Under the pieces are notes generated by a model. That model saw nothing but the letters and a program-made list of their open reading frames with translations, was not told where the DNA came from and ran no database searches. From Escherichia phage vB_EcoM_VR7, in sequence record NC_014792.1: a stretch of 64,000 nucleotides of DNA; one strand, given 5' to 3'. Of the stretch, positions 1 through 64,000 are shown one piece after another (within the stretch, counting starts at the first letter, position 1; every line of letters begins with the position of its first letter). The position numbers were made by a program, and so were the translations under genes.

Positions 1-1375
1 ATTTAATTGTTTCGTTGAATTCTTCATCAAGCGTAAAACTATAATCAGCTTCCATAACTTTCAGATAAGCATTAATTTGCTTATTAAAGATAGGAATATA
101 TTTCTTAATAATCGCGCCTTTGATTCCAGAATCTTTCAACATATCCGTTAAGATACCACGTTGATATTTTTCCATAACAAGGTTTGATTTCTGTTTGACT
201 ATTTTATCAAGCTGGTCTTGAAGCGTTTTAATATCATCGGCATGGTCAATGAATTCAGACTTAGCTTGTTCAATTAACGTCTTAACCTTTTTAGCTTTAT
301 CCACAGTCTGGATTAACGTTTGTTTCTTAGTTTGAATCTCTTGAGCTATTGTACGTTGGTTTTGTCTTGCTTCAGCGTACGCATCAAATCGCTCCTGAAT
401 GGAGGCCTGGAGAGCTTTATGGCTATCAGACTCACGATTATACTCTTCAATCTTTGTCTCAATTCTGGGGACTATGGAGTCTCCTGGCGACAATTGACTC
501 AAACACGTTTGGCAACAACCGCCTTTCTCGTACAAACCGATTACTTTACGGAAGCTATCGATTTTCGATTTAATCAGGAAAGATTCTTGCTTGACTTTCG
601 TCAGTTCCTGTTCAGGGTCTTCACCCAAAATAATTTCGGTCAATCTTGTCGTTGCTTCATCAATCGTTGATTTGATATCACGTGCTTCTGAAGCCAAATC
701 ATCATACATCGTTTGCAACCGCAGCAGATTATCACCTGATAATTTTTTCTGCTTTTCAACGTTGTCCTGGTAGATTTTAATCTGTTGCACAACACCATCA
801 TGCTGAACATCAATCACCTGGATTTGGCTATTGACTTCGCGGATAAGAGATTTGTTCAGCTTATCCATATCAGCCAGTACAGAAACCTCTAACAGGTCTT
901 CGACAAGTTTTCTTCTTGCAGGAGTGGATAGGCCCATGAAAGGGGTATATCCAGCTGTGCCGAGTACGACAATCTGTTTGAAACTGGCGTATGACATTCC
1001 GATAAGCTGTTCAAATTCTGCTTGGAAATCTTTACTGCTGGCAGATTCATCAAGACGTTCACCGCCACAAGAGATTTCAAAAACATTGGGTTTTTGCCCG
1101 CGTTTGATATAGTATTCTTTGCCATCATATTCCATCCACAATTCAACGAGCATATCTTTTTTGTTGCTCGAGTTAATCAACTGCCCTTTCTTAACATCAC
1201 GAAAAGGCTTACCAAACAATGCAAATGTAACGGCTTCAAGGAACGTAGATTTCCCTGCACCGTTCTTTCCGGTCACCAGAGTTTTCTGAACCTTATCGAG
1301 TTGAACCGTAATTGCTTGCGCTCCAACTGACATGATATTTTTATAGATAACTTTTTTAAGCTTAAAAGTCTTCAT
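1..1375 (-). CDS. 46: Recombination endonuclease subunit gp46 (Rad50/SbcC-like ATPase), N-terminal ~458 codons; 3' end beyond window start
   Basis: Not in ORF track (no stop in window). Manual minus-strand translation from ATG at 1375: MKTFKLKKVIYKNIMSVG...GKNGAGKST (Walker A)...CCQTC (zinc hook); matches remembered T4 gp46 N-terminus. Confidence 0.85.
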   Translation of the reverse strand, partial: MKTFKLKKVIYKNIMSVGAQAITVQLDKVQKTLVTGKNGAGKSTFLEAVTFALFGKPFRDVKKGQLINSSNKKDMLVELWMEYDGKEYYIKRGQKPNVFEISCGGERLDESASSKDFQAEFEQLIGMSYASFKQIVVLGTAGYTPFMGLSTPARRKLVEDLLEVSVLADMDKLNKSLIREVNSQIQVIDVQHDGVVQQIKIYQDNVEKQKKLSGDNLLRLQTMYDDLASEARDIKSTIDEATTRLTEIILGEDPEQELTKVKQESFLIKSKIDSFRKVIGLYEKGGCCQTCLSQLSPGDSIVPRIETKIEEYNRESDSHKALQASIQERFDAYAEARQNQRTIAQEIQTKKQTLIQTVDKAKKVKTLIEQAKSEFIDHADDIKTLQDQLDKIVKQKSNLVMEKYQRGILTDMLKDSGIKGAIIKKYIPIFNKQINAYLKVMEADYSFTLDEEFNETIK

Positions 1376-1625
1376 CGTAATAAGCATCCTTGATGCAAGA
1401 TTCTGCCATATGAATTAATGTCTCTGGTGTATCATCTTCCATTACATTAAAGCTAAATTCTACAGCCCAATCAGTGACTACATAGACTTTGATAAGTTGA
1501 CCGGTTTCCCGGTCAGTAATAGCTTCAAACCAATACTTAATCGTATTCGGTTGGTTATCATCGTCAACCACATCACATTCGCGGATATGTTCAAGACACG
1601 CTTCATTAAAATCATAAAGTCTCAC
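1362..1625 (-). CDS. Hypothetical small protein (position of T4 46.1/46.2)
   Basis: 87-aa ORF tiling between gp47 and gp46, 14-nt overlap with gp46 start. Confidence 0.5.
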   Translation of the reverse strand: MRLYDFNEACLEHIRECDVVDDDNQPNTIKYWFEAITDRETGQLIKVYVVTDWAVEFSFNVMEDDTPETLIHMAESCIKDAYYDEDF

Positions 1626-2641
1626 GGTTGCACCTCAAGGTATAATTTGTTGGCCAATGCTTTAAGAGCTTTTGATTCTTTTTCATTGGCATCAGGTAAT
1701 GCATCGATATATTCTGCCATCATATCCGTTAAGCGTTTTATGTCTAGCTCTTCATCTGCATCTGTTGTGTCTACACTATTGTCAACCTTATTGACAATAC
1801 GCAAGTCATGCACGCGCTTTTCTAATTCAGATTCAAACTTGGTCAGTTCTTTATCGACTTTTTCTACAATAACACGGACTGATAAGTCTTTGAAGTCGTC
1901 GTAGTTAATAGTTTCGTTTGGATAGAAAATCTTCCGATGCCAGGTGGTTTCATTCGGAATAAATTTCATCTCTTCGGTTTCGGTATTAAATTCCCAGAAC
2001 CCGCGAGGGTCGTTCTCATCGCCTGCTGTTAATGTCCATGGTGTACCGATGTACTTAACGTTTGCAGCTTCTGAAATGGTATGGAAGTGTCCAGACCAAA
2101 CTTGCTTGTACTTCTTAAGGAAATCAGGCTCAAGCCCGTGTGATTTCAATCCTTTGTAGAAATAAAACCCGGTTAATTCCCAGTGACCGATGCAATATTC
2201 AGCGCCAGAGGTTTTGATGTGGTCATGAATAGCTGTCGCGTTCTCATCACACATCCATGGAATCATATCAATCTGACAGCCGTCAAAATCAACAGTCGTT
2301 GGCTTATCGTAGATTTTAACATGGTCATACTTATTCAGAAGTTCGGTGATAGCGTTAGGATGAATCTTATTCTTTAGATTCATGTCATGGTTCCCGATTA
2401 TCGTGTGCAGAGTAATTCCTGCTTCACGAAGGAGTTCCATAATCTCACGGCTGAATTCCATCGTCTTATGCGTCACGGCCTTACGGACATCAAAGATATC
2501 ACCGTATTGAATCCAGACTTTAATTCCATTCGCCTTAGAATATGCAATCGCCTGTAAAATACCATCGCGTTGAATGTTTTGAGCCCATGGGTCGTCAGCT
2601 TTGACACCCAAGTGCCAATCACCTAAATTTAAAATTTTCAT
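1622..2641 (-). CDS. 47: Recombination endonuclease subunit gp47 (Mre11/SbcD-like phosphoesterase)
   Basis: 339 aa; phosphoesterase motifs GDWHLG, GDIFD, GNHD; near-identical to remembered T4 gp47. Confidence 0.95.
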   Translation of the reverse strand: MKILNLGDWHLGVKADDPWAQNIQRDGILQAIAYSKANGIKVWIQYGDIFDVRKAVTHKTMEFSREIMELLREAGITLHTIIGNHDMNLKNKIHPNAITELLNKYDHVKIYDKPTTVDFDGCQIDMIPWMCDENATAIHDHIKTSGAEYCIGHWELTGFYFYKGLKSHGLEPDFLKKYKQVWSGHFHTISEAANVKYIGTPWTLTAGDENDPRGFWEFNTETEEMKFIPNETTWHRKIFYPNETINYDDFKDLSVRVIVEKVDKELTKFESELEKRVHDLRIVNKVDNSVDTTDADEELDIKRLTDMMAEYIDALPDANEKESKALKALANKLYLEVQP

Positions 2642-2690
2642 ATACTCTCCTCAGTTGGTTCATTTTATCATCCCGATTATAAAGCAAAAA

Positions 2691-2709
2691 AGGAAGCACT
2701 AGGCTTCCT
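2691..2709 (-). terminator. Hairpin (AGGAAGC/GCTTCCT) followed by U-run on minus-strand transcript
   Basis: Inverted repeat 2691-2697/2703-2709 with A6 on plus side (U-run for minus transcript). Confidence 0.35.
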
Positions 2710-2715
2710 TTCCAA

Positions 2716-2871
2716 TTAATACACCATACAGAGGTTCATGAGAAGACTTGAACTTGATGGTTTTATAGGTAATAGTACCTTCATTTTCTGCTTTAATACG
2801 AGCGGCTTCAAATTGAAGCATCATCTCATTTTTGTCAGATTTAATCTTATCAAAATCCGTCGAACTCGTCA
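2716..2871 (-). CDS. Hypothetical small protein (51 aa)
   Basis: Manual translation MTSSTDFDKIKSDK...; AGAGGG RBS 8 nt upstream; below ORF-track size cutoff. Confidence 0.3.
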
Positions 2872-2958
2872 TTCATACGCCCTCTTAAACCTTTTCGTAT
2901 TCGTCGTTCAAGCTATTAAAAATCCGGATGTTCGTCATTCATTAACCTTCTCCAAATC

Positions 2959-3162
2959 CTACCAGCGTTTCCACCATTTTTTAAGCTGGTGTGAATCAAC
3001 CCACACCTTCGCTACTGGCTCAATCTGAAAAATACCGTCAGAATACTGGTCAATCATTTTGTATTCGGTTTCAGTCTGCTTAATACAGATATTACCATAT
3101 GAGCGAAGTCTGAAAGCGGCTCCAACAAGAAGCCGTTTAAAAGGTTTATTTACTAATGCCAT
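2959..3162 (-). CDS. Hypothetical protein
   Basis: 67-aa ORF in minus-strand tiling. Confidence 0.4.
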   Translation of the reverse strand: MALVNKPFKRLLVGAAFRLRSYGNICIKQTETEYKMIDQYSDGIFQIEPVAKVWVDSHQLKKWWKRW

Positions 3163-3457
3163 TTACGATTTCCCAAATTTGCTTGCGAGTAGTTTCCCAC
3201 ATCAACTTAATCAGGTCTTCCGTAACTGGTTGGCGGTAAATTCCACGCAGTTTAACTAAAGCATATTTGTATGCTTCAAAATTGTTTTCCAGCACTGCCC
3301 CTTGAGCATGCTTATTCAGTCGTTCAATTTCACGAGCATTCTTTTTCAGAATCTTTGCTGCTTGGATGGTTGCTTCGAGTGCGTTCGCTTCTTCGAGACG
3401 TTCCTGTGCTTCTTCAATCTGCTTATCGGTCAGTTGAGAAATATCTGGAGCTTGCAT
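3146..3457 (-). CDS. Hypothetical protein (helical)
   Basis: 103-aa ORF, minus-strand tiling. Confidence 0.5.
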   Translation of the reverse strand: MQAPDISQLTDKQIEEAQERLEEANALEATIQAAKILKKNAREIERLNKHAQGAVLENNFEAYKYALVKLRGIYRQPVTEDLIKLMWETTRKQIWEIVNGISK

Positions 3458-3458
3458 A

Positions 3459-3710
3459 TTAATCCTTGGGAGTTAACTCAATTGTAAAATATAGATTAGC
3501 ATTATCCACATGATAACGGTAATCAACGTTATTATCCGGTGAAGTAAATTCCAGATTCCGGACGTTTAAAGGGTCGATATCAATTGGAAGACCTTTTATG
3601 TCTCGCAGATAAAGTTTAATGAAATATGGGAGCGCTGTAAAGTCTTCCTCGATTTTATCTAAAAAATCGGTAATATCAAATTGATGTTCCATATAAAAAA
3701 TCCAAATCAC
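3459..3710 (-). CDS. Hypothetical protein
   Basis: 83-aa ORF; overlaps gp55 3' end, true start may be internal Met. Confidence 0.4.
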
Positions 3711-4233
3711 CCTCTTTATCCTTGGCGCTCTTATCAGACCCTGGCGCTTTAACTAAGGAGGATTCGTACTGTGTCATTTTGTCATAGATGTCCTGGATAA
3801 ATGTTTCGTCAGCCAGAGCCACCATATCGTCGTCACGTGAATCATACACGTTATGGACGAAGTAGCTATATTTCTTTGCCATTTCTTTACGTTCTTTTTT
3901 GATACGCTGAACGAAAGCATTGAAGCAAGCCATTGTTATGTAAGCATGTGGATTATCGTATTTTGTTTCGTCGAAGTTATGAAGACCTTTTATTGCGGCC
4001 TCAATTCCGTCCGCTATCATTTCCTGCTTCCAAGATTGGGTATATCCTGAAAAGTTGAAACGTTTAGACAGACCTTCGGCTATAAGCATAATTGCCAGAC
4101 CAATAACATCGTTCTGGCGAATAATTTTATTTGGGTCGGTGTTCGCATTCAGCTTCTGTTTCCACTCCGAAATAGCTTTCAGAAGCTCTTTATTATTTAC
4201 ATAGTTATTCTTGGTTAATTTAATTTCGTTCAT
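3676..4233 (-). CDS. 55: Late-transcription sigma factor gp55
   Basis: 185 aa; ...YVNNKELL...[35 protein letters not shown]... matches remembered T4 gp55. Confidence 0.9.
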
Positions 4234-4256
4234 ATCGCCTCACTTAGTATATGAAT

Positions 4257-4283
4257 ATTATATCATCCTTGATACAAAGCGTT
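4257..4283 (-). promoter_or_regulatory. Middle-type promoter (MotA-box-like CGCTTTG, 12 nt, TATAAT) upstream of gene 55
   Basis: Minus sense CGCTTTGTATCAAGGATGATATAAT; contains AGGA-centred inverted repeat. Confidence 0.45.
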
Positions 4284-4548
4284 AGCGAAGTAAACAGTAA
4301 GCCTGGAAGACCTTCTCCATAATTGCCTTAAATTCGTGGATGTCAATATAAGGGATAACCTCAGCATCACTAATGAATTCCATCAGCCGGTCATGCTCGT
4401 TGTGGTATTGACCTTCATTCAACATGCTGATATGAGATTCCCAGGAGCCATACCCTTCTGCGTGTGGGAAGAATGTTATTTTCATGAATTCATCCACCCA
4501 AAACGTTCCCAGGTCCTGGACGGATATCATTGTATGATTGATGTGCAT
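4282..4548 (-). CDS. Hypothetical protein
   Basis: 88-aa ORF, tiling. Confidence 0.5.
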   Translation of the reverse strand: MHINHTMISVQDLGTFWVDEFMKITFFPHAEGYGSWESHISMLNEGQYHNEHDRLMEFISDAEVIPYIDIHEFKAIMEKVFQAYCLLR

Positions 4549-4814
4549 CAGTGCACCAATTGGGCAGCTTCTAAAACATCATCAAGCTTATCAAACTGGT
4601 CAACATAATCAATCCCACCAACTTCATCTTTGGCATACAACCAATACTGCTTGAATTCATATTCAATAATAAAGTGGTCGCCTTCAATCTGGAGGACACC
4701 AACATCATTAAATTGAACTGCGTAACCCGTAAAGCGGGTATCATTCAGGAGTTCTTCTTTCATAGTAATCATTTCCAGGTTTTTCTCATAATGAGAGAGT
4801 TTAATTTTAATCAT
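4548..4814 (-). CDS. Hypothetical protein
   Basis: 88-aa ORF, tiling. Confidence 0.5.
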   Translation of the reverse strand: MIKIKLSHYEKNLEMITMKEELLNDTRFTGYAVQFNDVGVLQIEGDHFIIEYEFKQYWLYAKDEVGGIDYVDQFDKLDDVLEAAQLVH

Positions 4815-5070
4815 TTAAGTAGTCCAGGAATTCGTCTAATGTCATGCCTTCTCCCCAAGCTTCCCAAGCATCGATTTTAGTGTACTTGGTTTTAGTGCGC
4901 ATAGGATAGATTCTGAATTCATATCCCATTGAAATGAAATAATTTAAAGTCCTTTGTAAATAGTAACCGTGACTAATTTTATGAGCTCGGCGAATTCCAT
5001 TAGCATACTTATGTTTGTAGGATACTATTACCGCAACACCTTCAGGTAATTCAATAGCAGGACACATCAT
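4807..5070 (-). CDS. Hypothetical protein
   Basis: 87-aa ORF, tiling. Confidence 0.5.
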   Translation of the reverse strand: MMCPAIELPEGVAVIVSYKHKYANGIRRAHKISHGYYLQRTLNYFISMGYEFRIYPMRTKTKYTKIDAWEAWGEGMTLDEFLDYLND

Positions 5071-5411
5071 TTTACGCCCTTAACAATTTTCAGGTCAACA
5101 AAACCTTTCTTGCGCTGGGAATTCATACGCTTGATGGCTTTGTCAGAAACTTCTTTGTTTTCACGTGGGAGCGGCAGACCAAACGCTACTACATCGAATT
5201 CGTTCAGGATATACTGAACAAGGCTTTCACGAATACGCGCTTTACCCATTGTCTGACCTTCTGCAATAATCAACTTCTGTACATCGCCTTCCCACTGGTC
5301 CAGAATCTCAGGGGTAACAAAACCAGATTTCATCAGAGTGTTAACTTTAGCAAATGCGAAATTAGCGATGATGTTAGTGATAGATGCAGTCATGATATAT
5401 TCCTCAGTCAA
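5067..5411 (-). CDS. Hypothetical protein
   Basis: 114-aa ORF, tiling. Confidence 0.5.
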   Translation of the reverse strand: MTEEYIMTASITNIIANFAFAKVNTLMKSGFVTPEILDQWEGDVQKLIIAEGQTMGKARIRESLVQYILNEFDVVAFGLPLPRENKEVSDKAIKRMNSQRKKGFVDLKIVKGVK

Positions 5412-5465
5412 TTAAATTAAAATTTTATTATCCTTGGGGTCATTATACCATGACCCCGTTGGTTT

Positions 5466-5663
5466 TTACTGCGCTTTAGCGGCTTTCCATCCTTCATACA
5501 TCATTGCGACGGATATTAATATTGCTCCTGAACAGCTTGAATATTTGTGATTCCAAAACCAGTTCAGAAAAACTTCGTCATCAATACCTTGGGCCATCAT
5601 ATTTTCAAAGAACTGACGACGAGCTTCGGCAATTCGCTGCGATAATTTAGATTCAGGATTCAT
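5466..5663 (-). CDS. Hypothetical protein
   Basis: Track ORF 5466..5711 trimmed to internal Met (MNPESKL) to remove overlap with upstream gene. Confidence 0.35.
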   Translation of the reverse strand: MNPESKLSQRIAEARRQFFENMMAQGIDDEVFLNWFWNHKYSSCSGAILISVAMMYEGWKAAKAQ

Positions 5664-5664
5664 T

Positions 5665-5889
5665 TTAAATTTTCCAATTGCCATTTTCATCAATGAATTT
5701 AATCCAGTCATTTACTGACCACTTAGTTGTATCACCCTTTGGAGTAACATTTAAAGTGTATAACCCCTGCTTAAAAAACATTCGTTTGATATTCATATTT
5801 TCCTCAGCTATAACGGTAACATTCATTTGATTTACGCTTTGCAACACGATGAGAAGTATTATAATCAAAATCATCCTCAACGTACACAT
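5665..5889 (-). CDS. Hypothetical protein (start probably internal, e.g. 5796)
   Basis: 74-aa track ORF; N-terminal part overlaps upstream gene by 86 nt. Confidence 0.3.
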   Translation of the reverse strand: MCTLRMILIIILLIVLQSVNQMNVTVIAEENMNIKRMFFKQGLYTLNVTPKGDTTKWSVNDWIKFIDENGNWKI

Positions 5890-6097
5890 CTTTTTTCAAC
5901 TGACGAACTTCTTTACGCAGTTGACGATTCATCTCATTCTTAACTTCTGAATCAACACCACGCATACGCTTCCATTTGTCTGAACGGAAGATATTTTCTT
6001 CAACTTGTTCCTGACTTACACCATCAGGCGCCTGACGACGCCCTGAATAATAAAAATCTTTTACAGACAATTCTTTGCGACGAATAGTTTTACCCAT
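5804..6097 (-). CDS. Hypothetical basic protein
   Basis: 97-aa ORF, Lys/Arg-rich. Confidence 0.45.
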   Translation of the reverse strand: MGKTIRRKELSVKDFYYSGRRQAPDGVSQEQVEENIFRSDKWKRMRGVDSEVKNEMNRQLRKEVRQLKKDVYVEDDFDYNTSHRVAKRKSNECYRYS

Positions 6098-6099
6098 AG

Positions 6100-6354
6100 T
6101 TACCTCAGCAGTTTGTATCCAATAAGATTTTTGATATACTGAATATCTTTGATACCCAAATCCAACTTAAGGTCTTTCAGACGTTCACTCAGGGTCAAAA
6201 AGGTTACGTGCTTCCAATTCTTCACTGGGCAACAATAAGTCTTAGGACCATTTGCAATTTCAATATTCTTATCAGTGACGGTGAGAAAAATCAGACGCTC
6301 ATCATCCAGATTAAGGGTAATGACATTTTTCATTGCGTGTAATTTCAGTCTCAT
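6100..6354 (-). CDS. Hypothetical protein
   Basis: 84-aa ORF, tiling. Confidence 0.45.
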   Translation of the reverse strand: MRLKLHAMKNVITLNLDDERLIFLTVTDKNIEIANGPKTYCCPVKNWKHVTFLTLSERLKDLKLDLGIKDIQYIKNLIGYKLLR

Positions 6355-6533
6355 AATTTAGGTCCTTTTGCAACTGTATTGAACAAGCTACGGTCACACA
6401 CCATCAACGGAGCATCAGGCCATTTCAAAGGACGATACCATACATCTTGGTCAGTCACTTTGGTTACCTGTACAGGATAGCCATTTACAGAATAATACCG
6501 GTCAACTTTAATTTCTTTATCTTGAATAACCAT
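6351..6533 (-). CDS. Hypothetical protein
   Basis: 60-aa ORF, ATGA-type coupling with downstream gene. Confidence 0.4.
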   Translation of the reverse strand: MVIQDKEIKVDRYYSVNGYPVQVTKVTDQDVWYRPLKWPDAPLMVCDRSLFNTVAKGPKL

Positions 6534-6564
6534 TTTGTTTTCCTCATCAGTAGTTGATGGGATA

Positions 6565-6594
6565 ATGATACATCATTCAAAGGGGCTTGTACAC
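6565..6594 (-). promoter_or_regulatory. Early-type promoter (GTGTACA ... TATCAT) overlapping a GGGG/CCCC hairpin
   Basis: Minus sense AAAGGGGTGTACAAGCCCCTTTGAATGATGTATCATTATCCCATCAACTACTG; cassette repeated elsewhere. Confidence 0.4.
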
Positions 6595-6600
6595 CCCTTT

Positions 6601-6918
6601 TTAATCTTCAATTAAGTCCTGGTCATACCCCAGGGATATCAGTTTTGTTTTAAAGGCAGGAATATTGGTCATTTTTTCATCATTGACAAAAATCACCGGG
6701 TAGCGAATGTTAAGGGTAGGATATCCAGCACGCTTAGCCAGAGACACGATTAAAGGCCTGTCATAAGCGATTTCAGAGCCTTGTTTGTTAAGGACTGAAT
6801 AGAATGTATAAGGAAGGTTTAAGGAGCCCAGAAGGCTCCTGACGTACATACAACCAGGACACCGCCCGACTTCTTCGGGAATGCCATAGATTTCAATTTT
6901 AGTCGAGTTTTGGCCCAC
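6601..6918 (-). CDS. Glutaredoxin/thioredoxin-fold protein with CPGC active site (NrdH-like)
   Basis: 105 aa; IEIYGIPEEVGRCPGCMYVRSLL. Confidence 0.55.
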   Translation of the reverse strand: MGQNSTKIEIYGIPEEVGRCPGCMYVRSLLGSLNLPYTFYSVLNKQGSEIAYDRPLIVSLAKRAGYPTLNIRYPVIFVNDEKMTNIPAFKTKLISLGYDQDLIED

Positions 6919-7198
6919 AGGAAATTACTCCTTGGTAGTTCCAGGTTTTAATAACTTCTTCATCACTGGTAGTTTCATACGGAATGTAAACCTGTATAAG
7001 GAAACCAGTGTCATCGAAAGAGAAATAAACTGTCGGTTTGATTCCATGAATCTCGGATTGAGCATAGATATCTTTAAGGTCTTCTTCCTTATCAGCAAAG
7101 AATTCCGGGTTCAGGTCACAGTCATGGAAGTACCATTCATCACCAAACTTGTCCCATGCGGTCCAATTAGTAGCTACATATTCTTCAAAACGTTTCAT
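6899..7198 (-). CDS. Hypothetical protein
   Basis: 99-aa ORF, tiling. Confidence 0.45.
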   Translation of the reverse strand: MKRFEEYVATNWTAWDKFGDEWYFHDCDLNPEFFADKEEDLKDIYAQSEIHGIKPTVYFSFDDTGFLIQVYIPYETTSDEEVIKTWNYQGVISCGPKLD

Positions 7199-7446
7199 TC
7201 TTTCACCTTCAGCATTTTTGCAATGGTATTATGAATAGCCTGGATTCTTTTGTTGAATTCAGAGCTTTCGAGGCCAGGATTAGTGCTTAACCAACCGATG
7301 ATAACAAACAGCAAACCAAACGGGATGGCCAGAATAAGCAGACAAACGATGAACAACACAAGCGTTATATTTGCCAGGATATCTGCCACCGCATTGCGAA
7401 AATTATTCATTAGAAAGGTCCTGTATTGGTTACGAGGAATAGCCAT
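7195..7446 (-). CDS. Hypothetical membrane protein
   Basis: 83 aa with hydrophobic stretch LVLFIVCLLILAIPFGLLFVIIGWL. Confidence 0.45.
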   Translation of the reverse strand: MAIPRNQYRTFLMNNFRNAVADILANITLVLFIVCLLILAIPFGLLFVIIGWLSTNPGLESSEFNKRIQAIHNTIAKMLKVKE

Positions 7447-7531
7447 TGAGAAGGATACTCGTCACCCATCAATCGTATTAAATTGTTTATAGCTTCGCCA
7501 ATACAATACACAATAATTCCATAAAAATTAA

Positions 7532-8005
7532 TCATTTAAGCGATTTCCTCAGTTGTTTTTTAAATGAAGCTTGTAGTTTAGGCTTCGTATCAGATTCATT
7601 ATAAGTCATGCCGTTCAAAAGCATTTCCTGAATCATTTCTTCTTTCCCCAGGCGACCGAACTCTTTGGCTTTGTCTGCCACAAAATTGGGGTGAATATTG
7701 TTTTCGGTATAATCAGATTTCAGATAGACAAGCAAACTCTCTAACCATTCCAGGTAGTCAACATTGCGACCTTTCAGACCCGAGCGGCTGAACTTATGCT
7801 TCATTTGTCCTTCTGTTCCATTGCACAGATTGCATAGTAACCCACGAACTTTACCGGCTTTTGGCCCGTTCAATTCGTGGTCATGGTCAAGATGGTTGGC
7901 CTGAACATCGGAGTCCAAATCACGGTGGCAAATTGGACACTTACCAGCTTGTGCATCATAAAGTTTTTGTTTTTCTTCTTTGTATAATTTGCCAGTCAAC
8001 AACAT
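7532..8005 (-). CDS. 49: Endonuclease VII (Holliday-junction resolvase) gp49
   Basis: 157 aa; MLLTGKLYKEEKQK...HLDHDHELNGPKAGKVRGLLCNLCN... matches remembered T4 gp49. Confidence 0.9.
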   Translation of the reverse strand: MLLTGKLYKEEKQKLYDAQAGKCPICHRDLDSDVQANHLDHDHELNGPKAGKVRGLLCNLCNGTEGQMKHKFSRSGLKGRNVDYLEWLESLLVYLKSDYTENNIHPNFVADKAKEFGRLGKEEMIQEMLLNGMTYNESDTKPKLQASFKKQLRKSLK

Positions 8006-8040
8006 AATAAACCCTTACCATTATTAGATAAGGGTATTTA

Positions 8041-8217
8041 TTAAATATTATAAAACGAGCGATGCAACCGTTTAAATTGTCGAATCATCTTTTTAGTAGG
8101 ACGAGTATATAATCCTACGCAGGTGACCATAAACCGGTCAGTAGGACTTCCTTTGATAAGAAGTTTCCAGACCTTACCACCATTTAACTTTTCGGTATAG
8201 ACTAATACAGTTTTCAT
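8041..8217 (-). CDS. Hypothetical small protein (58 aa)
   Basis: Manual translation MKTVLVYTEKLNGGKVWKLL...; TAATG overlap with upstream gene. Confidence 0.3.
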   Translation of the reverse strand: MKTVLVYTEKLNGGKVWKLLIKGSPTDRFMVTCVGLYTRPTKKMIRQFKRLHRSFYNI

Positions 8218-8489
8218 TAAACAATCCTAAAACAAGGATAATGACATTCAACGTTACCATTATCAATTATCATATACTCTGTGATACAAGTCCATGACCC
8301 TTCAATTTCTATGGTATCAAAAAGGTATTCATCTGCTTCAACAACGTCCCAAACATTACATTCAACATCAGGATCAAAACGTTGTCTTAACGCTTGGATA
8401 ACATCGCCATTTTTAAATCCTGTGTCTTGAAGCTCTTTCATAAAACCTGATTGAGCAGCAGCATGAATATTAACAATTTCTAAAAACAT
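8217..8489 (-). CDS. Hypothetical protein
   Basis: 90-aa ORF, tiling. Confidence 0.45.
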   Translation of the reverse strand: MFLEIVNIHAAAQSGFMKELQDTGFKNGDVIQALRQRFDPDVECNVWDVVEADEYLFDTIEIEGSWTCITEYMIIDNGNVECHYPCFRIV

Positions 8490-8662
8490 TAAAAGACCTC
8501 ATCAGAAAAGCGAAGTTGAGCTTCAAGCCAATGAATATAATCTGCTGCGGCAAAAATTAAAGCAGATTCTTCATCGGGTAACTTACGAGAATCCGACAGC
8601 TCGTAAAGAGAATGTTCAATTAAACGACCTTTATGTCGACCTACTTCAATTTTGGTACTCAT
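8489..8662 (-). CDS. Hypothetical small protein (57 aa)
   Basis: Manual translation MSTKIEVGRHKGRLIEHSLYELS...; TAATG overlap with downstream gene. Confidence 0.3.
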   Translation of the reverse strand: MSTKIEVGRHKGRLIEHSLYELSDSRKLPDEESALIFAAADYIHWLEAQLRFSDEVF

Positions 8663-8778
8663 ATCCAAACTCCATATCGATTAATTCATTGTTTGAAGGT
8701 TCATTATACTCTGTTTCGGAACCATTGTAAACAGGTTCCTCTGGCTCGACAGTTTCAAATCTACATACAAACCAAGGT

Positions 8779-9459
8779 TTATTCATTATTCTTTTTCCTA
8801 GCATCAGAAGCAGCTTTTCTTCTAGTTCTAGTCCTTTCTAAATCAGCAGCAATCAAATTAGCTATATTAGTAACCGGATTACCAAATTCATCATAAGTAA
8901 TATATTTCCAAGCATATCCAAATGTATGATTTCTCTCATTAAGCAGGCACCTTTTAATAGCGCTGCCTGCTTTATAAATTGAAAGAAATTTAGCTGCATC
9001 TGGTAAATAATCAAAAGTTTCTACCAATTCACCTGAACTTAAATCAAATGCACCAAAAAGCTCAATAGTGTATTTACTCCTATCAAGACTGGCTTTAGCT
9101 TCATGCTTTAAGTGGTTTATTTCTTTTAGAATTTTAAGGTCTAATTGTCCTGGTATTTTATCTATCTGTACACCCATTCTAGATAAAGCATACCCCATTT
9201 TATAGTTTCCTGATTTGGCCAACCAATAGTGAGCCATAATATGGCTTTCTATACTTAGATTTACAAGATTCCATTTAGACGTTTTAAATTCAGGAAATAA
9301 GGATTTAGGTAATATATGGTGAGACTCGGTTTTACCTTTTATTAAAGGCCCGGAAGACTCTATTAAAGAGAAATAGTTTTCAGCAAATTGCCAATAAGGC
9401 AATTTGCTTTTAAGAAGTTCTTTAATTTCGTCTAAGGTTTTAGTAGGCTTAACGGTCAC
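8779..9459 (-). CDS. HNH homing-endonuclease-like protein
   Basis: 226 aa; ESHHILPKS...NLVNLSIESH (HNH-type motif); AT-rich relative to neighbours. Confidence 0.6.
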   Translation of the reverse strand: MTVKPTKTLDEIKELLKSKLPYWQFAENYFSLIESSGPLIKGKTESHHILPKSLFPEFKTSKWNLVNLSIESHIMAHYWLAKSGNYKMGYALSRMGVQIDKIPGQLDLKILKEINHLKHEAKASLDRSKYTIELFGAFDLSSGELVETFDYLPDAAKFLSIYKAGSAIKRCLLNERNHTFGYAWKYITYDEFGNPVTNIANLIAADLERTRTRRKAASDARKKNNE

Positions 9460-9757
9460 ACCACCAACTACTTACTTCAAAATCAGGCTCGCCGTCGTCC
9501 CAATACCAAGGACCAACCGGATGCCAATCGCCATGCTTATCTTCTTCGTATTCTTCAGATTCTAGTCCAACGTATTGCCATTGGACTTCATAAGCAGTGC
9601 CACCAATTACGACAGTGTTTTCACCATACGGGTTAGCCACAGCAAAGTCAATGCCTTCTTCTTTCGCCAGGGCTACCATGTATTCATAGAGTTTATATTC
9701 CAGGTCGTCTTCGTTACCATCGCCCAGATAAATTGTTTGTCCACTTAATTCACTCAT
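9449..9757 (-). CDS. Hypothetical acidic protein
   Basis: 102-aa ORF. Confidence 0.45.
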   Translation of the reverse strand: MSELSGQTIYLGDGNEDDLEYKLYEYMVALAKEEGIDFAVANPYGENTVVIGGTAYEVQWQYVGLESEEYEEDKHGDWHPVGPWYWDDGEPDFEVSSWWCDR

Positions 9758-9779
9758 AATTCCGCCATAAATTTGTCAT

Positions 9780-9947
9780 TCATTTAAAGTTCCAGAATGA
9801 AGCACCAACCAGAAATAAAGGCCAACAAATCATAGACGTCAGCCACCAACAAAAATCACCTGCGCCGAAATCATCCAATTTAGCTAGGGTCTTAGCATAG
9901 CCAATACCAATGATAATATACAAAACACCCAACAATAATTCAATCAT
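9780..9947 (-). CDS. Hypothetical small membrane protein (55 aa)
   Basis: Manual translation MIELLLGVLYIIIGIGYAKT...; ATGA overlap with nrdC stop. Confidence 0.3.
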   Translation of the reverse strand: MIELLLGVLYIIIGIGYAKTLAKLDDFGAGDFCWWLTSMICWPLFLVGASFWNFK

Positions 9948-10207
9948 TTGAAATATTCTCGCAGTTCAGTGAACCCACCAATATGACTTCCGTCAGGAGC
10001 AAACACTTGTGGCATAGTCAAACCAATTTGAGATTCGCGACCAAGTGCAGCCAGGAGTTGAGCAATCTTCTCATCATCAAACACACCTTTTTCTGGCATG
10101 ACGTTGATGAATTCGTAAGGTTGTTTTTTAACATCCAAAAAACGTTTTGCATTATCGCAGAATACACAGCGATGGATAGATGAATCATAACCATATACTT
10201 TAAACAT
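9944..10207 (-). CDS. nrdC: Glutaredoxin NrdC
   Basis: 87 aa; MFKVYGYDSSIHRCVFCDNAKRFL... matches remembered T4 NrdC. Confidence 0.85.
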   Translation of the reverse strand: MFKVYGYDSSIHRCVFCDNAKRFLDVKKQPYEFINVMPEKGVFDDEKIAQLLAALGRESQIGLTMPQVFAPDGSHIGGFTELREYFK

Positions 10208-10208
10208 A

Positions 10209-10466
10209 TTATTCCGTAATTCCTAATACTTGTTTGAAGGTCTCAGTATAATCGGAGTATTGACCGGTTTGTTCTTTATGTTTGTCCATAATATCATAAA
10301 CTTCTGAACGCATATTATTATACGAACGGGTTAAAGCGGATTTCAATACTGAATAACTATCCGGGAATTTACCGTGTTCTTTATAATAGGCCAGAGTTAA
10401 TTCACGGACCGCCTTATCAGCAGTCTCAAGATATTCTTTACGCTTTGCCATTTTCTTCTCGCTCAA
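10209..10466 (-). CDS. Hypothetical protein
   Basis: 85-aa ORF. Confidence 0.45.
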
Positions 10467-10740
10467 ATCGGTGTTTACAATGTCTGCATTTATATTGAAG
10501 CGGAGAGCTACGCCAATAAGTCAATTGGACCTGTTCAGTTCCACATTCAGGGCAGTTCGGAACGTTTTTAGAAGCTTGTTCACGTCGTTCGACAATTTTA
10601 ATAATCGCATTCCAATCAGGAATATCTTGACTATAATCATCACAACCGTGAATCTTACCAATCAATTCGGCTCCTTTAATAAAGTTCAATAAACCTGTAT
10701 TAGATGCTGAAGCAATGTCTTCTCTTAAACGTTGTTTCAT
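10438..10740 (-). CDS. Hypothetical zinc-ribbon protein
   Basis: 100 aa; CPECG...CRHCKH pairs. Confidence 0.45.
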
Positions 10741-11729
10741 TTCAGCAGCTCCAGAGCCTGTTCCAGTTTATCCAGACGATTGGTTGATTCTTCCCAAAGT
10801 CGCTTGGCTTTTGTATAATCTTCAGTTGCCTTTTTATTAACAGCAAGAGCTTCATTATACGCTGTTTCCAGGGCAACAATTTCAGGCGCTTTTTGTTTCA
10901 CTGGCTCATTATTCAGATTATCAATCAGGTCTTCAAGGGTAGTAACTTCTTGCGGTGCATTCATAATTTCCTCACTTTTCTTTTTATAGATTTCTGCATC
11001 AGTTGGCTGCTTTGCGCATTTAACTTCGCGTAATGTCACCACAATTTTCCAACCTTTCCAACCATGAGAACTGGTGATAGGGTCAACTTTAATTTTTTCA
11101 ACAGTGCGCATATAATTAAGTGCACACTGCAGCTGATGAGTGAGCGTGCATGCAACATCAAGATACTTTTTGATATTTTCAGGTGTAGCCTCTGGAGTAT
11201 AGAACTCATGCTTAACTGTAATAATTACCTGATTTTCACCAGAATCTTTAACCTTTACCATGTTCTCAGCCAGATGGTAGATAGTGCGAAAATCACCGCC
11301 CATCAATTTTGTTGCTGATTTTATGATAGACATTTTGTTATTTCTGAATTCACGCGCCCAACTGTTTGCAAATTCAGAAACAGTATAGCCTTGTTTATCA
11401 AGATAGTATTTTTCAACATCACCAAACCAATGATACCCAATTGTACCTTTACCACGTCTGGATTCAACACCAAACTTATTAAGAAGGTCTTTATTAACCA
11501 GGCATGCCAGGACTCGGGAACCTTTAAAAGTTTTCTTGATATCAGCATTACCAGCACGACTCGCAATAGTCGCGATGTCTTTCTTAAAACGACCGGATGC
11601 AACAATCGATGCGTCAATCTGATTTAACCAGAAATTGATAATCGAAAGGATAGCCGATTCACCTATTAATGGTTTTACTTTTGCATCGATAGTGGTGTTA
11701 AAGGCCTGGATATATTCGTTACGTGTCAT
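10737..11729 (-). CDS. Hypothetical protein with C-terminal coiled coil
   Basis: 330 aa; heptad-like C-terminus ...[13 protein letters not shown]. Confidence 0.55.
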   Translation of the reverse strand: MTRNEYIQAFNTTIDAKVKPLIGESAILSIINFWLNQIDASIVASGRFKKDIATIASRAGNADIKKTFKGSRVLACLVNKDLLNKFGVESRRGKGTIGYHWFGDVEKYYLDKQGYTVSEFANSWAREFRNNKMSIIKSATKLMGGDFRTIYHLAENMVKVKDSGENQVIITVKHEFYTPEATPENIKKYLDVACTLTHQLQCALNYMRTVEKIKVDPITSSHGWKGWKIVVTLREVKCAKQPTDAEIYKKKSEEIMNAPQEVTTLEDLIDNLNNEPVKQKAPEIVALETAYNEALAVNKKATEDYTKAKRLWEESTNRLDKLEQALELLK

Positions 11730-11756
11730 AGTGTTCTCCTCATAAAGTAGGAATTC

Positions 11757-11786
11757 ATTATACTCCCTCCATCCTTGGAAGTAAAC
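11757..11786 (-). promoter_or_regulatory. Early-type promoter (GTTTAC, 18 nt, TATAAT)
   Basis: Minus sense GTTTACTTCCAAGGATGGAGGGAGTATAAT then GAGGAG RBS and ATG. Confidence 0.45.
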
Positions 11787-11787
11787 A

Positions 11788-12669
11788 TTATTTTAATGCT
11801 TTGATTGCAGCTTGCAATTTATTGCGTTGCGTTTCCATGTTCTTGATGCGATTCAGGACATCCTGGATACCCTTCTTCTCATCTTCAATCAGACCATTTA
11901 AGCGGTTGACTGATTCCTTGATAGCATCCGCATGATAGCTCTCAATAGGCTTCATTGTTGGGTTAAAGATTTCAAGAGAGCTGGATGGCTGGACATTCCA
12001 TTTGTACATATTTTTAACGTCCAGTGGTGAAATTTTGGTCTGGTCATAAGATTTAAATTGACCTGCAAATGCTGGGCCATATGCCGCAGTAAGGGTACGT
12101 TCCATTTCTGGTTCCTTTTTCTCTTGATAAGGAGCATAAGACAAAAGATATTCTTTAGTTAATTTAATATCAATGGCTATAGTTTTAAGGAATTTTTCCG
12201 TTTGATGGATATAATTTGTATCTTCATCAAACGTGTATGATTCAACAGCATGGCGCATATAAAACAGCGCAATACCCATAACCTCTTTAAAGTTATGACA
12301 AAGAGCAACATCGCCCTTGGTGGTTGGTTTGAACTTAATCTGTACACCATCATTCTTGATATTAATAATCAAGTTATTGGAGTTGAAATTATAGTTCTTG
12401 ATGTTAATCGGAGCTTTGCGAATACGAAATCCGCCGGCCAGAATTTCCTTGATACTCTTACGAACCGTGGCACCAAACAAAAACGCTGGGCGGCGGCAAT
12501 AATCATTCAGAGAGTTAATTCTTACAATACGTTGGCCATACCCCTGGGTAGCAGAACCTGATTTGATTTTACCAAAGTTAACCAAAGAATTCATTGCGAT
12601 AAGACGAGCCACACGACCGTCATGTGGTTCATAACTACTAGCATATTCAGCGCGAGTTTTAATTTTCAT
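11788..12669 (-). CDS. Hypothetical protein with C-terminal coiled coil
   Basis: Track ORF 11788..12705 trimmed to Met at 12669 to avoid overlap; ends ...RNKLQAAIKALK. Confidence 0.5.
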   Translation of the reverse strand: MKIKTRAEYASSYEPHDGRVARLIAMNSLVNFGKIKSGSATQGYGQRIVRINSLNDYCRRPAFLFGATVRKSIKEILAGGFRIRKAPINIKNYNFNSNNLIINIKNDGVQIKFKPTTKGDVALCHNFKEVMGIALFYMRHAVESYTFDEDTNYIHQTEKFLKTIAIDIKLTKEYLLSYAPYQEKKEPEMERTLTAAYGPAFAGQFKSYDQTKISPLDVKNMYKWNVQPSSSLEIFNPTMKPIESYHADAIKESVNRLNGLIEDEKKGIQDVLNRIKNMETQRNKLQAAIKALK

Positions 12670-12670
12670 A

Positions 12671-12886
12671 TCATAGTCCAAATAATTTTTCATAGAGTTT
12701 AGCAAAAGGCCAGGTCACACACATTATAACAGCGATTATCCAAAACACAGGCCATACGAATGTTGTGAACACTGCATCATACTCGTCCCCACTTTCGTAG
12801 GGACTATCAAACTTGTGGAGCAACAGGGTAGTAATAAATCCCGTCAAAAGATAACCAAAAATAATACTGATAATCAAAATGGTCAT
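12671..12886 (-). CDS. Hypothetical small membrane protein
   Basis: Track ORF 12671..12907 trimmed; two hydrophobic helices. Confidence 0.35.
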   Translation of the reverse strand: MTILIISIIFGYLLTGFITTLLLHKFDSPYESGDEYDAVFTTFVWPVFWIIAVIMCVTWPFAKLYEKLFGL

Positions 12887-12887
12887 A

Positions 12888-13736
12888 TTAATCCTTAAGC
12901 AATTCAATAACGTTCATTAGTTTTTGACGTTCAGCTTTTGCTGCACTGTTCAGTCCTGACAGGCGGAAAATTTCATCATCTTGTTGCTGGATGGTGATGT
13001 TAAGTTCTTCAATCTGTTTAGTGAAAAGCTCAATTTGCTCTGAATATTTTTCATTGCTTCGCACTGGAACAGGTTCCATTTTAGGAGCTTGTTCTGAAGG
13101 ACTCTCAACTACAACTCGGTCTTTAATTTGGCATAATTTAATACGCTGGACGCCTCCAGTTTTAACATCATAGAAGGTAAGAACCCCATGATGTTCGAGT
13201 TCAGACAATGCCAAACGGAGGTGGAATTTCCAGTTTTCGTATTGACATCCGCTAAAAGAAGAAATACTGTATTCGCCTTCATTTTGACCTTTAATAACAT
13301 TAAATAGTTTGTAATCTAAAGAATTATTGGTTTTAAAGGTCATTTGTTTATCTTGACCGCTTGCTAAACGAGCACCAAGAGCTAATAAACGTCGTTGGTT
13401 AGTATGAAGGTCTTTGACCACTTCATCAAATGTCATGGTGCTAATCGCACGACCATAAAGGTCATAACCTTTATTATAATTTTTAAGTAAAATTTTGGCA
13501 TTAGCACGAGACAACATACCCGAACGTTGAAGAGATTTCATGACTCGGTCTTCTAATGTAAGCAAGCCCGTTGTTTTATTAAAGATTTTAGTGAATTCAG
13601 CAGAATTAGTACAAACATTGAACTTATTCCACATCATATATAAAACATTTAAAACCACATCTTTAGTGCTCGGAATACTGTTAAATTTAACAACTTTTTT
13701 AACTTCAGAACGAATTTCATTAATTGCTTGTGACAT
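12888..13736 (-). CDS. Hypothetical protein with C-terminal coiled coil
   Basis: 282 aa; ends ...ERQKLMNVIELLKD. Confidence 0.55.
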   Translation of the reverse strand: MSQAINEIRSEVKKVVKFNSIPSTKDVVLNVLYMMWNKFNVCTNSAEFTKIFNKTTGLLTLEDRVMKSLQRSGMLSRANAKILLKNYNKGYDLYGRAISTMTFDEVVKDLHTNQRRLLALGARLASGQDKQMTFKTNNSLDYKLFNVIKGQNEGEYSISSFSGCQYENWKFHLRLALSELEHHGVLTFYDVKTGGVQRIKLCQIKDRVVVESPSEQAPKMEPVPVRSNEKYSEQIELFTKQIEELNITIQQQDDEIFRLSGLNSAAKAERQKLMNVIELLKD

Positions 13737-13774
13737 ATTATTTTCCTCAATAGATTAATCAAAGGTCAGAACCA

Positions 13775-13798
13775 TTATACCATCCTTGGTATAAAGCG
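13775..13798 (-). promoter_or_regulatory. Middle-type promoter (MotA-box-like CGCTTTA, 12 nt, TATAAT)
   Basis: Minus sense CGCTTTATACCAAGGATGGTATAAT; AGGA-centred inverted repeat in spacer. Confidence 0.45.
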
Positions 13799-13799
13799 T

Positions 13800-14324
13800 T
13801 TATGCGAGAACCGTCTTTAAACGCTCTTCAAACTTCTGAAGGAGTACCTGGCGCTCTGCTCTTTGTTTGGTATAGGTTTCAATACGCTCTGAAGTGAGAT
13901 TGTATTGTTCATTAACTGATTCCCGCATGAATTCAGGAATCTCTTTACATGCTTTGATTTCATTGAACTTATCAAGCACTGCTTGATGTTCAGCAATCAG
14001 ACCATCATAATATTGGATATCTGATTTGATGTTCTGTACATCAGATTCAGTTGGCATATTTTTCTTTACTCTTGCCGCTTGATACTCAGCATTAGTCTCT
14101 CTTGACCAGAACAAAGAGCGGTTTTTGTTAGTGTTTTTATACACATCAATAATACCAACTGAATCAACATTCACAATCCAGTTCCAGGCGTTTTTATAAG
14201 TTTGACCACCTGATACTGTAATCTCACCTGCACAAGCAACATCATTAAAGAACTTGCTTTGTGCTTCTGATTTAAAATTACCATTATTGTAATTAATCAG
14301 ATTAAAGATTGATTTGGCTTCCAT
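13800..14324 (-). CDS. Hypothetical protein with C-terminal coiled coil
   Basis: 174 aa; ends ...LLQKFEERLKTVLA. Confidence 0.55.
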   Translation of the reverse strand: MEAKSIFNLINYNNGNFKSEAQSKFFNDVACAGEITVSGGQTYKNAWNWIVNVDSVGIIDVYKNTNKNRSLFWSRETNAEYQAARVKKNMPTESDVQNIKSDIQYYDGLIAEHQAVLDKFNEIKACKEIPEFMRESVNEQYNLTSERIETYTKQRAERQVLLQKFEERLKTVLA

Positions 14325-14358
14325 TTTATTCTCCAGTTTGGTAACTCAGTATGGGAAC

Positions 14359-14388
14359 ATTATACGTCTATCCCATACTGATGTACAC
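14359..14388 (-). promoter_or_regulatory. Early promoter-leader cassette (GTGTACA ... TATAAT ... ACTGAGTTACCAAA ... GGAGAA)
   Basis: Minus sense GTGTACATCAGTATGGGATAGACGTATAATGTTCCCATACTGAGTTACC. Confidence 0.5.
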
Positions 14389-14390
14389 AT

Positions 14391-14693
14391 TTAATTAAAA
14401 GTTCTTTCAGTATTTTCACCACTGAACCAGGCGCTCTTAACGGCTTGCTGTGCGCGATGAATCTGTTCAGCCATATAAACACCAAGGGCCTCTGCTTTTC
14501 TTGTCCTGTGGGCTTCTGCGGCGACCATTTGCAGCTTATCCATCATGATAAGAGCTTTACATTTCTCCTTCAGAGCATAACGTTTCTTCTCTTCTGGAGT
14601 TTTGACCATTCCTCTTAACTTGTGCATTTTCAACTTAAAATGGTCAGCAGATTTCAGACATGCATCAATCATGTCAATTTCATACTTTTTCAT
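14391..14693 (-). CDS. Hypothetical protein
   Basis: 100-aa ORF. Confidence 0.5.
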   Translation of the reverse strand: MKKYEIDMIDACLKSADHFKLKMHKLRGMVKTPEEKKRYALKEKCKALIMMDKLQMVAAEAHRTRKAEALGVYMAEQIHRAQQAVKSAWFSGENTERTFN

Positions 14694-14699
14694 AATTCC

Positions 14700-14906
14700 T
14701 CACTTGCGACGGCGTTTTGGTAATGGTTTAGGGAAGAACATTGCTTTACCTGCAGGGGTCAAAGTCACACGCAAAGCATTACCAATACCAAGGGATGCTT
14801 TAACCAGACCTTTGGCTTTTAACTCACCAAATGCTTGACGTTGTTCAGGGTCACGAGTGTTAACCATCAGACCTTTTTCACCAGCAGCTTTGATTAATTC
14901 TAACAT
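14700..14906 (-). CDS. Hypothetical basic protein
   Basis: Track ORF 14700..14975 trimmed: its N-terminus is translated promoter/leader; ATG at 14906 follows GGAGAA RBS. Confidence 0.5.
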   Translation of the reverse strand: MLELIKAAGEKGLMVNTRDPEQRQAFGELKAKGLVKASLGIGNALRVTLTPAGKAMFFPKPLPKRRRK

Positions 14907-14946
14907 TTTATTCTCCAGTTTTATTTGGTAACTCAGTATGGAATCA

Positions 14947-14975
14947 TTATGCCTCATGACCATCTGGTTGTACAC
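14947..14975 (-). promoter_or_regulatory. Early promoter-leader cassette
   Basis: Minus sense GTGTACAACCAGATGGTCATGAGGCATAATGATTCCATACTGAGTTACC. Confidence 0.5.
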
Positions 14976-14987
14976 TACTTTTTAAAA

Positions 14988-15010
14988 TAAAAAAGGACCC
15001 CGAAGGGTCC
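14988..15010 (-). terminator. Rho-independent terminator (GGACCC-TTCG-GGGTCC + U-run)
   Basis: Perfect hairpin 14995-15010 with A-run on plus side (U-run for minus transcript), directly after 15017..15313. Confidence 0.55.
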
Positions 15011-15016
15011 TTTGTA

Positions 15017-15313
15017 TTATTTCTTACAACCAACATATTTTGGCATATGACAGAAAACAGAATCGGTAACTACTCGACCCTTTGCCCATGCTTCCTGTGC
15101 TTTACCGTGAGTAGTATTCACATAGCTGGATTTAATATTCTCAATACCTTGAGAATGTGATGCGTGTGCAGAACCATTAGAAGGACCTGCTGACTGACTT
15201 GAACTTTGACCGCCGGTGGAACCACCAGGGCCTGATGTGCCTTCAGTAGCCAGTACACCAAAAGACATAACAGCGGCCAACAGGCCTATAGCCACTTTTA
15301 ATTTTAATTTCAT
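15017..15313 (-). CDS. Secreted Gly/Ser-rich small protein
   Basis: 98 aa; signal-peptide-like MKLKLKVAIGLLAAVMSFGVLA then low-complexity G/S/Q region. Confidence 0.5.
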   Translation of the reverse strand: MKLKLKVAIGLLAAVMSFGVLATEGTSGPGGSTGGQSSSQSAGPSNGSAHASHSQGIENIKSSYVNTTHGKAQEAWAKGRVVTDSVFCHMPKYVGCKK

Positions 15314-15376
15314 ATTTTCACCTTTTATTAACTCAACATTGAGTATGTTTACTATACTACAAAATCATTGAAGCAC

Positions 15377-15619
15377 TTAAATTGCACTCCAAAAATTATG
15401 GAATCTGATATCATCGATAGCCCAGTTAGCAAACTCGCGGGTTTGCTTGGGAGTTGGTTTACATATGTACTTATTGTTGATTCGTCTGCCAGTTTCCCGA
15501 CAGACTGCTTCGAGATACCAGCGCCGACCTTTATTGGGTCTTCCATATGATAAGAAGACCTTCATTTCTTCATTAACGATAATAGGAATTGTGGTTGTCA
15601 AGATATACCTCTTCAACAA
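15377..15619 (-). CDS. Hypothetical protein
   Basis: 80-aa ORF; alternative frame 15352..15546 also open. Confidence 0.35.
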   Translation of the reverse strand: MLKRYILTTTIPIIVNEEMKVFLSYGRPNKGRRWYLEAVCRETGRRINNKYICKPTPKQTREFANWAIDDIRFHNFWSAI

Positions 15620-16583
15620 ACTTGTCCCAGAACTTCATGTCTACCTTATCGGGCATACCGTTCTTTGCCGCCCAGATGGCATTGGTTTCGACTTCATCGA
15701 CGATTGCTTCAAGTTCAGCTTGTACATCTTTAAAAGCGTGTAGGCCTTGTTTGATTTCAAGGATAAATGGAGCCGTACGTAAAGGATATTGGAGATCGCC
15801 TTTTTGATAGATTTCCTTTAACTGGTATCCAGCACGATAAGCATGACTCAGCGCTTTCCAGTCAATACCTTCGTTAGCTTCGGCCTTACGAGCGCGTTCA
15901 CCATATTCGGCATCAAGTTTATTCAGAGATTGCTTAAGCTCGATTAATGACAAAGTAGTTTGGTATTTGCGACCGAGAACAGTATAAAACGTTTGAGGTC
16001 CAGTTTTCTCATGGTTATGGAATACCCATTCACAGAATTCATTCTCTGGGAGACGATGCTTAATATCTTCAACTTTAGTGCGACGTTGTTTAGTCGTACC
16101 ATCTTCTTGGTAGTCAACCCACTGTTCAGGAATCTGGTTAACAATTGCCAGTACACCACGTAAAGCCGCCAGTCTAGAACCTTTAACACCATATTTTGAA
16201 GCTTGCTTACGGACGTACCCCAAATATGCTTTCATGTTGGTCGTATAGAACCGTGAACGGTTGTCTTGGATAAATTTCCATACATCTGGTAAATCGGATT
16301 TGACTACCAGGTTAGCCGGAGTGTGAATCATGTCTAGAGCAACAGTTTCACCCTCAGCCGCCAATTTAAAGAAATATTTCAGACTATACAATTCATGGTC
16401 AACATCATCTTTTGTGTTCTTGGATGCAGTGTTGTTAGTATTCAAGTTGGTATGGTTCATAGCCGTACCTAACAGAATGTCACGTGGGTGTGGAACAAAG
16501 ATTTCCTTAAAATCGACATCAGATTCAGGAGTACTTGTTCCATAAAGATGGCTACCGAAGTAGCCTTTCATAACTGTTCTCAT
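15573..16583 (-). CDS. Nucleotidyltransferase-fold protein (Pol-beta-type GS...DxD motif)
   Basis: 336 aa; GYFGSHLYGTSTPESDVDF near N-terminus then helical domain; ATGA coupling with upstream membrane gene. Confidence 0.55.
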   Translation of the reverse strand: MRTVMKGYFGSHLYGTSTPESDVDFKEIFVPHPRDILLGTAMNHTNLNTNNTASKNTKDDVDHELYSLKYFFKLAAEGETVALDMIHTPANLVVKSDLPDVWKFIQDNRSRFYTTNMKAYLGYVRKQASKYGVKGSRLAALRGVLAIVNQIPEQWVDYQEDGTTKQRRTKVEDIKHRLPENEFCEWVFHNHEKTGPQTFYTVLGRKYQTTLSLIELKQSLNKLDAEYGERARKAEANEGIDWKALSHAYRAGYQLKEIYQKGDLQYPLRTAPFILEIKQGLHAFKDVQAELEAIVDEVETNAIWAAKNGMPDKVDMKFWDKFVEEVYLDNHNSYYR

Positions 16584-17032
16584 TTCTTCGCCTCAAAATG
16601 GATTACTGGACACATCTTAGATTTACGAGCTTTGATATATTGAATGAAAATGTTTTCTTTAGTTTCTCGGCCTTCACGCTCAGCTTTAATTCGTTTCCAT
16701 TCTTTTTCTTCTTTATGTAAATCGTACCAGGTCCATAAATTCATTAGACCATACATTAAACCAAATGCTACCGCCAGAATAAGAGCCAGTGTAGATAGCC
16801 CCAAAATAAAACCTAACCCTAAACCAACCGGAATACTTAATACAAAGAACTGCTCCAATACACCAGCACCTGCAACAGTTAAGGCGAAGATTGTACTGCC
16901 AATAAAAACTGCACAAACAAAACAGGCCCATACAATTTTCCAGAAGTAAGCACACAAAGAGTGTGGACGAGAATGACGGTCATAAAAACGGTCGTGTAAT
17001 TTAGCGTGCCAAGAGTTTGTATTGATAATCAT
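16580..17032 (-). CDS. Multi-pass membrane protein
   Basis: 150 aa; three to four hydrophobic helices, basic C-terminus. Confidence 0.5.
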   Translation of the reverse strand: MIINTNSWHAKLHDRFYDRHSRPHSLCAYFWKIVWACFVCAVFIGSTIFALTVAGAGVLEQFFVLSIPVGLGLGFILGLSTLALILAVAFGLMYGLMNLWTWYDLHKEEKEWKRIKAEREGRETKENIFIQYIKARKSKMCPVIHFEAKK

Positions 17033-17041
17033 AATAATTCC

Positions 17042-17599
17042 TTATGCGTTCATAGTTGGGATAACAGTGTTCAGGTATTTTACCAGAACTTTTAATTCGT
17101 CTTTAGTGAATACTACTTCAGCTTCACCATCGTGGGTCTGGATGATAGATAACATATCGCGACCTTGATGTTGATGGACACTGAATTCAGTATTATAATC
17201 ACCTTCTTCATCACCTTCAAAGGTTTCGCTTGAATGCATAATAGCATCACAACCAGGAATTTTCCACTCGAGCTCAGGTACACACTCTTCTTGGAAGAGT
17301 TTAAAAATACAATCAAAGAATTTATCAGAATCGCTGATGCTTAGGCATTCTTCATCTGTTTCGATATTAAACCCGGCGTCGTGCTTATAAATGCGAGCAC
17401 ATACATCATCGTTAATATCAAATACACCGCTAAAACTACCGTCAAGATATCCATCTTTATCCAAAACCATTAAATCATAAAGCGGTTTGATATCATGGAT
17501 AGTTAGTACGATTTTATCGTCTTCTTGACTAAGCTCAATTGCATTATTAACTACTTCAGCAGTCAGTTCGCCAAACAATTCAGTTGTTTCAATAATCAT
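17042..17599 (-). CDS. Hypothetical acidic protein
   Basis: 185-aa ORF, Asp/Glu-rich. Confidence 0.5.
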   Translation of the reverse strand: MIIETTELFGELTAEVVNNAIELSQEDDKIVLTIHDIKPLYDLMVLDKDGYLDGSFSGVFDINDDVCARIYKHDAGFNIETDEECLSISDSDKFFDCIFKLFQEECVPELEWKIPGCDAIMHSSETFEGDEEGDYNTEFSVHQHQGRDMLSIIQTHDGEAEVVFTKDELKVLVKYLNTVIPTMNA

Positions 17600-17609
17600 T
17601 TTCTGTTCC

Positions 17610-17900
17610 TCAACGGTTATGTTTTAAAATACTATAAAGAGCTTCTACTTGACTTGCATCCAGGTAAATAACATCATCATCTTGCTCAATGGAAATCCCA
17701 CCGGTATTTCCTTCAACGAAATTACATTCACACACTTCAACGGTACGGTACACATCACCAGTCGGATGCTCAGGCTCCAGAACAATCACACCATTTTCAG
17801 AATTACCACTTGGGTCATATAACATTACAGTTTCCTCGCTAACCATGAAAAGAATAAACCAATTAAAACAGGCCCTACAGCCATTATTAACCAAGCCCAA
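17610..17900 (-). CDS. Hypothetical protein
   Basis: 96-aa ORF. Confidence 0.4.
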   Translation of the reverse strand: MGLVNNGCRACFNWFILFMVSEETVMLYDPSGNSENGVIVLEPEHPTGDVYRTVEVCECNFVEGNTGGISIEQDDDVIYLDASQVEALYSILKHNR

Positions 17901-17916
17901 GGTTCAAGATAGTAAA

Positions 17917-18174
17917 TCATCTCATGCTCCTATGCCAACAGTTACGTGGCTCACGTTTAAAAACTTTATCATGCATTGATTGACAACCAACACAATATAT
18001 CACACCTTTAATCGCTTGTCTCCGCGCTTCAGGGATTTTTTCATCGCAGTCAAAACAGAATTCAGCAGACTCCCTTTCAACTGCAACCTGTGCTCTCGCA
18101 TGGGTGATAGCGGCTTGTACAACCGCTTCCATCTCTAACTGTTCAGCGCCATCTTTTGCAAATCCAACAGCCAT
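17917..18174 (-). CDS. TraR/DksA-like C4 zinc-finger protein
   Basis: 85 aa; CFDCDEKIPEARRQAIKGVIYCVGCQ (CxxC-17-CxxC). Confidence 0.55.
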   Translation of the reverse strand: MAVGFAKDGAEQLEMEAVVQAAITHARAQVAVERESAEFCFDCDEKIPEARRQAIKGVIYCVGCQSMHDKVFKREPRNCWHRSMR

Positions 18175-18356
18175 TATGCTTTCAACCCATTCAGATATTC
18201 AACCAAATTAGCTTTAGAGTTATTCAAATCACGCTTACACTGTTCTATTCCAGAATATGAATAGCCTTCACATAATTCCACTGCCAGGTCATTAGATGCA
18301 TTTTCAATATGCCAGGCGAGTTTAATAATTTTTTCAATTTGTTCAGTAGTTAACAT
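18174..18356 (-). CDS. Hypothetical protein
   Basis: 60-aa ORF. Confidence 0.4.
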   Translation of the reverse strand: MLTTEQIEKIIKLAWHIENASNDLAVELCEGYSYSGIEQCKRDLNNSKANLVEYLNGLKA

Positions 18357-18550
18357 TATGCAGTCCTGTAATCAATAATTTCGTCAAGGAACATATCCAA
18401 TGCTTCCAGAGCATCAGATACCTTTGCTTCTAATTCTTTACCACCGTCAAGCGATGGGGACCAATGTGTAAAGTCAATTAGTGCTTCATCAGCTTCACGA
18501 ATTGCTGCAACTAATGCAGAGATTCTCTTTGCTTGCTCCAAAGTAATCAT
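18356..18550 (-). CDS. Hypothetical protein
   Basis: 64-aa ORF. Confidence 0.4.
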   Translation of the reverse strand: MITLEQAKRISALVAAIREADEALIDFTHWSPSLDGGKELEAKVSDALEALDMFLDEIIDYRTA

Positions 18551-18553
18551 ATG

Positions 18554-18790
18554 TCACCAGTATTTGTTAATGGTAGAAATTAATTCTTGGACTTGAGTAT
18601 TTTTCAGTTTACACCCGCAACTTTTTAATGTTTCTTTAAAAAGCTCAACATCTTTAAGCTCGTCCTTTTCCAGGCGGATTCTGTATCCCCTGTAATCAGC
18701 AAATATACTTCTGTCATCAAATATCTTAATTTCAAGAATATGATTGTTGGTTTCATATTCTAATGAAACCATTGTATTTGTAAGTTTCAT
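18554..18790 (-). CDS. Hypothetical protein
   Basis: 78-aa ORF. Confidence 0.4.
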   Translation of the reverse strand: MKLTNTMVSLEYETNNHILEIKIFDDRSIFADYRGYRIRLEKDELKDVELFKETLKSCGCKLKNTQVQELISTINKYW

Positions 18791-18993
18791 TATTCCACCA
18801 CATATGATAATGAGAAAATTGCTGATGAAAGATGAGTAGCATCTTCTTCACACAGTTCAAATGGAGCTTTCTGCAAGAGTTCAACCACTTCTTCATCAGT
18901 GGCACTGTCCATAAAGATTGCATAATCATTAAGATAGATAACAACCTCATCACCAGTATTAACTGCATCAATCTTGATGTTCTTAATTCTCAT
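18790..18993 (-). CDS. Hypothetical protein
   Basis: 67-aa ORF downstream of promoter cassette. Confidence 0.45.
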   Translation of the reverse strand: MRIKNIKIDAVNTGDEVVIYLNDYAIFMDSATDEEVVELLQKAPFELCEEDATHLSSAIFSLSYVVE

Positions 18994-19015
18994 TGTATTC
19001 TCCTCAGTAGTTGAT

Positions 19016-19054
19016 GGGATAATAGTACACCCTTTTGATGAGGATGTAAACCCC
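19016..19054 (-). promoter_or_regulatory. Early promoter-leader cassette
   Basis: Minus sense GGGGTTTACATCCTCATCAAAAGGGTGTACTATTATCCCATCAACTACTG. Confidence 0.45.
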
Positions 19055-19060
19055 TAAATG

Positions 19061-19086
19061 AAAAAAGGTCCACCCGAAGGCAGACC
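19061..19086 (-). terminator. Rho-independent terminator (hairpin + U-run)
   Basis: GGTCTGCC-TTCG-GGTGGACC imperfect hairpin with A6 on plus side, directly after 19094..19477. Confidence 0.5.
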
Positions 19087-19093
19087 TTTTGAA

Positions 19094-19477
19094 TTACTCT
19101 AATGTTAACAGGTACTTGGTTTGAAAGAAAACGCCAACGATATCGTCCAGAGTCGATTGAATAGCCTTTGGTACAACTTTATAGACTCTTTCAGAGCTTT
19201 TAATCATTTCATCTAAAAACAAAATTGTATCTTTCGGCAAGTCCGAGGCGGACGGTAATGCAGCTTTGTATTGTTTCCCACTGTAACCTAACCATTGTTC
19301 ACTGAACTGGTCGAGTGGACCTTGGATTTCTGTGAAGTAGAAATCATAAGCTTTATGGCGGGCATAACTTTTGGTTTCAAGATGGGCAGATTTAAAATAA
19401 GCCAAAGAGACTAATAGCCACCCAATATATGAATCCACCTCAGACCCACGACCTGTTACGAAATCATCGAATTTCAT
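19094..19477 (-). CDS. Hypothetical protein
   Basis: 127-aa ORF. Confidence 0.45.
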   Translation of the reverse strand: MKFDDFVTGRGSEVDSYIGWLLVSLAYFKSAHLETKSYARHKAYDFYFTEIQGPLDQFSEQWLGYSGKQYKAALPSASDLPKDTILFLDEMIKSSERVYKVVPKAIQSTLDDIVGVFFQTKYLLTLE

Positions 19478-19808
19478 CTTCCAATTTTACCTTCATTAAT
19501 TTAGCGTATTCGACTGCAGCAGCCCGGCCATCAATTTGACATGTGATTTCATTTACACATTGACTCTTATTGTTCCATTCAGTTTTAATAAAAGCCCAAA
19601 ATTGTTCGGACTGCTCGACGCTGGGTTCTTTGAATTGCGAATAGATTTGCATCGCACTATCTGCGTACTGGGTAAATTTACCATCTGTAGCAGAGGACAG
19701 ATTTGGGCCTAAACAGCCCATTAGTAATAGACTTAGAGAAAGTCCTCGAATAAGGTCCATAAAGGACTCCTTATTGTTGGTCATGATTACGCTTTGCAGC
19801 CTTAACAT
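19464..19808 (-). CDS. Putative lipoprotein
   Basis: 114 aa; LSLSLLLMGCLG resembles signal peptide with lipobox. Confidence 0.4.
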   Translation of the reverse strand: MLRLQSVIMTNNKESFMDLIRGLSLSLLLMGCLGPNLSSATDGKFTQYADSAMQIYSQFKEPSVEQSEQFWAFIKTEWNNKSQCVNEITCQIDGRAAAVEYAKLMKVKLEDEIR

Positions 19809-19837
19809 AGCGGAATACTAGTTAGTAACTGTATTTA

Positions 19838-20110
19838 TTATCTTTTAAACTTGAAACAATATATTGCAAATAAATCAGAAAAATGTCTATCAACCCATAT
19901 TCTTTGCACTGGACTAGTAACAGTCAGCATATAATGTGCTTTTTGTAAATTTATTCCATTTTTATTCGGGCATTCTTTATTAACAGAATGGTACGTGCTT
20001 GCTACTATTTCAATTTCCCTTTCATATCTCTCGCTATCTGTTTGCGTGGGAATAAATGCAATTCCAGCAATAACAAAAATAGAGATATAAGTCCAAATCT
20101 TATATATCAT
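19838..20110 (-). CDS. Hypothetical membrane-anchored protein
   Basis: 90 aa; N-terminal hydrophobic helix. Confidence 0.4.
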   Translation of the reverse strand: MIYKIWTYISIFVIAGIAFIPTQTDSERYEREIEIVASTYHSVNKECPNKNGINLQKAHYMLTVTSPVQRIWVDRHFSDLFAIYCFKFKR

Positions 20111-20117
20111 AAGGACC

Positions 20118-20690
20118 TCAGCTTGTCAATTCGAGCCAATGTTTCCTGCATAAAGATACGTACGATTCATTCCCACCGACTAACACTTGCTCGCCGTCCT
20201 TTACAGCAGCACCGTCGATTACTCGAGCGGTCATGGTTGCTTTCCGGCCGCAATGGCAGACGCCCTTTAATTCAACCAGTTTATCCGAAATAGCCAGAAG
20301 TCTGGCTGAACCGGGAAATAACTGACCCCGAAAATCTGTTCTTAACCCGTAACACATAACGGGGATATTGTAATTATCAACCACTCGTGCTAACTGGTCA
20401 ATTTGCTCTGGTAACAAAAATTGAGCTTCATCAACCAGGACACAATGGATATCCTTTTGAGACTCGGCCCATTTATAGAATTCAAACAGGTTCATGTCGG
20501 CCGTTACCAGGTTTGCTTCCTGGCTAATACCAATACGTGATTTAATTTCAGATTCCGAGTCCCGATTATCAATAACAGGTTTTAGCAAAAGCACACTCAT
20601 TCCACGCTCTTTATAGGAATAAGCTGCAGTCAGCAATGAAGCTGTTTTGCCTGCATTCATTGCTGCGTAATGATAAATTAAACTCGCCAT
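20118..20690 (-). CDS. tk: Thymidine kinase
   Basis: 190 aa; P-loop MNAGKTASLL, CHCGRKAT zinc motif; matches remembered T4 Tk. Confidence 0.85.
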   Translation of the reverse strand: MASLIYHYAAMNAGKTASLLTAAYSYKERGMSVLLLKPVIDNRDSESEIKSRIGISQEANLVTADMNLFEFYKWAESQKDIHCVLVDEAQFLLPEQIDQLARVVDNYNIPVMCYGLRTDFRGQLFPGSARLLAISDKLVELKGVCHCGRKATMTARVIDGAAVKDGEQVLVGGNESYVSLCRKHWLELTS

Positions 20691-20699
20691 ATCACCTTC

Positions 20700-20903
20700 T
20701 TAAAGAGTATTCACATAAGCAATTAATTCGTTTTCTTTCTCATCAAACTGTTCAGCGATTTTTTCGTAATCTTCGGCGCTCACAGGACCCCATTCATCGT
20801 ATGATTGCATTCCAGAATTCTCTTCTAGAAGCTCATGGATAAGCTCAAACAATTTATCTTTTTGTTCTTTACTTAGGCTCATAACCATTGCACCTTTAAA
20901 CAA
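20700..20903 (-). CDS. Hypothetical protein
   Basis: 67-aa ORF. Confidence 0.4.
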   Translation of the reverse strand: MFKGAMVMSLSKEQKDKLFELIHELLEENSGMQSYDEWGPVSAEDYEKIAEQFDEKENELIAYVNTL

Positions 20904-21097
20904 TATTCATCTACGTGTTGGACACGTTTGTTTTTGTCAATAAAAGTATATTCAACATACTCGCCGATATACCACTTATCTACATTGTGCGGACTTTTTA
21001 TAGGACACTTGGTTGCCCGTGTTTCGGACCAGTGTCGAATAATTGTAGCTTTGTTTTTAGGGTCAAATGGGTGTGGATAATGTGCTTTCATAATCAA
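20879..21097 (-). CDS. Hypothetical protein
   Basis: 72-aa ORF. Confidence 0.4.
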   Translation of the reverse strand: MIMKAHYPHPFDPKNKATIIRHWSETRATKCPIKSPHNVDKWYIGEYVEYTFIDKNKRVQHVDEYCLKVQWL

Positions 21098-21542
21098 CTA
21101 CCATCAAATCAATGTCAGGAGTAAACATATCAATTAACCGGGAAACCTTATCCCAATCACCACCTGCAATACCACATCCAATCCTGGGAATATAAATCAC
21201 AGGCTTGAACAAAAGGGATTCTGCTTGTCGATTTAATTCTATCATACAATTTACTAAAGCGCCATAATCCAGATTTGGACCCGGTTCATACTGGGTATAA
21301 AGGTTATAGCACATACCAAATCCAGTTGGCTTATGTTTAAAAACGATAGACATATCACCGAGTTTTTCTCGGGAACCGTATTCAGTTGATGTTTTATCCA
21401 TTTCTAAAATTTTTGGGTAAGCCTTTGCCAGTTGGCCAGCAACGCCTGACCCCATTGTATGGAAACAATTACAGCCATGAGCTATGATGTTTCCTTCGAG
21501 AAAAAGGGCGACAATATCGCCCTTAATATAGTTAACAATCAT
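21063..21542 (-). CDS. Macro-domain protein (ADP-ribose binding/processing fold)
   Basis: 159 aa; IAHGCNCFHTMGSGVAGQLAKAYP and IPRIGCGIAGGDW resemble the two macro-domain signature segments. Confidence 0.65.
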   Translation of the reverse strand: MIVNYIKGDIVALFLEGNIIAHGCNCFHTMGSGVAGQLAKAYPKILEMDKTSTEYGSREKLGDMSIVFKHKPTGFGMCYNLYTQYEPGPNLDYGALVNCMIELNRQAESLLFKPVIYIPRIGCGIAGGDWDKVSRLIDMFTPDIDLMVVDYESTLSTPI

Positions 21543-21898
21543 TTAGAGTTCAATCCTCTGTTATAGGAATCGACTAACCTGTCAACCATACTGGTGCAGG
21601 CCGCTTTATATTTGGCACTCGACAGAATACAATCCATTTCAAATAGTTTCTTTTCATATTTGTTGGATAAAATACTCTTTTTCATAAGAGTGTGTTCAAC
21701 ATCATTTTGACCGTCTTTATATGCAGCAGTGAGTTTGGCACTGAACTGGATTACACAATCCACATTGCTTGATGCGCAATAATCTTTGGCCGTCCTCGTT
21801 GCATATTCTATGATGCTATTATTATCATCGCTCTGTACTGAAGCTATTCCTCCCGTGCTGAATACTAACCCTATGGCTAAAGTTATGACTCTTACCAT
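21539..21898 (-). CDS. Secreted hypothetical protein
   Basis: 119 aa; N-terminal signal-peptide-like MVRVITLAIGLVFSTGGIASV. Confidence 0.45.
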   Translation of the reverse strand: MVRVITLAIGLVFSTGGIASVQSDDNNSIIEYATRTAKDYCASSNVDCVIQFSAKLTAAYKDGQNDVEHTLMKKSILSNKYEKKLFEMDCILSSAKYKAACTSMVDRLVDSYNRGLNSK

Positions 21899-22441
21899 TT
21901 AATCCACCGTTTTTAATAGGCCTCGTGATTTTAAGTAGTTAGCTTTTTCTAGGACTTGCGAAGCATACGTATTTCCAGCTTTCACATTCCACCCTGCGTT
22001 ATATGATGATAGTGTTTTTCTTATGTCCCCCTTGTGGATGTTTAACCAGTATGAAAGCTCAATATAAGCCCAGCGTGCACTGTTCTCTCTCTTGCTTATC
22101 ATCTTGATTATTTCTTTATCTGTCATTGTCCACCCAACCTGTTTTACGCGCTCGCGCACGGTTGGAAGATAATTTTGGAATATACCATATGCATGATGCT
22201 TATCTTTATTTAATCCTGTATTAACACCAGCAGATGATTCCTGCCAGGTTAAACCAGCCATGATATATCCCAAACCATTATGTTGGTGCGGATTTTCTTT
22301 GTACTTACCATTTTTCTGGAACTGTTCTCCAAACGCATAAGCATATTGGAGGTTCTCCATTTGTTCATTACTGAAAGTAGGCTCTACGCTATGGGCAGAC
22401 ATACTAACTGTCAATAGTAAAGTGGCTATTACTTTTTTCAT
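21899..22441 (-). CDS. Secreted protein, possibly lytic-transglycosylase-like
   Basis: 180 aa; signal peptide MKKVIATLLLTVSMSAHS; TWQESSAG and AYGIFQ resemble SLT-domain motifs (weak). Confidence 0.45.
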   Translation of the reverse strand: MKKVIATLLLTVSMSAHSVEPTFSNEQMENLQYAYAFGEQFQKNGKYKENPHQHNGLGYIMAGLTWQESSAGVNTGLNKDKHHAYGIFQNYLPTVRERVKQVGWTMTDKEIIKMISKRENSARWAYIELSYWLNIHKGDIRKTLSSYNAGWNVKAGNTYASQVLEKANYLKSRGLLKTVD

Positions 22442-22451
22442 GAATTCCCCA

Positions 22452-22910
22452 TTAGATATAAATCACTTTTGTGCTAATTTTTCCTTCCAGACGATTAGAG
22501 TTAACAAACGCCATACGACAACACATGGTTGGAGACTTCCCAGGAAGAGCTGGGTTAACTGTCATTCCTAACCATAAGTTCTTGTCTGTGATTTCCAGAC
22601 GAAGTGGACGGTAGTTCACATTCGGGTCAATTTGTGCTTCAACTTCCGGGAGTGGTTTCATCTCCAGGAATTCAACAATTTCTTTTACATGTGGTGTGAT
22701 TTTTCCAAACAAGTCAAAAACATATTGTTCGTCAATTTCACGTTGGATTGCACGGTCCAACAGGTGTGGACTGTACTTAATGAAGAATGCTTCAAGGCCT
22801 GCTTCTTTACAAGCCTTGTTGATAGCATTATTAATTTTGAGGAACTCCGTTTCAAAAATACGACGAAGTTTATTGCGGCGAATGTAAACACTTGAATCGA
22901 TAGTAGTCAT
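22452..22910 (-). CDS. regB: Endoribonuclease RegB
   Basis: Track ORF trimmed to Met at 22910 (upstream part is translated promoter); MTTIDSSVYIRRNKLRRIFETEF...LLDRAIQREIDEQYVF matches remembered T4 RegB. Confidence 0.8.
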   Translation of the reverse strand: MTTIDSSVYIRRNKLRRIFETEFLKINNAINKACKEAGLEAFFIKYSPHLLDRAIQREIDEQYVFDLFGKITPHVKEIVEFLEMKPLPEVEAQIDPNVNYRPLRLEITDKNLWLGMTVNPALPGKSPTMCCRMAFVNSNRLEGKISTKVIYI

Positions 22911-22933
22911 GATTATCTCCTTTTGTTTGATGG

Positions 22934-22967
22934 GATAATCATAACTCATTTCAACCTGCTTGTACAC
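22934..22967 (-). promoter_or_regulatory. Early promoter-leader cassette upstream of regB
   Basis: Minus sense GTGTACAAGCAGGTTGAAATGAGTTATGATTATCCCATCAAACAAAAGGAG. Confidence 0.5.
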
Positions 22968-23314
22968 TATTCTTTAAAACGAATTAGCTTATTTAATGAC
23001 TGTGAGACTTCAGCACGAACAGCGTGTAAATTCTTAAGCTGTTCAAGGCGTTGCTCGTAGTAAGCAATTTCATCTTCTTCAAGACAGTCGTTTGAATCTT
23101 CTTTAAGATAGTTCCCGTAGTCCTGAAAGGCCTTACGAATAACTTCCTGGAAATCATCTAGACTTTGAATTTTTGGCTGTTTCGATGTGAATCCAAACGG
23201 ATTGGAATCATTTATGCGGCGATGAGAAGCGGTTGATAACTCATAACCAAAACCAGAATTAATCTGCGCCATTAGTATTTTTCCTCGGGTCGAAATACTG
23301 CACGACATGCCCAC
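22967..23314 (-). CDS. Hypothetical protein
   Basis: 115-aa ORF. Confidence 0.4.
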
Positions 23315-23535
23315 ATGCTGGCTTCTTTTAGATGTTGCTTAGCATACTTAAGAGCCTGCACTGCATCCATATCTTCTTTGGTTTGTTGCTCTGTTTCATT
23401 TTCTTTCAAGATATATGCTTCTTCAATCAGAGCATCAAACATCAATCCAAGACGAACTTCTGCATCTTTAATAGCGTTCACTTTACCGATTTTATCGTCG
23501 GTATGTGGCTTGTAACCTTTGATATCTTCAATCAT
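23272..23535 (-). CDS. Hypothetical protein
   Basis: 87-aa ORF. Confidence 0.4.
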
Positions 23536-23765
23536 TTCACTTCCTCGCCAGTTGCGATATCATATTCCACCAAACGAAGGCCGTCGGTCCAACCCTGAAC
23601 GGAGATATAGGTAGTTGGGTAAACCAGTTCTTTACCGTTCCATTGACCGCCGTCCCAGACTTCCAGAAAGTCTTGTTCACCTGGACCATTAAACCATTCA
23701 ACGAATCTTTTCAAGGCTGCATCAGAGCCTTCAATCGTCAGTTTAGACATATTTTTTCCAGTCAC
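23532..23765 (-). CDS. Hypothetical protein
   Basis: 77-aa ORF. Confidence 0.4.
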   Translation of the reverse strand: MTGKNMSKLTIEGSDAALKRFVEWFNGPGEQDFLEVWDGGQWNGKELVYPTTYISVQGWTDGLRLVEYDIATGEEVK

Positions 23766-24039
23766 TAATTAATCGCACATCCTGGTCATACGTCAGGAGG
23801 CTACGAGTTATAATACCCTTACATGGTCCAGAAATAAATTCCAGAGTAAAGTAAGGAACCAACTTCATCAAGCGAATACTCGGAGCAGTGCAACGAAATC
23901 TGGACCCAATAAAAGGTCCAGACAAAAACACATACTCAAAGAAATTTGCTTTATTAAAGATTTCAAAATTCTTTACGAAATCTTCAGACCTAACCTTTGG
24001 AATAAAATAGATTTGGTCAAAAAGCTCTTCATGAGTCAT
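23743..24039 (-). CDS. Hypothetical protein
   Basis: 98-aa ORF. Confidence 0.4.
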   Translation of the reverse strand: MTHEELFDQIYFIPKVRSEDFVKNFEIFNKANFFEYVFLSGPFIGSRFRCTAPSIRLMKLVPYFTLEFISGPCKGIITRSLLTYDQDVRLISDWKKYV

Positions 24040-24566
24040 TATTGCATTCCTATCACAAAGAATAACGGCAAAGGCTTATCACCTTGACACATAAATTTAT
24101 TCATCATTACCTGATAAGCTTCATAGAACTTATCCATTGCAGGGAGGCGAATAGGTTCTTCAATAATGATTAAAAGACGCGTAAAACGCAATCCACGGTA
24201 CTTATGGAAATTATCTTCATCAAGGAAACTGCGTACAGTATCATAGACAACGAATCCAGGTCGTTCAACTTGAAGATGTGGTTGTGCCTTAGAAACCCGT
24301 TTTATTACATCACAGATTTCTCGTGAGCGATGTGAAGAACTTGACATAACAATCACATCATTACCCTTGGAAACCCAATCAGCAGCGAATTGAGCAAGGG
24401 CACTTGTTTTACCCGTTTGACGACCACCATCAAGTCGAAGAGTACCAAACTCTTGCATTCTTGAAGCGGGTTCATACCAGGTGTATTGGTCTGAATCTAA
24501 GCGTTCAATGGCGCGTTCAGCGAAGGCGTGCATTAAGGTTAGATAAATTGGAGTTAAAAATTTCAT
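24039..24566 (-). CDS. Small P-loop (Walker A) protein
   Basis: 175 aa; GGRQTGKTSALAQF. Confidence 0.45.
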   Translation of the reverse strand: MKFLTPIYLTLMHAFAERAIERLDSDQYTWYEPASRMQEFGTLRLDGGRQTGKTSALAQFAADWVSKGNDVIVMSSSSHRSREICDVIKRVSKAQPHLQVERPGFVVYDTVRSFLDEDNFHKYRGLRFTRLLIIIEEPIRLPAMDKFYEAYQVMMNKFMCQGDKPLPLFFVIGMQ

Positions 24567-24727
24567 AGTTGTCTCTTAGTTGTAGGGCCATTCCTTGGCA
24601 CATTAATTCGTCCATGTATCCGAATGTAAACCCCTTACCGCACTCGGGCTCGACCTTATTACAGGTAGGGAAAGGTCCATCACTCAGAGGACACGACGTT
24701 CATGAGGAGAGGGTCGGTTTGCCTTTA

Positions 24728-25027
24728 TTAAAAAGAACCAGAGCCTTTAATTGTGTTCTGGCGACCTTTATTTTCGAATTCAGAATGGTCGATTTCGTAT
24801 GCTTGTGCTACGCCAAAGGCCTTTTTAACTTTAGCTAAAGAACCTTTAGATGTAACAATATTAAAAGTATTGCCTTTGGTAAAATCAACCAAATCCACTT
24901 GCACACCCTGTTTACCGAGGCTTGCTACAATAGCATCAACATATTGTTGGTCTAAATTGCCTTGAACCCCAATTTGAAATGCTTTAGGAACTTTGGCTTC
25001 TGTGATAAATTCTTGATAAGTTAACAT
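24728..25027 (-). CDS. Internal-protein-like (capsid-targeting-sequence-bearing) protein
   Basis: 99 aa; N-terminus MLTYQEFITE matches T4 IP capsid-targeting sequence. Confidence 0.55.
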   Translation of the reverse strand: MLTYQEFITEAKVPKAFQIGVQGNLDQQYVDAIVASLGKQGVQVDLVDFTKGNTFNIVTSKGSLAKVKKAFGVAQAYEIDHSEFENKGRQNTIKGSGSF

Positions 25028-25056
25028 TATACACTATCCCATCATAAAGTAAACAG

Positions 25057-25320
25057 TTAAGCTTTACCGCCAGAAACAATACCAAAGGTCTCAAAGTCCC
25101 ATTCAATATCGTCAACATCAACTTTCTTACCAGCAACCACAAATGCGATTTCGCGGCGTTTTGCATAGGTAACAATTTCTTTGCCATCGCCGCCAAAGAA
25201 AGAATAACCATTGCGCTTCATGGTGCCAAAGTCTTCAGCATCACCAGCGAAGGCACGGACTTTAAAGGAGCCAGCAGGAGCTTTAGCAGATTCAGTAATA
25301 AATTCTTGATAAGTTTTCAT
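25057..25320 (-). CDS. Internal-protein-like (CTS-bearing) protein
   Basis: 87 aa; N-terminus MKTYQEFITES. Confidence 0.6.
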   Translation of the reverse strand: MKTYQEFITESAKAPAGSFKVRAFAGDAEDFGTMKRNGYSFFGGDGKEIVTYAKRREIAFVVAGKKVDVDDIEWDFETFGIVSGGKA

Positions 25321-25333
25321 AATGTCTCTTTAG

Positions 25334-25648
25334 TTAAGCTTTAGGGAAATCGCGCAAAAACGCATCATAAAGTTTATTACCAATGCGACGGAATGCTTTT
25401 GCCGCATGAACGTTATCTGGGTTTGCAATTTTAATCTGCATTACATGACTACCAGCCCATGATTTAGCTTCGTCATAATAACCTTTAATTTCTTTAATAG
25501 TCTTGCGTTTTCCACCAGGACCATCGACAGTAATTTTCCACGAACCAGTGCTTGTTTCACTTGGTGGGGTTAACTGTTCAATCCAGACATAACCACCTTC
25601 AACACGTTGTTGAGTAGATTCAGTAATAAATTCTTGATAAGTTTTCAT
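25334..25648 (-). CDS. Internal-protein-like (CTS-bearing) protein
   Basis: Track ORF trimmed to MKTYQEFITEST start at 25648; upstream codons are translated promoter. Confidence 0.55.
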   Translation of the reverse strand: MKTYQEFITESTQQRVEGGYVWIEQLTPPSETSTGSWKITVDGPGGKRKTIKEIKGYYDEAKSWAGSHVMQIKIANPDNVHAAKAFRRIGNKLYDAFLRDFPKA

Positions 25649-25678
25649 TTTATATTCCATTGTTTGGTTGATAAAATC

Positions 25679-25705
25679 ATTATACAACCTTTTTAGTTAA
25701 GCGTA
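25679..25705 (-). promoter_or_regulatory. Middle-type promoter (CGCTTAA, 12 nt, TATAAT)
   Basis: Minus sense TACGCTTAACTAAAAAGGTTGTATAAT. Confidence 0.45.
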
Positions 25706-26113
25706 CACAGCTTTCCCATAGTATTTGTACCAGGTAGGCTTTTGAGAAATTTTCTCATTCAGTCTGGATTGACTGATTTCAATTGACCAGATTGATGGTT
25801 GATAATCATTCTTCCATTCATCAGGAATATCATTTAAATCTTGGGTAGAAATATCTTTTATATTAAACCCTCGCTTTAAACATTCAGCAATAAGTTCTTG
25901 ATGACGGTTTTTAAGGAACAAAAGCTTATCATAAAAGAAGGTGACATGACCAGTCCCTAAAAGAAAAGATGATGGGATTTTAAAGTCAGACACCTTTTTA
26001 CCATTTTGCACATGCTTACGAACAGCACCAAACACGCGAGGAAGCTCACGGTATTCAGCCATAAGGTGTTGGTCAGCAAGTTCAGATACCAGGGTTAAAT
26101 TAATGCGAGTCAT
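25697..26113 (-). CDS. denV: Endonuclease V (pyrimidine-dimer DNA glycosylase) DenV
   Basis: 138 aa; [34 protein letters not shown]...[13 protein letters not shown] matches remembered T4 DenV. Confidence 0.95.
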
Positions 26114-26139
26114 GTTTGTTCTCCGTAGTTGATAGGGTC

Positions 26140-26169
26140 ATTATAACCCTATCGTTTGGAGATGTAAAC
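26140..26169 (-). promoter_or_regulatory. Early promoter (GTTTACA, 17 nt, TATAAT) upstream of denV
   Basis: Minus sense GTTTACATCTCCAAACGATAGGGTTATAATGACCC. Confidence 0.5.
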
Positions 26170-26657
26170 TAATAAGCGTCAAAAGTTCCAGTACGGAAAG
26201 TTTCAATAACTCGTTTGGCCCGGTTTGGAGTCTGGACTTTATACCATCTTGAGTCCGCCAGTTCCTTAGCAGCAGCTTCCCACGATTTGGCCTTGAGCAA
26301 TCGCAGCCCCTTAGGAAAACCAGCAACACCAGCAACACCCATTTGGAATACCATATTAATGAGTGCGCAACGACGAACTTCATCCAGTACATCATAAACA
26401 GGTTTTAAGACAGGATGTTTCAAGATTCCGGCTTTAGCTTTTTCGACCGAACGATTAAACAATGTTTCGGCTTCGTGCTGGGTTATACGGCCATTACAGA
26501 CGCGACCCATGAGCTTGTCGAGCTCGGCACGAGCAACATCTTTCGATGGGTTCTTAGTTATCAGTTGCCCGATACCGATGGTCCAATAACCTTCGGTATC
26601 TTTATACAAATCCAACTTACAACCTTCATCTATGCGTAACATTTCGAATATATTCAT
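26169..26657 (-). CDS. e: Lysozyme (endolysin) e
   Basis: 162 aa; [12 protein letters not shown]...[14 protein letters not shown]...[25 protein letters not shown] matches T4 lysozyme. Confidence 0.95.
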
Positions 26658-26683
26658 AATACCCCCTTATATAGGGGTATTTA

Positions 26684-27145
26684 TTATCCGAAAATTTGAG
26701 TCAAAACCTTGTACATCGATTTACCCATTACGTATTGCCATTGACTCGGTTTAATCAGAGCAAATGCATCAAACTCTGGGACCGAACTACCATCCGGGAA
26801 GGTATGATATGCGGAGCATTTACTATGTCTGAATTGCTCATGCTCGACCGGGACCGTGTACAAAAACAGGTGAAGGTTTTTGTTATCTGAATAACGGAAC
26901 TCGCCTAGGTCTTTTAAGAATGCCGGGTCATACTGGGTAAAGCCTGTTTCTTCTTCGCATTCACGTATAGCCGCTTCAATCGGGGATTCACCGGCTTCAA
27001 CATGACCCTTAGGGATATCCCATTTATGTGCAGGCATACCCGGTTTGCGAGAACCAGTCACACGACCCATGAATAACTCTTTATCTTCAGTCATGAAAAT
27101 AATGCCGGCAGATAATTCTTTCACCACGTTTTTCTTACTCATCAT
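26684..27145 (-). CDS. nudE: Nudix hydrolase NudE (e.1)
   Basis: Track ORF 26684..27364 trimmed to Met at 27145; Nudix box GHVEAGESPIEAAIRECEEETG. Confidence 0.75.
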   Translation of the reverse strand: MMSKKNVVKELSAGIIFMTEDKELFMGRVTGSRKPGMPAHKWDIPKGHVEAGESPIEAAIRECEEETGFTQYDPAFLKDLGEFRYSDNKNLHLFLYTVPVEHEQFRHSKCSAYHTFPDGSSVPEFDAFALIKPSQWQYVMGKSMYKVLTQIFG

Positions 27146-27371
27146 CACGTTCCCAAGATTTTTTAAAGATTTCAGCCATAATAATTTCAATGCGTGTTTC
27201 TGTTGAAGGCGATTCACTACTAGAAGTTTGAACTCTGTATTCAGAAATTGGGCGGAACAAGTCCAGGTCAATTTCCAAATCATCTTTGATTTCAACTTCG
27301 GGTGTACCTTTATCATAGGAATACAGGTAAGAATCACATGACTCTGATTTAATATAAATTGCAATACTCAT
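27135..27371 (-). CDS. Hypothetical protein
   Basis: 78-aa ORF, other frame than the nudE run-on. Confidence 0.35.
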   Translation of the reverse strand: MSIAIYIKSESCDSYLYSYDKGTPEVEIKDDLEIDLDLFRPISEYRVQTSSSESPSTETRIEIIMAEIFKKSWERDDE

Positions 27372-34733: not shown

Positions 34734-35153
34734 TTAACTTGACCATCCCCAACCTTCGGAAGGACCATCGTAGTGTACACAAATATCAGGTGAAATATTA
34801 AAATTGGCTTCGTCCGAAGAAAAAACACCCAACTTTTTACCAAACTCACTGAAGCAGAATTGTTCGCCGCCCGGAGCCCAAACATCTTCAAATAAAACAG
34901 TGAATAGCCAGCCAGCAATTAAATCTGCATCAAATTCTGTTACACCTGAACACATTTCATATAACTCGTCATCACAGACTGTAGCCACGATATGGGCCAA
35001 ATGACTTTCAGATTTTAACCAGATGCGAATTAAATTACCATCAAAACAATTGTAGTTAATTTCGGATGGCTGGCAGTTATAAAATACTTCTGTAGCGATT
35101 TCTGGATTTTCCCAAGTTTCGTCGTTAAAATTGATAAGAATAGGAGTAATCAT
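34734..35153 (-). CDS. Hypothetical acidic protein
   Basis: 139-aa ORF immediately upstream of tRNAs. Confidence 0.45.
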   Translation of the reverse strand: MITPILINFNDETWENPEIATEVFYNCQPSEINYNCFDGNLIRIWLKSESHLAHIVATVCDDELYEMCSGVTEFDADLIAGWLFTVLFEDVWAPGGEQFCFSEFGKKLGVFSSDEANFNISPDICVHYDGPSEGWGWSS

Positions 35154-35265
35154 ATTTTCCTCATTAGTTGATTATTCTATTATGAAAGGCTCTTTGAGGG
35201 AAGAACCTTTGGTAATAGAGGGTACTTATTAATAATAACACACAACTCTTAAAGCATATTACTTG

Positions 35266-35649
35266 TTAACCTTCATCAACAATAGTGTGGGTGTTGGCAT
35301 TAACAATCTGCCACCAGTCAAAACGGGTTAGAACCATAACATGGTTGTTTTCATTTTCTTTAATAATATCACGCAGTTCATCTTCAGTCGCAGCTTTTGC
35401 AATTAAATCTGCATAACCGCCCCGGGGATAATAGCTATCGCCAGCAAAGAGTAAAAAGTTTGTTTTGATATTCTTGAATTCTTCAAGAGTAATAACCGTT
35501 CCAGATGGTTGTTGAACAATATCTACGTAACTATATCCTAATTTCTGGGCATTATCTACCGCTTCAAGCAGGGTGTCATGTGCCCACCCAATTTGACATT
35601 CTGGTTTGTCAGATGGGTTTGCCTGATAATCCGCATACACTTTATACAT
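35266..35649 (-). CDS. Hypothetical protein
   Basis: Track ORF 35266..35697 trimmed to Met at 35649. Confidence 0.45.
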   Translation of the reverse strand: MYKVYADYQANPSDKPECQIGWAHDTLLEAVDNAQKLGYSYVDIVQQPSGTVITLEEFKNIKTNFLLFAGDSYYPRGGYADLIAKAATEDELRDIIKENENNHVMVLTRFDWWQIVNANTHTIVDEG

Positions 35650-35650
35650 T

Positions 35651-35836
35651 TTACTCACCTTTAGACATTTTATCCATAACGAAAGAGATTGAACCAATTA
35701 AGAATGCAACTACTAAAGAGATTATATTCTCAGAAGTTGAAAGCATATTCAACATAAAGCCAGCAAACATGCTAAAACCAAAAGCGGTAACAGCAACAAG
35801 GGCAGTAACATTTCTAATTAATTCGCAACGTTTCAT
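35651..35836 (-). CDS. Small membrane protein
   Basis: 61 aa, two hydrophobic helices; follows promoter cassette. Confidence 0.4.
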   Translation of the reverse strand: MKRCELIRNVTALVAVTAFGFSMFAGFMLNMLSTSENIISLVVAFLIGSISFVMDKMSKGE

Positions 35837-35864
35837 TTTATTCTCCTCATTAGTTGATGGGATA

Positions 35865-35895
35865 ATTATACACTATCCCATATCTAAAAGTACAC
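35865..35895 (-). promoter_or_regulatory. Early promoter-leader cassette
   Basis: Minus sense GTGTACTTTTAGATATGGGATAGTGTATAATTATCCCATCAACTAATGAGGAG. Confidence 0.5.
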
Positions 35896-36129
35896 TTATT
35901 TTTTACGGAAAATTGATTTATACTGTTTAGCCCATTTCTCGATAACTTCTGCTGGACCCTGGATAACAAAATAGTCCCCAAACTCTTCACCGCCGAGCTG
36001 ACCGTAATTATCTAAGGCGTCGCGGAGAGTTCCATAAGGCATTTCGCCCATTTTATCTTTCTTGCCGGTGTAAATGAATTGCACTTTAACATCAGCAGTT
36101 TCATTAATAAATTCTTGATAAGTTTTCAT
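35896..36129 (-). CDS. Internal-protein-like (CTS-bearing) protein
   Basis: 77 aa; N-terminus MKTYQEFINET. Confidence 0.6.
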   Translation of the reverse strand: MKTYQEFINETADVKVQFIYTGKKDKMGEMPYGTLRDALDNYGQLGGEEFGDYFVIQGPAEVIEKWAKQYKSIFRKK

Positions 36130-36154
36130 GTTGTCTCCAGTAGTTGATGGGATA

Positions 36155-36184
36155 ATTATACTGCAGTTATCCCATCACGTACAC
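36155..36184 (-). promoter_or_regulatory. Early promoter-leader cassette
   Basis: Plus strand gttgatgggataattatactgcagttatcccatcacgtacac. Confidence 0.5.
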
Positions 36185-36462
36185 TAAATTTTTGTATATT
36201 GTCCAGCTTTAACTTTTTTCAGTTCACGAGGGCTTACCGCGTAAGTGAATGGAGCATTCCAGGAAGAACTGACTTTGTAACCTTTAGTCAACATCATTGC
36301 TGAAACTTTCTTGTTATCAGGACCGTTTTCGCCTTTAACAAGAAACAACTCAAATGCGCCACCATCAACCGGTTTGGCCTTAACCATCAGATGTCCTTTC
36401 AGGTCTTCCAGCATATCCGGGTGACTAATTGATTCGTTAATAAATTCTTGATAAGTTTTCAT
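36184..36462 (-). CDS. Internal-protein-like (CTS-bearing) protein
   Basis: 92 aa; N-terminus MKTYQEFINES. Confidence 0.6.
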   Translation of the reverse strand: MKTYQEFINESISHPDMLEDLKGHLMVKAKPVDGGAFELFLVKGENGPDNKKVSAMMLTKGYKVSSSWNAPFTYAVSPRELKKVKAGQYTKI

Positions 36463-36487
36463 GTTGTCTCCAGTAGTTGATGGGATA

Positions 36488-36517
36488 ATTATACTGCAGT
36501 TATCCCATCGTGTACAT
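36488..36517 (-). promoter_or_regulatory. Early promoter-leader cassette
   Basis: Plus strand gttgatgggataattatactgcagttatcccatcgtgtacat. Confidence 0.5.
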
Positions 36518-36816
36518 TACATTTTTGAACCGCGAATCACGCCATAAGCTGCGAAGTCGTCAGTGATGTTCTTAGGGGTGTTTTTACCAGTTTCAATATA
36601 TGCGATGCTGGATTTCTGACCAAATGAGGTAATTTTATTATAGTTAGAGTCAAGGAAAGTATAACCATTTTTACGCAGCTGGTCAAAGTCTTCAGCGTCG
36701 CCTTTACCTTTGAAGTCAACCCATTTGTATGTGTTTTTCTTCTGAAGGCCCAGAGGCCAGGTTTTTGCTTCTGCCAGGTAATTATTTTCTACCAAAAATT
36801 CGTGGAGCGTTTGCAT
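36517..36816 (-). CDS. Internal-protein-like (divergent CTS) protein
   Basis: 99 aa; N-terminus MQTLHEFLVEN. Confidence 0.5.
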   Translation of the reverse strand: MQTLHEFLVENNYLAEAKTWPLGLQKKNTYKWVDFKGKGDAEDFDQLRKNGYTFLDSNYNKITSFGQKSSIAYIETGKNTPKNITDDFAAYGVIRGSKM

Positions 36817-36824
36817 TTGAAATC

Positions 36825-37097
36825 CTATTTTAGATAAATTGCATATTTTTTATAACCAGCTGTCTCATGGCGGAGACCCTTGTCATTGGCAAAACGCTCA
36901 ATGTTATTAATTTGGTTCTGGTCAAGTTCAGAGATGTCAAACGCGAAAAAGTTGCGTTTGTTACCAATTGTTATATGGTCAGTCAAGTCAATGCTATACA
37001 AGTGATTGATATTGTCAATCATAGCTTTGACTGCTTTACTAATTTTTACTTCTTCATTCAGTTGGGACTCGTTGAAAAGTTCATTAAAAGTTTTCAT
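36825..37097 (-). CDS. Internal-protein-like (divergent CTS) protein
   Basis: 90 aa; N-terminus MKTFNELFNES. Confidence 0.5.
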   Translation of the reverse strand: MKTFNELFNESQLNEEVKISKAVKAMIDNINHLYSIDLTDHITIGNKRNFFAFDISELDQNQINNIERFANDKGLRHETAGYKKYAIYLK

Positions 37098-37105
37098 AAG
37101 AAACC

Positions 37106-37438
37106 TTATTTATACAGTTTAGCCAGTTCTTTACGTCCGCGAGCAGACATAATGAATTGTTCATCACCAATTTTGAAATAAGCCATACCACCGTCAACAG
37201 CGATGCCAATTTCTTTAGTACCTTCTTTGCCTTTCCACTTGCCACCAGATTTTAGGACAGCTTCAACCGCAGCTTTGGAATATTTGGACGTTTGAAAACG
37301 TTCATTACCAATCTGAAAGAAAACACCATCTGCATTTTTGGATAAACCAAATTTCAGAGAGCCTTCACTATCATCAATTGATTTGGTCTCATTGATGGCG
37401 GATTCGGCTAAAAACTCGTTATAAGTCTTGATGTTCAT
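37106..37438 (-). CDS. Internal-protein-like (divergent CTS) protein
   Basis: Track ORF trimmed to MNIKTYNEFLAES start at 37438 after GGAG RBS. Confidence 0.5.
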   Translation of the reverse strand: MNIKTYNEFLAESAINETKSIDDSEGSLKFGLSKNADGVFFQIGNERFQTSKYSKAAVEAVLKSGGKWKGKEGTKEIGIAVDGGMAYFKIGDEQFIMSARGRKELAKLYK

Positions 37439-37468
37439 TTTAACTCCGTTTGTTCGTTGGTGTAGGAA

Positions 37469-37498
37469 CATAATACTGCACCTACACTCATTTGTACA

Positions 37499-37499
<1 letters not shown>
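37469..37499 (-). promoter_or_regulatory. Early promoter (GTGTACAAA ... TATTAT)
   Basis: Minus sense GTGTACAAATGAGTGTAGGTGCAGTATTATG. Confidence 0.5.
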
Positions 37500-38189
<690 letters not shown>

Positions 38190-38190
<1 letters not shown>

Positions 38191-38867
38191 TATATTACCT
38201 TATTAATTTTATCAAAAAGTTCTTCGAGTGTGCCATCGTTTTTAATAACAATGTCACTAGCTAGTGGTGGAAGTCCAGCTTCCGTAATGTGTGTATCAGT
38301 AGAATGATTTGCTTCATCGCGTTCTACAAAGATTATTGTAGCACCCATCGCCCGAAGCGAATCAAGTTCGTTCTTTTGGCGAACATCTGGGACAACGTAA
38401 TATTTATATCCAGAATAGAGGTTGTCAAGATAATCGCATGCAAAAGTTTTAATCCAAAACATGCTGTCGAACTCTGTACAAACGATATCAGTTCCAAGGG
38501 TCTGCATGAAACGTCTAACTGTCCAGGGCTCAACATTATTTAGTGTGTGAAATTCAATGATTTTACGAACCATATCTGGATTCGGAAGGTCAAGATTATA
38601 TTGTTGTTTCAACCATTCAAGAGCGTCAACCAGAAGAATATGAGCTTCAGTGTTGTTCATTATCAAGGTTTTTTCACGGTCATAACCTTGTCCATCAAAA
38701 TTTTCCAGGGTCAAATTGTGTGGCAGGTCTTGACGAACCCACGCTTTATAAAGCGCTTCTTTAATTGGACCAGCAAGTTGCCACTTTGTTCCGTTTTGAC
38801 TAATAACATAATCAGCGGTCGTATCTTTACCACTGCGTTTTTTACCCACAATCGCAATTAATTTCAT
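38190..38867 (-). CDS. 1: dNMP kinase gp1
   Basis: 225 aa; P-loop GKKRSGKDT at N-terminus; synteny 57A-1-3. Confidence 0.85.
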
Positions 38868-39463
38868 ACGTTTCTCATAGATGGATGCATTGACTTAGAC
38901 CTGATTTCCTGTTGCATTGCTGCATTACTATCAATCTGTGGTCTACCTTCTATTATTATACCATCAATTTCTACAGCAAAAGACTTAAAGTTAAAAGTTG
39001 CTGTTGCATTGATAGCAGGGTCAGAATCTTCTTTATATGAATACTGAATCTCTGACAGGTCGGACGGCCATGCTCCATAGTAATGGATTGACATGACAAT
39101 TTTGTCCTTGTTGTTATCTAAGATATGAAGCGTGACCGCTTCGGGACGACCCTTTGGATGCCATGCTTTTGATTCGTGTGTGATGTAGTTATTAAGCGAG
39201 AGCATCCATTTATAGATATCAAGCCATGCCCTTAGGTCTTTGTCACACAGAAAGTTAACAATCAGCGGGTCGAATTCTATTGTACTACCAGGAAGACTGG
39301 AGCGATTTATACCTTGCGTTCCGCCGGGGACATCCGTCACAGGAATGTGAACCCCTGGGAGGGTAACGTCTTGAACGTTGAGTTTAAAAGTCTGTGTGAG
39401 GTTTGAATCGCTTACCTCTAATATAAAGTTAGTCGTGTTAGTTTGATTATATAAACCTGACAT
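38864..39463 (-). CDS. 3: gp3 tail completion/sheath stabiliser (by synteny)
   Basis: 199 aa between genes 1 and 2; assignment by position only. Confidence 0.55.
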   Translation of the reverse strand: MSGLYNQTNTTNFILEVSDSNLTQTFKLNVQDVTLPGVHIPVTDVPGGTQGINRSSLPGSTIEFDPLIVNFLCDKDLRAWLDIYKWMLSLNNYITHESKAWHPKGRPEAVTLHILDNNKDKIVMSIHYYGAWPSDLSEIQYSYKEDSDPAINATATFNFKSFAVEIDGIIIEGRPQIDSNAAMQQEIRSKSMHPSMRNV

Positions 39464-39547
39464 AGTGCACCTTGTTTGCTTAAACCAATCAGTGTTATAA
39501 TGGTTCTAGACCTTTTGTCCTTACCAATAACACTGACCGATAATAGA

Positions 39548-40219
39548 TTATTTTATTAATGTGTTAAGTCTTAGCTTAGTCATAAACGGATAACGTTCCA
39601 ACATTGGCTTTACCCAGTATCGAGGATGCAATTCCTTTTTATATGCTAGGACCAACTCTCGAGCTTGCTCGACGGTATCAACTCCGAAGTTTTTACACAT
39701 TTCTTGCCTATCTTTTTCCCACCGGCGCTTTGATAATTCTGCGTTGACTTTCGTAAATGTATCATTCTTTCGGTTGTGTTTTTTGCCCGTTGTTGGGCTG
39801 TAATGTCTTCCTTTAACGAATCCTTCTGGAACGTCTTCCCACGGAAATAATTTTATCGATTTGACACCATTATTAAAATAAACTTTTCCCGTTTGACTTT
39901 TCGAAATGTTGTTGGCATGTTTACGTCTTAACCAACCAAATAATTTATTGTTATGCCGTTTATGATTTTTTGAATTTTGTGCCATTGTTGTTGCGGCAAA
40001 ACTTAACCCAGGATGTGTGGGATATATTTTAACCAGTAATTGATGCGCGACATAATGTTCTTCGGGTGTTAAATTAACCAGATTATCTGGGTCATTGGAA
40101 CCGCCCATACATTTTGGAATGATGTGATGAGATTCTTTATATGAAATCAGGACCCTGTTACGGGCCCTTTCAATTAACGATGAATATATAAACTGATAAT
40201 TCAAAGTGAATTTCTCCAA
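39548..40219 (-). CDS. HNH homing-endonuclease-like protein inserted between genes 3 and 2
   Basis: 223 aa; [27 protein letters not shown] (HNH motif). Confidence 0.6.
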
Positions 40220-41037
40220 ACTTTTTGTGCAGAGAATTTTTTGCCTTTGCTGTAAAAAGCTTGCAATGGAAGCATAACAACGTTTGCCCAGTCGCTGGGC
40301 TTGATTTCAGTGATAGTACCTTTTATATTACCAGGTATATATGCTTTAATCATCTGGTCAGCCCCTTTAAATCCCTTCACCTTTGACCAATCAATCTTCA
40401 GATGAGTCTTGTTCGTAATCGTAGGAGTATTAGCATATTGCTTAAGCAGTTCCTCAAGGAACTCTTGACGTGCCTTCGGTGGAATATAGTGCAAGTTCAA
40501 ACCATACATCAAATTGTGCTTACCTAACCCAAGATAAATGATTAACGGATATTTGTCCCAGTACGGAAGAGTATCCTTATGCTTTGCATCATAGATATAA
40601 GCATAAATCTTACCTGGTTGAGGTTTAGCCGTTACGTGTCCTCTGACAGCTTTCTTAATTGTCTCTGCGAACCATCTGGCAGATTTGGTGTTGCTTGCAG
40701 CGCCTTCGTTAGCAATCTTATCTCTTATGCTCTTTCTAAAGCTATTCACCATTATTAGCTGGCGTTCAGCCTTCGTAAGTTTACCAGCAGGTTTCTTTTT
40801 GAGTTTGGATACTTTATAAGCAGTCTGAATTCTCGAATGATATCTTGACATGCTTTTGGTAAAGGTTGAATAGTTGATTCCTTTCTCTTCAGCAAACTTT
40901 TTCGAGGTCATTCCCTTTTCTTTTGCTGTATAAAATTCAACCCCTATCTCAACCCATTGTTGTTCGGATTTACTGGGTTTCGGACCCGGTTTATCTGCAG
41001 ATTCATTGATAAATGTAAAAATACTCATCCTTTCCAT
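40201..41037 (-). CDS. 2: gp2 DNA-end protector protein
   Basis: 278 aa, basic; synteny 3-2-4. Confidence 0.7.
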
Positions 41038-41474
41038 CCTAATTTTTTCAGTGAGTTTTCAGTGATTATCCTGAACGTTATACCCATTTTATCTGCCGTA
41101 GATTGTGCAGCTTTCCATTTGTCCGAGTTAACAGCCCAGGTATACATCTCGTTAATAAATCTCTTTTTGCTCGCAGCGGTATTATTAACAGGTTTGGTTG
41201 GTGGTCTTGTTTCTTTTAATGGCTTAACTTCGAAAAAGAACTGTTGTCCTGTATCAAACTTAACCCAGAAATCCATATAATACCTGCGCTTTTTACCATC
41301 GGCATTGCTAAAGTAAGGGATGATAACAGTCTCAGAACCCCATTGAACAACGTTCGGATGGTTGTCGAGCCATCTCATCAACCAAGCCTCCCAGCTCGAC
41401 CTGTATTGTATTTTCTTCCAGTCACCCTTATATTTTTCTATATTAGTGGGCTTAAATTTCCCGGAGTATGCCAT
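41025..41474 (-). CDS. 4: gp4 head completion protein
   Basis: 149 aa; [37 protein letters not shown]...; divergent from gene 53. Confidence 0.8.
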
Positions 41475-41522
41475 ATAGCCTCCTAATAAATATTGATATA
41501 CTTATTTATAAATGGAGGCTTT
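41475..41522. promoter_or_regulatory. Divergent late-promoter region (TATAAATA-like on both strands)
   Basis: acttatttataaatgg: TATAAAT on plus (41507-41513) and TATAAATA on minus (41503-41510); GGAGG RBS on each side. Confidence 0.4.
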
Positions 41523-42125
41523 ATGCTTTTTTCATTTTTTAACCCAATTGATTATGATGCTAAAACAATCAGAAAAAACCCTGCATCATTGACGAAAGAA
41601 GATGTCTTAAGCATTCCAATGACAGACATCTTCAGAAATTATCGTGCTTACTTTGATAAGGTCGCGGTCAATTATACACCAAAAACCTATTACATCGCCG
41701 GAGCTCCGCGTCCGGAAGAATTATCATATCAGCTTTACGGTAACACGCAGCTATATTGGGTTCTCCTTATGCTCAATGATATCTATGACCCTTATTATGG
41801 TTGGCTTTGTACCCAAGAAGCATCGTATCAAGCATCAATTCAGAAATATTCGAATGTCGGGGGTAATCAGGTCCTTTATCATGTGAATGAAGATGGTGAA
41901 AAGTTCTGGAACCTTGTTTCTTATCCTGATAATCCATACACATGGTACGATAAAGGTGACAAGAACAAATTATATCCACAATACGAAGGTCCATTAGCTG
42001 CAGTGGATATCTATGAAGATGCTATCCGTAAAAATGAATACAAACGCGAAATAAAAATAATCGACCCGGAAGATATTGAGTCATTTATTTCCGCACTTAT
42101 CCGTGAAATGGAGAAGGCGCTATGA
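41523..42125 (+). CDS. 53: gp53 baseplate wedge protein
   Basis: Track ORF trimmed to ATG at 41523 after GGAGG; MLFSFFNPIDYDAKTIRKN...; synteny before gp5. Confidence 0.75.
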   Translation: MLFSFFNPIDYDAKTIRKNPASLTKEDVLSIPMTDIFRNYRAYFDKVAVNYTPKTYYIAGAPRPEELSYQLYGNTQLYWVLLMLNDIYDPYYGWLCTQEASYQASIQKYSNVGGNQVLYHVNEDGEKFWNLVSYPDNPYTWYDKGDKNKLYPQYEGPLAAVDIYEDAIRKNEYKREIKIIDPEDIESFISALIREMEKAL

Positions 42126-43852
42126 TTAATATGTCAGATAGTGTAAGTTGGTTCGTCGGTGTAGTTGAAGACCGAATGGACCCGCTTCAGCAAGGCCGTG
42201 TGCGCGTTCGCGTGTGGGGTATGCATCCATATGAGAAAGCACAAGGTCCTGTGAAAGGTATCAGAACCGAAGACCTCCCTTGGATGTCTGTATTGATGCC
42301 AACATCATCTGCGTCGGTTTCTGGAATTCAAACCGCAATGACTGGTATGGTACCAGGGACTCAGGTATATGGTCACTTTTTGGACAAGTGGAAGCTCAAC
42401 GGTCTTGTCATTGGTACATATGGTTCAGCCTCAAGACAAAAAGCAAATCCTAACGAAGGCTTCTCTGACCCCACGGGACAATATCCACTTTATGTCGGTA
42501 ATGATGCTGCAGCGCTTAACCGTGGGGGTGAAGTTGGTTATGATGCTACTTCGAACGTAATCCAGGATGCAAACCTTGACCTTGGTATTAACCCTGATGG
42601 CCTTGATTTAAGCCAGGTTAAGCCAGATGATAATCCCAATTTCACAATTGAAAATATGCTTCACCGCGATGAAGGTCTTCGTTTGAAAGTATATTGGGAC
42701 TCCGAAGGATATCCGACTGTCGGGATTGGTCACCTTATTACCCCGCAAAAAATTCGTAATATGGAACAAATCAACTTGATATTATCAAAGCAAGTTGACC
42801 GTGAAGTTAAAGGAAACCCAGGCACAATATCCATGGATGAAGCTTCGAAGTTATTCCAGGAAGACCTTAAGAAAGTACAAAAAGATATTGGCAGTACAAA
42901 TGCGCTTTTATCCCAGGTTTATAACCAAGAAAACAGGTCAAGACAAATGGCCCTGGAAAACATGGCATTCCAAATGGGTGTAGGTGGACTGGCTAAGTTT
43001 CGTAGCATGCTAGGCAATATGCTTGTTAAAGATTATAAAGCCGCTTTCGATAACGCAAGGGATTCGGTTTGGTTCCAACAGACAAAAGGCCGGGCATCAA
43101 GGGTATCGATGATTATCTTGACTGGCAACATGGAGTCATATGGCATCATGGCTCCAAAAGAAGGTGGACGTGCTCGCATGGCTACTTTTGCCGAACCAAG
43201 AGAAGCCGTCCCGGCTGACCCGTGGACTCCAGAAGATACAAGGATTCTGTTTAAAGAACCAGAATCAAGTTACAAAGGCGAATATCCTTACATACAGACA
43301 ATGCAAACCGAAGGCGGTCACATTCAGGAATTCGATAACACTCCTGGACAAGAACGTTATCGACTGATTCACCCGACTGGCTCCTATGAGGAAGTTGCTC
43401 CGGATGGTCGTAAGACTTCAAAGACAGTAGCCGATGGTTATTATATGACCCAGGGCGATTCGAGCACTTATGTCGGCGGTAATAATAAAGTCAACGTCGG
43501 CGGCGATGAAACCTATTACAATATGGCTAACGTTCGCAGACAAACCGATGGAAACGAAAGCATTCATATCAGAGGGAATGAAACCAAAACTATCGAAGGT
43601 GACGGTACAATTATTGTCAAAGGTAATGTAAGTATTCTGGTCGAAGGTAATGCTGAAATAACTGTTAAAGGTGATGCAAAAACTCTTGTCGAAGGTAACC
43701 ATGATTATACAGTAAATGGTAATGTCAAATGGTCCGTTAATGGAAACGTTGATATGACTGTAGCTGGCAACTGGTCCGAGACTATGGCTTCAATGAGTTC
43801 TATTGCATCTGGACAATATACTATTGATGGTTCGAGGATTGACATTGGCTAA
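42122..43852 (+). CDS. 5: gp5 baseplate hub/cell-puncturing protein with lysozyme domain
   Basis: 576 aa; lysozyme segment NMLHRDEGLRLKVYWDSEGYPTVGIGHLI; C-terminal VEGN/TVKG beta-helix repeats. Confidence 0.95.
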   Translation: MINMSDSVSWFVGVVEDRMDPLQQGRVRVRVWGMHPYEKAQGPVKGIRTEDLPWMSVLMPTSSASVSGIQTAMTGMVPGTQVYGHFLDKWKLNGLVIGTYGSASRQKANPNEGFSDPTGQYPLYVGNDAAALNRGGEVGYDATSNVIQDANLDLGINPDGLDLSQVKPDDNPNFTIENMLHRDEGLRLKVYWDSEGYPTVGIGHLITPQKIRNMEQINLILSKQVDREVKGNPGTISMDEASKLFQEDLKKVQKDIGSTNALLSQVYNQENRSRQMALENMAFQMGVGGLAKFRSMLGNMLVKDYKAAFDNARDSVWFQQTKGRASRVSMIILTGNMESYGIMAPKEGGRARMATFAEPREAVPADPWTPEDTRILFKEPESSYKGEYPYIQTMQTEGGHIQEFDNTPGQERYRLIHPTGSYEEVAPDGRKTSKTVADGYYMTQGDSSTYVGGNNKVNVGGDETYYNMANVRRQTDGNESIHIRGNETKTIEGDGTIIVKGNVSILVEGNAEITVKGDAKTLVEGNHDYTVNGNVKWSVNGNVDMTVAGNWSETMASMSSIASGQYTIDGSRIDIG

Positions 43853-43886
43853 TATCCTACCAATGAGCGCTGATTTAGGAGACTCC

Positions 43887-44384
43887 ATGGAAGGAGCCTC
43901 AATCGATGTTACGTTTACAGCTCAATTAGAAACAAACGAAACATTAGTCGAAATAAATATAACTGAATATGAGGCCACCCCTGGCGTTAATGTTGAGGGC
44001 AATCATCTTTATGGTGTTTATGAATCCGTGTTCGGATTTGCAGATGATGCGCTTAAATATCGGCTTAACGATGAATTTAAAACTGCTGGTTCATGGGAAG
44101 ACCTTCCTGCGGATAAGAGTACTCAATTGTATCTCTGGAGGGCCCCAGCGAGCCTCCAGAAGGTCTTTTCATACACAGTAACCCTAACCTATGACTTTCA
44201 AGAAGAGAGCTCTGGTGGAGACACAGGGAACTCTGGTGGCAGTAATAGTCGTGCAGGTAATGAGACTGACCCACCACCAGCTCCAGTAAGGAAGACAATG
44301 ACAAAAGTTTACACAAAAACTATCGTCGGTAACTGGTCAAGATGGGCAGATAAATTGCGTTCATACGTATACGCGAGGGATTAA
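43887..44384 (+). CDS. gp5.1-position hypothetical protein
   Basis: Track ORF 43803..44384; start chosen at ATG 43887 after AGGAG; 43863 is an alternative. Confidence 0.5.
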
Positions 44385-44677
44385 TGGCTGGATTAAGTTT
44401 TAATCAATGTGTTACAGCAGGTCACGAAGCATGGCCGCCGACTGTAATCAATGCAACTCAAGGTAAAGTATTCACCGGGGGAATTCCTGTGTTAGTTGCC
44501 GGGGACCCTATTACCGAGCATACCGAAATTAAAAAACCATATGAAACCCACGGTGGAGTAACACAACCAAGAACTCCGAAGGTATTTGTTACCGGTAAGA
44601 AAGCTGTTCAAATGGCGGACCCGATTTCATGTGGTGATACTGTGGCTCAAGCCTCATCAAAAGTCTTTATAAAATAG
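44384..44677 (+). CDS. 5.4: gp5.4 PAAR-repeat spike-tip protein
   Basis: 97 aa; small Gly/Val-rich protein directly before gp6; position as in T4. Confidence 0.7.
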
Positions 44678-44685
44678 GAAATAAA

Positions 44686-46644
44686 ATGGCTACTCCTACG
44701 AATTACCAATTAACAAGAACCGTTAACGCTATCCCAAAAGTATTTGTGGGAGCTACGTTTGAAGAAATTAAAAAGAACATCATCGACTGGTTATCAAGCC
44801 AGGATGAATTTAAGGATTATGATTTCGTAGGTTCGCGAATGAACATCCTGATTGATATGCTTGCATATAATACATTGTATATGCAGCAATTTGCTAATAC
44901 AGCGGTTTATGAAACATTCATCGGAACTGCAAACTTAAGGTCTTCTGTTGTTCAGGCCGCACAGGATAATGGTTATCTTCCATCTTCACGTTCGGCTGCA
45001 AAGACTTCGGTTATGTTGACATGTTCTCACGCTCTGCAACCATCGAATATTGAAATCCCGCGCGGGACTAAGTTCCTGGCTTATGCTCGTGATACATCAG
45101 CTGACCCTTATATGTTTGTCACAACGGATAATGTAATCGCGGTAAAAGACATTAACAACCAATATCTGCCGATTGTGTCCCTTGCACAAGGTCGTATTAT
45201 TCGTACTGAACTTTTGTATGACCCGAAACAACCGATTCTTATTCGTGACCCAGATATTGACCGAAAAGAAGTTAAGCTTTTCGTGAACGGTATCGAGTGG
45301 ACCGACTGGACAAACAAATCAATGGTTCATGCTGGCTCAACGTCCACTATTTTCTATATGCGCGAAACTGTTGATGGTAATACCGAATTCTTCTTTGGTG
45401 AAGGTGAAGCATCGAAATCGGTTGCCGGGGGTGTCATGGAAGCCAACTATATTGGTGGTCTGAAACCTGTACAGGACTCGACCATTGTTATCGAATATCT
45501 TCGCACTTCAGGGGCCGATGCAAATGGCGCAGTTGATTTCAGCTATGCAGACTCCTTGACTTATATCACAGTTGACAAGATTACCGAAAACTACAATAAT
45601 GACCCAGATTATGTAGGCGCTGATGGCGGCGGTGACCCGGAAGATATTGAACGAATCCGTGAACTGGCTGTAGTTAAACGTGAAGCACAAATGCGTGCAG
45701 TCACCGGGACCGATTATGATACCTTCGTATCAGAAAGATTTGGCTCAATCGTGCAAGCCGTGCAGACGTTTACGGACGCGAATAAACCTGGATATGCGTT
45801 TATATCAGTTAAACCTAAATCGGGCTTGTATCTCACCGCAGTGCAGCGTGAGGACATCAAAAACTACCTTAGTGAGTTCAACGTATCGACAATTACACCA
45901 TCGGTAATTTCTCCCGATTATTTGTTCCTTAAACACAATATCAAAGTGTCTTATGCGCTGAATAAATTACAGGAATCTGAACAGTGGTTACAAGCACAAA
46001 TCATTAACCAGATTGACCGTTATTATATTGATGAAGTTGAATTGTTTAACCACAGCTTTGCCAAATCGAAAATGCTCACTTATGTGGATAATACTGACCA
46101 TAGTATTTTGGGTTCGTCTGCAACAGTGACAATGGTTCGTGAAGTCTTGAATTTCTTTAAGACTCCAGAATCCGGCATTAAATATTATAATCAATATACT
46201 AATAGGTCTGTGGAATCAAGCGAATTCGAATTTGTTCCAACTAACCAAAGTGATACCGTTACCTCCTATAATGTTCGTATTGTAGCGACTGACCGTAACT
46301 CATCTGGTGATGGTAAAATGGTCATTGGCCCATTCCGTGTGGGTGATGTGCAGCTTAATGCGAATATTCAACCTTATACAGGTACTGACTTTAATAAGAT
46401 GGCTGCTCCGGCTGACCAGACTCAATACTTTGTAATCGGTGAAATCGATTATTGGTCTGATTATATTTTCTGGGACATTGCTGCAATTGGTTTATCTTCT
46501 GAACGTTTTGAAGTGCAATCAATCGAATTGTATGCAGGCCCCGACCAGGACAACATCTATACAAAAGACGGTTCGCTTATCGTATTCGAAAATGACCTTC
46601 GTCCACAGTATACGACTATTAATTTAGAACCAATTACATTATAA
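44686..46644 (+). CDS. 6: gp6 baseplate wedge protein
   Basis: 652 aa; synteny and size. Confidence 0.85.
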   Translation: MATPTNYQLTRTVNAIPKVFVGATFEEIKKNIIDWLSSQDEFKDYDFVGSRMNILIDMLAYNTLYMQQFANTAVYETFIGTANLRSSVVQAAQDNGYLPSSRSAAKTSVMLTCSHALQPSNIEIPRGTKFLAYARDTSADPYMFVTTDNVIAVKDINNQYLPIVSLAQGRIIRTELLYDPKQPILIRDPDIDRKEVKLFVNGIEWTDWTNKSMVHAGSTSTIFYMRETVDGNTEFFFGEGEASKSVAGGVMEANYIGGLKPVQDSTIVIEYLRTSGADANGAVDFSYADSLTYITVDKITENYNNDPDYVGADGGGDPEDIERIRELAVVKREAQMRAVTGTDYDTFVSERFGSIVQAVQTFTDANKPGYAFISVKPKSGLYLTAVQREDIKNYLSEFNVSTITPSVISPDYLFLKHNIKVSYALNKLQESEQWLQAQIINQIDRYYIDEVELFNHSFAKSKMLTYVDNTDHSILGSSATVTMVREVLNFFKTPESGIKYYNQYTNRSVESSEFEFVPTNQSDTVTSYNVRIVATDRNSSGDGKMVIGPFRVGDVQLNANIQPYTGTDFNKMAAPADQTQYFVIGEIDYWSDYIFWDIAAIGLSSERFEVQSIELYAGPDQDNIYTKDGSLIVFENDLRPQYTTINLEPITL

Positions 46645-46672
46645 GCCTCTCCGGAGGCTTTAAGGAATCTTA

Positions 46673-49600
46673 ATGACCGTTAAAGCCCCTTCTGTTACTA
46701 GCTTGCGGATTGATAAACTATCTGCCAACCAGGTTAGTATTAAATGGGATGATGTAGGCTCCAACTTTTACTATTTTGTGGAGATTGCGCAAATCACAGA
46801 AAATGGAGTACACATCCCAACTAGAGATTTAATTTGGCGTGACCTTGGTTATACCGCAGACAATGAATGGTTCGAGCAGGAATATATTCGTCCGTTAACA
46901 AGTTATCAGATGCGTGTGTCTGTTGCGGCAATGGGCTTCGAACAGTCTGATTGGGAATACACCGAAGAATTTGAAACCTTTGCAACAAACGCATATACTT
47001 TTGAACATATGCGCGAATTTAGTTTGGCCAATAAATTCATTGAAGAAAAATTCACCAATAACAATCAGAGATATATCAACTTTAACAATGATGCTATTAT
47101 GGCCTCATTGATGTCCGAAGACTTTACATGGACCTCTGCATATTCTCATTTGTCTTCAATCTCGAACTATGTTTTACAAGAAGACCAATATCACGAAATC
47201 CAGGGACCGATTCAAGCAGTTTGTGTTGACCAAAACCGCACGATGCTTGCTGAACTCGGTGGAGTTCTTTATTTGTTCGAACGCTTCCAGCCGATGGTTA
47301 AAGTCTCCAATGACAAAGGTCAGAACTGGTATTACATAAGACTCTTTAACGAGCGTATCGGTAACCCTGTATCAAGAACTGTGTATTACCAGACTGATAC
47401 CACAACTTACGTTTTGGGGTATGACCGTATATTCTATGGTCGCCAATCAAGTGACATAAGATGGTCTGCAGATGATGTTCGATTCAGTTCCGAAGATATT
47501 ACATTTGCTAAAGTCGGTTCGGATATTAACCTTGGATTTGATATTGAAATCTTCGGTAACTATGCAAGACTTCCGGCCTATATTTCGCAAATAGCAGAAG
47601 CTATTACGGTTTCGGATGAGTTCATTTATGTCGCGGCTCGTGGTCGTGTATATAAAGCAAAAACCTCTGATGCGCCGATTGATACAACCCCAGGGTCTCC
47701 GACCTTTGGTGAAAAACTATTTGAAACTGGTTACAGTACAATTACGGCGAACCCTAAAGCAGTTTGCTATAAAATGGATTCAGTTCAAGGTCATACGTTT
47801 GCATTAATTACGGGTGAAGTTAAAGAAGAAAGACAAGACCCAACTAAACCTGAAAACGTTGTTGACTCTCTGGATAAAGGTGTTTATAAATTAGACCCGG
47901 ATACTGATACATGGACGAGAGTTTTCGGTAATACAGAAGAAGAACGACGCCGAATCGAACATGGTTATGCGAGCATGTCAACTGATGGCATCGAAGTGTT
48001 CTTTAGCTCCAGCAACTTCAAATATTCGGTTGAGCCTGATACTGAACTCCCTCTTAAATATCCTGATGAAGTTAACGAAGCAGTCAAATACGTTTACGAT
48101 GAACAATGGATACATGATAAGCATTACCTGATGATGAGCTTCAGAGCTGGTGAAGATTCTGGCTTCGAAGAGTTCAAACCTGGGCGTATGACTTACTATG
48201 CAGAGCCGTTCTTTAACTGGTCAAGACGTGACGATACTCGTTGTTGGATTACAACTTCTGACCGAGCAATGGTCGTATATAACGATGTCCTTTATCAGTA
48301 CATCATCGATACATTTGGTGGAACTTCCCCAGAACGTATTGTACATGAATACTGGAACAAAGGTCAAGTAACGATTACTGCACCTAACATCGAATTCAAT
48401 AGCTTTAAAAAATATGCCTCCGGGATTATGCTTCATAAAAATACCGGGGAATTAATTGGCTATTTTGAGTTTGACTATCGCGTGCGTGATGAAGTGCGTA
48501 TCATCTGGAAGCCAAAAGAAATTATGCTTATGGCTGAACTGCAAAACCAGGAACACGATATTCCATGGACTCCGGAAAATGAGAACAAGGAAAAAGACCC
48601 TGACTTGCAGCCACTGTTAACGAAGATGGTCCCGGATAGTTATCTTTTACAGGATAGCAAATTTGAAAAATTCTGTGAATACTATTTGCAGTTCATCAGT
48701 GATGGCTCCGGTACATACTATAACAACCTGTTGAATCTTATTCGCAACCAATATCCGCGAGAGGAAGATGCATGGGAATATCTCTGGAGCGAAATGTACA
48801 AACGCAACATTTATCTCTCCAAGGAAAAACGTGACGAAGCTGTTCGATTCTTCCAAGCCAGACAGTCTGATTTTTGGGCAACAAAAGGTACAGAAGCGTC
48901 TTATAAGTTCCTGTTCAAATTGTTATATAATGAAGATGTTGAAATTGACATCGAATCCAAAAACGGAACCGAGTATGATATTGTAGTTGAATCTGATAAT
49001 ATCAGTGAAGACATTGTAGGCCAAACCATTTATACCGCTACCGGGCGCAGTAATGTGACTTATATGGAGCGCGATTATAAAGATGGTAAATTAAGATGGC
49101 GCATCACGATTCATAATCTCCTGGGCCGTTTTATTGCTGGACAAGAAATTAAATCAGAAAGAACCTCATTCGAGGGGATGATTGTACAAGGTGTTCGTGG
49201 TAAAGAGTTGTTGAGTAACAACATCGATTATATTAACCGTAATCGCTCTTATTACGTAATGACAATTAAGTCAAACCTTCCGACCTCCCGTTATCGTAAT
49301 GACGTTTTAAGATTCGTTCACCCGGTTGGATTTGGATTCATCGGTATTACGTTGCTGACAATGTTTGTTAACGTTGGTTTGACTCTTAAACACACCGAGA
49401 CAATCATTAATAAATTAAGTAACTATAGATGGTCTTCTGGTATTCCGTCCGAATGGAATGACCGAGTTGCGGTGATTGGTGTTGATGGTACTATTGAGAA
49501 AAACCCTACCACAGGCGAAGCAATATATAACATCGCTCCTAATGCTGGTCAACCTTTCCCGTTACCTGCGGATTATGATGCCGAGAATGATTTCTCAATG

Positions 49601-49768
49601 TTCTATGGGTTGTTACCGTCACAACGTCGTGGAAAATATAGTCCACTGTTTGACCAGTCTGCTGTTACATTCTCGAATTGGAGAGCATTAGTTGACCAAC
49701 GTCTTAAAGATGATATTGGTAATCCAAGAGACCCGGTTAATCCTACACAGGTAAATGTAAATGAATAA
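46673..49768 (+). CDS. 7: gp7 baseplate wedge protein
   Basis: 1031 aa (T4 gp7 ~1032 aa); synteny. Confidence 0.85.
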   Translation: MTVKAPSVTSLRIDKLSANQVSIKWDDVGSNFYYFVEIAQITENGVHIPTRDLIWRDLGYTADNEWFEQEYIRPLTSYQMRVSVAAMGFEQSDWEYTEEFETFATNAYTFEHMREFSLANKFIEEKFTNNNQRYINFNNDAIMASLMSEDFTWTSAYSHLSSISNYVLQEDQYHEIQGPIQAVCVDQNRTMLAELGGVLYLFERFQPMVKVSNDKGQNWYYIRLFNERIGNPVSRTVYYQTDTTTYVLGYDRIFYGRQSSDIRWSADDVRFSSEDITFAKVGSDINLGFDIEIFGNYARLPAYISQIAEAITVSDEFIYVAARGRVYKAKTSDAPIDTTPGSPTFGEKLFETGYSTITANPKAVCYKMDSVQGHTFALITGEVKEERQDPTKPENVVDSLDKGVYKLDPDTDTWTRVFGNTEEERRRIEHGYASMSTDGIEVFFSSSNFKYSVEPDTELPLKYPDEVNEAVKYVYDEQWIHDKHYLMMSFRAGEDSGFEEFKPGRMTYYAEPFFNWSRRDDTRCWITTSDRAMVVYNDVLYQYIIDTFGGTSPERIVHEYWNKGQVTITAPNIEFNSFKKYASGIMLHKNTGELIGYFEFDYRVRDEVRIIWKPKEIMLMAELQNQEHDIPWTPENENKEKDPDLQPLLTKMVPDSYLLQDSKFEKFCEYYLQFISDGSGTYYNNLLNLIRNQYPREEDAWEYLWSEMYKRNIYLSKEKRDEAVRFFQARQSDFWATKGTEASYKFLFKLLYNEDVEIDIESKNGTEYDIVVESDNISEDIVGQTIYTATGRSNVTYMERDYKDGKLRWRITIHNLLGRFIAGQEIKSERTSFEGMIVQGVRGKELLSNNIDYINRNRSYYVMTIKSNLPTSRYRNDVLRFVHPVGFGFIGITLLTMFVNVGLTLKHTETIINKLSNYRWSSGIPSEWNDRVAVIGVDGTIEKNPTTGEAIYNIAPNAGQPFPLPADYDAENDFSMFYGLLPSQRRGKYSPLFDQSAVTFSNWRALVDQRLKDDIGNPRDPVNPTQVNVNE

Positions 49769-50765
49769 CTCTACCGTAGTTTACCGTTCGATTGTTACAT
49801 CAAAATTCAGAACGGAAAAAATGTATAACTTTTATGGCGCTATCGGGGATAGCGCCACTGAAAATACAATGTATGTCACGTTCGGTCGTGCAGAACCATG
49901 GGCTGCAAACGAGAACGACCCGGGGTTTGCTCCACCTTATCCGGTTGATGATGCTCAAGGCGTTGAAGATGTTTGGACTAATATGATGGGGGCAGTCAAG
50001 GTGTATAAATCTATGCTTGACTGTGTAGTTCCTCGTAAAGATTGGGGCGATGTTCGTTATCCTAACCCGTTGAACTTCCAGATTGGTGAAATTGTTGTAA
50101 GTAATACCGCGCCATATAACCGAACTGATGTTGGTAAAGGTTGGATGGTTTATCGTTGTGTGGATGTTCCTGAATCTGGTACATGTTCGATTTATTCCAT
50201 CACCAATAAGCAAGAATGTCTTAAGCTTGGTGGCAAATGGACATCAGACTATGCTTCCAGCCGTGCTCCATCTGGGACCGGTGACACCGAAGGTCGTGTT
50301 GATATGGGTGATGGCTATCTCTGGGAATATCTCTATGAGATTCCGCCTGACGTATCCATTAACCGCTGTACAAACGAATATATCGTTGTTCCATGGCCAG
50401 AAGAAATTGCAGAAGACCCAGAACGTTGGGGGTACAAAGATAACCTGACATGGCAGCAAGATGATTATGGTTTAATCTATCGTATCAAGGGTAATACAAT
50501 TCGATTCAAGGCTTTCATGGATTCGATTTATTTCCCTCAGTTCAGTCTTCCAGGTAACAAAGGATTTAGACAGATTTCAATTGTCGCCAACCCTCTGGAA
50601 ATTAAAGCTGCGCCTAATGACCCGAACATCAAAGCAACAAAAGAATATTACGATGCTATTGATTTGAGTCGACATTCTGGTGAAATGATTTACATGGAAA
50701 ACAGGCCACCTGTTTATCGTGCAATGGACCAAACCGAAGAAGTAAATATTATTTTTGAATTCTAA
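49761..50765 (+). CDS. 8: gp8 baseplate wedge protein
   Basis: 334 aa; synteny and size. Confidence 0.85.
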   Translation: MNNSTVVYRSIVTSKFRTEKMYNFYGAIGDSATENTMYVTFGRAEPWAANENDPGFAPPYPVDDAQGVEDVWTNMMGAVKVYKSMLDCVVPRKDWGDVRYPNPLNFQIGEIVVSNTAPYNRTDVGKGWMVYRCVDVPESGTCSIYSITNKQECLKLGGKWTSDYASSRAPSGTGDTEGRVDMGDGYLWEYLYEIPPDVSINRCTNEYIVVPWPEEIAEDPERWGYKDNLTWQQDDYGLIYRIKGNTIRFKAFMDSIYFPQFSLPGNKGFRQISIVANPLEIKAAPNDPNIKATKEYYDAIDLSRHSGEMIYMENRPPVYRAMDQTEEVNIIFEF

Positions 50766-50768
50766 CTA

Positions 50769-50790
50769 GGGACCTTCGGGTCCCTTTTTT
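50769..50790 (+). terminator. Rho-independent terminator (GGGACC-TTCG-GGTCCC + T-run)
   Basis: Perfect hairpin 50769-50784 followed by TTTTTT. Confidence 0.6.
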
Positions 50791-50794
50791 ATTT

Positions 50795-50802
50795 TATAAA
50801 TA
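50795..50802 (+). promoter_or_regulatory. Late promoter TATAAATA upstream of gene 9
   Basis: Exact TATAAATA 28 nt before gp9 ATG. Confidence 0.55.
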
Positions 50803-50829
50803 TAGCTATATCAATAATGAGGCTTACCT

Positions 50830-51699
50830 ATGATTAATCAAACCCCAAAACTTTTAATAGATGTCGGCGAAATTGGTAACGCCAGCACCGGCGATATCTT
50901 ATATGATGGTGGTCGTAAAATTAACGAAGATTTTGATAACGTCTACAATACCTTCGGTGACCAACGTCTTTATTCAATCGATAACGGTCAGAACTCCCAA
51001 GTCTTGCATGCTACCGGTTATTATCAAAAAGCAACAAACATAATTGAATGGAACACTCCTGTTGCGCTTGGTTCTCTCCGTGACGTTGATACCTCCAAGG
51101 GTGTTGTTACTGCCAGGATTGCCCGCGGTAAAATGGGTGAAGGTATTATCTTCATTAACTCTAACGGGACTTTATCGCCGACTCAATCTCTGGAAATCGA
51201 ACTACAAGGCACAGATACTTTCGTTCGGCTCCGACCAAACAAAATTCGCTTCACTAGCCCTTATACAAAGATTACTCTTTGGTGTATCGATGATGCAAAC
51301 GGCGTCGGTACCTGGGATTATTCAATCGAAAATATGTTTGGTGTAAAACACATTCCGTTGGACCGAACTTATAATATTGGCCTGAACGCAAGAGATATTC
51401 CGATTGCATTGCGCGGTGATTTCAAAACAATGAAACTTTTGTTAACCGCTATATCTACTGATGAAACTAAATACAAAGCATCAGAGGTCATGCTCTTTGT
51501 AGACACTCAAGCTAACCAAGTGTATAGCACAGAATACGGTGTATTGCGTCGTGGTCACGTGAATGACGATGATGAGTTATATACCATTAACTTTAAAATA
51601 GGCGCTGACAACTTCGTTACGGCGACCGTAAGCGCACCAGTCTCCATGAAGCTCGCCTTTAAGGTAGCCGAGACACAAACCATTGGGGTAGCAATCTAA
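50830..51699 (+). CDS. 9: gp9 baseplate protein (long-tail-fibre socket)
   Basis: 289 aa; synteny and size. Confidence 0.8.
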   Translation: MINQTPKLLIDVGEIGNASTGDILYDGGRKINEDFDNVYNTFGDQRLYSIDNGQNSQVLHATGYYQKATNIIEWNTPVALGSLRDVDTSKGVVTARIARGKMGEGIIFINSNGTLSPTQSLEIELQGTDTFVRLRPNKIRFTSPYTKITLWCIDDANGVGTWDYSIENMFGVKHIPLDRTYNIGLNARDIPIALRGDFKTMKLLLTAISTDETKYKASEVMLFVDTQANQVYSTEYGVLRRGHVNDDDELYTINFKIGADNFVTATVSAPVSMKLAFKVAETQTIGVAI

Positions 51700-53510
51700 T
51701 GAAACAAAATTTAAAAATAGGCGTGATGGTCGATGATGGCACCGGCGATTATCTTCGTCTCGGCGGCCAAAAAATTAATAATAACTTTGATGACCTTTAC
51801 TACCAGCTCGGTGATGGGGAAAATCCTCATGCTGCTGGCGCATGGAAAACATGGTCAGTAGCTGATGGTACAACCCTGGAAGCTGTTATGGGTCGTAGCT
51901 ATGCAGTGAATACCTCAAATGGTATGATTACTGTTAAACTCCCTAAAGGAACTCCAGCCGAATATAATTACGTTATTCGTTTGCGTGATGTATTTGCAAC
52001 ATGGCAAGTCTCCCCGGTGACGATTGTTCCGGCTGTCGGTGACACAATGAAAGGTTCTCCTGACCCTGTTGTTATCCGTCGCAACCTGGCAGATATCGAA
52101 CTGGTTTACTGCTCTCCGGGTCGTTGGGAATATATTGACAACAAACAAATTGACAAGATTTCGAATAACGATGTAGCAACCGTTGAGACCCAGCAATTCA
52201 TTGCAACAGAAGGCCAAACGGACTTCCTGGATGTGTTTAATGGTCGCCCTTATAACATTGCTAGCCTCGAAGTTAAACATCGTGGTAACGACCTGTTTTA
52301 TGGTAAAGATGATATTTTCGACCCGGTTAATGCTGAATTCGGTTCCCCCGGGGCAGCACCTGGTGAAATTGTAACCCTTGATGGCCGCAATATTCGTCTG
52401 CGCATGCCTTGTGCTGCTGGTGATACAGTCATTGTTAGAACATTCAACGATGGTATTGCCCAGTATCGTAGTTCTTATAACCGTCGAGATGTTCAAATTC
52501 GTGATTCGAAATTTACTCTTGAAACCCCGGTTGAAGGTTCTTTGGTTGTAGCTGATTTATCTACTAAACATCTTTTTATGGTTACTGAACTGGCGGTATC
52601 TCCGAGCAGTCCGATTAACCCGAATGCATGCGAAGTTTATATCAACAGCATATTGCAACACGAAGCCGGGACTGCAAACTATCCAGCTTATACATGCGAA
52701 GGTGCTGATGGTGAAACTGCAGAAGAGTGTACAGATAATGGTGGTCAATGGTCTAAATCAAAAGAAGACTATATAACAGCCTTTGATGAAGACAACCGTA
52801 TTGAATCTTTTGAGTTTGCTCGCACATTTGAAGATGGTGATATTCTGTCTATCGTTTGGTATAATAACGATATCGGCACCACAATGACTCTTGATGAAAT
52901 TACAGATGAAACAAATAACATCTATGTTTCCCAGGGTCCAGAAGTTTCAATCACCGGCGATATAAGAATTACGGATTACGATAATCCATTTGCTCCTAAC
53001 CTGGAACCGGTTGACCCGAGCGAAATTAAACCATCTGCTGTTTCGATTCTCTTTAATATGTTCCATCCAATTGGCACAATTTACGAGAACACGACTAACC
53101 CAAATAACCCTGCAACATATATGGGTATGGGAACATGGAAGCGCCTTGAAGAGCGTGTTTTGATTGGTTGGTCTGCTGACCCTGCCTCGAACTTCCATAC
53201 GAACAATAACGACCTAGATTCTTCTGGTGTTCCACAGGCAACTGCAGGCGGAACTGGTGGTGATGTACAGATTCATATTAAACCGGTCAATATTCCTAAA
53301 ATTCAGACCGATGAAAAAGTATTGGTAGCTGATGCAACTGGCCCAATTATTGTTGGTGGTTGTCAGATTGACCCGGATGCGCAAGGTCCTGCGTATACAA
53401 ACTATCGTGAAGACAAAGCAACCATTAACGAAGCTCTTGACCCACTGGCCCAGCCAATAGCTACGCTTCCTCCATATTTGATTGTTTACCGTTGGGTAAG
53501 GATTGCATAA
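51699..53510 (+). CDS. 10: gp10 baseplate wedge/short-fibre attachment protein
   Basis: 603 aa; synteny and size. Confidence 0.85.
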   Translation: MKQNLKIGVMVDDGTGDYLRLGGQKINNNFDDLYYQLGDGENPHAAGAWKTWSVADGTTLEAVMGRSYAVNTSNGMITVKLPKGTPAEYNYVIRLRDVFATWQVSPVTIVPAVGDTMKGSPDPVVIRRNLADIELVYCSPGRWEYIDNKQIDKISNNDVATVETQQFIATEGQTDFLDVFNGRPYNIASLEVKHRGNDLFYGKDDIFDPVNAEFGSPGAAPGEIVTLDGRNIRLRMPCAAGDTVIVRTFNDGIAQYRSSYNRRDVQIRDSKFTLETPVEGSLVVADLSTKHLFMVTELAVSPSSPINPNACEVYINSILQHEAGTANYPAYTCEGADGETAEECTDNGGQWSKSKEDYITAFDEDNRIESFEFARTFEDGDILSIVWYNNDIGTTMTLDEITDETNNIYVSQGPEVSITGDIRITDYDNPFAPNLEPVDPSEIKPSAVSILFNMFHPIGTIYENTTNPNNPATYMGMGTWKRLEERVLIGWSADPASNFHTNNNDLDSSGVPQATAGGTGGDVQIHIKPVNIPKIQTDEKVLVADATGPIIVGGCQIDPDAQGPAYTNYREDKATINEALDPLAQPIATLPPYLIVYRWVRIA

Positions 53511-54175
53511 TGACTACGTTGACAAATAAAAAGGCGAGTGTAATATCTCGCCATGCTGGTTACCTCCAGTTTGATTATACAACTACTGATTCCACTGCTG
53601 TAGCGGGTAACCGCTATATCGGTGGCCCGTCTGCTAACCAGACAAATGATGGTGTATTCTATCCAACAGTCCAAAGTGCAATTGATGATATTGCATTTCG
53701 TGCAGAACTTCCTGTTGGTTCGATAATTACTCGTCATGAGAATACCGCCCCTGGATTTATTAGTCAGTCTGATAAAATTAAGTTCACTGGGTCTATTTCC
53801 GGTGAAACTCTTGGCGCAACTGTGCTTATTAAAGTATTCGGTTTCCCAGTAGAAGTTATTGTTGGTGACTCAAGCGTGCTTGTTGCATCTAAGGTCAATG
53901 ATGTTCTTTTGACTGCAATTTCACAAGGTCTTATTCTTGCGGAAACAGCAATTGATGCACTGGACCAGTCTATATTAAATATTACATATAACGACTATCA
54001 GAATCATATCTTTGAATCCAAATCCCAATATGGCTGCGTTATGGAACAAACTATTGTTCAACAACCACGTGCCGGGTATGGACAATGGGAATATCTTGGT
54101 GCACAAGATGTAACCTTGCAAGGTGGTTCGGTTAATGGTCCAACATCTCTTTACTACTATAAGCGAGTCTACTAA
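53510..54175 (+). CDS. 11: gp11 baseplate wedge protein
   Basis: Start ATG overlaps gp10 stop (TAATG); 221 aa. Confidence 0.8.
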   Translation: MTTLTNKKASVISRHAGYLQFDYTTTDSTAVAGNRYIGGPSANQTNDGVFYPTVQSAIDDIAFRAELPVGSIITRHENTAPGFISQSDKIKFTGSISGETLGATVLIKVFGFPVEVIVGDSSVLVASKVNDVLLTAISQGLILAETAIDALDQSILNITYNDYQNHIFESKSQYGCVMEQTIVQQPRAGYGQWEYLGAQDVTLQGGSVNGPTSLYYYKRVY

Positions 54176-55710
54176 TGACAACGACTAACACGCTAAAACA
54201 TATTAGCGATAAATCCGAATATAAAACATTTGACCCGACGGGAACTTCATTTCCTCCGTCAGTAACAAATGTTCAGGAAGCATTGGGGGCTTTGGCTCCT
54301 ATTGCTATTGATGGATTTATCCCAGAATCTACGGTTGCGGTACCAGGTATTATTCGCCTGGCGACTGAACAAGAAGTTATTGATGGCATAGGCAATAACA
54401 CAGCAGTAACCCCCGAAACTCTTAAAGCTCGTTTGAATATTCCAACCCAGGCCACAGAGACTGTTGTCGGAATTACCCGTTACGCAACCAATGCAGAAGC
54501 TATTGATGGCACAGTAGCCGATGCAGCTATTGTCCCATCAAGCCTTAAAGCTTCTATTGATAATACATTTAATACCCGCACTTCTACAGAAGACCGTAAT
54601 GGTGTAATTAAGATTTCGACCCAAGCCGCTGCTCTGGCAGGAACGGATGATACAACGGCCATGACTCCTTTGAAGGTTTCATTGGCCATCGGTGCAGCAA
54701 CTGCAGCTCTTCCAACTTATAGCACAGCAACAACCACTGTACAAGGGATTGTTAAAATTGCAACTCCAGCCGAGGTTCAAGCTGGTGCAATGAATAACGG
54801 TGTGGCAGTTTCTCCACTTGGGCTTATTTCATTGACTGCAAATGCCTCCCGCAGAGGGTTGGTCCAATTGGCTTCCAGTGCTGAAGCAATTACAGGTACG
54901 GATGCAACAAAAGCAATTACTCCACAAGCTCTACATGCAAAAACTGGTAATACCGGGCGACTCGGCATTGTCAAACTGACAACTACCGTTGGTTCAGGGG
55001 ATGGTAACACTGCTCTTGCATATAATGCAAACGTAATTTCAACCACTGGCGGTACAATTAATGGAACTCTTAACGTTAATGGAACTTTACGCAGAAATGG
55101 TCAGGATGTTGTAACCCGTAACGAACTAAAAGATAGTGTGCCAATCGGAACTATTATTATGTGGGGTGGTCAAACTGGTAATATTCCTTCTGGTTGGGAA
55201 ATTTGTGACGGCGGTAATGTCGGTGATGCTGGTTTCCGAAATGTCGTTGGTAGTAAATGGGGCGCAACTGGTAATAAGCCAGATTTTCGTGGATTGTTTC
55301 CTCGTGGTTCCAACAGCTCTAACGATGGTGCTATGAAGGAATGGGAAACAAACATTAATATAAGAAACGCCAAGGGAAATGATTCCAAACAAAAACCTAA
55401 ATTGGGTCAAGGTGTTGGTTCATATGGTCACGGTACAGTACAGGCACAACAACTCCGTTTCCACAAGCACGCCGGTGGTTTTGGTGAACATGATAATTCG
55501 GGTGCATTTGGTAACACAGTTCGTTCAAACTATGCAGGCACCCGTAAAGGTTTGGACTGGGATAACCGTTCTTATTTTACGAACGAAGGTTATGAAATCG
55601 ATGGCGCTGGTAGCCGTGATTCTCGAACTACATTAAACAGCGAAGGTCTGATAGGTAATGAAAGCCGCCCATGGTCCATGTCCATTCTTTTTATTATTAA
55701 GGTCAGATAA
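54175..55710 (+). CDS. 12: gp12 short tail fibre
   Basis: 511 aa; repetitive Ala/Thr-rich central region; synteny. Confidence 0.85.
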   Translation: MTTTNTLKHISDKSEYKTFDPTGTSFPPSVTNVQEALGALAPIAIDGFIPESTVAVPGIIRLATEQEVIDGIGNNTAVTPETLKARLNIPTQATETVVGITRYATNAEAIDGTVADAAIVPSSLKASIDNTFNTRTSTEDRNGVIKISTQAAALAGTDDTTAMTPLKVSLAIGAATAALPTYSTATTTVQGIVKIATPAEVQAGAMNNGVAVSPLGLISLTANASRRGLVQLASSAEAITGTDATKAITPQALHAKTGNTGRLGIVKLTTTVGSGDGNTALAYNANVISTTGGTINGTLNVNGTLRRNGQDVVTRNELKDSVPIGTIIMWGGQTGNIPSGWEICDGGNVGDAGFRNVVGSKWGATGNKPDFRGLFPRGSNSSNDGAMKEWETNINIRNAKGNDSKQKPKLGQGVGSYGHGTVQAQQLRFHKHAGGFGEHDNSGAFGNTVRSNYAGTRKGLDWDNRSYFTNEGYEIDGAGSRDSRTTLNSEGLIGNESRPWSMSILFIIKVR

Positions 55711-55719
55711 GGAATAAAA

Positions 55720-57306
55720 ATGATTAACAAATTAGAATTAGCGAATCTTCCGTTTGTCGATGGTGTACCAGAACCTGACCAGAAACGAATTGAATGGATT
55801 CGCAACGGTGATTGCTTAACTGCAGCCACTACCAAATACGGGCACGATGGTGCCCTTAATGCTGCAGCTTTGGGTGTGCAGACCAACGTTGAAACTCTGG
55901 AAAAGAATGACGCGACCACTAAAGACAAAGTAAACGAAATTGTCGATAGCGTTAACCAGATTAAAGAAGCTCTGGATATTTCTACAGATGCAAGCGTTAT
56001 TCAACAGATTGAAACCAACCGTATTAATATTGTAAGCCTCCAGACAGGATTAGCTGAAACTGATATTGCTTTACTTGATACCAGTACAAATCTCGGTGAA
56101 TTACAGGAAGATGTTGGTTATTATAACCCACTGGAAGATGGACCATATTTGACCGTACGCGCCAATATTAATCGCATTAAGCGCGAAATGGGCCATTATG
56201 CGAACCAAGATATCAACGGTGACCCATTGCCTGAAGGTGAAACTAATGATGCCACCGGGATGAAACGTATTATCATCGATAACAGTACAGCAATTGCAAC
56301 CACGCAACATCGTCTTACTGTTCTCGAAGATAATTATAATGATTCGGATGTTGGTGGCCTCACGATTAAATTAAATGAGATGCGCGAAGAACTTGGTCCT
56401 CGCACTGAAGGTATTGGTAAATCTCCTGTTTATACTCGTTTAACTGCAGTCGAAGCTAAAGCGGAAACTAATGAAACTGATGTAAGCAATATCAAAGCCG
56501 CAATTGGTTTTGACCAAGGACAAAGTATTGCAAACCGTGTTGGGACTCTGGAAACCAAGGCAACAAATTTAGAAAATACCACATCTGCTATGAATACAAG
56601 ATTGTCAACGGTTGAAACTGATATTGGCACTGATGCCGAACCTACTTCAATTAATGGTCGTCTAAAAACGTTGCGTGACGATATGACAGGTGTTCGTGTT
56701 GTTATCGGGGAAAATACAAGCAGTGGTTTGCAAGGACAAGTTGTTGCCCTTAACGTTGCAGTAGGTATTAGCGATAGCCCGGCGCCAACTTCCTTGATTC
56801 CGCGTATGCGTGAAGTCGAAACTTCTAGTCGCGCAAATGCCGCGGCTATTCAGGATATTCAGGCCGAAATTGGTAACAATCAGTCAGGCATCAAAGGTTC
56901 TATCCTGACGATTAAATCACAAATCGACGGGACCAACCCGAACGGTTCTACGGTTGTTGAAAAAGGTATTCTTCCGACTGTTGAAACTCTTAACAACGAA
57001 ATGCCTACCAAAATTAGTGATGCTCCATCTGATACGAAGATATATGGTCGCCGTGATGCAGCATGGGTAGAAATCGCTACAGGCGGTGATGTATCTGCTC
57101 TGACATTGCGTGTGGATGGTATCGAAACGCGCACCGGTGAAGCCGAGACGAAGATAACTGAACTAGAAGGTAAAGTATCAGCCCTAGAAACAGAGCTCTC
57201 CAAAAGGCCTCCTGTCGCTCCTGCGGCTGATGGTCTTCCTTATGTACTTGTTGATAATGCATGGGTTCTTTTGTCTACATTTGTGACATTAAATCCAGTG
57301 CCATAA
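55720..57306 (+). CDS. wac: Fibritin (whisker antigen control)
   Basis: 528 aa; N-terminal LPFVDG...; coiled-coil repeats; C-terminal ...AWVLLSTF foldon-like end. Confidence 0.85.
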   Translation: MINKLELANLPFVDGVPEPDQKRIEWIRNGDCLTAATTKYGHDGALNAAALGVQTNVETLEKNDATTKDKVNEIVDSVNQIKEALDISTDASVIQQIETNRINIVSLQTGLAETDIALLDTSTNLGELQEDVGYYNPLEDGPYLTVRANINRIKREMGHYANQDINGDPLPEGETNDATGMKRIIIDNSTAIATTQHRLTVLEDNYNDSDVGGLTIKLNEMREELGPRTEGIGKSPVYTRLTAVEAKAETNETDVSNIKAAIGFDQGQSIANRVGTLETKATNLENTTSAMNTRLSTVETDIGTDAEPTSINGRLKTLRDDMTGVRVVIGENTSSGLQGQVVALNVAVGISDSPAPTSLIPRMREVETSSRANAAAIQDIQAEIGNNQSGIKGSILTIKSQIDGTNPNGSTVVEKGILPTVETLNNEMPTKISDAPSDTKIYGRRDAAWVEIATGGDVSALTLRVDGIETRTGEAETKITELEGKVSALETELSKRPPVAPAADGLPYVLVDNAWVLLSTFVTLNPVP

Positions 57307-57308
57307 CA

Positions 57309-57330
57309 AAAAGGGCTTCGGCCCTTTTTT
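57309..57330 (+). terminator. Rho-independent terminator (AGGGC-TTCG-GCCCT + T-run)
   Basis: Hairpin 57312-57325 followed by TTTTTT. Confidence 0.6.
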
Positions 57331-57332
57331 CG

Positions 57333-57340
57333 TATAAATA
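57333..57340 (+). promoter_or_regulatory. Late promoter TATAAATA upstream of gene 13
   Basis: Exact TATAAATA 19 nt before gp13 ATG, then AGAGGAAAA RBS. Confidence 0.55.
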
Positions 57341-57358
57341 CAGTAAAGAGGAAAACAT

Positions 57359-58297
57359 ATGGCAACTGAATCATACAACCCGAAACAATTAAAAGATGCA
57401 ATCCTTCGTCGTCTTGGTGCACCAATCACGAATATCGAAGTTACGACCGAACAGGTTTATGATTGTATCCAGCGTGCATTAGAATTATATGGCGAATATC
57501 ATTATAATGGTTACAACAAAGGCTATCAGGCTTTTTATATTGGTCATGATGAAGTTTCACAACAGAAATTCCGTGATGGTGTTTTCGATTTAAAAGGTCG
57601 TAATATTTTTGCAGTAACACAAATTATTCGTACTAACGTCGGTTCATTAACTTCAATGGATGGCCAGGCAACATATCCATGGTTTACAGATTTCGTTCTG
57701 GGACTTGCCGGGATTAACGGTGGAATGGGAAGTTCTTGTAATAGCTTTGGTCCAAATGCCTTTGGCGCAGACCTTGGTTATTTTACACAGCTTATGCAAT
57801 ATCGTTCGATGATGCAAGACCTGATGGTTCCGCTTCCGGATTACTGGTATAATGACGATACTGAACAACTTAAAATTATGGGCAACTTCCGCCAGGGAGA
57901 TGTGATTGTAATTGAAGTTTACACCAAATCCTTTAATGGTGTTGATGCAATGGCCAGCAATACGGCAGGTAATGGTTATGCTTCTGGTGATTGTGATAAT
58001 CCGTGGAATGCCGGTGCACAGTGGGATAACCCGGCACGCAGAATAGGCGGCATGAGAGCTGGTGAGGACCTTGGACTTCAAGATGGTGCATACAACAACC
58101 GTTGGGTGAAAGACTATGCCACGGCGCTTGTTAAGGAAGTTAACGGCAACGTATTGGCAAAGCACCAGGGAATGATGATGCCGGGTGGTGTCACAGTTGA
58201 TGGTGTTCGTTTAATCGAAGAAGCTCGCATGGAAAAAGAACGTCTCCGCGAAGAACTTGACCTGCTGGATGCACCGACTCCTATATTGGTGGGCTAA
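57359..58297 (+). CDS. 13: gp13 neck protein
   Basis: 312 aa; synteny and size. Confidence 0.85.
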
Positions 58298-59082
58298 TGG
58301 CTACATATGACGCGAACTTATTCGCCCGGCTCGAAGACGGGACCGGGTATGACAATACCAATGCTACAGAGATATTGAACCCTTATGTAAACTTTATGCA
58401 TCATGAAAATACCCAGACTTTAGCCGATGCTATTGTTGCTGAAAGTATTCAGATGCGCGGAATGTCTCTCTATTACATCCCAAGACAATTCGTTAAACCA
58501 GATTTGTTATTCGGTGAAGACCTCCAGAGTAAATTTGATAAAGCATGGAAATTTGCTGGTTATCTGGATACGTTCGATGCATATCAGGGTGATGGTTCTA
58601 TCTTCAGTAAATTTGGCATGACTGTGAACGATGAAATCACAGTGTCGATTAACCCTAATCTGTTTAAACATCAATGCAACGGCACCGAACCTATTGCAGG
58701 GGATTTGATTTATTTCCCTCTCGATAACAGTCTGTTCGAAATAACCTGGGTACAGCCTTATGACCCGTTCTATCAGGTAGGTCAAAACGCCATCCGTAAA
58801 ATCACCGCGAGCAAATACATTTACTCCGGAGAAGAGCTTAAACCTGAATTGCAACGAAATGAAGGTATTAATATTCCAGAATTCAGTGAGCTCGATTTGC
58901 AACCAATCCACAATATCGATGGCCTTACAGATATCAGTGATATCCCTTATGCTGAATCCGATGAGATTAACGCAGAAGCAGCTGAATATGTTAAACCATA
59001 TTTTGTGCAGAATGGCCGTGGACTTGAGTCACCGCCTAAGGCAAAACAGGATAGCTTTGACGATAGTTTCTTTGATGAATAA
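58297..59082 (+). CDS. 14: gp14 neck protein
   Basis: 261 aa; synteny and size. Confidence 0.85.
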
Positions 59083-59125
59083 ATACATTTATTAATGCGC
59101 CCGAACTGGGCGCCTGGAGGTTACT

Positions 59126-59997
59126 TTGTTTGGGCATTTTTATAATTCGTCTCTGCGTCGCTATATCGTTTTAATGGGCGATTTATTTTCCCATGTACAA
59201 GTGGCCAGAACCAGAGAAGACACTGGACTTAAATATATTAAGGTCCCTATTTCTTATGCATCAAAAGAAAAATTCATGATGCAGCTTGGAAAATGGACAG
59301 CAATTCAGAATACACCGACTCCTGACATGTCACCACAAGAACGTGCTGCTCAGAAGGCTAAAATCGAGACCGTACTGCCCCGTATGAACTTACATCTTGT
59401 TGACTTGATGTATAACGGGCAATATAAAACGGCTCTCCAGAATCACACACAGGCGCGATTTGCTAATAACGACCCTCGCAAGCAGATATCTCAATATTCT
59501 CCGGTGCCGGTCAAAATGATTTTTGAGCTTGGAATATATACAAGGCATCAAGATGATATGTTCCAGATTATCGAACAAATCATGCCTTACTTCCAGCCAC
59601 ATTTTAATACAACTATCACCGAACTTTACACGAATGAAATTACATTCGAACGTGATATACGAATCGTGCTTCAGTCCATTGCTATGGATGAGCAAATTGA
59701 AGGTGATGCAATGACTCGTCGTAGACTTGAATGGTCCATTATGTTCGAAGTCAACGGTTGGTTATATCCACCGGTTAAAGAAGTGGCCGGAGAAATCCGT
59801 ACTATCTATCTTGACTTCTTTGCAAATTCCAGAGAGCTTGCGCCGGAAGGTAATTTCGAATCTGTTGACTCGGAAGCCGTTCCGCGAGATGTCGACCAAG
59901 AAGACTGGCAAGGTGAATCCATTCAAACATACTCGCAGGATATTCCTGTACCGGTCGACCCAGCACCTCCAGCACCAAGAAAAAATAGGGTACCATT

Positions 59998-60001
<4 letters not shown>
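59126..60001 (+). CDS. 15: gp15 tail sheath stabiliser/tail completion protein
   Basis: 291 aa; [13 protein letters not shown]...; appears to use a TTG start 5 nt after GGAGG. Confidence 0.85.
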
Positions 60002-62308
<2,307 letters not shown>

Positions 62309-62337
62309 AAGTAAAGCAAACTATTAGAGGACTCAAA

Positions 62338-64000
62338 ATGGCTTTATTATCCCCGGGCATTGAGCTCAAAGAAACAACGGTCCAAAGCACTGTTGTTCGT
62401 AACGCGACGGGTCGTGCGGCGCTGGTTGGTAAATTCCAGTGGGGCCCAGCTTTCCAGGTAACTCAGATTACAAACGAAGTGGAACTTGTTGATTTGTTTG
62501 GTGGTCCGAACAATATCACAGCTGACTACTTTATGAGTGGAATGAACTTCCTTCAATATGGTAATGACCTGCGCACAGTTCGTGTAGTTAACCGCGACCA
62601 CGCTAAAAACGCATCCCCGGTAGCAGGGAACATCGAAAGTACAATCGCTACTGCAGGTTCTAACTATGCAGTCGGTGACGTTATCCAGGTTAAACACAAC
62701 CAGACTGTTGTTGAAACTTCTGGCCGTATTACCAAGGTTGACGTTGACGGGAAAATCCTCGCGGTCTTCATTCCGTCTGACAAAATTATTGCCTTTGCAA
62801 AATCTGTAAACCAGTATCCGGACCTTGGTCCAGCGTGGACTGCTGAAATCCTGACCACTTCTTCAGGTGTGTCTGGTACGATTACCCTTGGGAAAATTGT
62901 CACCGATTCTGGTATCCTGTTGACCGAAGCAGAAAATAGCGAAGAAGCTATTACCTCTTTGGAATTCCAGGCTTCCCTGCAGAAATATGCAATGCCGGGT
63001 GTTGTTGCTCTTTATCCTGGTGAAATCGGCTCGACTCTCGAAGTTGAAATCGTTTCCAAAGCTGCATATGATGTTGGCGCTTCGAAGATGCTTGACATTT
63101 ATCCGAATGGTGGTTCCCGTGCTTCTGTTGCTCGTGCGGTGTTTAACTATGGTCCGCAGACTGACGACCAGTATGCAATCATCGTTCGTCGTGATGGTGC
63201 TATCGTTGAAAACGTTGTTCTGTCAACCAAAGAAGGCGATAAAGACGTTTACGGCAACAACATTTATCTGGACGACTACTTTGCAAAAGGTACTTCCAAT
63301 TACATCTATGCAACTTCTCTGAACTGGCCAAAAGGCTTTGCAGGCATCATCAATCTGATGGGCGGTATTTCTGCAAACGACCAGGTTACTGCTGGTGATT
63401 TGATGCAAGGTTGGGACCTGTTTGCTGACCGTGAAGCACTGCATATTAACCTGCTTATCGCTGGTGCAGTAGCTGGTGAAGGTGATGCAACCGCTTCAAC
63501 TGTTCAGAAGCACGTGGTTTCTATCGCTGACGAACGTCAGGATTGCCTGGCATTTATCTCTCCACCAAAAGGCCTTCTGGTTAACGTTCCTCTGACCCGT
63601 GCAGTGGATAACCTGATTGACTGGCGTACAGGTGGCGGCTCATTCGATACTGATAACATGAATATCAGCACGACTTATGCAGCGATTGATGGCAACTATA
63701 AATATCAGTATGATAAATATAACGACGTTAACCGTTGGGTTCCTCTGGCAGCTGATATGGCTGGTCTGTGTGCTCGTACTGATGATGTTTCTCAGCCTTG
63801 GATGTCTCCGCCCGGTTATAACCGTGGTCAGATTCTGAACGTACTGAAATTGGCTATCGAACCTCGTCAGACCCAACGTGACCGCATGTATCAAGAAGCT
63901 ATCAACCCGGTTGTTGGTTTCGCAGGTGGTGATGGTTTTGTTCTTTACGGTGATAAGACTGCAACTAAAGTTCCATCTCCGATGGACCATATCAACGTTC
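62338..64000 (+). CDS. 18: gp18 tail sheath protein, N-terminal ~554 codons; 3' end beyond window
   Basis: Not in ORF track (no stop in window). ATG at 62338 after AGAGGA; MALLSPGIELKETTVQSTVV... matches remembered T4 gp18. Confidence 0.9.
   Translation, partial: MALLSPGIELKETTVQSTVVRNATGRAALVGKFQWGPAFQVTQITNEVELVDLFGGPNNITADYFMSGMNFLQYGNDLRTVRVVNRDHAKNASPVAGNIESTIATAGSNYAVGDVIQVKHNQTVVETSGRITKVDVDGKILAVFIPSDKIIAFAKSVNQYPDLGPAWTAEILTTSSGVSGTITLGKIVTDSGILLTEAENSEEAITSLEFQASLQKYAMPGVVALYPGEIGSTLEVEIVSKAAYDVGASKMLDIYPNGGSRASVARAVFNYGPQTDDQYAIIVRRDGAIVENVVLSTKEGDKDVYGNNIYLDDYFAKGTSNYIYATSLNWPKGFAGIINLMGGISANDQVTAGDLMQGWDLFADREALHINLLIAGAVAGEGDATASTVQKHVVSIADERQDCLAFISPPKGLLVNVPLTRAVDNLIDWRTGGGSFDTDNMNISTTYAAIDGNYKYQYDKYNDVNRWVPLAADMAGLCARTDDVSQPWMSPPGYNRGQILNVLKLAIEPRQTQRDRMYQEAINPVVGFAGGDGFVLYGDKTATKVPSPMDHINV

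Follow-up and report, generated by a model that had tools for sequence, protein, structure and literature searches.

Repeated minus-strand cassettes of a Gaprivervirus coliphage: probable early promoters of the T-even type

The closest described systems are the promoter-early stem-loop cassettes (PeSLs) of T4-like phages (Arbiol et al. 2010, PMC2839356; Comeau et al. 2014, PMC4122927) and the early promoters of T4 itself, with an UP element, a −35 box GTTTAC and a −10 box (review PMC2988021). Promoter/stem-loop elements are also described for T-even internal-protein (IP) loci (Repoila et al. 1994, as cited in PMC2839356), and T4 e, soc, 49 and I-TevI have inhibitory hairpins whose 5′ arm contains the promoter (PMC3014915). 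The window, i.e., the whole 64,000-nt stretch analysed here, belongs to a T4-like coliphage of the genus Gaprivervirus (≈96% identity to vB_EcoM_VR25) and contains 19 copies of one ≈80-nt cassette. Because T4 has the same architecture at orthologous genes, these cassettes are ordinary T-even early promoters of the already published PeSL kind.

Census and architecture of the cassettes

The original prediction, at least 17 minus-strand promoter-leader repeats, is borne out by an HMM profile search built from the sites, which finds 19 copies (Table 1) between 6,527 and 37,506, every one of them on the minus strand, at E-values of 1.5e-14 to 4.5e-5; the next-best match has E = 0.4, with zero matches on the plus strand and zero in the late-gene half of the window. 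Both conserved leaders that had been claimed also occur on the minus strand, and much more often than chance predicts: type A (TCCCATACTGAGTTACCAAA) has four matches with ≤3 mismatches against 0.00 expected, and type B (TATCCCATCAACTACTG) seven against 0.11 expected, five of them with ≤1 mismatch. The above-background signal comes from the phage-specific cassette model only, the generic σ70 consensus scan giving no enrichment (64 found against 52.6 expected, and 60 against 48.6). Spurious ORF N-termini, also foreseen, are real: three mechanical ORFs begin at the GTG of the −35 “GTGTACA”. That the cassettes flank most small early genes is wrong, since only 19 of the ~78 minus-strand genes in 6.3–37.5 kb have one.

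Each cassette begins with the stop codon of the preceding gene, in most copies 0–7 nt from the −35 box, and an A-rich tract. The −35 box (TGTACA or TTTACA) and the −10 box (TATAAT or CATAAT) are separated by a spacer of 17 nt (range 16–18) and followed by one of the two leaders, a GGAG/GAGG-type Shine-Dalgarno sequence (SD) and the ATG, which is the layout that had been described. The SD is often the exact RegB cleavage-site consensus and in four cassettes (GGAGAATAAAA) is identical to the strong RegB/S1 site GGAGRAYARAA; regB is encoded by the phage itself.

Consensus and orthology, from which we infer promoter activity and start sites, make it very probable that the repeats are the phage's immediate-early promoters, and the analysis thus supports the earlier view of them as early promoters with leaders and GGAG ribosome-binding sites. 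Host σ70 RNA polymerase would read them directly after infection. The unit itself is compact, filling the entire gap between two genes with the upstream stop, an A-rich UP-like tract, (G)TGTACA or GTTTACA, the spacer, the −10 box, a putative initial transcribed stretch of conserved sequence (ATCAACTAC... or ATACTGAGTTACCAAA...), and the GGAG, often as a full RegB cleavage site, before the ATG.

The same layout stands in T4 before regB, denV, nrdC.4, nrdC.8, trna.4 and mobD.5, and before ipI, ipII, ipIII and 55.6. A “TATCAACTAC...GGAG” leader is common to T4 and the window cassettes, and 41 further T4-like promoters in IMG/VR carry it. No T4 match was obtained when the entire type A cassette was compared by BLAST with the phage collection, and its leader (CCATACTGAGTTACCAAA) is absent among the T4 leaders compiled here; this leader is multicopy in Gaprivervirus (9–15 cassette matches per genome), and the type A cassette is present in Morganella phage MP1, whose authors annotate it as a promoter.

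Table 1. Cassettes found by the HMM search, with associated ORFs and genes (ΔG in kcal/mol).
Feature	Position	Strand	Promoter, leader and SD	Hairpin or other pairing	Gene and remarks
Cassette 1	37438..37518	−	−35 TGTACA at 37498; −10 TATTAT; GGAG; ATG 37438	GTGTAGG/CCTACAC around −10 box; ΔG −14.8, z −3.6	VR7 gp156-like gene
Cassette 2	36462..36536	−	Type B	GATGGGATA/TATCCCATC, −10 box in loop; ΔG −12.9	IP gene
Cassette 3	36129..36203	−	Type B	10 bp, TGATGGGATA/TATCCCATCA; ΔG −13.8	ip6-like gene; breakpoint at 36191 in 4 relatives
Cassette 4	35836..35914	−	Type B; SD GGAGAATAAAA, exact RegB-site consensus	ATGGGATA/TATCCCAT	trna.4 homologue; T4 promoter orthologous
Cassette 5	33561..33661	−	Type A-like, 45 nt; −10 CATAAT	Small hairpin within spacer (CCGG...CCGG)	
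Cassette 6	33053..33142	−	Type A; SD GGAGAATAAAA	GTGGGATA/TATCCCAT; ΔG −16.1	
Cassette 7	32683..32774	−	Type A; −10 CATAAT	TGGAATT/GATTCCA, long loop	
Cassette 8	30476..30553	−	Type B variant (TATCTCGTCAACTAAT)	None around −10 box; weak TTTAG/CTAAA stem around −35 box	Several breakpoints, 30473-30553
Cassette 9	28623..28699	−	−10 CATAAT	TGGGGCT/GGTCCCA, two G·U pairs in this copy, fully Watson-Crick in relatives; ΔG −13.1	Adjoins window-specific gene 28683..29333
Cassette 10	26113..26188	−		Inner GATAGGGT/ACCCTATC; outer TCTCC/GGAGA covers SD; ΔG −13.6, z −6.3	denV promoter; SD unpaired 0.43 in own transcript, 0.01 in read-through
Cassette 11	25648..25727	−	Leader variant GATTTTATCAACCAAA	GGTTG/CAACC; ΔG −7.4	ip10-like gene
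Cassette 12	25027..25073	−	Truncated copy (25053), E 4.5e-5; −35, spacer and −10 retained, leader and SD deleted; TATAATG provides ATG		ip7-like gene; full leader at this site in TH44, VR20, 212, TH54; breakpoints 25022 to 25057
Cassette 13	22910..22986	−	Type B variant	No significant hairpin	regB promoter; T4 regB promoter orthologous
Cassette 14	18993..19090	−	Type B	SD TGAGGA pairs with spacer TCCTCA	mobD.5 homologue; UUCG-loop intrinsic terminator upstream, 19090-19063
Cassette 15	14906..15013	−	Type A; SD GGAGAATAAAA	ΔG −9.1	UUCG-loop intrinsic terminator upstream, 15013-14992; breakpoint exactly at −35 box, 14975
Cassette 16	14324..14407	−	Type A; SD GGAGAATAAAA	11 bp around −10 box, TCAGTATGGGA/TCCCATACTGA; ΔG −17.5, z −5.0	nrdC.8 homologue
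Cassette 17	11729..11805	−	Own leader GAATTCCTACTTTATGAGGAG	Weak pairing only	nrdC.4 homologue; T4 promoter orthologous
Cassette 18	8662..8751	−	E 2.3e-7	GGTTC/GAACC, not conserved in relatives	pin promoter; copy 8731 embedded in 49.1-like coding region, as the same T4 promoter is inside gene 49.1
Cassette 19	6533..6613	−	Type B	G/C stem AAAGGGG/CCCCTTT encloses −35 box; weak TGATG/CATCA around −10 box	55.6 homologue
Mechanical ORF	14700..14975				SD-preceded ATG at 14906
Mechanical ORF	22452..22967				SD-preceded ATG at 22910
Mechanical ORF	33136..33642				SD-preceded ATG at 33561
Gene between cassettes 6 and 7	32757..33053				Replaced in 5 relatives

Hairpins around the −10 box

The likeness to published promoter/stem-loop cassettes (PeSLs; PMC2839356, PMC4122927) extends to the stem-loops in about half of the copies, where the promoter spacer forms one side of a hairpin, its 5′ arm, and the −10 box lies in its loop (ΔG ≤ −9 kcal/mol in 9/19); seven to nine of the 19 have no convincing hairpin. 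The spacer and the sequence downstream of it form a best helix of 6.58 bp on average; with shuffled spacers the value is 4.77 ± 0.23 (0/2000 shuffles attain the observed mean), with permuted partners 5.67 ± 0.26 (p = 0.0015). In 10 relatives, whose sequences are related and non-independent, there are 10 variants in 184 stem columns, with pairing kept in 8 of the 10, as compared with 24 in 95 unpaired spacer columns and 5 in 66 columns of the −10 box. The hairpin arms are conserved to the same degree as the −10 box and covary, with one true compensatory change (GATGGGATA/TATCCCATC to AATGGGATA/TATCCCATT). When T4-like promoters are grouped into 19 independent spacer families, helices between a spacer and its cognate leader measure 7.89 bp against 6.17 ± 0.26 for non-cognate partners (0/5000 derangements reach it). 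Template-switch “correction” of quasi-palindromes, a known mutational process in T4, could maintain inverted repeats without selection.

Again among related, non-independent sequences, G·U pairs extend helices by more than expected and A·C pairs, equivalent to G·U on the other strand, by less (difference +0.13 vs −0.52 ± 0.12, reached in 0/300 shuffles). Since G·U is tolerated on the sense strand only, this points to a role of the hairpin in RNA reading through the promoter. The 3′ arm begins directly 3′ of the −10 box or, in a few cases, covers the SD; a transcript from the cassette's own promoter would be without the 5′ arm and could not fold, so that only RNA arriving from an upstream promoter would form the hairpin. 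We infer that the structure marks or handicaps read-through RNA, by attenuation, ribosome-site masking or RegB protection, and that each gene would be expressed mainly from its own promoter.

On the sense strand, substitutions produce G·U pairs and avoid A·C, an asymmetry that neither duplex DNA nor a cruciform would be expected to show, and it is highly improbable that the inverted repeats act as DNA, be it as the operator of a dimeric regulator at the −10 box or as a cruciform serving promoter opening or endonuclease VII. The repeat is indeed centred on the −10 box, endonuclease VII is encoded by the phage and a DNA-binding protein was speculated on by the PeSL authors, but loop length and arm position vary, and arms that differ among cassettes yet remain complementary (GATGGGATA, GATAGGGT, GTGTAGG, TGGAATT, TGGGGCT) argue against a sequence-specific operator.

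Folding only in read-through RNA, with its sense-strand G·U signature, would also suit terminators or attenuators that halt upstream read-through, as proposed for PeSLs; in RB49 the stem-loop of one PeSL reduced expression of a downstream lacZ to the same extent as rrnB T1 did (PMC2839356). Cassettes 14 and 15 are preceded by true intrinsic terminators, and insulation from upstream transcription is therefore wanted there. These, however, are the canonical GC-rich UUCG-loop terminators that the phage uses where it clearly terminates, whereas the stems enclosing the −10 box are AT-rich and 7–11 bp long with loops of up to 15 nt, and a terminator scan detects none of them. They are followed by ATCAACTAC or GTTACCAAA and no U-run; the hairpin is thus not a canonical intrinsic terminator, and termination seems to us unlikely as its function.

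Masking of the gene e type, in which read-through RNA would hide the ribosome-binding site and own-promoter RNA alone be translated, is a tentative possibility with an established precedent in T4 e, soc, 49 and I-TevI (PMC3014915). Spacer and SD pair in T4 regB (14 bp), denV (10 bp) and nrdC.8 (12 bp), the helix overlaps the SD in 22 of the 34 IMG/VR T4-like promoters with a helix of at least 6 bp, and masking-like behaviour is found in cassettes 10, 14, 6 and 7 (copies 26168, 19050, 33122 and 32754). The window's commonest hairpin, in contrast, ends 10–25 nt upstream of the SD. The predicted SD accessibility in read-through RNA, 0.31 against 0.35 with shuffled upstream sequence, is not significantly reduced (Wilcoxon p = 0.11; T4 p = 0.19), and in cassettes 2, 1 and 11 (copies 36516, 37498 and 25707) the SD is more exposed with the local hairpin than with shuffled sequence upstream.

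Gene replacement at the cassettes

Being near-identical direct repeats in a recombination-proficient phage, the cassettes would therefore also be homology patches for gene replacement. Compared with 10 relatives, 16 of 85 breakpoints fall inside cassettes, which cover 5.2% of the region (p = 7e-6). There are clear cases in which each of the two ends lies inside or next to a cassette (32736..33051 in five relatives, 25031..26173, 30489..30533, and the IP locus at 35909-36809). Cassette 12 resembles a recombination scar, and cassette-flanked genes are modestly more variable (mean presence in 7.4 against 8.9 of 10 relatives, p = 0.015). All this would fit a main role as recombination linkers or mobile regulatory cassettes, excising, inserting and swapping the flanked genes integron-like as in the PeSL mini-circle model, mini-circles having been shown experimentally in RB49/phi1 (PMC2839356).

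Such a primary role is nevertheless rather doubtful. Cassette junctions are broken no more often than other gene junctions (10/19 against 33/77 in the 10 relatives, Fisher p = 0.30; 9/16 against 9/16 for gaps ≥40 nt), many indels lie at cassette-free junctions, and no recombinase is implied. T4, of a different genus, has cassettes at the same orthologous genes, and their positions are therefore stable over long times. The breakpoint association and shuffling role that had been proposed thus stand in part, per base and in the replacements that end in cassettes (IP loci, 32736..33051), but not per gene junction. The further claim that cassettes bracket exactly the variable content fails: all 10 relatives possess 10 of the 17 scorable cassette-driven genes, many cassette-driven genes are conserved T4 orthologues (regB, denV, nrdC.4, nrdC.8 and pin), and the window-specific genes 33997..34551 and 34734..35153 have no cassette on either side. 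As markers of gene-swap points the cassettes are weak, and so is the support for the gene-shuffling reading; gene replacement looks like a by-product of the cassettes and not their purpose.

Relation to PeSLs, T4 early promoters and IP loci

PeSLs and the window cassettes alike fill the intergenic gap with an A/T-rich tract, a σ70-type early promoter, a stem-loop, SD and ATG, occur in many copies in early/hyperplastic regions, contain some indel ends and include degraded “half” copies (here cassette 12). The window promoter, however, is of the T-even type (GTGTACA/GTTTACA) in place of a near-perfect TTGACA, its stems are AT-rich and variable where PeSL stems are GGGG...CCCC, terminator function is doubtful for them, breakpoints are not in excess over other gene junctions, and the unit includes two discrete conserved leaders and RegB-type SDs.

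As in T4 e, soc, 49 and I-TevI, the promoter lies in the 5′ arm or loop of a hairpin that long upstream transcripts fold and locally initiated ones do not; those T4 promoters are late and their SD or AUG is always sequestered, whereas the window promoters are early and only a few cassettes include the SD. With T4 early promoters the cassettes share consensus, spacing, the A-rich upstream tract, the “TATCAACTAC” initial transcribed region and the orthologous positions (regB, denV, nrdC.4, nrdC.8, trna.4 and IP genes), and differ in a −35 box that is mostly TGTACA, not TTTACA, and in having the type A leader, for which neither the BLAST search nor the compiled T4 leaders gave a T4 counterpart. 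Finally, as far as the T-even IP loci are described in the citing work, both there and in the window early promoters with AT-rich stem-loops precede IP genes, whose bodies are exchanged while the conserved promoter and capsid-targeting sequence form one boundary of the swap and the next promoter the other; in contrast to those loci, the window cassette type also drives many conserved non-IP genes elsewhere.

Architecture and census of the cassettes

The cassettes, early-promoter units of about 80 nt named here by their -35 coordinate, share a single layout. All 19 copies carry T[GT]TAC[N], 16-18 nt and [TC]A..[AT]T, a sigma-70-type early promoter; behind the -35 box, a 17-nt spacer leads to TATAAT or CATAAT, followed by 19-45 nt of leader, a GGAG or GAGG, and the ATG. 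Most copies have the upstream gene's stop codon 0-7 nt away from the -35 box, giving the recurrent pattern ...aaaaa(g/t)TAG running straight into TGTACA (e.g., ...aaaaaGTAG, then TGTACA), and because it usually abuts the box, the A-rich tract in front of the promoter consists of that gene's final codons. Two conserved leaders, type A (CCATACTGAGTTACCAAA) and type B (TATCCCATCAACTAcTG), occur between the -10 box and the Shine-Dalgarno sequence (SD). An SD and start codon close the unit in 18/19 copies. The exception, 25053, is truncated: leader and SD are lost, and the -10 TATAAT runs directly into the G completing the ATG of an ip7-like gene, while four relatives retain the full leader at this site. 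Since the predicted start of transcription from 25053 lies downstream of the ATG, the ip7-like gene probably relies on read-through RNA. Cassette 8731 sits within a 49.1-like coding region, as does its T4 counterpart.

Direct-repeat families of 33-95 nt connect the cassette sites, and a search with a relaxed -35/-10 pattern turned up some 20 convincing minus-strand sites. Trained on 19 of these, an HMM recovers exactly those 19 (E 1.5e-14 to 4.5e-5), with the next match at E = 0.4 and none on the plus strand or outside 6.5-37.5 kb. The original prediction of at least 17 sites is thus borne out, its -35/-10/leader/RBS architecture is correct, and both leader strings are far more frequent on the minus strand than chance would give. 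Its unit length of 40-60 bp did not hold (~75-90 nt measured), nor do the cassettes flank "most small early genes": under a gene model of simple SD-plus-ORF tiling, a cassette precedes only 19 of the ~78 minus-strand genes of the interval. A generic sigma-70 promoter scan gave no useful enrichment (64 vs. 52.6 expected, and 60 vs. 48.6), and an Rfam scan of the whole window returned two tRNAs only, with no family for the cassettes.

For annotation, the cassettes supply reliable starts for 18 small early genes and reveal spurious GTG-initiated ORF extensions: as suspected from the sequence at the outset, mechanical ORFs begin at the GTG of the -35 "GTGTACA," in three cases. They also bear on RegB, for which the strong RegB/S1 cleavage consensus is GGAGRAYARAA (PMC3014915). 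The SD region GGAGAATAAAA matches this consensus exactly at four cassettes, three others have near matches, and regB itself is encoded by the phage, behind cassette 22966. Messages with this SD region would be predicted to undergo rapid inactivation by RegB, so that the cassettes may indicate which messages the nuclease inactivates.

Cassettes of the window and associated features (all on the minus strand)
First T of -35 hexamer	Leader	RegB/S1 consensus in SD region	Mechanical ORF (SD-preceded ATG)	Other
37498
36516	type B
36183	type B
35894	type B	exact, 35836-35850
33641	type A variant	near	33136..33642 (33561)
33122	type A	exact, 33053-33067
32754	type A
30533	type B variant
28679
26168	type B variant	near		denV promoter
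25707	type B variant
25053	lost			truncated, 25027-25073
22966	type B variant		22452..22967 (22910)	regB promoter
19050	type B	near		terminator 19063-19090
14974	type A	exact, 14906-14920	14700..14975 (14906)	terminator 14992-15013
14387	type A	exact, 14324-14338
11785
8731				pin promoter
6593	type B

Kinship with T-even early promoters

Gaprivervirus genomes carry 9-15 BLAST matches each to the type A cassette; copies also occur in Morganella phage MP1 (Gualtarvirus), whose depositors labeled them MEME-found promoters. Whole-cassette BLAST had suggested that the cassettes are restricted to the genus, a reading that profile and pattern searches reject, because T4 and many T4-like contigs have this architecture and the type B leader as well. 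Searched with nhmmer against T4 (NC_000866, 40-78 kb), the window model matches upstream of trna.4, regB, nrdC.4, 55.6, mobD.5, ipI, nrdC.8, and denV; the matched promoters are laid out as GTTTAC, 17 nt, TAcTAT, often with the leader "cTATCAACTAC...GGAG." In IMG/VR, a pattern search that left the spacer and the bases following the -10 box free yielded 41 distinct T4-like promoters carrying this leader.

On the strength of the T4 matches, the IMG/VR promoters, and the annotated MP1 promoters, we identify the cassettes as T-even early promoters of the "über" UP/-35/-10 class (reviewed in PMC2988021), their activity and start sites being predicted from sequence. The type B leader is part of the conserved initial transcribed region of that promoter class. 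We found no open paper on VR7-type promoters.

Gene order, breakpoints, and gene exchange

The source of the window is a T4-like coliphage: bases 14,000-20,000 are 96% identical to Escherichia phage vB_EcoM_VR25, with more distant matches in about 680 T-even-type records; VR25 and the nine other relatives compared belong to Gaprivervirus (Straboviridae, Tevenvirinae). From ~1 to 41.5 kb the window carries minus-strand genes in T4 order (47, 55, nrdH, 49, pin, nrdC, mobD, rI, tk, vs, regB, then IP genes, denV, e, the tRNA region, further IP genes, 57B, 1, 3, 2, 4), and plus-strand late genes come next.

The genes for anaerobic ribonucleotide reductase, nrdG and nrdD, are absent from the window; at 7410-7535 a 124-nt stretch with a 41-aa ORF stands in place of 2,399 nt found in 7/10 relatives, with both the neighboring 55.8-like ORF (7195..7446) and gene 49 intact. 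An ORF at 33997-34551 (-), found in 0/10 relatives, encodes 184 aa with a T5orf172/MUG113 domain (Pfam E = 2.7e-8) and adjoins tRNA-Arg and tRNA-Met (34571-34726), a location reminiscent of that of segB, the homing endonuclease within T4's tRNA cluster. Three ORFs without Pfam match, 8779-9459, 28683-29333, and 34734-35153 (-), occur in 0, 1, and 0 of the 10 relatives, respectively; the first two adjoin cassettes on the downstream side and the third has none. Five small paralogs (65-96 aa) lie in tandem at 30580-31839 (-), with a common C-terminal end and ribosome-binding site (repeat family D9); their copy number differs between relatives, with breakpoints at 30819..31032. An N-terminal capsid-targeting sequence, MKTYQEF (repeat families D2 and D4), is common to seven or eight IP genes at 24728-25660 and 35896-37097 (-); in front of one, 36825..37097, a late promoter (TATAAATA at 37114) takes the place of an early cassette.

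Repeated cassettes had been proposed to mediate modular gene shuffling. When bases 1-43,000 of the window were aligned to the ten relatives by chained BLAST, 85 distinct breakpoints emerged in the 1-38.5 kb interval, each placed to within about 10-15 nt. Sixteen of these fall in cassettes, which make up 5.2% of the sequence (p = 7e-6). This seemingly strong per-base enrichment is gone once conditioned on gene junctions: 10/19 cassette junctions have a breakpoint vs. 33/77 others (Fisher p = 0.30), and among junctions with intergenic gaps of >=40 nt the figures are 9/16 and 9/16. The per-base excess comes from breakpoints lying at gene boundaries of whatever kind. Genes flanked by a cassette on one or other side are modestly more variable, being present in 7.4/10 relatives compared with 8.9 for the rest (p = 0.015); for cassette-driven genes presence is not significantly different (7.7 vs. 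8.5 of 10 relatives, p = 0.12), and 10/17 of those scored are found in all ten.

Individual events do resemble cassette-to-cassette exchange. Five relatives have a replacement of gene 32757..33053 between two type A cassettes; the bodies of IP genes are exchanged, with a cassette and capsid-targeting codons on one side and the following cassette on the other; and the ip5 insertion at the denV cassette ends on one side within the leader. We read the cassettes as promoters that incidentally supply homology, not as dedicated mobility elements; the idea of promoter cassettes driving modular shuffling is tempered, since in Gaprivervirus they coincide with breakpoints no more than other gene boundaries do.

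Hairpins encoded in the promoter spacer

Many copies have a spacer complementary to the sequence directly 3' of the -10 box, with arms such as GATGGGATA/TATCCCATC, TCAGTATGGGA/TCCCATACTGA, GATAGGGT/ACCCTATC, GTGTAGG/CCTACAC, TGGAATT/GATTCCA, and TGGGGCT/GGTCCCA. The best helix averages 6.58 bp, against 4.77±0.23 for shuffled spacers (reached in 0/2000) and 5.67±0.26 when spacers are paired with the downstream segment of another cassette (p = 0.0015). Nine of the 19 cassettes fold with the -10 box in the loop at dG -9 to -17.5 kcal/mol (z -2.4 to -6.3), and a tenth, 25707, reaches -7.4 kcal/mol; two have stems around the -35 box, and some copies lack any stem. Across 197 cassette instances (85 distinct) from the window and the ten relatives, whose common ancestry means that substitutions and events are not independent, 184 stem columns hold 10 variant alleles, 8 of which keep the pairing, compared with 24 variants in 95 unpaired spacer columns and 5 in 66 columns of the -10 box; one change is fully compensatory.

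Such pairing could also mark a sequence-specific operator or a DNA cruciform. Both were rejected, as the arms are variable yet complementary and the two strands are not equivalent: allowing G·U pairs gives more helix gain than expected (1.11 vs. 0.88±0.08), while allowing A·C pairs, which are G·U on the opposite strand, gives less (0.98 vs. 1.40±0.11), a difference reached by 0/300 shuffles. This asymmetry is in favor of a structure formed by sense-strand RNA, as opposed to an operator in duplex DNA or a cruciform.

The cognate helix is found beyond the window, in T4 (mean 8.62 bp vs. 5.72±0.31) and in 19 independent IMG/VR spacer families (7.89 bp vs. 6.17±0.26 for non-cognate pairs; 0/5000 derangements reach it). 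T4 ipI and ipII have 10-14 bp helices enclosing the -10 box, and those of T4 regB, denV, and nrdC.8, also 10-14 bp, cover the SD. At these last three promoters (positions 22798, 25414, and 13944 of the T4 locus NC_000866, 40000-78000) the spacer pairs with its own SD as TTTCCTCTTGACTG/CAGTTAAGAGGAGA, TCTCCTGTAG/CTACAGGAGA, and GTTCCTCTGTGG/CTACGGAGGAAC, and predicted SD accessibility goes from 0.4-0.6 to 0.00 in read-through RNA. The type A cassette of MP1 (locus L119, 404-488), from a different genus, has its arms shifted to another register (ACTCAGTATG/CATACTGAGT vs. CAGTATGGGA/TCCCATACTG in the window) with pairing preserved. The hairpin arms are constrained, and they look to be an RNA-level feature that T4 has too; if that is right, T4-like early transcription units may carry a built-in discrimination between read-through and locally initiated RNA.

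Because the 5' arm lies upstream of the transcription start, only RNA reading through the promoter can fold. We commit only to the view that the hairpin would separate read-through RNA from locally initiated RNA. A role as canonical intrinsic terminators was rejected for the hairpins enclosing the -10 box, which lack a U-tract and none of which was detected by the terminator scan. True terminators, with a C(UUCG)G-type tetraloop and U-run, stand only upstream of two cassettes, directly before 14974 and 19050. Ribosome-site masking by a leader hairpin is the paradigm of gene e/soc/49/I-TevI (PMC3014915). General hiding of the SD by read-through folding was likewise rejected (p = 0.11 in the window, Wilcoxon; p = 0.19 in T4); masking of the gene e type holds for individual cassettes (26168 and a few others) and in many T4-like promoters, not in the window cassettes as a set. 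RNA structure can also protect GGAG from RegB (PMC3014915), and such protection by the hairpin would be a further functional option.

Cognate-specific complementarity in the window, T4, and 19 independent promoter families, together with the sense-strand G·U signature, raises the possibility, to which we give somewhat less than even credence, that T-even early promoters follow a general design rule in carrying spacer-encoded hairpins, which would then not be occasional terminators. Were this true, each early gene would yield two RNAs, one open (from its own promoter) and one folded (read-through), whose translation, stability, or cleavage by RegB could be different, and the gene e/soc paradigm, with its four late-promoter cases, would come to cover early promoters as a whole class.

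The "SL" part of the promoter-early stem-loop cassettes (PeSLs) of T4-like phages (PMC2839356, PMC4122927) would then be reinterpreted as well. The cassettes fit the published PeSLs point by point (A/T-rich tract, early promoter, stem-loop, SD plus ATG), and the PeSL authors had already reported analogous elements at T-even IP loci (PMC2839356). The arrangements at 14974 and 19050, finally, resemble the terminator-promoter composites described in T4/PST.

Follow-up and report, generated by a model that had tools for sequence, protein, structure and literature searches.

A compact MobC-like HNH endonuclease gene, probably a mobile cassette, at the 49.3/49.1 junction of a T4-like phage

A 226-aa open reading frame (ORF) seated between the genes 49.3 and 49.1 is probably the gene of a homing endonuclease: compact and free-standing, of the HNH (His-Me finger) type, and a member of the T4 Mob family nearest to MobC. 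It probably moves as a promoterless cassette of 735 bp at this junction. The window, that is, the whole stretch of 64,000 nucleotides analyzed here, derives from a Gaprivervirus, a T4-like phage of the Straboviridae, and the closest records found by megablast are VR26, VR25 and DK-13 (93-97% identity). Since free-standing homing endonucleases are routine in T4-like genomes, the presence of one is unsurprising; what makes this copy valuable is how clean it is, with both junctions resolved to the base and a recoded patch of sequence adjoining it. The genes at the locus are the following:

8779 to 9459, minus strand: endonuclease ORF, a mob-type (MobC-like) free-standing HNH gene of 226 aa with a GTG start (ORF listing and homology)
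9449 to 9757, minus strand: 49.3 homologue, the upstream neighbor (PHROG 4203, 5e-47; annotations of relatives)
8646 to 8786, minus strand: 49.1 homologue (translation; PHROG 2382; DK-13 annotation)
7532 to 8005, strand not given: gene 49 (Pfam Endonuclease_7 and EndoVII dimerisation domain)
9944 to 10207, strand not given: nrdC (Pfam Glutaredoxin match)

The initial annotation had described a 226-aa ORF carrying the motifs ESHHILPKS and NLVNLSIESH, and the ORF listing bears this out, with the two motifs at residues 45-53 and 64-73, respectively. The GTG codon is the only possible start near the N-terminus; the first internal methionine is residue 85, and the alignments with homologues begin at residues 6-12. 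The assigned location between gene 49 and nrdC was also correct and can be given more precisely as between 49.3 and 49.1, both of which are intact around the endonuclease gene, so that the gene is free-standing and lies inside neither an intron nor an intein. Base composition, likewise, agrees with the description of the gene as more AT-rich than its neighbors: its GC content is 32.6% (22.5% at third codon positions) versus a window mean of 40.0% (standard deviation 2.7%, 681-nt windows), an outlier value reached by just 0.14% of the equal-sized windows, and the GC contents of 49.3 and gene 49 are 44.7% and 41.1%. The small downstream genes (8041..8668) are themselves fairly AT-rich, at 33-38% GC, and the compositional contrast is therefore sharpest toward 49.3. 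Upstream of gene 49 the locus is a mosaic (6600..7535), in which nrdH and small 55.x genes adjoin gene 49 in the window and in VR26, whereas nrdD abuts gene 49 in DK-13 and VR25. Over the segment 8232..8532, the window and DK-13 are strongly diverged: every 100 nt contain 60-96 differences, indels included.

A resemblance to the mob-type free-standing HNH endonucleases of T4 had been proposed for the product, and profile and homology searches support it. PHROG 655, named 'homing endonuclease', matches residues 2-120 (1.2e-28). By BLASTP, MobC of Yersinia phage PST (AGR46025) aligns in two blocks, with 65% identity over residues 36-95 and 50% identity over residues 127-188 (E 8e-27 and 2e-16 for the two blocks), T4 MobB matches residues 44-195 at 28% identity (E 9e-13), and the match to T4 MobE covers the HNH core, with 33% identity across 61 residues (E 2e-6). 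Searching phage genomes by tblastn returned matching genes annotated as MobC, MobB, MobD-like and MobE. While a word-indexed homologue search gave one near-identical protein alone, the family was reached by exhaustive representative and profile searches: the exhaustive HMMER search yielded 701 relatives at E<=1e-3, with source names that include 'MobE homing endonuclease' and 'HNH endonuclease', and among the relatives found by profile search many carry NUMOD3 and a few PF01844, PF13392 or PF22083.

The endonuclease itself has no Pfam or NCBIfam match, neither as the full protein nor as two halves, even at E<=1, and phmmer against PDB sequences returned no match. Its link to a curated HNH model is transitive and runs through MobB, which scores 22.5 bits on PF01844 (cut-off 21.4). 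Pfam NUMOD1 (PF07453) and I-HmuI_NUMOD-like (PF22083) gave no match in the window protein; the MobC segment homologous to its C-terminal domain falls below threshold as well (21.1 and 17.3 bits), and MobB passes NUMOD1 at 92.6 bits. Because direct Pfam and NCBIfam matches are lacking and each fold or PDB-profile match is weak by itself, the assignment to the HNH class rests on converging evidence together with the Mob homology. The residues H48, N64 and H73 of the H-N-H motif, plus H77, are all present, and in alignments of 30-127 relatives the columns of H47, H48, P51, N64, L68, H73 and H77 show either no variation or conservation above 90%. Judged by its homology to MobC, MobB and MobE, the protein belongs to the T4 Mob family, and the designation 'mob-type' can be narrowed: the endonuclease is compact and MobC-like, with a shortened linker.

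Four parts of the protein are distinguished:

9166 to 9438, minus strand: N-terminal nuclease domain, residues 8-98
9214 to 9330, minus strand: ββα His-Me core, residues 44-82, with the family-invariant H47, H48, P51, N64, H73 and H77
8896 to 9063, minus strand: predicted C-terminal ββ-αα-β helix-turn-helix (HTH) DNA-binding domain, residues 133-188, NUMOD1 / I-HmuI-like
8785 to 8865, minus strand: basic C-terminal helix, residues 199-225, ...ERTRTRRKAASDARKKNNE (AlphaFold secondary structure)

AlphaFold2, run with a 127-sequence alignment, gave a model with a mean pLDDT of 83, and of 87 for the N-domain alone. The predicted ββα unit consists of a strand at residues 44-48, a second strand at 65-69 and a helix at 70-82, and carries H48, N64, H73 and H77; it is followed by a helical linker, a β-β-α-α-β module (residues 135-186) and the long basic helix, the predicted HTH fold at the C-terminus being made of three strands and two helices. 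With the whole model, Foldseek ranked I-HmuI first (E 0.085), and neither the whole model nor the N-domain matched anything in the PDB at E<=0.001. The N-domain matches were mostly HNH nucleases, none of them significant (Cas8f-HNH, Gme HNH nickase, Cap5, teneurin toxin domain and GVE2 HNH). Profile comparison with PDB sequences brought up HNH proteins only after the profile had been trimmed to the N-domain; these matches were marginal (Cas8f-HNH 0.012, group II intron maturase 0.027, McrA 0.08), and the HH…N…H motif lined up in each of the three. With the full-length family profile, the linker region drew matches to low-complexity helical proteins and to nothing else; these were rejected as noise. 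A His-Me finger fold is thus predicted by several lines of evidence, each weak to moderate and all agreeing. The basic C-terminal helix is missing from the MobC-like relatives in the alignment, which stop right after WKYI, and a comparison of this tail with 49.2 and neighboring DNA gave no similarity beyond chance 9-11-mers.

Synteny comparison showed that the gene is exceptional at its locus. Among 665 related phage records with a matching 2.9-kb neighborhood, 664 lack it and only DK-13 has it, as an identical gene annotated 'putative homing endonuclease'; the gene is therefore far from uniformly present among relatives, and its composition is not that of the surrounding genome. When a VR26 probe spanning pin to 49.3 was used, 49.3 abutted 49.1 in 36 of the 60 best-matching records (span 595-599 nt), and gene 49.2 lay in between in the other 24 (span 910-917 nt). 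The latter gene is widespread, with 562 phage records, T4 included; some records carry it under the name 'nucleotide reductase subunit C'. Since the empty, the 49.2-bearing and the endonuclease-bearing states are all seen, the 49.3/49.1 junction represents a three-allele polymorphism (Gaprivervirus and Dhakavirus).

The exact endonuclease protein is also encoded on four metagenome contigs, each time between 49.3 and 49.1, and all six other occurrences that were found of the gene share this site. Comparison of these copies delimits the element, and the following features are used below:

8725 to 9459, minus strand: mobile cassette of 735 bp (no mismatch to DK-13 or to any of four metagenome contigs; flanks diverged)
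9449 to 9459, minus strand: 11-nt overlap GTGACCGTTAA of the endonuclease start with the 49.3 stop (alignment and annotations of VR26, VR5 and JS98)
8754 to 8777, minus strand: recoded 5' end of 49.1 (CCTTGGTTTGTATGTAGATTTGAA), a candidate disrupted or immune target site (local divergence)

The window shows 0/735 mismatches within the cassette to DK-13 and to each of the four contigs, while the flanks differ by 3-20%. Identity to DK-13 ends abruptly, with seven mismatches within the 13 nt directly upstream of the cassette, and the nearer flanks differ at about 6-10 positions per 100 nt. Backgrounds also differ in kind: the window has a VR26-like and DK-13 a VR25-like 3' end of 49.3, and an extra 62-aa ORF lies upstream in two of the metagenome contigs and is absent from the window and DK-13. 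Altogether, the six identical cassettes (window, DK-13 and four contigs) occupy at least three flanking backgrounds. A variant copy, L014, is 98% identical, with 13 of 735 nt different; its 11 codon changes within the ORF comprise seven synonymous and four non-synonymous ones, and the catalytic residues are kept. That the element is far more alike between genomes than its flanks indicates, at the level of sequence comparison, recent horizontal spread, although the five identical copies could also reflect one recent lineage and ordinary recombination rather than nuclease-driven homing. In DK-13 the end of 49.3 follows the VR25 (49.2-bearing) type as far as GTGACC, which suggests that in this phage the cassette arrived in a 49.2-type background and took the place of 49.2.

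The anatomy of the junctions points to insertion. Where the site is empty, in genomes from two genera (VR26, TH44, TH15, VR5 and JS98), the GTG start of 49.1 overlaps the stop of 49.3; this 49.1 start reads GTGACCGTTAAGCC ATG GTA… and its product (M)TVKPWY…. In the window, GTGACCGTTAAGCC begins the endonuclease instead (MTVKPTKT…). Given the shared GTG and first codons (MTVKP), the cassette appears to have entered an empty-type allele just downstream of the fifth 49.1 codon, capturing the start of that gene and the 11-nt overlap. The other end of the cassette supplies ATGAATAAACC: here the endonuclease stop and the new ATG of 49.1 share an 8-nt overlap (ATGAATAA), and the 49.1 product now begins MNKPWF…. 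These data bear directly on the idea that the gene is an ancestral resident, lost from most relatives by repeated deletion instead of gained by insertion. The presence and absence of 49.2 at the same site does tell us that deletions occur there, yet a resident gene would have to be reconciled with its occurrence in a single one of the related records, its strongly deviant composition, the mismatch-free cassette between genomes with diverged flanks and a start and first codons that are those of 49.1 in the empty-site genomes of two genera (VR26, VR5 and JS98), which is the signature of an insertion; we regard this explanation as scarcely credible.

Immediately beyond the endonuclease gene, the 5' end of 49.1 is recoded. 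Within this 24-nt patch, 9-10 of the 24 positions differ from every endonuclease-free allele, whereas over the 254 nt that follow the difference is 2-13% (Fisher p 2.5e-9 to 5e-3), and the same 24-nt stretch is invariant among the naive Gaprivervirus alleles, whether empty or 49.2-bearing. The phage collection contained no recoded 49.1 patch without the endonuclease, the best partial matches (about 80%) being from Klebsiella and Enterobacter phages. On this pattern of divergence, the patch is likely to be the immune form of the target site, but it could also be flanking DNA that was co-converted from a divergent donor and is not the target.

No expression signals of its own were detected for the gene: neither a promoter-like motif nor, within 8000..10500, a T4 late promoter (TATAAATA) was found. 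The start and stop overlaps with 49.3 and 49.1 imply that the endonuclease gene is expressed within the existing operon, with 49.3 as the probable source of transcription and, as the overlap would suggest, of translational coupling. This arrangement is familiar from T4, in which free-standing endonucleases are promoterless cassettes overlapping the ORF upstream of them, by 11 bp in the case of segF, and in which mobA starts with GUG (PMC2988022). A terminator-like hairpin is present in mobE, whereas the window ORF contains none on its coding strand, the sole such hairpin being on the opposite strand. Inside 49.1 lies a near-consensus sigma-70-type promoter (TTTACA-17-TATAAT, 11/12; 8703..8731, minus strand), which is positioned upstream of the small pin-like gene 8489..8668 and is conserved in the aligned relatives.

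Based on these observations, a homing cycle can be proposed. The endonuclease gene would be co-transcribed with the nrdC-49 operon, coupling to 49.3 would give low-level translation, and the gene product would bind DNA via the HTH and perhaps also via the basic tail. During mixed infection, the HNH domain would then nick or cut endonuclease-free alleles, both empty and 49.2-bearing, most likely as a strand-specific nick by analogy with MobE and I-HmuI, and probably in the conserved 5' end of 49.1, such that naive alleles would be cleaved near CCATGGTATACCGCTCGATGG. T4-type recombination-dependent repair from the carrier genome would copy the cassette in, displacing 49.2 where present, while the carrier itself would be protected by the recoded 24-nt patch. 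We further suggest, tentatively, that the recognition site may be the 49.3-stop/49.1-start junction, which the insertion split and whose 3' half (8754..8777) it rewrote, that this minimal Mob endonuclease may convert empty as well as 49.2 alleles, and that the basic helix is perhaps a new DNA-contact module compensating for lost linker repeats. If both types of allele were converted, the element would be a driver deleting the conserved 49.2 from phage populations.

Among known systems, the closest named relative is MobC of T4-like phages (e.g. PST), which lies between nrdD and nrdG. Both endonucleases are encoded by free-standing cassettes of the promoterless type that overlap the upstream ORF (PMC2988022), and they differ in site (49.3/49.1 versus nrdD/nrdG) and in size, the window protein having 226 aa and MobC 279 aa. 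The window endonuclease lacks the repeat-rich linker of about 120 residues that separates the two homologous blocks in MobC, and possesses in addition a 38-residue basic C-terminal tail and the GTG start captured from 49.1. T4 MobE shares the N-terminal HNH domain, with no significant alignment past residue 82; like the window gene it is free-standing, and it is co-transcribed with its upstream neighbor, although its site is nrdA/nrdB. For MobE, an HNH-dependent, strand-specific nick in a neighboring gene (T2 nrdB) and spread by gene conversion (homing) have been shown experimentally (PMC2790892). T4 MobB aligns with both domains of the window endonuclease and passes Pfam HNH and NUMOD1; it has two NUMOD1 repeats, with which the C-terminal domain of the window protein aligns, and a NUMOD3 motif, where the window protein has a single HTH, and the MobB core reads 'P..MGG..D..N' in place of 'PKSLFPEFKTSKWN'. 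I-HmuI of Bacillus phage SPO1 (PDB 1u3e) is intron-encoded, unlike the free-standing window endonuclease, and about 15% identical to it; I-HmuI is assigned to His-Me group 2 (HNH_3), the T4 proteins MobA-E to group 1 (Jablonska et al., PMC5714182). The 49.3/49.1 site is not used by any of the five T4 mob genes. For mobC and mobE themselves, replacement by SegH/Hef is said to occur, a report attributed to Sandegren et al. 2005.

With the MobC linker missing, DNA reach and specificity may differ, or the endonuclease could be a crippled derivative. Taken further, the gene would be a decaying or inactive Mob-type remnant that no longer cuts and is kept since it is stitched into the operon, through the start context of 49.1 and read-through from 49.3, much like the defunct I-TevIII of T4. 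Defunct endonucleases are indeed retained in T4 (PMC2790892), there is T4 precedent for retention via embedded expression signals (PMC2988022), and the lost residues and the absence of a direct match to a curated HNH model would fit such a fate. The ORF is nevertheless intact, with H47, H48, P51, N64, H73 and H77 all in place and both domains predicted with high confidence, and I-HmuI functions with an equally compact architecture (174 aa). Moreover, the identical copies in several diverged backgrounds indicate recent spread, and synonymous codon changes outnumber non-synonymous ones in L014. An inactive remnant is for these reasons unlikely, and an active homing endonuclease remains our preferred reading.

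An active site-specific nuclease might also have a main role other than its own homing, namely the exclusion of co-infecting relatives or the promotion of recombination or amplification of neighboring genes, as reported for SegB. Side effects of this kind have been shown for phage homing endonucleases (PMC13096335), and such endonucleases mark boundaries of genetic exchange (PMC10448857); here, recombination breakpoints fall exactly at the cassette edges, and the cassette replaces the conserved 49.2. Against this, the locus gives no hint of a cargo or defence function, and the idea builds on the homing mechanism without displacing it. The tract of identity covers the endonuclease and 54 nt only, and there is thus no sign that neighboring genes were co-mobilized. 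We consider such a primary role quite improbable and favor homing of the cassette itself.

The unusually clean delimitation of the cassette allows the likely target site to be guessed, and this offers a concrete hypothesis for the MobC clade; for MobC, no cleavage site is given in Table 1 of PMC2988022. The cassette also illustrates how a selfish gene can take over the start codon of a neighbor and replace a conserved gene, 49.2.

Other nuclease-like genes were observed in the window. A second Mob-type HNH gene (39548..40219, minus strand; 223 aa, TTG start as listed) adjoins a gene with a T4 gp19 tail-tube-like domain (38864..39463); its product matches Pfam PF01844 exactly at the cut-off (21.4 bits) and shows 42% identity to residues 29-82 of the endonuclease described here. 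Finally, a 184-aa ORF (33997..34551, minus strand) lies in the lowest-GC stretch of the window (31.9%) and matches Pfam MUG113 (34.7 bits) and T5orf172 (26.7 bits). As T5orf172 proteins have been discussed as a class of homing endonucleases (PMC10448857), this ORF is another candidate selfish nuclease-like gene.

What the first reader, a model, noticed from the sequence alone, without database searches (positions are those of the whole stretch)
15573..17032. Nucleotidyltransferase-fold protein translationally coupled to a multi-pass membrane protein
The 336-aa ORF starts with GYFGSHLYGTSTPESDVDF, the Gly-Ser...Asp-x-Asp signature of Pol-beta-superfamily nucleotidyltransferases, followed by a long helical domain. 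Its ATG overlaps the stop of a 150-aa protein with several transmembrane helices. This fold includes antibiotic nucleotidyltransferases, minimal nucleotidyltransferase toxins and cyclic-nucleotide synthases, so a two-gene membrane/NTase module in an early phage region is a candidate host-manipulation or anti-defence unit. I cannot tell which subfamily it belongs to.
Basis: partly seen in the sequence, partly recalled or inferred. Interest (0 to 1): 0.6.

Follow-up and report, generated by a model that had tools for sequence, protein, structure and literature searches.

The report
T4 NrdC.11-type RNA-repair nucleotidyltransferase plus membrane partner
The 336-aa protein is this phage's copy of the T4 gene nrdC.11, a member of the known RlaP family of enzymes that add a nucleotide or two to broken RNA ends during RNA repair; the small membrane protein in front of it is uncharacterised, but its relatives sit next to RNA-repair genes in several unrelated phages.

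Summary
On the minus strand, a 150-aa membrane protein (16580-17032) ends in an ATGA overlap with a 336-aa protein (15573-16583) that carries the G-S...D-x-D motif.

The enzyme is not an orphan. It is 100% identical to NrdC.11 of phage VR7 and 81% identical, without gaps, to T4 NrdC.11. It passes the Pfam threshold for RlaP (PF10127), whose Pseudomonas members add 1-2 nucleotides to RNA 3'-OH ends. Cellular relatives of this subfamily lie near RtcB, Pnkp/Hen1, Ro60, Pnk or Rnl1 in 17 of 65 loci. The most likely role is nucleotide restoration on cleaved tRNA before ligation, which counters host ribotoxins. This role is inferred, not shown.

The overlap itself is ordinary: 24 of 99 same-strand gene pairs in the window overlap by 1 or 4 nt. 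The pairing is also dispensable. The T4 region examined lacks the membrane gene, and VR26 has a homing endonuclease between the two genes.

One result I did not find described in the papers I could search. The membrane-protein family has no Pfam model. In 17 of 46 phage clusters it sits beside RlaP, an Rnl1-, Rnl2- or Rnl5-like RNA ligase, or inside a complete repair cassette. Interest is modest.

The parts
15573..16583 (-). nrdC.11 ortholog: a 336-aa RlaP-family (PF10127) Pol-beta-type nucleotidyltransferase. It has an N-terminal NTase core (G10-S11, D22, D24; probable third acid D62 or D60), a helical domain, and a beta insert at 155-208.
   Evidence: ORF. 81% identical to T4 NrdC.11 with no gaps and 100% identical to VR7 NrdC.11. 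Pfam RlaP 43.1 bits against a cut-off of 23; phrog_388 E 1e-131. Conservation, model, fold hits.
16580..17032 (-). 150-aa small membrane protein (phrog_944, no Pfam family). Conserved N-terminal motif SWH...SLCxYFWK, 2-3 hydrophobic helices, and a basic C-terminal tail YIKAxKxKxCP. Two near-invariant cysteines, C27 and C141.
   Evidence: Family found in 1261 phage records. No match to any solved structure by sequence.
16580..16583 (-). ATGA stop/start overlap between the membrane gene and nrdC.11.
   Evidence: This kind of overlap is common in the window.
16591..16594 (-). GAGG Shine-Dalgarno sequence for nrdC.11, 7 nt upstream of its ATG, inside the 3' end of the membrane gene.
   Evidence: Read directly from the sequence.
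14992..15013 (-). Terminator-like hairpin (9-bp stem, T-run). It is the first one on this strand downstream of nrdC.11, after two small ORFs, and is the probable end of the transcription unit.
   Evidence: The scan also flags hairpins on this strand inside both coding sequences (16965..16951 in the membrane gene; 16565..16550 in nrdC.11); I did not count these as terminators.
17192..17220 (-). Sigma-70-like promoter match (TTGAAG-17-TATAAT, 10 of 12) inside mobD.1, upstream of the membrane gene. This is a consensus match only.
   Evidence: Promoter-like matches in the region were not significantly above the shuffled expectation (19 against 14 +/- 4).

Best explanation
The 336-aa gene is the ortholog of T4 nrdC.11, an RlaP-family (PF10127) nucleotidyltransferase. 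[quoted passage not shown] The expected substrate is the 5' half of a tRNA whose anticodon loop has been cut and trimmed by a host ribotoxin such as RloC. The phage polynucleotide kinase (pseT) and RNA ligase 1 (rnlA), encoded elsewhere in the genome, could then reseal a full-length tRNA. This would make it an accessory, non-essential counter-defence enzyme of the T4 RNA-repair pathway.

The upstream 150-aa gene is co-transcribed and encodes an uncharacterised small inner-membrane protein. Its family recurs next to RNA-repair genes in unrelated phages. I infer that it is an accessory factor of RNA end-healing and sealing, for example a membrane tether or regulator acting through its basic, cysteine-bearing cytoplasmic tails. 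It cannot be an obligate partner of the enzyme.

Shown here: orthology, family membership, conserved catalytic motif, fold, and gene neighbourhoods. Inferred: the enzyme's activity, its in vivo substrate, and any role for the membrane protein.
For: Orthology: 81% identity over 336/336 residues to T4 NrdC.11, 100% to VR7 NrdC.11, and conserved order mobD.1 - (membrane gene) - nrdC.11.

Family: Pfam RlaP 43.1 bits against a cut-off of 23. The preprint PMC12776372 names T4 NrdC.11 as an RlaP (SSN cluster 5) and shows that PfRlaP and PaRlaP add 1-2 NMP to RNA 3'-OH, prefer Mn2+, and do not act on DNA or protein.

Catalytic residues: G10, D22 and D24 are invariant; S11, D60, D62 and D84 are at least 90% conserved in 68 diverse homologs. 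D62 opens strand 61-67 of a confident model.

RNA-repair context of this subfamily: 17 of 65 cellular loci have RtcB, Pnkp ligase, Hen1, TROVE/Ro60, T4-type Pnk, Rnl1 or a CCA-type enzyme within 5 genes.

Partner enzymes: the closest relative, VR25, encodes pseT and rnlA.

Membrane protein: in 46 sequence clusters from 71 viral loci it lies within 4 genes upstream of RlaP (11 clusters), next to an Rnl1-type ligase plus P-loop kinase (Pakpunavirus, 2 clusters), next to PHA02142/Rnl5-like ligases (2 Aeromonas-phage clusters), next to an Rnl2-type ligase (L051), and inside a cassette of HAD-SAK phosphatase, kinase, CCA-like NTase and ligase (L066).
Against: No NrdC.11-type protein has been assayed. 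The Pfam match covers only residues 8-134, and the biochemistry comes from a different RlaP cluster (1a against 5). The window holds no RNA ligase or Pnk, and in VR25 they lie about 90 kb away, so the association with ligase genes that gives the family its name is not met locally. T4 tolerates deletion of nrdC.11-mobD.3 (PMC9825161), so no phenotype is known.

For the membrane protein: the T4 nrdC-tk region keeps nrdC.11 but has no copy of it. VR26 has mobD between the two genes. About 29 of 46 clusters have no identifiable repair gene nearby. Some copies sit next to NAD-salvage or nucleotide-metabolism genes instead, which fits general clustering of accessory early genes. No homolog was found in any cellular RlaP locus.
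Confidence: 0.6

Rival explanations
1. The two genes are functionally unrelated neighbours. The enzyme is an RlaP-type RNA-repair NTase as above. The membrane protein has an independent job, such as superinfection exclusion, lysis timing or another host-takeover function, and sits there only because non-essential early genes are packed tightly and share synteny.
For: The overlap is ordinary (24 of 99 same-strand pairs overlap by 1 or 4 nt). The T4 region examined lacks the membrane gene and VR26 splits the pair with mobD. Other genera have 1-3 genes between them. Most clusters of the family have neighbours of unknown function, and some have NAD-salvage, DHFR or gp32 genes nearby. No membrane homolog occurs next to cellular RlaP genes.
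Against: An RNA ligase of three different families (Rnl1, Rnl2, Rnl5-like) or RlaP lies within three genes downstream of the membrane gene, directly adjacent in Pakpunavirus, in L045 and in several T4-like genera. These are lineages that do not share this synteny, and in L066 the gene lies in the middle of a full repair cassette. My rough estimate is 1-2 ligase genes per roughly 250 genes, so fewer than one such neighbour would be expected among about 35 clusters. No formal test was run.
Confidence: 0.3
2. A Hailong-like or CBASS-like pair: the NTase synthesises a nucleotide or oligonucleotide signal that gates or controls the membrane protein as an ion-channel effector. The phage would use this to manipulate the host membrane, or as a decoy against host Hailong-type defence.
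Confidence: 0.04
3. A minimal-NTase toxin/antitoxin-type enzyme or a small-molecule (aminoglycoside- or lincosamide-type) nucleotidyltransferase that AMPylates a protein or metabolite.
Against: The MntA match is 13.2 bits against a cut-off of 60, and NTP_transf_2 is 13.8 against 21. No HEPN toxin gene is adjacent. Characterised RlaP enzymes labelled RNA but not E. coli proteins or DNA (PMC12776372). The gene neighbourhoods point to RNA repair.
Confidence: 0.04

Closest known systems
Phage T4 NrdC.11 (NP_049709, annotated 'nucleotidyltransferase')
   Same: Ortholog: 336 aa in both, 81% identity with no gaps. Same position downstream of mobD.1 in the nrdC-tk early region.
   Different: In T4 the slot immediately upstream holds the mobD homing endonuclease, and the nrdC-tk region has no membrane gene. 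I found no functional assay of T4 NrdC.11 in the papers searched; the fragment nrdC.11-mobD.3 is deletable (PMC9825161).
RlaP family (PF10127): PfRlaP and PaRlaP of Pseudomonas (Burroughs & Aravind 2016; Carruthers, Fatma & Huang 2025 preprint, PMC12776372)
   Same: Pfam match above threshold. G-S...DxD core. Two-domain architecture of NTase plus helical domain. Cellular relatives of the NrdC.11 subfamily lie in RtcB, Pnkp-Hen1, Ro60 and Rnl1-Pnk neighbourhoods.
   Different: A different sequence cluster (5 against 1a in the preprint). Only the N-terminal ~127 residues align to the Pfam model. There is a beta-sheet insert (155-208) that varies across the wider family. The gene is not adjacent to a ligase in this phage. 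No activity has been measured.
T4 tRNA repair pathway (PseT polynucleotide kinase/phosphatase plus Rnl1) countering the PrrC anticodon nuclease
   Same: This is the presumed pathway the enzyme feeds into. pseT and rnlA are present in the closest relative, VR25.
   Different: The classical pathway needs no nucleotide addition. RlaP would matter only for lesions that lose nucleotides, such as RloC wobble excision (PMC2610378, PMC3458546). That link is a published hypothesis and has not been demonstrated for any phage.
Hailong defence system (HalA membrane channel plus HalB NTase)
   Different: No sequence similarity. HalA is a large tetrameric channel with a cytoplasmic crown, whereas this membrane protein has 150 aa. 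HalB makes protein-primed poly-dA. Hailong is a host defence system, not a phage gene pair.
Kanamycin nucleotidyltransferase ANT(4') and other NTase plus helical-domain enzymes
   Different: About 10% identity, small-molecule substrates, and no family-level sequence match.

Membership tests
RlaP (Pfam PF10127) | Scores above the Pfam gathering threshold for PF10127 | tested here: met
   43.1 bits against a cut-off of 23, E 5e-11. Residues 8-134 align to profile positions 25-142 of 249. All close homologs carry a precomputed PF10127 hit.
RlaP (Pfam PF10127) | Pol-beta NTase catalytic signature: G-[GS] loop, DxD on strand 2, and a third conserved acidic residue | tested here: inconclusive
   G10, D22 and D24 are invariant; S11, D60, D62 and D84 are at least 90% conserved in 68 homologs. 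D62 starts strand 61-67 of the model.
RlaP (Pfam PF10127) | N-terminal NTase domain plus C-terminal helical domain ending in a terminal helix (PfRlaP crystal structure description) | tested here: met
   The AF2 model (pLDDT 94.9) has an NTase core at 2-67, helices at 68-150 and 213-335 including a terminal helix at 316-335, and an extra beta insert at 155-208. Packing of the terminal helix against the NTase domain could not be checked. The PfRlaP structure did not appear in the PDB copy searched.
RlaP (Pfam PF10127) | Gene neighbourhood with RNA ligases or other RNA-repair genes (the origin of the name) | tested here: inconclusive
   Not met in this window: no ligase or Pnk, and pseT and rnlA lie about 90 kb away in VR25. 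Met for cellular members of the same subfamily: 17 of 65 loci have RtcB, Pnkp, Hen1, TROVE, Pnk, Rnl1 or a CCA-type enzyme within 5 genes.
RlaP (Pfam PF10127) | Adds 1-2 NMP to RNA 3'-OH and prefers Mn2+ | not testable with these tools
   Biochemistry is known only for PfRlaP and PaRlaP (PMC12776372).
Orthologs of T4 nrdC.11 | Full-length collinear similarity and conserved genomic position | tested here: met
   81% identity, 336/336 residues, no gaps. Lies downstream of mobD.1 in the nrdC-tk region, as in T4, SP18 and others.
Hailong (HalA/HalB) | Sequence homology of the NTase to HalB and of the membrane protein to HalA | tested here: not met
CBASS CD-NTase and other catalogued defence NTases | Match to a PADLOC defence-system model | tested here: not met
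   No PADLOC family matched either protein at E up to 1.
MntA/MNT minimal NTase antitoxins | NCBIfam MntA equivalog score and an adjacent HEPN toxin gene | tested here: not met
   13.2 bits against a cut-off of 60. No HEPN-type ORF is adjacent.

The most novel reading that the evidence does not exclude
The 150-aa membrane protein belongs to a widespread phage family with no Pfam model (1261 phage records). This family may be an unrecognised membrane-bound component of phage RNA-repair and anti-ribotoxin systems. Through its conserved cytoplasmic Cys-bearing N-terminal motif (SLCxYFWK) and basic C-terminal tail (YIKAxKxKxCP), it would recruit or regulate whichever end-healing or sealing enzyme is encoded after it (RlaP, Rnl1, Rnl2 or Rnl5-like ligase). 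That would place tRNA repair at the inner membrane.
Probability: 0.25. Interest if true: 0.6.

Novelty: new member of a known kind. Interest (0 to 1): 0.35.

Why it matters
The enzyme itself adds little. It is a named T4-family gene in a family that has been described since 2016 and was characterised biochemically in 2025. The analysis does show directly that the NrdC.11-type subfamily sits in RNA-repair operons in cellular genomes. That strengthens the untested idea that T4-like phages carry a third repair activity, nucleotide restoration, to counter anticodon nucleases that excise nucleotides (RloC-type). The more useful lead is the membrane protein. If it works with RNA-repair enzymes, it would be a membrane-anchored component that I found no report of in the papers I could search, and it would assign a function to a gene family present in more than a thousand phage genomes.

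Tried and rejected
- PDB sequence searches with the single protein and with a 68-sequence profile found nothing. The PfRlaP crystal structure did not appear among the matches, by sequence or by fold, so no direct structural comparison with a characterised RlaP was possible.
- The first AF2 model, built from a shallow alignment of 67-93% identity, failed for the NTase core (pLDDT below 50 for residues 1-66). It was replaced by a model from a diverse alignment.
- The AFDB50 fold library was unavailable.
- Model coordinates are not exposed to scripts, so the distances between the catalytic acids could not be measured.
- Burroughs & Aravind 2016 (PMC5062991) is not held. I therefore could not check whether that paper already noted a membrane protein in RNA-repair neighbourhoods. 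The 2021 jumbo-phage review by the same group does not mention one in its RNA-repair section.
None occurs in the 80 cellular RlaP loci.
- PADLOC and NCBIfam gave nothing useful.
- PHROG and Pfam scans of the unannotated genes next to other membrane-protein homologs mostly returned 'unknown'.
- I checked whether the stretch that is 100% identical in protein to T4 (about residues 181-240; only two substitutions across 161-247) reflects recent recombination. It does not: third-codon positions are only 30-70% identical there.
Full report
**1. What is in the sequence**

Both ORFs are on the minus strand. The 336-aa ORF runs 16583 to 15573 and begins MRTVMKGYFGSHLYGTSTPESDVDF. The 150-aa ORF runs 17032 to 16580. 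The stop of the 150-aa ORF and the start of the 336-aa ORF overlap as ATGA. A GAGG Shine-Dalgarno sequence lies 7 nt upstream of that ATG, inside the end of the membrane gene.

The consensus scan flags no terminator in the junction between the two genes; its other minus-strand matches lie inside coding sequence. The first hairpin downstream of nrdC.11 that looks like a true terminator is at 15013..14992, two small ORFs further on. The two genes are therefore almost certainly co-transcribed, and re-initiation at the overlap is plausible.

This layout is the norm here. With a simple ORF caller, 40 of 99 same-strand neighbouring pairs in the window overlap, 12 by 4 nt and 12 by 1 nt. The overlap alone does not define a module.

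**2. Identity of the enzyme**

The window comes from a T4-like phage (Tevenvirinae). The best DNA match in the phage collection is Gaprivervirus VR25, at 94-95% identity. The protein is 100% identical to 'NrdC.11' of Escherichia phage vB_EcoM_VR7. It is 81% identical over all 336 residues, without a gap, to T4 NrdC.11.

Gene order matches T4, SP18 and JS98-type phages: nrdC.9, small ORFs, nrdC.11, (membrane gene or mobD), mobD.1. The upstream 185-aa ORF at 17042-17599 carries the two Pfam y05I/MobD.1 domains.

Pfam places the protein in RlaP (PF10127, 'RNA repair pathway DNA polymerase beta family') at 43.1 bits against a gathering score of 23, over residues 8-134. PHROGs gives phrog_388 'nucleotidyltransferase' at E 1e-131. 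NCBIfam MntA (13 bits against 60) and PADLOC (no match) do not support toxin-antitoxin or defence-type NTases.

**3. What is known about that family**

Burroughs and Aravind named RlaP in 2016 for its linkage to RNA ligase genes; I could not read that paper. A December 2025 preprint (PMC12776372) characterised two Pseudomonas members encoded between rtcB and rtcA.
- They label RNA but not E. coli DNA or protein.
- They add one or two NMPs (or dNMPs) to an RNA 3'-OH.
- They prefer the broken end of a tRNA-half mimic, and they prefer Mn2+ or Co2+.
- They partly restore aminoacylation of a tRNA that had lost one anticodon-loop nucleotide before ligation.

The authors list T4 NrdC.11 as an RlaP in a separate similarity cluster (5 against 1a) and did not assay it. 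The proposed role is to counter ribotoxins that remove nucleotides as well as cutting, such as RloC, which excises the wobble nucleotide (PMC2610378, PMC3458546). The 2021 jumbo-phage survey makes the same prediction for phage RlaPs. In T4 the fragment nrdC.11-mobD.3 can be deleted (PMC9825161).

**4. Tests of the assignment made here**

(a) Family size and conservation. An exhaustive HMMER search found 3009 representative clusters (50% identity level) at E up to 1e-3, and 776 at E up to 1e-30. In an alignment of 68 members that are 34-51% identical to the query, the following hold.
- Invariant: G10, G15, S21, D22, D24, Y131, R230, H247, R250, P267.
- At least 90% conserved: S11, D60, D62, D84 and others.

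(b) Structure. With that alignment, AlphaFold2 gives a confident model (pLDDT 94.9, pTM 0.85).
- The NTase core has strands 2-9, 23-30, 44-48 and 61-67, and helix 11-14 follows the G-S loop.
- D22 and D24 lie at the start of strand 2, and D62 at the start of strand 61-67. D62 (or D60) is the likely third metal ligand. I could not measure distances because model coordinates are not exposed.
- A helical domain follows, interrupted by a beta-sheet insert at 155-208.

(c) Fold searches. No close solved structure was found.
- Foldseek against the PDB gave E of 5e-3 or worse.
- Among predicted viral structures, the matches are other phage NTases.

The fold claim is therefore confirmed and the subfamily is RlaP.

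(d) Gene neighbourhood of this subfamily in cellular genomes. I fetched 80 bacterial and archaeal loci encoding NrdC.11-type proteins at 29-50% identity. In 17 of the 65 where the gene was called, an RNA-repair gene lies within five genes. These include:
- bacterial Pnkp (kinase, phosphatase and ligase; PF16542), often with Hen1 (PF12623);
- RtcB;
- TROVE/Ro60;
- T4-type Pnk (AAA_33 plus HAD_PNKP);
- Rnl1;
- a CCA-type enzyme.

This confirms the RNA-repair association for the NrdC.11-type branch itself, not only for the Pseudomonas branch.

(e) Local context. The window contains no RNA ligase or Pnk. In VR25, pseT and rnlA lie about 88-92 kb from nrdC.11. The partner enzymes exist but are unlinked.

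**5. The membrane protein**

It matches phrog_944 ('membrane protein', E 2e-55) and has no Pfam family. None of the 120 homologs listed in the large protein database carries a Pfam hit.

tblastn finds the family in 1261 phage records, against 1561 for NrdC.11. Hosts include Escherichia, Klebsiella, Pseudomonas, Vibrio and Aeromonas.

Across 46 sequence clusters the near-invariant positions are S7, S25-L26-C27-x-Y29-F30-W31, G78, K134-A135, and K139-x-C141-P142. There are two or three hydrophobic segments, and both termini are net basic. That suggests both conserved motifs face the cytoplasm. It has no detectable similarity to any solved structure.

**6. Is the pair a unit?**

Not in the strict sense.
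- The membrane gene directly precedes nrdC.11, with an overlap or a gap of at most 8 nt, in Gaprivervirus (this window, SP18) and Mosigvirus. It also precedes it directly in the QL01-type and O157 typing phage 7 records, whose genera I did not look up.
- In Karam-, Slopek- and Acinetobacter-type relatives, 1-3 other genes lie between them.
- In VR26, whose NTase is 99% identical to this one, the mobD homing endonuclease sits between them.
- In T4, mobD occupies the slot and no membrane homolog is detectable in the nrdC-tk region.

The enzyme does not need the membrane protein, and translational coupling is not conserved.

**7. A looser link to RNA repair**

Outside the T4-like synteny, the membrane gene again lies beside RNA-repair genes, and the partner differs each time.
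- In Pseudomonas phage PAK_P1 (Pakpunavirus) it is immediately followed by an Rnl1-type ligase (PF09511) and a P-loop AAA_33 kinase. A Metallophos phosphoesterase lies three genes upstream.
- In Aeromonas T4-like phages it lies near gene 32, a different genome region. A PHA02142-OB plus PF09414 (Rnl5-like) ligase follows within 0.5 kb. In a second Aeromonas cluster that ligase is the next gene, and T4-type Rnl1 is a few genes further on.
- In a 183-kb metagenomic phage (L051), an Rnl2-type ligase is the next same-strand gene.
- In contig L066 it lies in the middle of this cassette: AAA ATPase, HAD-SAK phosphatase, AAA_33 kinase, membrane protein, two unknown genes, CCA-like NTase, one unknown gene, PHA02142-type ligase.

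In all, 17 of 46 clusters have an RNA-repair gene within a few genes: 11 with RlaP and 6 with ligase or kinase cassettes. Among the Pfam families detected in 110 neighbouring proteins of the remaining clusters, RNA ligase was the most frequent.

My rough expectation is as follows. With one or two ligase genes per roughly 250 genes, far fewer than one ligase within a few genes downstream would be expected by chance among about 35 clusters. This is a back-of-envelope figure, not a formal test.

Four caveats apply.
- About 29 clusters have neighbours with no annotation.
- NAD-salvage genes (NAMPT and PRPP-synthetase-like) flank some copies, so the family may simply live in accessory 'damage-reversal' islands.
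- No homolog occurs in the cellular RlaP loci.
- Ascertainment favours well-modelled enzymes.

**8. Rival readings**

- There is no sequence similarity to HalA or HalB.
- The enzyme passes the RlaP threshold and has RNA-repair neighbourhoods.
- The membrane protein pairs with ligases elsewhere.
- The T4 region examined keeps the NTase alone.

I give this rival about 4%. MNT-antitoxin and antibiotic-NTase readings fail their family thresholds.

**9. Verdict**

The NTase-fold inference is correct, and it can be sharpened to 'ortholog of T4 nrdC.11, RlaP family'. The probable function is nucleotide restoration at broken RNA 3' ends, within the phage's tRNA-repair counter-defence. This function is inferred from homologs and context and has not been shown for any phage member.

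The 'coupled two-gene module' is not a conserved unit. However, the membrane-protein family shows a repeated association with RNA-repair genes in several lineages. I did not find this described in the papers available to me, and it deserves a proper statistical and experimental test.

The enzyme is known biology. The membrane partner is a modest new lead.

Noticed in passing
window 15573-16583 (-), residues ~101-247 of the NTase: Against T4 NrdC.11, residues ~121-140 and ~181-240 are 100% identical in protein, while third codon positions are only 30-70% identical. The N-terminal loop (41-60) and the C-terminal 80 residues are only 55-75% identical in protein. The beta insert (155-208) and the helix after it are therefore under very strong purifying selection within Tevenvirinae, although this segment varies across the wider family. 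It may be a recognition surface for a specific RNA or partner.
   Followed up: partly
L010 (Pseudomonas phage PAK_P1) 942-6405; L061 3790-7085; L069 6560-7453: Homologs of the membrane protein also lie beside NAD-salvage genes (NAMPT/NAPRTase and PRPP-synthetase-like). In PAK_P1 these sit in the same run of genes as the Rnl1 ligase and the kinase. This suggests accessory 'damage-reversal' islands in which RNA repair and NAD reconstitution are co-located.
   Followed up: partly
L014 (Acinetobacter phage Acj61) 2510-3004 and 3001-3390; L060 around 5001: Two tandem paralogs of the membrane protein occur upstream of nrdC.11 in Acj61. The family also appears as two adjacent ORFs upstream of the Rnl1 ligase in a Pakpunavirus-like contig; I did not check whether that is a true duplicate or a frameshift.
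   Followed up: no
L017 (phage VR26) 5420-6223; T4 L002 14430-15209: The mobD homing-endonuclease gene sits exactly at the junction upstream of nrdC.11. In VR26 it lies between the membrane gene and nrdC.11. In T4 it occupies the slot where other phages have the membrane gene, and phage T2 has a 33-residue match to the membrane protein's N-terminus whose position relative to nrdC.11 I did not check (H85). The junction looks like a homing site whose use may have deleted the membrane gene in the T4 lineage.
   Followed up: partly
window 17917-18174 (-): An 85-aa ORF two genes upstream of mobD.1 is a DksA/TraR C4 zinc-finger protein (PF01258, 36.5 bits). Acj61 has a similar gene next to its nrdC.11.
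   Followed up: partly
window 15017-15313 (-): A 98-aa ORF downstream of nrdC.11 has an N-terminal signal-peptide-like hydrophobic segment and a Gly/Ser-rich stretch (phrog_2243, unknown function). It is followed directly by the strongest terminator-like hairpin in the region (15013..14992).
   Followed up: no
window 34571-34726 (-): Only two tRNA genes were found in the window: tRNA-Arg(TCT) and tRNA-Met(CAT), adjacent to each other.
   Followed up: no
L011 (Vibrio phage ICP1) 2911-4043: The ICP1 homolog of the membrane protein (ORF169) overlaps the start of ORF170, which matches phrog_139 (dNMP-kinase-like P-loop kinase). This is another case of a phosphotransfer enzyme placed directly after the membrane gene.
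   Followed up: partly
many phage GenBank records: NrdC.11 orthologs are often mis-annotated as 'thioredoxin' (apparently carried over from the gene name nrdC), and also as 'HNH homing endonuclease' or 'polynucleotide kinase'. One record calls the membrane protein 'oleosin'.
   Followed up: no

What the first reader, a model, noticed from the sequence alone, without database searches (positions are those of the whole stretch)
17917..18174. TraR/DksA-like zinc-finger protein
The 85-aa product has the C4 arrangement CFDCDEKIPEARRQAIKGVIYCVGCQ typical of TraR/DksA-family proteins, which bind the RNA polymerase secondary channel. A phage-encoded member could retune host transcription early in infection.
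Basis: partly seen in the sequence, partly recalled or inferred. Interest (0 to 1): 0.45.

Follow-up and report, generated by a model that had tools for sequence, protein, structure and literature searches.

The report
Phage YbiI/TraR-type zinc-finger protein
This is a real, conserved small zinc-finger gene of a T4-like coliphage from the TraR/DksA family, closest to E. coli YbiI; it probably binds host RNA polymerase early in infection, but databases already annotate it as such and nobody has tested its function.

Summary
Window 17917..18174 on the minus strand encodes an 85-aa protein with CxxC-x17-CxxC. It passes Pfam PF01258 (36.5 bits, cut-off 24.9) and matches PHROG 54, "DksA-like zinc-finger protein". 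The window comes from a Gaprivervirus (T4-like coliphage). The protein is 100% identical to VR25_104, and other records annotate it as "TraR family zinc finger protein".

More precisely, it is a YbiI-type member. Its best solved relative is E. coli YbiI (2KGO), followed by TraR. The AlphaFold model superposes on RNA-polymerase-bound TraR (TM 0.66/0.77, rmsd 1.8 Å). The IPEARR block holding TraR's polymerase-contact arginines R48/R49 is invariant. TraR's DxxDxA tip motif is not kept (here DGAEQL).

Residues 1-12 (MAVGFAKDGAEQ) and 77-85 (RNCWHRSMR) never change in amino acid across 22 distinct coding sequences, despite synonymous codon changes. The tail replaces the YNRRGSKDSQLR tail found in nearly all other YbiI-type proteins.

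A T4 early-promoter-like site lies about 850 nt upstream on the same strand.

Best reading: an early-expressed binder of the RNA polymerase secondary channel. This is inferred, not shown. The family assignment is ordinary, and the invariant termini are a modest open question.

The parts
17917..18174 (-). Coding sequence of the 85-aa YbiI/TraR-type C4 zinc-finger protein (stop codon 17917..17919)
   Evidence: ORF list. Pfam PF01258 above the gathering score. PHROG 54. 100% identical to phage VR25 gene VR25_104. AlphaFold2 model: helix 4-29, zinc knuckle, helix 62-71.
18139..18174 (-). Codons 1-12, MAVGFAKDGAEQ: the invariant N-terminal tip, predicted start of the long helix. It holds D8/E11 (DxxE) instead of TraR's DxxDxA.
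   Evidence: Translation. Residues 2-12 each have one amino acid but 2-4 codons in 22 distinct coding sequences. Shared with bacterial YbiI, which begins MAGGFAKDGAVQ.
17980..18057 (-). Residues 40-65: the C4 zinc-binding motif CxxC-x17-CxxC, with the IPEARR block (R51, R52 = TraR R48, R49)
   Evidence: Translation. C40, C43, C61, C64, I47, P48, R51 and R52 are invariant in 54 sequences. Aligned without gaps to TraR residues 37-62.
17920..17946 (-). Residues 77-85, RNCWHRSMR: an invariant, clade-specific C-terminal tail that lies beyond the end of TraR. It replaces the canonical YbiI tail YNRRGSKDSQLR.
   Evidence: Translation. One amino acid per position; seven of the nine positions have 2-4 codons, and W and M have only one possible codon. 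The canonical tail is seen in loci L025-L083 (L055 is cut off by the end of its contig) and in bacteria. An intermediate tail, HNRKVWHRSMR, occurs in P0142.
19022..19051 (-). T4 early-promoter-like element GTTTACA-N17-TACTAT, the probable start of the transcription unit that contains the gene (about 850 nt upstream)
   Evidence: The pattern GTTTAC-N16-19-TAnnAT has 5 hits in the window, all on the minus strand, against 0.86 expected. A similar element lies 300-900 nt upstream of the gene in 15 of the 17 T4-like relatives L004-L020. This is a consensus match only, not shown to be active.
19063..19090 (-). Terminator-like hairpin (12 bp stem, T run) that closes the preceding unit just upstream of the promoter-like site
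18174..18356 (-). Upstream gene (T4 MobD.3-like, DUF7438). Its stop overlaps the start of the zinc-finger gene (TAATG), which suggests translational coupling.
17825..17920 (-). Downstream 31-aa hydrophobic ORF (phrog_12165). Its ATG overlaps the stop (ATGA), and the RSMR codons AGG AGC provide a Shine-Dalgarno-like sequence. It is not a conserved partner: the downstream gene differs among phages.

Best explanation
The gene encodes a small protein that binds no DNA. It has a TraR-like build: one long N-terminal helix, a four-cysteine zinc knuckle, a short C-terminal helix and a 9-residue tail. It is probably transcribed from a phage early promoter by unmodified host RNA polymerase. Like TraR and lambda Orf73, it would then bind that polymerase. 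The zinc domain would sit on the beta-prime rim helices through the invariant IPEARR arginines. The N-terminal helix would run down the secondary channel and place the invariant tip (A2-Q12, with D8/E11) next to the catalytic centre. The expected result is a ppGpp-independent change in initiation kinetics that shuts down short-lived host promoters (rRNA and ribosomal-protein genes) and frees polymerase and nucleotides for phage transcription. Shown here: family membership, fold, conservation of the arginine pair, purifying selection, and promoter-like context. Inferred: polymerase binding, direction of the effect, timing, and any role of the tail.
For: Pfam PF01258 above threshold; PHROG 54. 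Sequence matches to solved YbiI (1e-9) and to TraR chains from RNA polymerase complexes (4e-5), with identical IPEARR and GV..CV.CQ blocks. The AlphaFold2 model (pLDDT 73) has helix 4-29, against TraR's helix 2-27, and superposes on polymerase-bound TraR 6N57_M with TM 0.66/0.77 and rmsd 1.8 Å. R51/R52, equivalent to TraR R48 (rim helices) and R49 (beta-prime Si3), are invariant in 54 homologues. All five phage TraR homologues tested by Gopalkrishnan et al. bound polymerase and complemented a dksA deletion, including two with an imperfect DxxDxA motif (PMC9239242). Overexpressed YbiI is reported to rescue the dksA auxotrophy (PMC2613031). The extreme conservation of the N-terminal tip fits a contact with the polymerase active-site region, since TraR S2 lies 4.3 Å from the catalytic Mg. 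Early-promoter-like element upstream on the same strand, with no intervening terminator-like site. The host is E. coli, whose polymerase carries the Si1/Si3 insertions that TraR uses.
Against: TraR's DxxDxA motif is absent. The tip reads D8-G-A-E11-Q-L, and the gap-free HMMER alignment (query = TraR + 3) puts D8/E11 out of register with D3/D6. Scores are below the curated NCBIfam cut-offs for TraR (31 vs 108), YbiI (77 vs 96) and the TraR subfamily TIGR02419 (53 vs 60). PMC9239242 warns that not all C4 zinc-finger members of this family act like DksA or TraR. [quoted passage not shown] The predicted C-terminal helix is shorter (62-71) than TraR's (58-73), and the invariant tail has no counterpart in TraR. 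T4 itself lacks the gene and Mosigviruses carry only a truncated chimera, so it is dispensable. Promoter and terminator calls are consensus matches only.
Confidence: 0.55

Rival explanations
1. It occupies the secondary channel as a decoy or antagonist. It binds the channel through the conserved zinc domain but lacks the catalytic-site DxxDxA tip. Its main effect would be to exclude host DksA/ppGpp and the Gre factors. This would block the host stringent response during infection, or alter elongation and pausing on phage DNA, rather than mimic DksA+ppGpp.
For: The rim-helix and Si3 contact residues are kept while DxxDxA is not. [quoted passage not shown] The TraR-like fold is predicted.
Against: The N-terminal tip is the most conserved part of the protein, which is unexpected for a passive plug. 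Overexpressed YbiI reportedly complements rather than phenocopies the loss of dksA. There is no direct evidence.
Confidence: 0.17
2. It has a YbiI-type function unrelated to RNA polymerase. In this reading the two invariant termini (MAxG[FW]..D and the C-terminal tail) form a binding module for another highly conserved target, such as a nucleic acid, the ribosome or an enzyme, and the resemblance to TraR reflects shared ancestry only.
For: The closest relative is YbiI, whose function is unknown. The tail, invariant from bacteria to jumbo phages, has no counterpart in TraR or DksA. Other intermediate-length C4 members of the family lack DksA-like activity. [quoted passage not shown]
Against: The arginine pair that contacts polymerase-specific elements in TraR is invariant. 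The model matches the polymerase-bound TraR conformation. YbiI rescued the dksA auxotrophy. The two bacterial homologues examined have no shared gene neighbour pointing to another pathway.
Confidence: 0.23
3. It is a decaying or functionless leftover in the hyperplastic tk-nrdC region of T4-like genomes.
For: T4 lacks the gene. Mosigviruses retain only a 55-aa chimera without the first CxxC. The neighbouring genes vary between phages.
Against: Full-length copies are kept in many genera, with synonymous but not non-synonymous change at 20 terminal positions and at all zinc ligands. The gene sits at a syntenic position across T4-like phages and also occurs in unrelated jumbo phages.
Confidence: 0.03

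Closest known systems
E. coli YbiI (PDB 2KGO; NCBIfam NF008243/PRK11019), function unknown
   Same: Best sequence match of any solved protein (E=1e-9). 39% identity over residues 1-69, including the N-terminus (MAVGFAKDGA vs MASGWANDDA). Same length class (85 vs 88 aa), same C4 spacing, same IPxARR block. Both extend beyond the end of TraR with a conserved C-terminal tail.
   Different: The score of 77.2 bits is below the curated equivalog cut-off of 96. The near-universal YbiI tail YNRRGSKDSQLR is replaced by RNCWHRSMR. Position 11 is an invariant Glu in this clade and usually Val in the bacterial proteins. The gene is phage-borne and sits in an early transcription unit rather than in a bacterial chromosome.
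F-plasmid TraR (PDB 5W1S, 6N57), a ppGpp-independent regulator that binds the RNA polymerase secondary channel
   Same: Same domain family and same three-part build. The model superposes on polymerase-bound TraR with rmsd 1.8 Å over 65 columns. IPEARR and GV..CV.CQ are identical, and R48/R49 are conserved as R51/R52. Both are carried by a mobile element of Proteobacteria.
   Different: 31% identity, and only over residues 16-70; the N-terminus cannot be aligned. There is no DxxDxA motif. It has about 3 extra residues at the N-terminus and 9 at the C-terminus. NF010268 scores 31 bits against a cut-off of 108. Polymerase binding has not been tested.
Phage TraR homologues lambda Orf73, P2 Orf82, VHML Orf8 and VP882 Orf61 (PMC9239242)
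   Same: Small phage-encoded PF01258 proteins, proposed to shut down host rRNA and ribosomal-protein promoters and divert resources to the phage. Two of them (P2 Orf82 and X. bovienii Gp34) also have an imperfect DxxDxA motif yet still bind polymerase.
   Different: Those proteins come from temperate phages or prophages and belong to the TraR branch, at 32-49% identity to TraR. This one comes from a strictly lytic T4-like phage and belongs to the YbiI branch. T4-like phages already have other ways to take over the polymerase (my own knowledge), so its contribution may differ.
DksA
   Same: Shares the C4 zinc-finger domain family and, distantly, the fold (7KHI_M TM 0.58, E=0.2).
   Different: It has no two-helix coiled coil, is 85 aa rather than 151 aa, has no ppGpp-binding residues, and scores 14 bits against NF033459 with a cut-off of 105.

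Membership tests
[quoted passage not shown] | Profile score above Pfam's gathering threshold | tested here: met
   36.5 bits against 24.9, E=4.9e-9, residues 38-66.
[quoted passage not shown] | Four cysteines arranged CxxC-x17-CxxC | tested here: met
   C40, C43, C61 and C64. All four are invariant in 54 homologues. The spacing equals that of TraR C37/C40/C58/C61.
TraR-type functional homologues (F TraR, lambda Orf73; PMC9239242) | Conserved DxxDxA motif at the tip of the N-terminal helix, which contacts the polymerase active-site region | tested here: not met
   The tip reads D8-G9-A10-E11-Q12-L13, i.e. DxxE with no Ala at +5. The gap-free HMMER alignment (offset +3) puts D8/E11 opposite TraR A5/A8. 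An offset of +2, taken from the helix boundaries, would instead align D8-x-A10 with TraR D6-x-A8. That cannot be resolved without coordinates.
TraR-type functional homologues (F TraR, lambda Orf73; PMC9239242) | Arginine pair equivalent to R48 (beta-prime rim helices) and R49 (beta-prime Si3) in the globular domain | tested here: met
   IPEARR is identical to TraR residues 44-49. R51 and R52 are invariant in 54 sequences.
TraR-type functional homologues (F TraR, lambda Orf73; PMC9239242) | Three-part architecture: a helix of about 26 residues, a zinc globular domain, and a C-terminal helix | tested here: met
   AlphaFold2 gives H4-29, a zinc knuckle and H62-71. Foldseek against 6N57_M gives TM 0.66/0.77 and rmsd 1.8 Å. 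The C-terminal helix is shorter than TraR's 58-73, and the tail has low confidence.
TraR-type functional homologues (F TraR, lambda Orf73; PMC9239242) | NCBIfam TraR equivalog (NF010268) or TraR subfamily (TIGR02419) curated cut-off | tested here: not met
   31.3 bits against 108, and 52.9 bits against 59.7.
TraR-type functional homologues (F TraR, lambda Orf73; PMC9239242) | Binds RNA polymerase, inhibits rrnB P1 and complements a dksA deletion | not testable with these tools
   This needs biochemistry or genetics. The only related datum is the YbiI rescue of the dksA auxotrophy, reported as 'data not shown' (PMC2613031).
YbiI family (NCBIfam NF008243 / PRK11019) | Curated equivalog score cut-off | tested here: not met
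   77.2 bits against 96. It is nevertheless the best NCBIfam hit, covering residues 1-73.
YbiI family (NCBIfam NF008243 / PRK11019) | Conserved N-terminus M-A-x-G-[FW]-x-x-D | tested here: met
   MAVGFAKDGA here, against MASGWANDDA in E. coli YbiI and MAGGFAKDGA in other bacteria.
YbiI family (NCBIfam NF008243 / PRK11019) | Invariant C-terminal tail YNRRGSKDSQLR (my own definition, taken from the alignments made here) | tested here: not met
   Replaced by RNCWHRSMR. The canonical tail is present in E. coli YbiI, in bacterial homologues and in phage loci L025-L083 (L055 is cut off by its contig end). P0142 has an intermediate tail, which suggests the two forms are homologous.
DksA | Two-helix coiled coil, about 150 aa, ppGpp-site residues, NF033459 cut-off | tested here: not met
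   85 aa with a single N-terminal helix. 14.1 bits against 105.

The most novel reading that the evidence does not exclude
YbiI-type proteins, this phage clade included, are not simply small TraRs. They would form a distinct class of polymerase effector built around two invariant termini. The N-terminus is 2-3 residues longer than TraR's, which already ends 4.3 Å from the catalytic Mg. It would therefore reach into the catalytic or NTP-entry site and act as a direct plug or catalytic modulator. The C-terminal tail, which TraR lacks, would bind a second conserved surface. The switch from YNRRGSKDSQLR to RNCWHRSMR in enterobacterial T4-like and jumbo phages would then be a retargeting, for example to phage-modified polymerase or to a different partner.
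Probability: 0.15. Interest if true: 0.6.

Novelty: new member of a known kind. Interest (0 to 1): 0.3.

Why it matters
If the protein binds RNA polymerase as predicted, strictly lytic T4-like phages would use the same ppGpp-independent secondary-channel strategy already shown for the F plasmid and temperate phages. That would add one more layer to T4-type host takeover. It would also give the first functional handle on the large YbiI branch of the family: 356 clusters at 50% identity at E<=1e-10, found in bacteria, T4-like phages and jumbo phages. The absolutely conserved termini of this branch point to a very constrained target. As it stands the gene is an annotated but uncharacterised accessory gene, and T4 does without it.

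Tried and rejected
1. DNA- or RNA-level constraint as the cause of the invariant tail (an overlap with the downstream gene, or its Shine-Dalgarno sequence). Rejected. Phages whose gene ends in TAA with no overlapping ATG use other codons (AGA TCT ATG AGA, CGT TCC ATG AGA) and still encode RSMR. The downstream gene also differs among phages.

2. A frameshift origin of the variant tail from the canonical tail. I checked this by hand, with no tool run, and the shifted frames of a typical canonical tail do not give RNCWHRSMR. The intermediate tail HNRKVWHRSMR in P0142 suggests ordinary divergence instead.

3. A conserved operon partner, as QisA is for VP882 TraR. None was found: the neighbours vary and all are DUFs.

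4. Functional clues from the bacterial YbiI gene context. The two loci examined share no neighbour.

5. Literature on YbiI. The full-text search returned mostly ytterbium chemistry. The only functional statement is the one in PMC2613031.

6. A T4 middle promoter (MotA box) directly upstream of the gene. There is no minus-strand match between 19022 and 18174.

7. A second family member in the window. None was found.

8. The RefSeq label 'starvation-inducible transcriptional regulator', seen under some megablast hits. It matches PHROG 858, which is the family of the neighbouring gene 19094..19477 (MobD.7/DUF5856), so I attribute the label to that gene and not to this one.

9. The exact helix register relative to TraR D3/D6. 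This could not be settled, because the tools return no coordinates or residue-level structural alignment.

Full report
**1. Observation**

Window 17917..18174 holds an 85-codon ORF on the minus strand, from ATG to TGA. Its product is MAVGFAKDGAEQLEMEAVVQAAITHARAQVAVERESAEFCFDCDEKIPEARRQAIKGVIYCVGCQSMHDKVFKREPRNCWHRSMR. The quoted C4 stretch is residues 40-65, at window 17980..18057. The start overlaps the stop of the upstream gene (TAATG), and the stop overlaps the start of a 31-codon downstream ORF (ATGA). Such tight packing is typical of T4-type genomes (my own knowledge).

**2. Where the window comes from**

A 2.5-kb stretch around the gene matches T4-like coliphages of the genus Gaprivervirus (CJ20, UPEC01, VR20, VR26, SP18) at 90-94% identity. 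The protein is 100% identical to VR25_104 of phage vB_EcoM_VR25. The gene order on the minus strand is tk, rI, MobD.7-like, MobD.5-like, phrog_10363, two DUF7438 genes (one of them MobD.3-like), this gene, a 31-aa ORF, DUF7189, MobD.1/y05I-like, a membrane protein, and NrdC.11. UPEC01 annotates the gene as 'TraR family zinc finger protein', while VR25 calls it hypothetical.

The Merlin genome paper deals with a protein 76.5% identical to this one. [quoted passage not shown] Nolan et al. 2006 had already listed the Pfam hit in phage 44RR. The family-level observation is therefore already in the public record.

**3. Family assignment**

- Pfam PF01258 scores 36.5 bits against a gathering score of 24.9, E=4.9e-9.
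- PHROG 54, 'DksA-like zinc-finger protein', matches at 2.8e-20.
- In NCBIfam the best model is the YbiI-type NF008243 (77 bits, cut-off 96). Next come the TraR subfamily TIGR02419 (53 vs 60), the TraR equivalog (31 vs 108) and DksA (14 vs 105). It is thus a member of the domain family but not an equivalog of any named protein.
- Among solved structures, the best sequence match is E. coli YbiI (2KGO, 1e-9), aligned from residue 1. TraR from polymerase complexes (5W1S, 6N57) follows at about 5e-5, aligned only from residue 16.
- By BLASTP it is 39% identical to YbiI over residues 1-69 and 31% identical to TraR over residues 16-70.

**4. Fold**

An AlphaFold2 model built from 54 homologues has mean pLDDT 73. 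It shows a helix at 4-29, a zinc knuckle and a helix at 62-71, followed by a low-confidence tail. Foldseek against the PDB returns YbiI, and then TraR as it sits in the E. coli RNA polymerase complex: 6N57_M with TM 0.66/0.77 and rmsd 1.8 Å over 65 columns. DksA matches are weaker. TraR's own elements are a helix at 2-27, a globular domain at 28-57 and a helix at 58-73, and its residue S2 lies 4.3 Å from the catalytic Mg (PMC6970531).

**5. TraR's functional determinants** (PMC9239242)

- C4 zinc site: kept, and invariant.
- R48 (rim helices) and R49 (beta-prime Si3): kept as R51/R52 within an identical IPEARR block, and invariant in 54 sequences.
- C-terminal helix: predicted, but shorter than in TraR.
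- DxxDxA at the helix tip: not kept.

The tip reads D8-G-A-E11-Q-L. With the gap-free HMMER offset of +3, D8/E11 fall opposite TraR A5/A8. An offset of +2, suggested by the helix boundaries, would instead align D8-x-A10 with TraR D6-x-A8. D8 is at least 90% conserved and A10 is invariant. I could not settle the register. Two of the five tested phage homologues also lack a perfect motif and still bound polymerase, though with lower activity. The same paper warns that some C4 members of the family have no DksA-like activity.

**6. What is distinctive**

Homologues fall into two groups.

- *This protein's clade.* It includes Gaprivervirus and Dhakavirus phages, Citrobacter phages Merlin and Moon, Enterobacter phage CIP9, Yersinia phage phiR1-RT and 350-kb jumbo coliphages. 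Every member begins MAVGFAKDGAEQ and ends RNCWHRSMR, while the middle diverges to about 59% identity.
- *The rest.* Other phage YbiI-type proteins (other T4-like genera and many jumbo phages, loci L025-L083) and the bacterial proteins end in YNRRGSKDSQLR, the tail of E. coli YbiI.

In 22 distinct coding sequences of the clade, residues 2-12 each use 2-4 synonymous codons for a single amino acid. So do seven of the nine tail residues 77-85; the other two are W and M, which have only one codon. The zinc ligands and R51/R52 behave the same way. The constraint is therefore on the protein. It is not on the Shine-Dalgarno sequence of the downstream gene, which differs among phages and is absent where the gene ends in TAA.

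P0142 carries an intermediate tail, HNRKVWHRSMR. The tail lies entirely beyond the end of TraR. In the 50%-identity library the family has 2,819 clusters at E<=1e-3 and 356 at E<=1e-10. Only one representative in the listed top 150 (P0039) carries this clade's exact tail, so the clade is narrow.

In T4-like phages the gene occupies the same interval, between tk-rI-MobD.7 and the membrane protein-NrdC.11 pair, whichever tail it carries.

**7. Expression context**

A hairpin followed by a T run lies at 19090..19063. It is followed by GTTTACA-N17-TACTAT at 19051..19022, on the gene's strand. The pattern GTTTAC-N16-19-TAnnAT occurs five times in the window, always on the minus strand, against 0.86 expected. 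The GTTTAC -35 element is, to my knowledge, the hallmark of T4 early promoters.

No minus-strand terminator-like site lies between this element and the gene, and no MotA-box pattern lies there either. Fifteen of the 17 T4-like relatives L004-L020 have a similar element 300-900 nt upstream of their copy. Early transcription by unmodified host polymerase is thus a reasonable inference, but it has not been shown.

**8. Mechanism**

The most likely reading (about 0.55) is a TraR-like, ppGpp-independent binder of the polymerase secondary channel, made early in infection. The zinc domain would sit on the rim helices and Si3 through R51/R52. The helix would run down the channel, and the invariant tip would lie at the active-site region. 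That contact would explain why the tip is frozen. By analogy with TraR and lambda Orf73, the outcome would be inhibition of host rRNA and ribosomal-protein promoters and release of polymerase for the phage.

The rivals are:
- a channel-occupying antagonist of DksA/ppGpp and the Gre factors (0.17);
- a YbiI-type function at another target (0.23);
- a functionless relic (0.03), which the codon analysis contradicts.

The tail's role is unknown. Bacterial gene contexts gave no clue. The only functional statement on YbiI is that overexpression rescues the dksA auxotrophy, reported as data not shown. Its authors nevertheless favoured a role in iron metabolism (PMC2613031).

**9. Verdict**

The feature is real and the family call is correct, but it is already annotated. 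The protein is an uncharacterised member of the YbiI branch of the TraR/DksA family, not a TraR orthologue. The mechanistic claim is plausible and untested. The invariant termini and the clade-specific tail swap are the only non-routine points. Interest 0.3.

Noticed in passing
L003 2459..2626 (Escherichia phage 308Ecol101PP, Mosigvirus); compare window 17920..18006: Mosigviruses carry a 55-aa in-frame chimera. Its N-terminus is DUF7189-like, 54% identical to the product of window 17610..17825. It is joined at a shared 'VIY' to residues 58-85 of the zinc-finger protein, so the helix and the first CxxC are lost. DNA homology to the window (92%) begins at 18006. PHROG 25948 is this chimera family, which explains the odd second PHROG hit covering only residues 57-85.
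   Followed up: partly
window 17825..17920 (-): A 31-aa, very hydrophobic ORF (MIYYLEPWAWLIMAVGPVLIGLFFSWLARKL; phrog_12165, 5e-25). Its start overlaps the stop of the zinc-finger gene (ATGA). It is conserved in Gaprivervirus and Mosigvirus but is replaced by unrelated genes in other phages.
   Followed up: partly
window 18174..18356 and 18356..18550 (-): Two adjacent genes of the same family (DUF7438 / phrog_653) that share no detectable BLASTP similarity. The second copy appears to be absent from VR25 and UPEC01, which would explain why the megablast hits come in two pieces covering 92-93% of the query.
   Followed up: partly
window 19094..19477 (-): A MobD.7-like gene (DUF5856; PHROG 858, 'starvation-inducible transcriptional regulator'). 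This RefSeq label appears under hits to the region and could be mistaken for the annotation of the zinc-finger gene. The gene is followed by a strong terminator-like hairpin at 19090..19063.
   Followed up: partly
window 8703..8732, 11757..11786, 19022..19051, 25026..25054, 26140..26169 (all -): Five matches to the T4 early-promoter-like pattern GTTTAC-N16-19-TAnnAT, all on the minus strand, against 0.86 expected by chance. This suggests that this part of the window is an early, leftward-transcribed region.
   Followed up: no
window 17042..17599 (-): The MobD.1 homologue matches Pfam T4_y05I_N and T4_y05I_C ('y05I-like putative transcription factor'). A second candidate transcription-related protein therefore lies three genes downstream in the same unit.
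   Followed up: no
proteins P0070, P0078, P0099, P0113 and others: Many metagenomic YbiI-like predictions end in ...LQPPRQQGQPxAL plus extra residues instead of YNRRGSKDSQLR. These look like the canonical tail read in a shifted frame, from sequencing or assembly errors or from pseudogenes. That inflates the apparent diversity of tails.
   Followed up: no
loci L046, L056, L058, L080, L081: Some phage YbiI-type proteins replace the fourth cysteine with histidine (C..H..Q, e.g. YCVAHQAEHD) yet keep the invariant canonical tail. The zinc site tolerates a C3H variant while the tail does not change.
   Followed up: no

Follow-up and report, generated by a model that had tools for sequence, protein, structure and literature searches.

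A small gene between tk and regB in a T-even phage genome codes for a macro-domain protein of 159 residues, and the function that we favour for it, at a probability of roughly 70%, is to clear phage DNA of the ADP-ribose placed by DarT2, through a Gln-type mechanism. By sequence and gene order it is orthologous to T4 tk.4, which has recently been named adfM, and it represents this gene in Gaprivervirus (VR26-type T-even phages). It is an already known gene: it is annotated in the record of the related phage VR26, and its syntenic T4 counterpart carries an A1pp motif and has a published anti-DarTG2 phenotype.

The gene was analysed within a window of 64,000 nucleotides, the whole stretch of DNA under study, and the features that matter here are collected in Table 1. 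The open reading frame runs from an ATG to a stop codon at 21063-21065 on the minus strand. The original prediction had placed a 159-residue macro-domain protein at this site on the strength of two quoted segments; both are found exactly in the translation, and the strand, which had been left out, is minus. Its location in the tk-regB interval is also correct, with both flanking genes recognized by Pfam and all genes from tk to regB lying on the same strand. The start codon overlaps the stop codon of vs in the sequence ATGA. At the other end, the macro gene runs 29 nt into the start of the tk.3-like (DUF7202) gene (21063-21091), whereas the overlap in T4 is 4 nt. A scan for sigma-70 promoters and terminators near the gene gave a count of 17 compared with 13.8 in shuffled sequence, which is not above background, and for this reason no promoter of its own is claimed for the macro gene.

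Table 1. Features in and around the macro-domain gene (positions in the window).
Feature	Position	Strand	Basis or remark
tk	20118..20690	minus	Pfam TK, E 4.5e-58
DUF7438 protein gene	20700..20903	minus	Pfam/PHROG assignment of window ORFs
DUF7202 protein gene (tk.3 homologue)	20879..21097	minus	Pfam/PHROG assignment of window ORFs
tk.4/adfM-type macro-domain gene	21063..21542	minus	ORF list; 159 aa, ATG to stop
IPRIGCGIAGGDW, residues 118-130, second (diphosphate-binding) glycine-rich loop	21153..21191	minus	P119, G122, G124 and W130 invariant
NLYTQ, residues 80-84, strand with invariant Gln84	21291..21305	minus	alignments to DarG, TARG1 and SCO6735
IAHGCNCFHTMGSGVAGQLAKAYP, residues 20-43, first ADP-ribose-binding segment	21414..21485	minus	H22, G23, N25, C26, G33 and A35 invariant
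vs	21539..21898	minus	PHROG 'valyl tRNA synthetase modifier'
Putative Shine-Dalgarno GAGGA	21554..21558	minus	11 nt upstream of the macro ATG, within the 3' end of vs; proposed from the upstream sequence
vs.1-like protein gene	21899..22441	minus	window ORFs with Pfam/PHROG
regB	22452..22967	minus	Pfam REGB_T4, E 5.7e-72

Two of the neighbouring genes deserve a brief comment of their own. The mechanically called regB frame starts with a GTG and has 171 residues, but the Pfam REGB_T4 match begins only with residue 23, and in VR26 the annotated protein has 152 residues; the real start is therefore probably an internal ATG (MTTIDSS...). The vs.1 homologue has a hydrophobic N terminus resembling a signal peptide and a weak match to the SLT lytic-transglycosylase profile (E 0.024, below the cutoff), and its homologues in some phage records are labelled 'SLT domain-containing' or 'lytic transglycosylase domain-containing protein'.

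The relation to T4 is supported by both sequence and gene order. Over 5 kb around the macro gene, the DNA shares 99.4% identity with its closest genome record, that of Escherichia phage vB_EcoM_VR26 (Tevenvirinae, genus Gaprivervirus), which labels the gene gp112, 'phosphatase; similar to bacteriophage T4 Tk.4'. T4 Tk.4 (NP_049723) aligns with the 159-residue protein over 155 residues with no gaps, at 59% identity and 74% positives (E 6e-71), and the order tk.3-tk.4-vs-vs.1-regB, all on one strand, is common to the window, the T4 record and the VR26 record. In the T4 reference genome, tk.4 is annotated as 'phosphatase; Tk.4; contains A1pp phosphatase motif', A1pp being the older name of the macro domain. 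The novelty once claimed for the gene, on the premise that T4 has no macro domain at this position, is thus lost, because T4 has one at exactly the same place, between tk.3 and vs. It is worth noting that the identity to VR26 varies along the window: it is 99.2% over positions 1-600 and only 94.3% over positions 63401-64000, so that the window comes from a mosaic relative and not from VR26 itself. The window holds only two tRNA genes, Arg(tct) and Met(cat), which are adjacent at 34571-34726 on the minus strand (ARAGORN and Rfam agree); the tRNA cluster of T4 has eight.

The assignment to the macro domains, as originally predicted, has been upheld at the level of profiles and of predicted structure. 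The Pfam profile Macro (PF01661) scores 35 bits on the protein, where 22 is the gathering cutoff, with an E-value of 1.5e-8 and over profile positions 2-117 of 118, and PHROG 335 ('phosphatase') matches with an E-value of 3e-70. The sequence matches in the PDB include BT1257, yeast Poa1p, SCO6735, the macrodomain of M. tuberculosis DarG, and human TARG1. The AlphaFold2 model, built on an input alignment of 67 sequences, has a mean pLDDT of 94.4 and a pTM of 0.89, and confidently predicts a three-layer alpha/beta/alpha macro fold. When this model was compared with the PDB using Foldseek, 173 matches were obtained at E<=1e-3, and among the matches listed all are macrodomains or designed enzymes on a macro scaffold. 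The best of them is TARG1 (E 7e-10, TM 0.72-0.81), and a TM range of 0.68-0.73 was obtained for the top matches TARG1, Poa1p, BT1257 and the DarG macrodomain. Both of the computational checks proposed with the prediction, the profile search and the structure prediction, thus arrive at the macro fold and at no different one. Taken together, the profile, PDB sequence and Foldseek matches place the protein in the ALC1/TARG1/DarG/Poa1p-like branch of the macrodomains, and its two glycine-rich loops predict the binding of ADP-ribose.

Given these profile scores and the number of homologues, the match is not one of chance. A set of 5.8 billion proteins contains 784 homologues of the 159-residue protein, an exhaustive search returned 6,221 cluster representatives at E<=1e-3, and of 50,697 phage records searched with tblastn, 2,783 contain a homologue. 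Megablast against 5,426 complete E. coli genomes found nothing that matches the macro-gene region, and a prophage or host origin of the region was ruled out on this ground.

The residues of the presumed active site are well conserved and define what kind of macrodomain this is. H22, G23, N25, C26, G33, A35, D49, N80, Y82, Q84, P119, G122, G124 and W130 are invariant in alignments of 45 and of 67 sequences, and the strict invariance of H22, N25 and Q84 across the phage homologues suggests that catalysis is under selection. In the first segment, N25 is the counterpart of the Asn conserved in the VNxVG motif of DarG. The second loop aligns with PRIGCGLAGG(T/K)W of SCO6735 and BT1257 and with PRIGCGLDRLQW of TARG1. 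The NLYTQ strand between them was aligned by profile-profile comparison, as the phmmer pairwise alignment with BT1257 sets this strand out of register. When the family profile was compared with the DarG macrodomains and PhiKZ gp104 using hhalign (probability 98.8%), NLYTQ84 fell on NFPTK, so that Gln84 takes the place of K80, the catalytic Lys of DarG. The same method puts Q84 on K84 and A126 on D125 of TARG1, the sequence of which was verified. With SCO6735, hhalign and BLASTP both pair H22/N25/Q84 with H24/N27/Q85, in a numbering that was verified against the residues named in the SCO6735 paper. On these alignments, 'Gln-type macrodomain' is the description that fits the protein best.

The strongest indication of what such a protein does in the phage comes from recent work on T4. 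In a T4 transposon library (Tn-seq) on a DarTG2 host, tk.4 was the single significant match, and a clean tk.4 knockout was sensitised to DarTG2; the authors gave it the name adfM (anti-DarT factor, macrodomain) and proposed that it removes ADP-ribose from DNA (bioRxiv 10.1101/2025.11.20.689424, November 2025). In the same study, T4 could do without tk.4 on plain E. coli K-12, and the gene became important only in the presence of DarTG2. This evidence is genetic, from one preprint, and was obtained in M9 glucose at 30 C. T4 without adfA and adfN had been found to be still resistant to DarTG2, and further T4 anti-DarTG factors were suggested by the authors of that work (PMC11825919). Reversal of DarT-type DNA ADP-ribosylation had been offered as one possible function in the original prediction, and it now stands as the best-supported one, because the T4 orthologue is required for resistance to DarTG2, although the idea itself is already published. 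The best match of the 159-residue protein in both NCBIfam and PADLOC is DarG.

The mechanism we propose would work as follows. The gene would provide a stand-alone macrodomain ADP-ribosyl hydrolase early in infection. Upon infection, DarT2 would be released from the host DarTG2 system and would ADP-ribosylate thymidines in single-stranded phage DNA, thus blocking replication. The phage macrodomain would hold the ADP-ribose moiety with its two glycine-rich loops and cleave the bond between ribose C1'' and thymine, so that normal DNA is restored. In a site of the SCO6735 type, made of His22, Asn25 and Gln84 and lacking the catalytic Lys of DarG, the Gln would position the substrate and a water molecule would start the hydrolysis.

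Some features of the site do count against this function. The catalytic Lys of DarG and TARG1 and the Asp of TARG1 are replaced by Q84 and A126, and K80A is known to inactivate DarG (PMC5179494). We have nevertheless dropped the missing Lys as an argument against DNA de-ADP-ribosylation, because SCO6735 has the same Gln, depends on it, and cleaves ADP-ribosyl-thymidine: it efficiently reverses the thymidine ADP-ribosylation by DarT both in vitro and in cells, while its Q85A and Q85E variants are inactive (PMC9411070). A second point against is that other elements of SCO6735 are not kept. Of its two substrate-contacting Lys residues, Lys34 is replaced by Ser32, and the loop following Gln84, which in SCO6735 is extended and mobile, is 5-7 residues shorter than its counterpart and has no equivalent of the other, Lys89. 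Net charge and pI were also considered as a proxy for DNA binding and were found uninformative, the PhiKZ AdfM, which is active on DNA, being equally acidic. We infer hydrolysis of ADP-ribosylated DNA for the 159-residue protein and for T4 Tk.4 itself. Outside the window, the VR26 genome has a gene at 128984-129442 whose annotation notes a similarity to T4 30.3, also known as adfN, the anti-DarTG1 factor of the NADAR type; going by annotation only, a VR26-type phage probably has both an anti-DarT1 and an anti-DarT2 enzyme.

The substrate, DNA-linked ADP-ribose or ADP-ribose-1''-phosphate, is not something that the amino acid sequence can fix by itself, because its relatives include a proven ADP-ribose-1''-phosphate phosphatase, which is about 40% identical and has the invariant residues in common with it. 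This relative leads to the first alternative, in which the protein is mainly a phosphatase of the Poa1p/Adpp type that converts the ADPR-1''-phosphate made by aRES/RES NADases to ADPR and counters a defence based on NAD+ depletion. The RefSeq label 'phosphatase' and the shared PHROG 335 agree with such an activity, and Poa1p is among the top matches in both sequence and structure. Vibrio phage Cody gp176 is 39-43% identical to the 159-residue protein (by tblastn, 43% over 120 residues, E 1e-21), has H22, N25 and Q84 in common with it, and is 98.1% identical to the Adpp of Vibrio phage Gary, which, when purified, turns ADPR-1P to ADPR (bioRxiv 10.64898/2026.01.28.702374, January 2026). As described in the same preprint, the aRES defence NADase produces ADPR-1''-phosphate, Adpp belongs to an Adps-Adpp-Namat operon known as NARP1-AP, and counter-defence needed all three genes of the operon, whereas the neighbours of the gene here are tk.3 and vs. 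Neither Adps nor Namat is annotated in VR26, and tblastn searches with the Cody Adps and Namat over the window and the rest of the VR26 genome gave best E-values of 0.5 and 1.1, respectively. The absence of Adps and Namat from these sequences, together with a much closer and syntenic T4 orthologue that has a DarTG2 phenotype, leads us to favour the AdfM role over that of Adpp. The identification as the NARP1-AP phosphatase was accordingly rejected, real as the homology is, and a mainly phosphatase function is unlikely, even if the protein may have a secondary phosphatase activity.

The operon arrangement can be seen elsewhere among the homologues. In Cody (NC_055849, 3132-6138 of the stretch examined) and in Acinetobacter phage vB_AbaM_14/CRR8 (904-4474), the homologue adjoins genes labelled 'ribose-phosphate pyrophosphokinase' and 'nicotinamide phosphoribosyl transferase', and the gene order in Cody is that of the published NARP1-AP operon. 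The arrangement in Cody is hidden by the RefSeq labels, and PHROG 335 'phosphatase' merges proteins of the Adpp type with those of the Tk.4/AdfM type.

A second alternative concerns ADP-ribose on proteins. The genes alt, modA and modB are present in VR26, and two structural relatives, TARG1 and SCO6735, also hydrolyse Glu/Asp-linked ADP-ribose on proteins; one could thus picture an enzyme that trims the marks of the phage Alt, ModA and ModB or removes those set by host ADP-ribosyltransferases. The Alt and Mod enzymes, however, modify arginine, and macrodomains of the class to which the 159-residue protein belongs are known for acting on ester- or thymidine-linked ADP-ribose and not on the Arg-linked form. 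With the dispensability of T4 tk.4 on plain K-12 also weighing against it, we regard this role as very improbable.

A similarly low probability is given to the idea that the protein neutralises DarT2 mainly by binding, as a stoichiometric mimic of the antitoxin, or serves as an ADP-ribose binding module devoid of catalysis. The idea draws on the finding that the catalytically dead Q85A variant of SCO6735 still inhibits DarT in vitro (PMC9411070) and on the phage factor AdfB, which acts on DarT through direct interaction (PMC11481870). What speaks against it is, first, that the 159-residue protein has no part corresponding to the C-terminal domain with which DarG binds DarT, covering only positions 2-147 of 338 in the NCBIfam DarG profile and 3-144 of 329 in the PADLOC one, and second, that the macro domain of TaqDarG carrying K80A does not inhibit DarT when alone (PMC5179494). 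The selection on catalysis suggested by the invariant H22, N25 and Q84 points in the same direction.

With DarT2 reversal as the preferred function, a broader and more tentative proposal can be put forward. The T-even Tk.4/AdfM may be no copy of DarG but represent a Gln-type Poa1p/SCO6735/Adpp lineage that was recruited independently of the Lys-type 'AdfM' of PhiKZ, and its one site, of His22, Asn25 and Gln84, may cleave any leaving group at ribose C1'', that is, both ADP-ribosyl-thymidine and ADPR-1''-phosphate. We consider this proposal possible, if doubtful. Should it be true, one small protein would counter two unrelated defences, DarTG2 and the aRES-type NADases.

There is also a practical lesson for annotation. 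The name AdfM was given independently to two proteins, the DarG-like PhiKZ gp104 with its Lys and the Gln-type T4 Tk.4, so it now covers two macrodomain lineages, while the T-even lineage is of the same family as the Adpp phosphatase. For these reasons, labelling a protein 'phosphatase', 'AdfM' or 'Adpp' by homology alone is unsafe unless the genomic context is taken into account.

We would like to end with a comparison of the protein with the known systems to which it is related. Those that share its type of active site are SCO6735 of Streptomyces coelicolor (PDB 5E3B) and BT1257 of Bacteroides (2AFC/2FG1), both ALC1-like macrodomains in which, as here, a Gln replaces the catalytic Lys. SCO6735 matches the 159-residue protein with an hhalign probability of 98.7% and a BLASTP E-value of 4e-14 at 26% identity, and the PRIGCG(I/L)AGGxW loop is nearly identical in the two. 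SCO6735 is, however, a basic protein (pI 9.7) encoded on a bacterial chromosome and placed under DNA-damage control, while the phage protein has a pI of 5.1. Adpp of Vibrio phage Gary and Poa1p are members of the same family, but Adpp is encoded in an Adps-Adpp-Namat operon and the window gene is not.

The DarG macrodomains of M. tuberculosis (5M3I) and T. aquaticus (5M31) share the fold and the clade with the phage protein (Foldseek TM 0.71-0.72), and the presumed substrate of the latter, DarT2-modified thymidine, is the same as that of DarG and PhiKZ gp104. Unlike DarG, the phage protein has no adjacent darT, its neighbours being vs and the tk.3 homologue, and it has a Gln where DarG and PhiKZ gp104 carry the catalytic Lys of FPTK. 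Its score of 30.9 bits against NCBIfam DarG (NF048014) is below the equivalog level, for which the cutoff is 250. PhiKZ gp104, which was shown to remove ADP-ribose from DarT2-modified DNA in vitro (PMC13309987), is in turn a close relative of DarG: it matches 5M3I with an E-value of 9e-25 and scores 133 bits with the PADLOC DarG profile, compared with 30 bits for the 159-residue protein, and BLASTP aligns only 31 residues between the two phage proteins. The two belong to distinct macrodomain lineages that have converged on one role.

The closest characterised counterpart remains T4 Tk.4, which shares with the 159-residue protein its PHROG, its position and orientation, and the motifs NLYTQ, HGCNC and PRIG.G. 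The two differ in several details. The protein described here is longer by four C-terminal residues and has GCGIAGGDW in the second loop where T4 Tk.4 has GAGIGKGNW, and, besides the longer overlap with tk.3, its locus is missing the tk.1 homologue. The host phage of the one is a Gaprivervirus and that of the other a Tequatrovirus, and the two proteins are 41% diverged.
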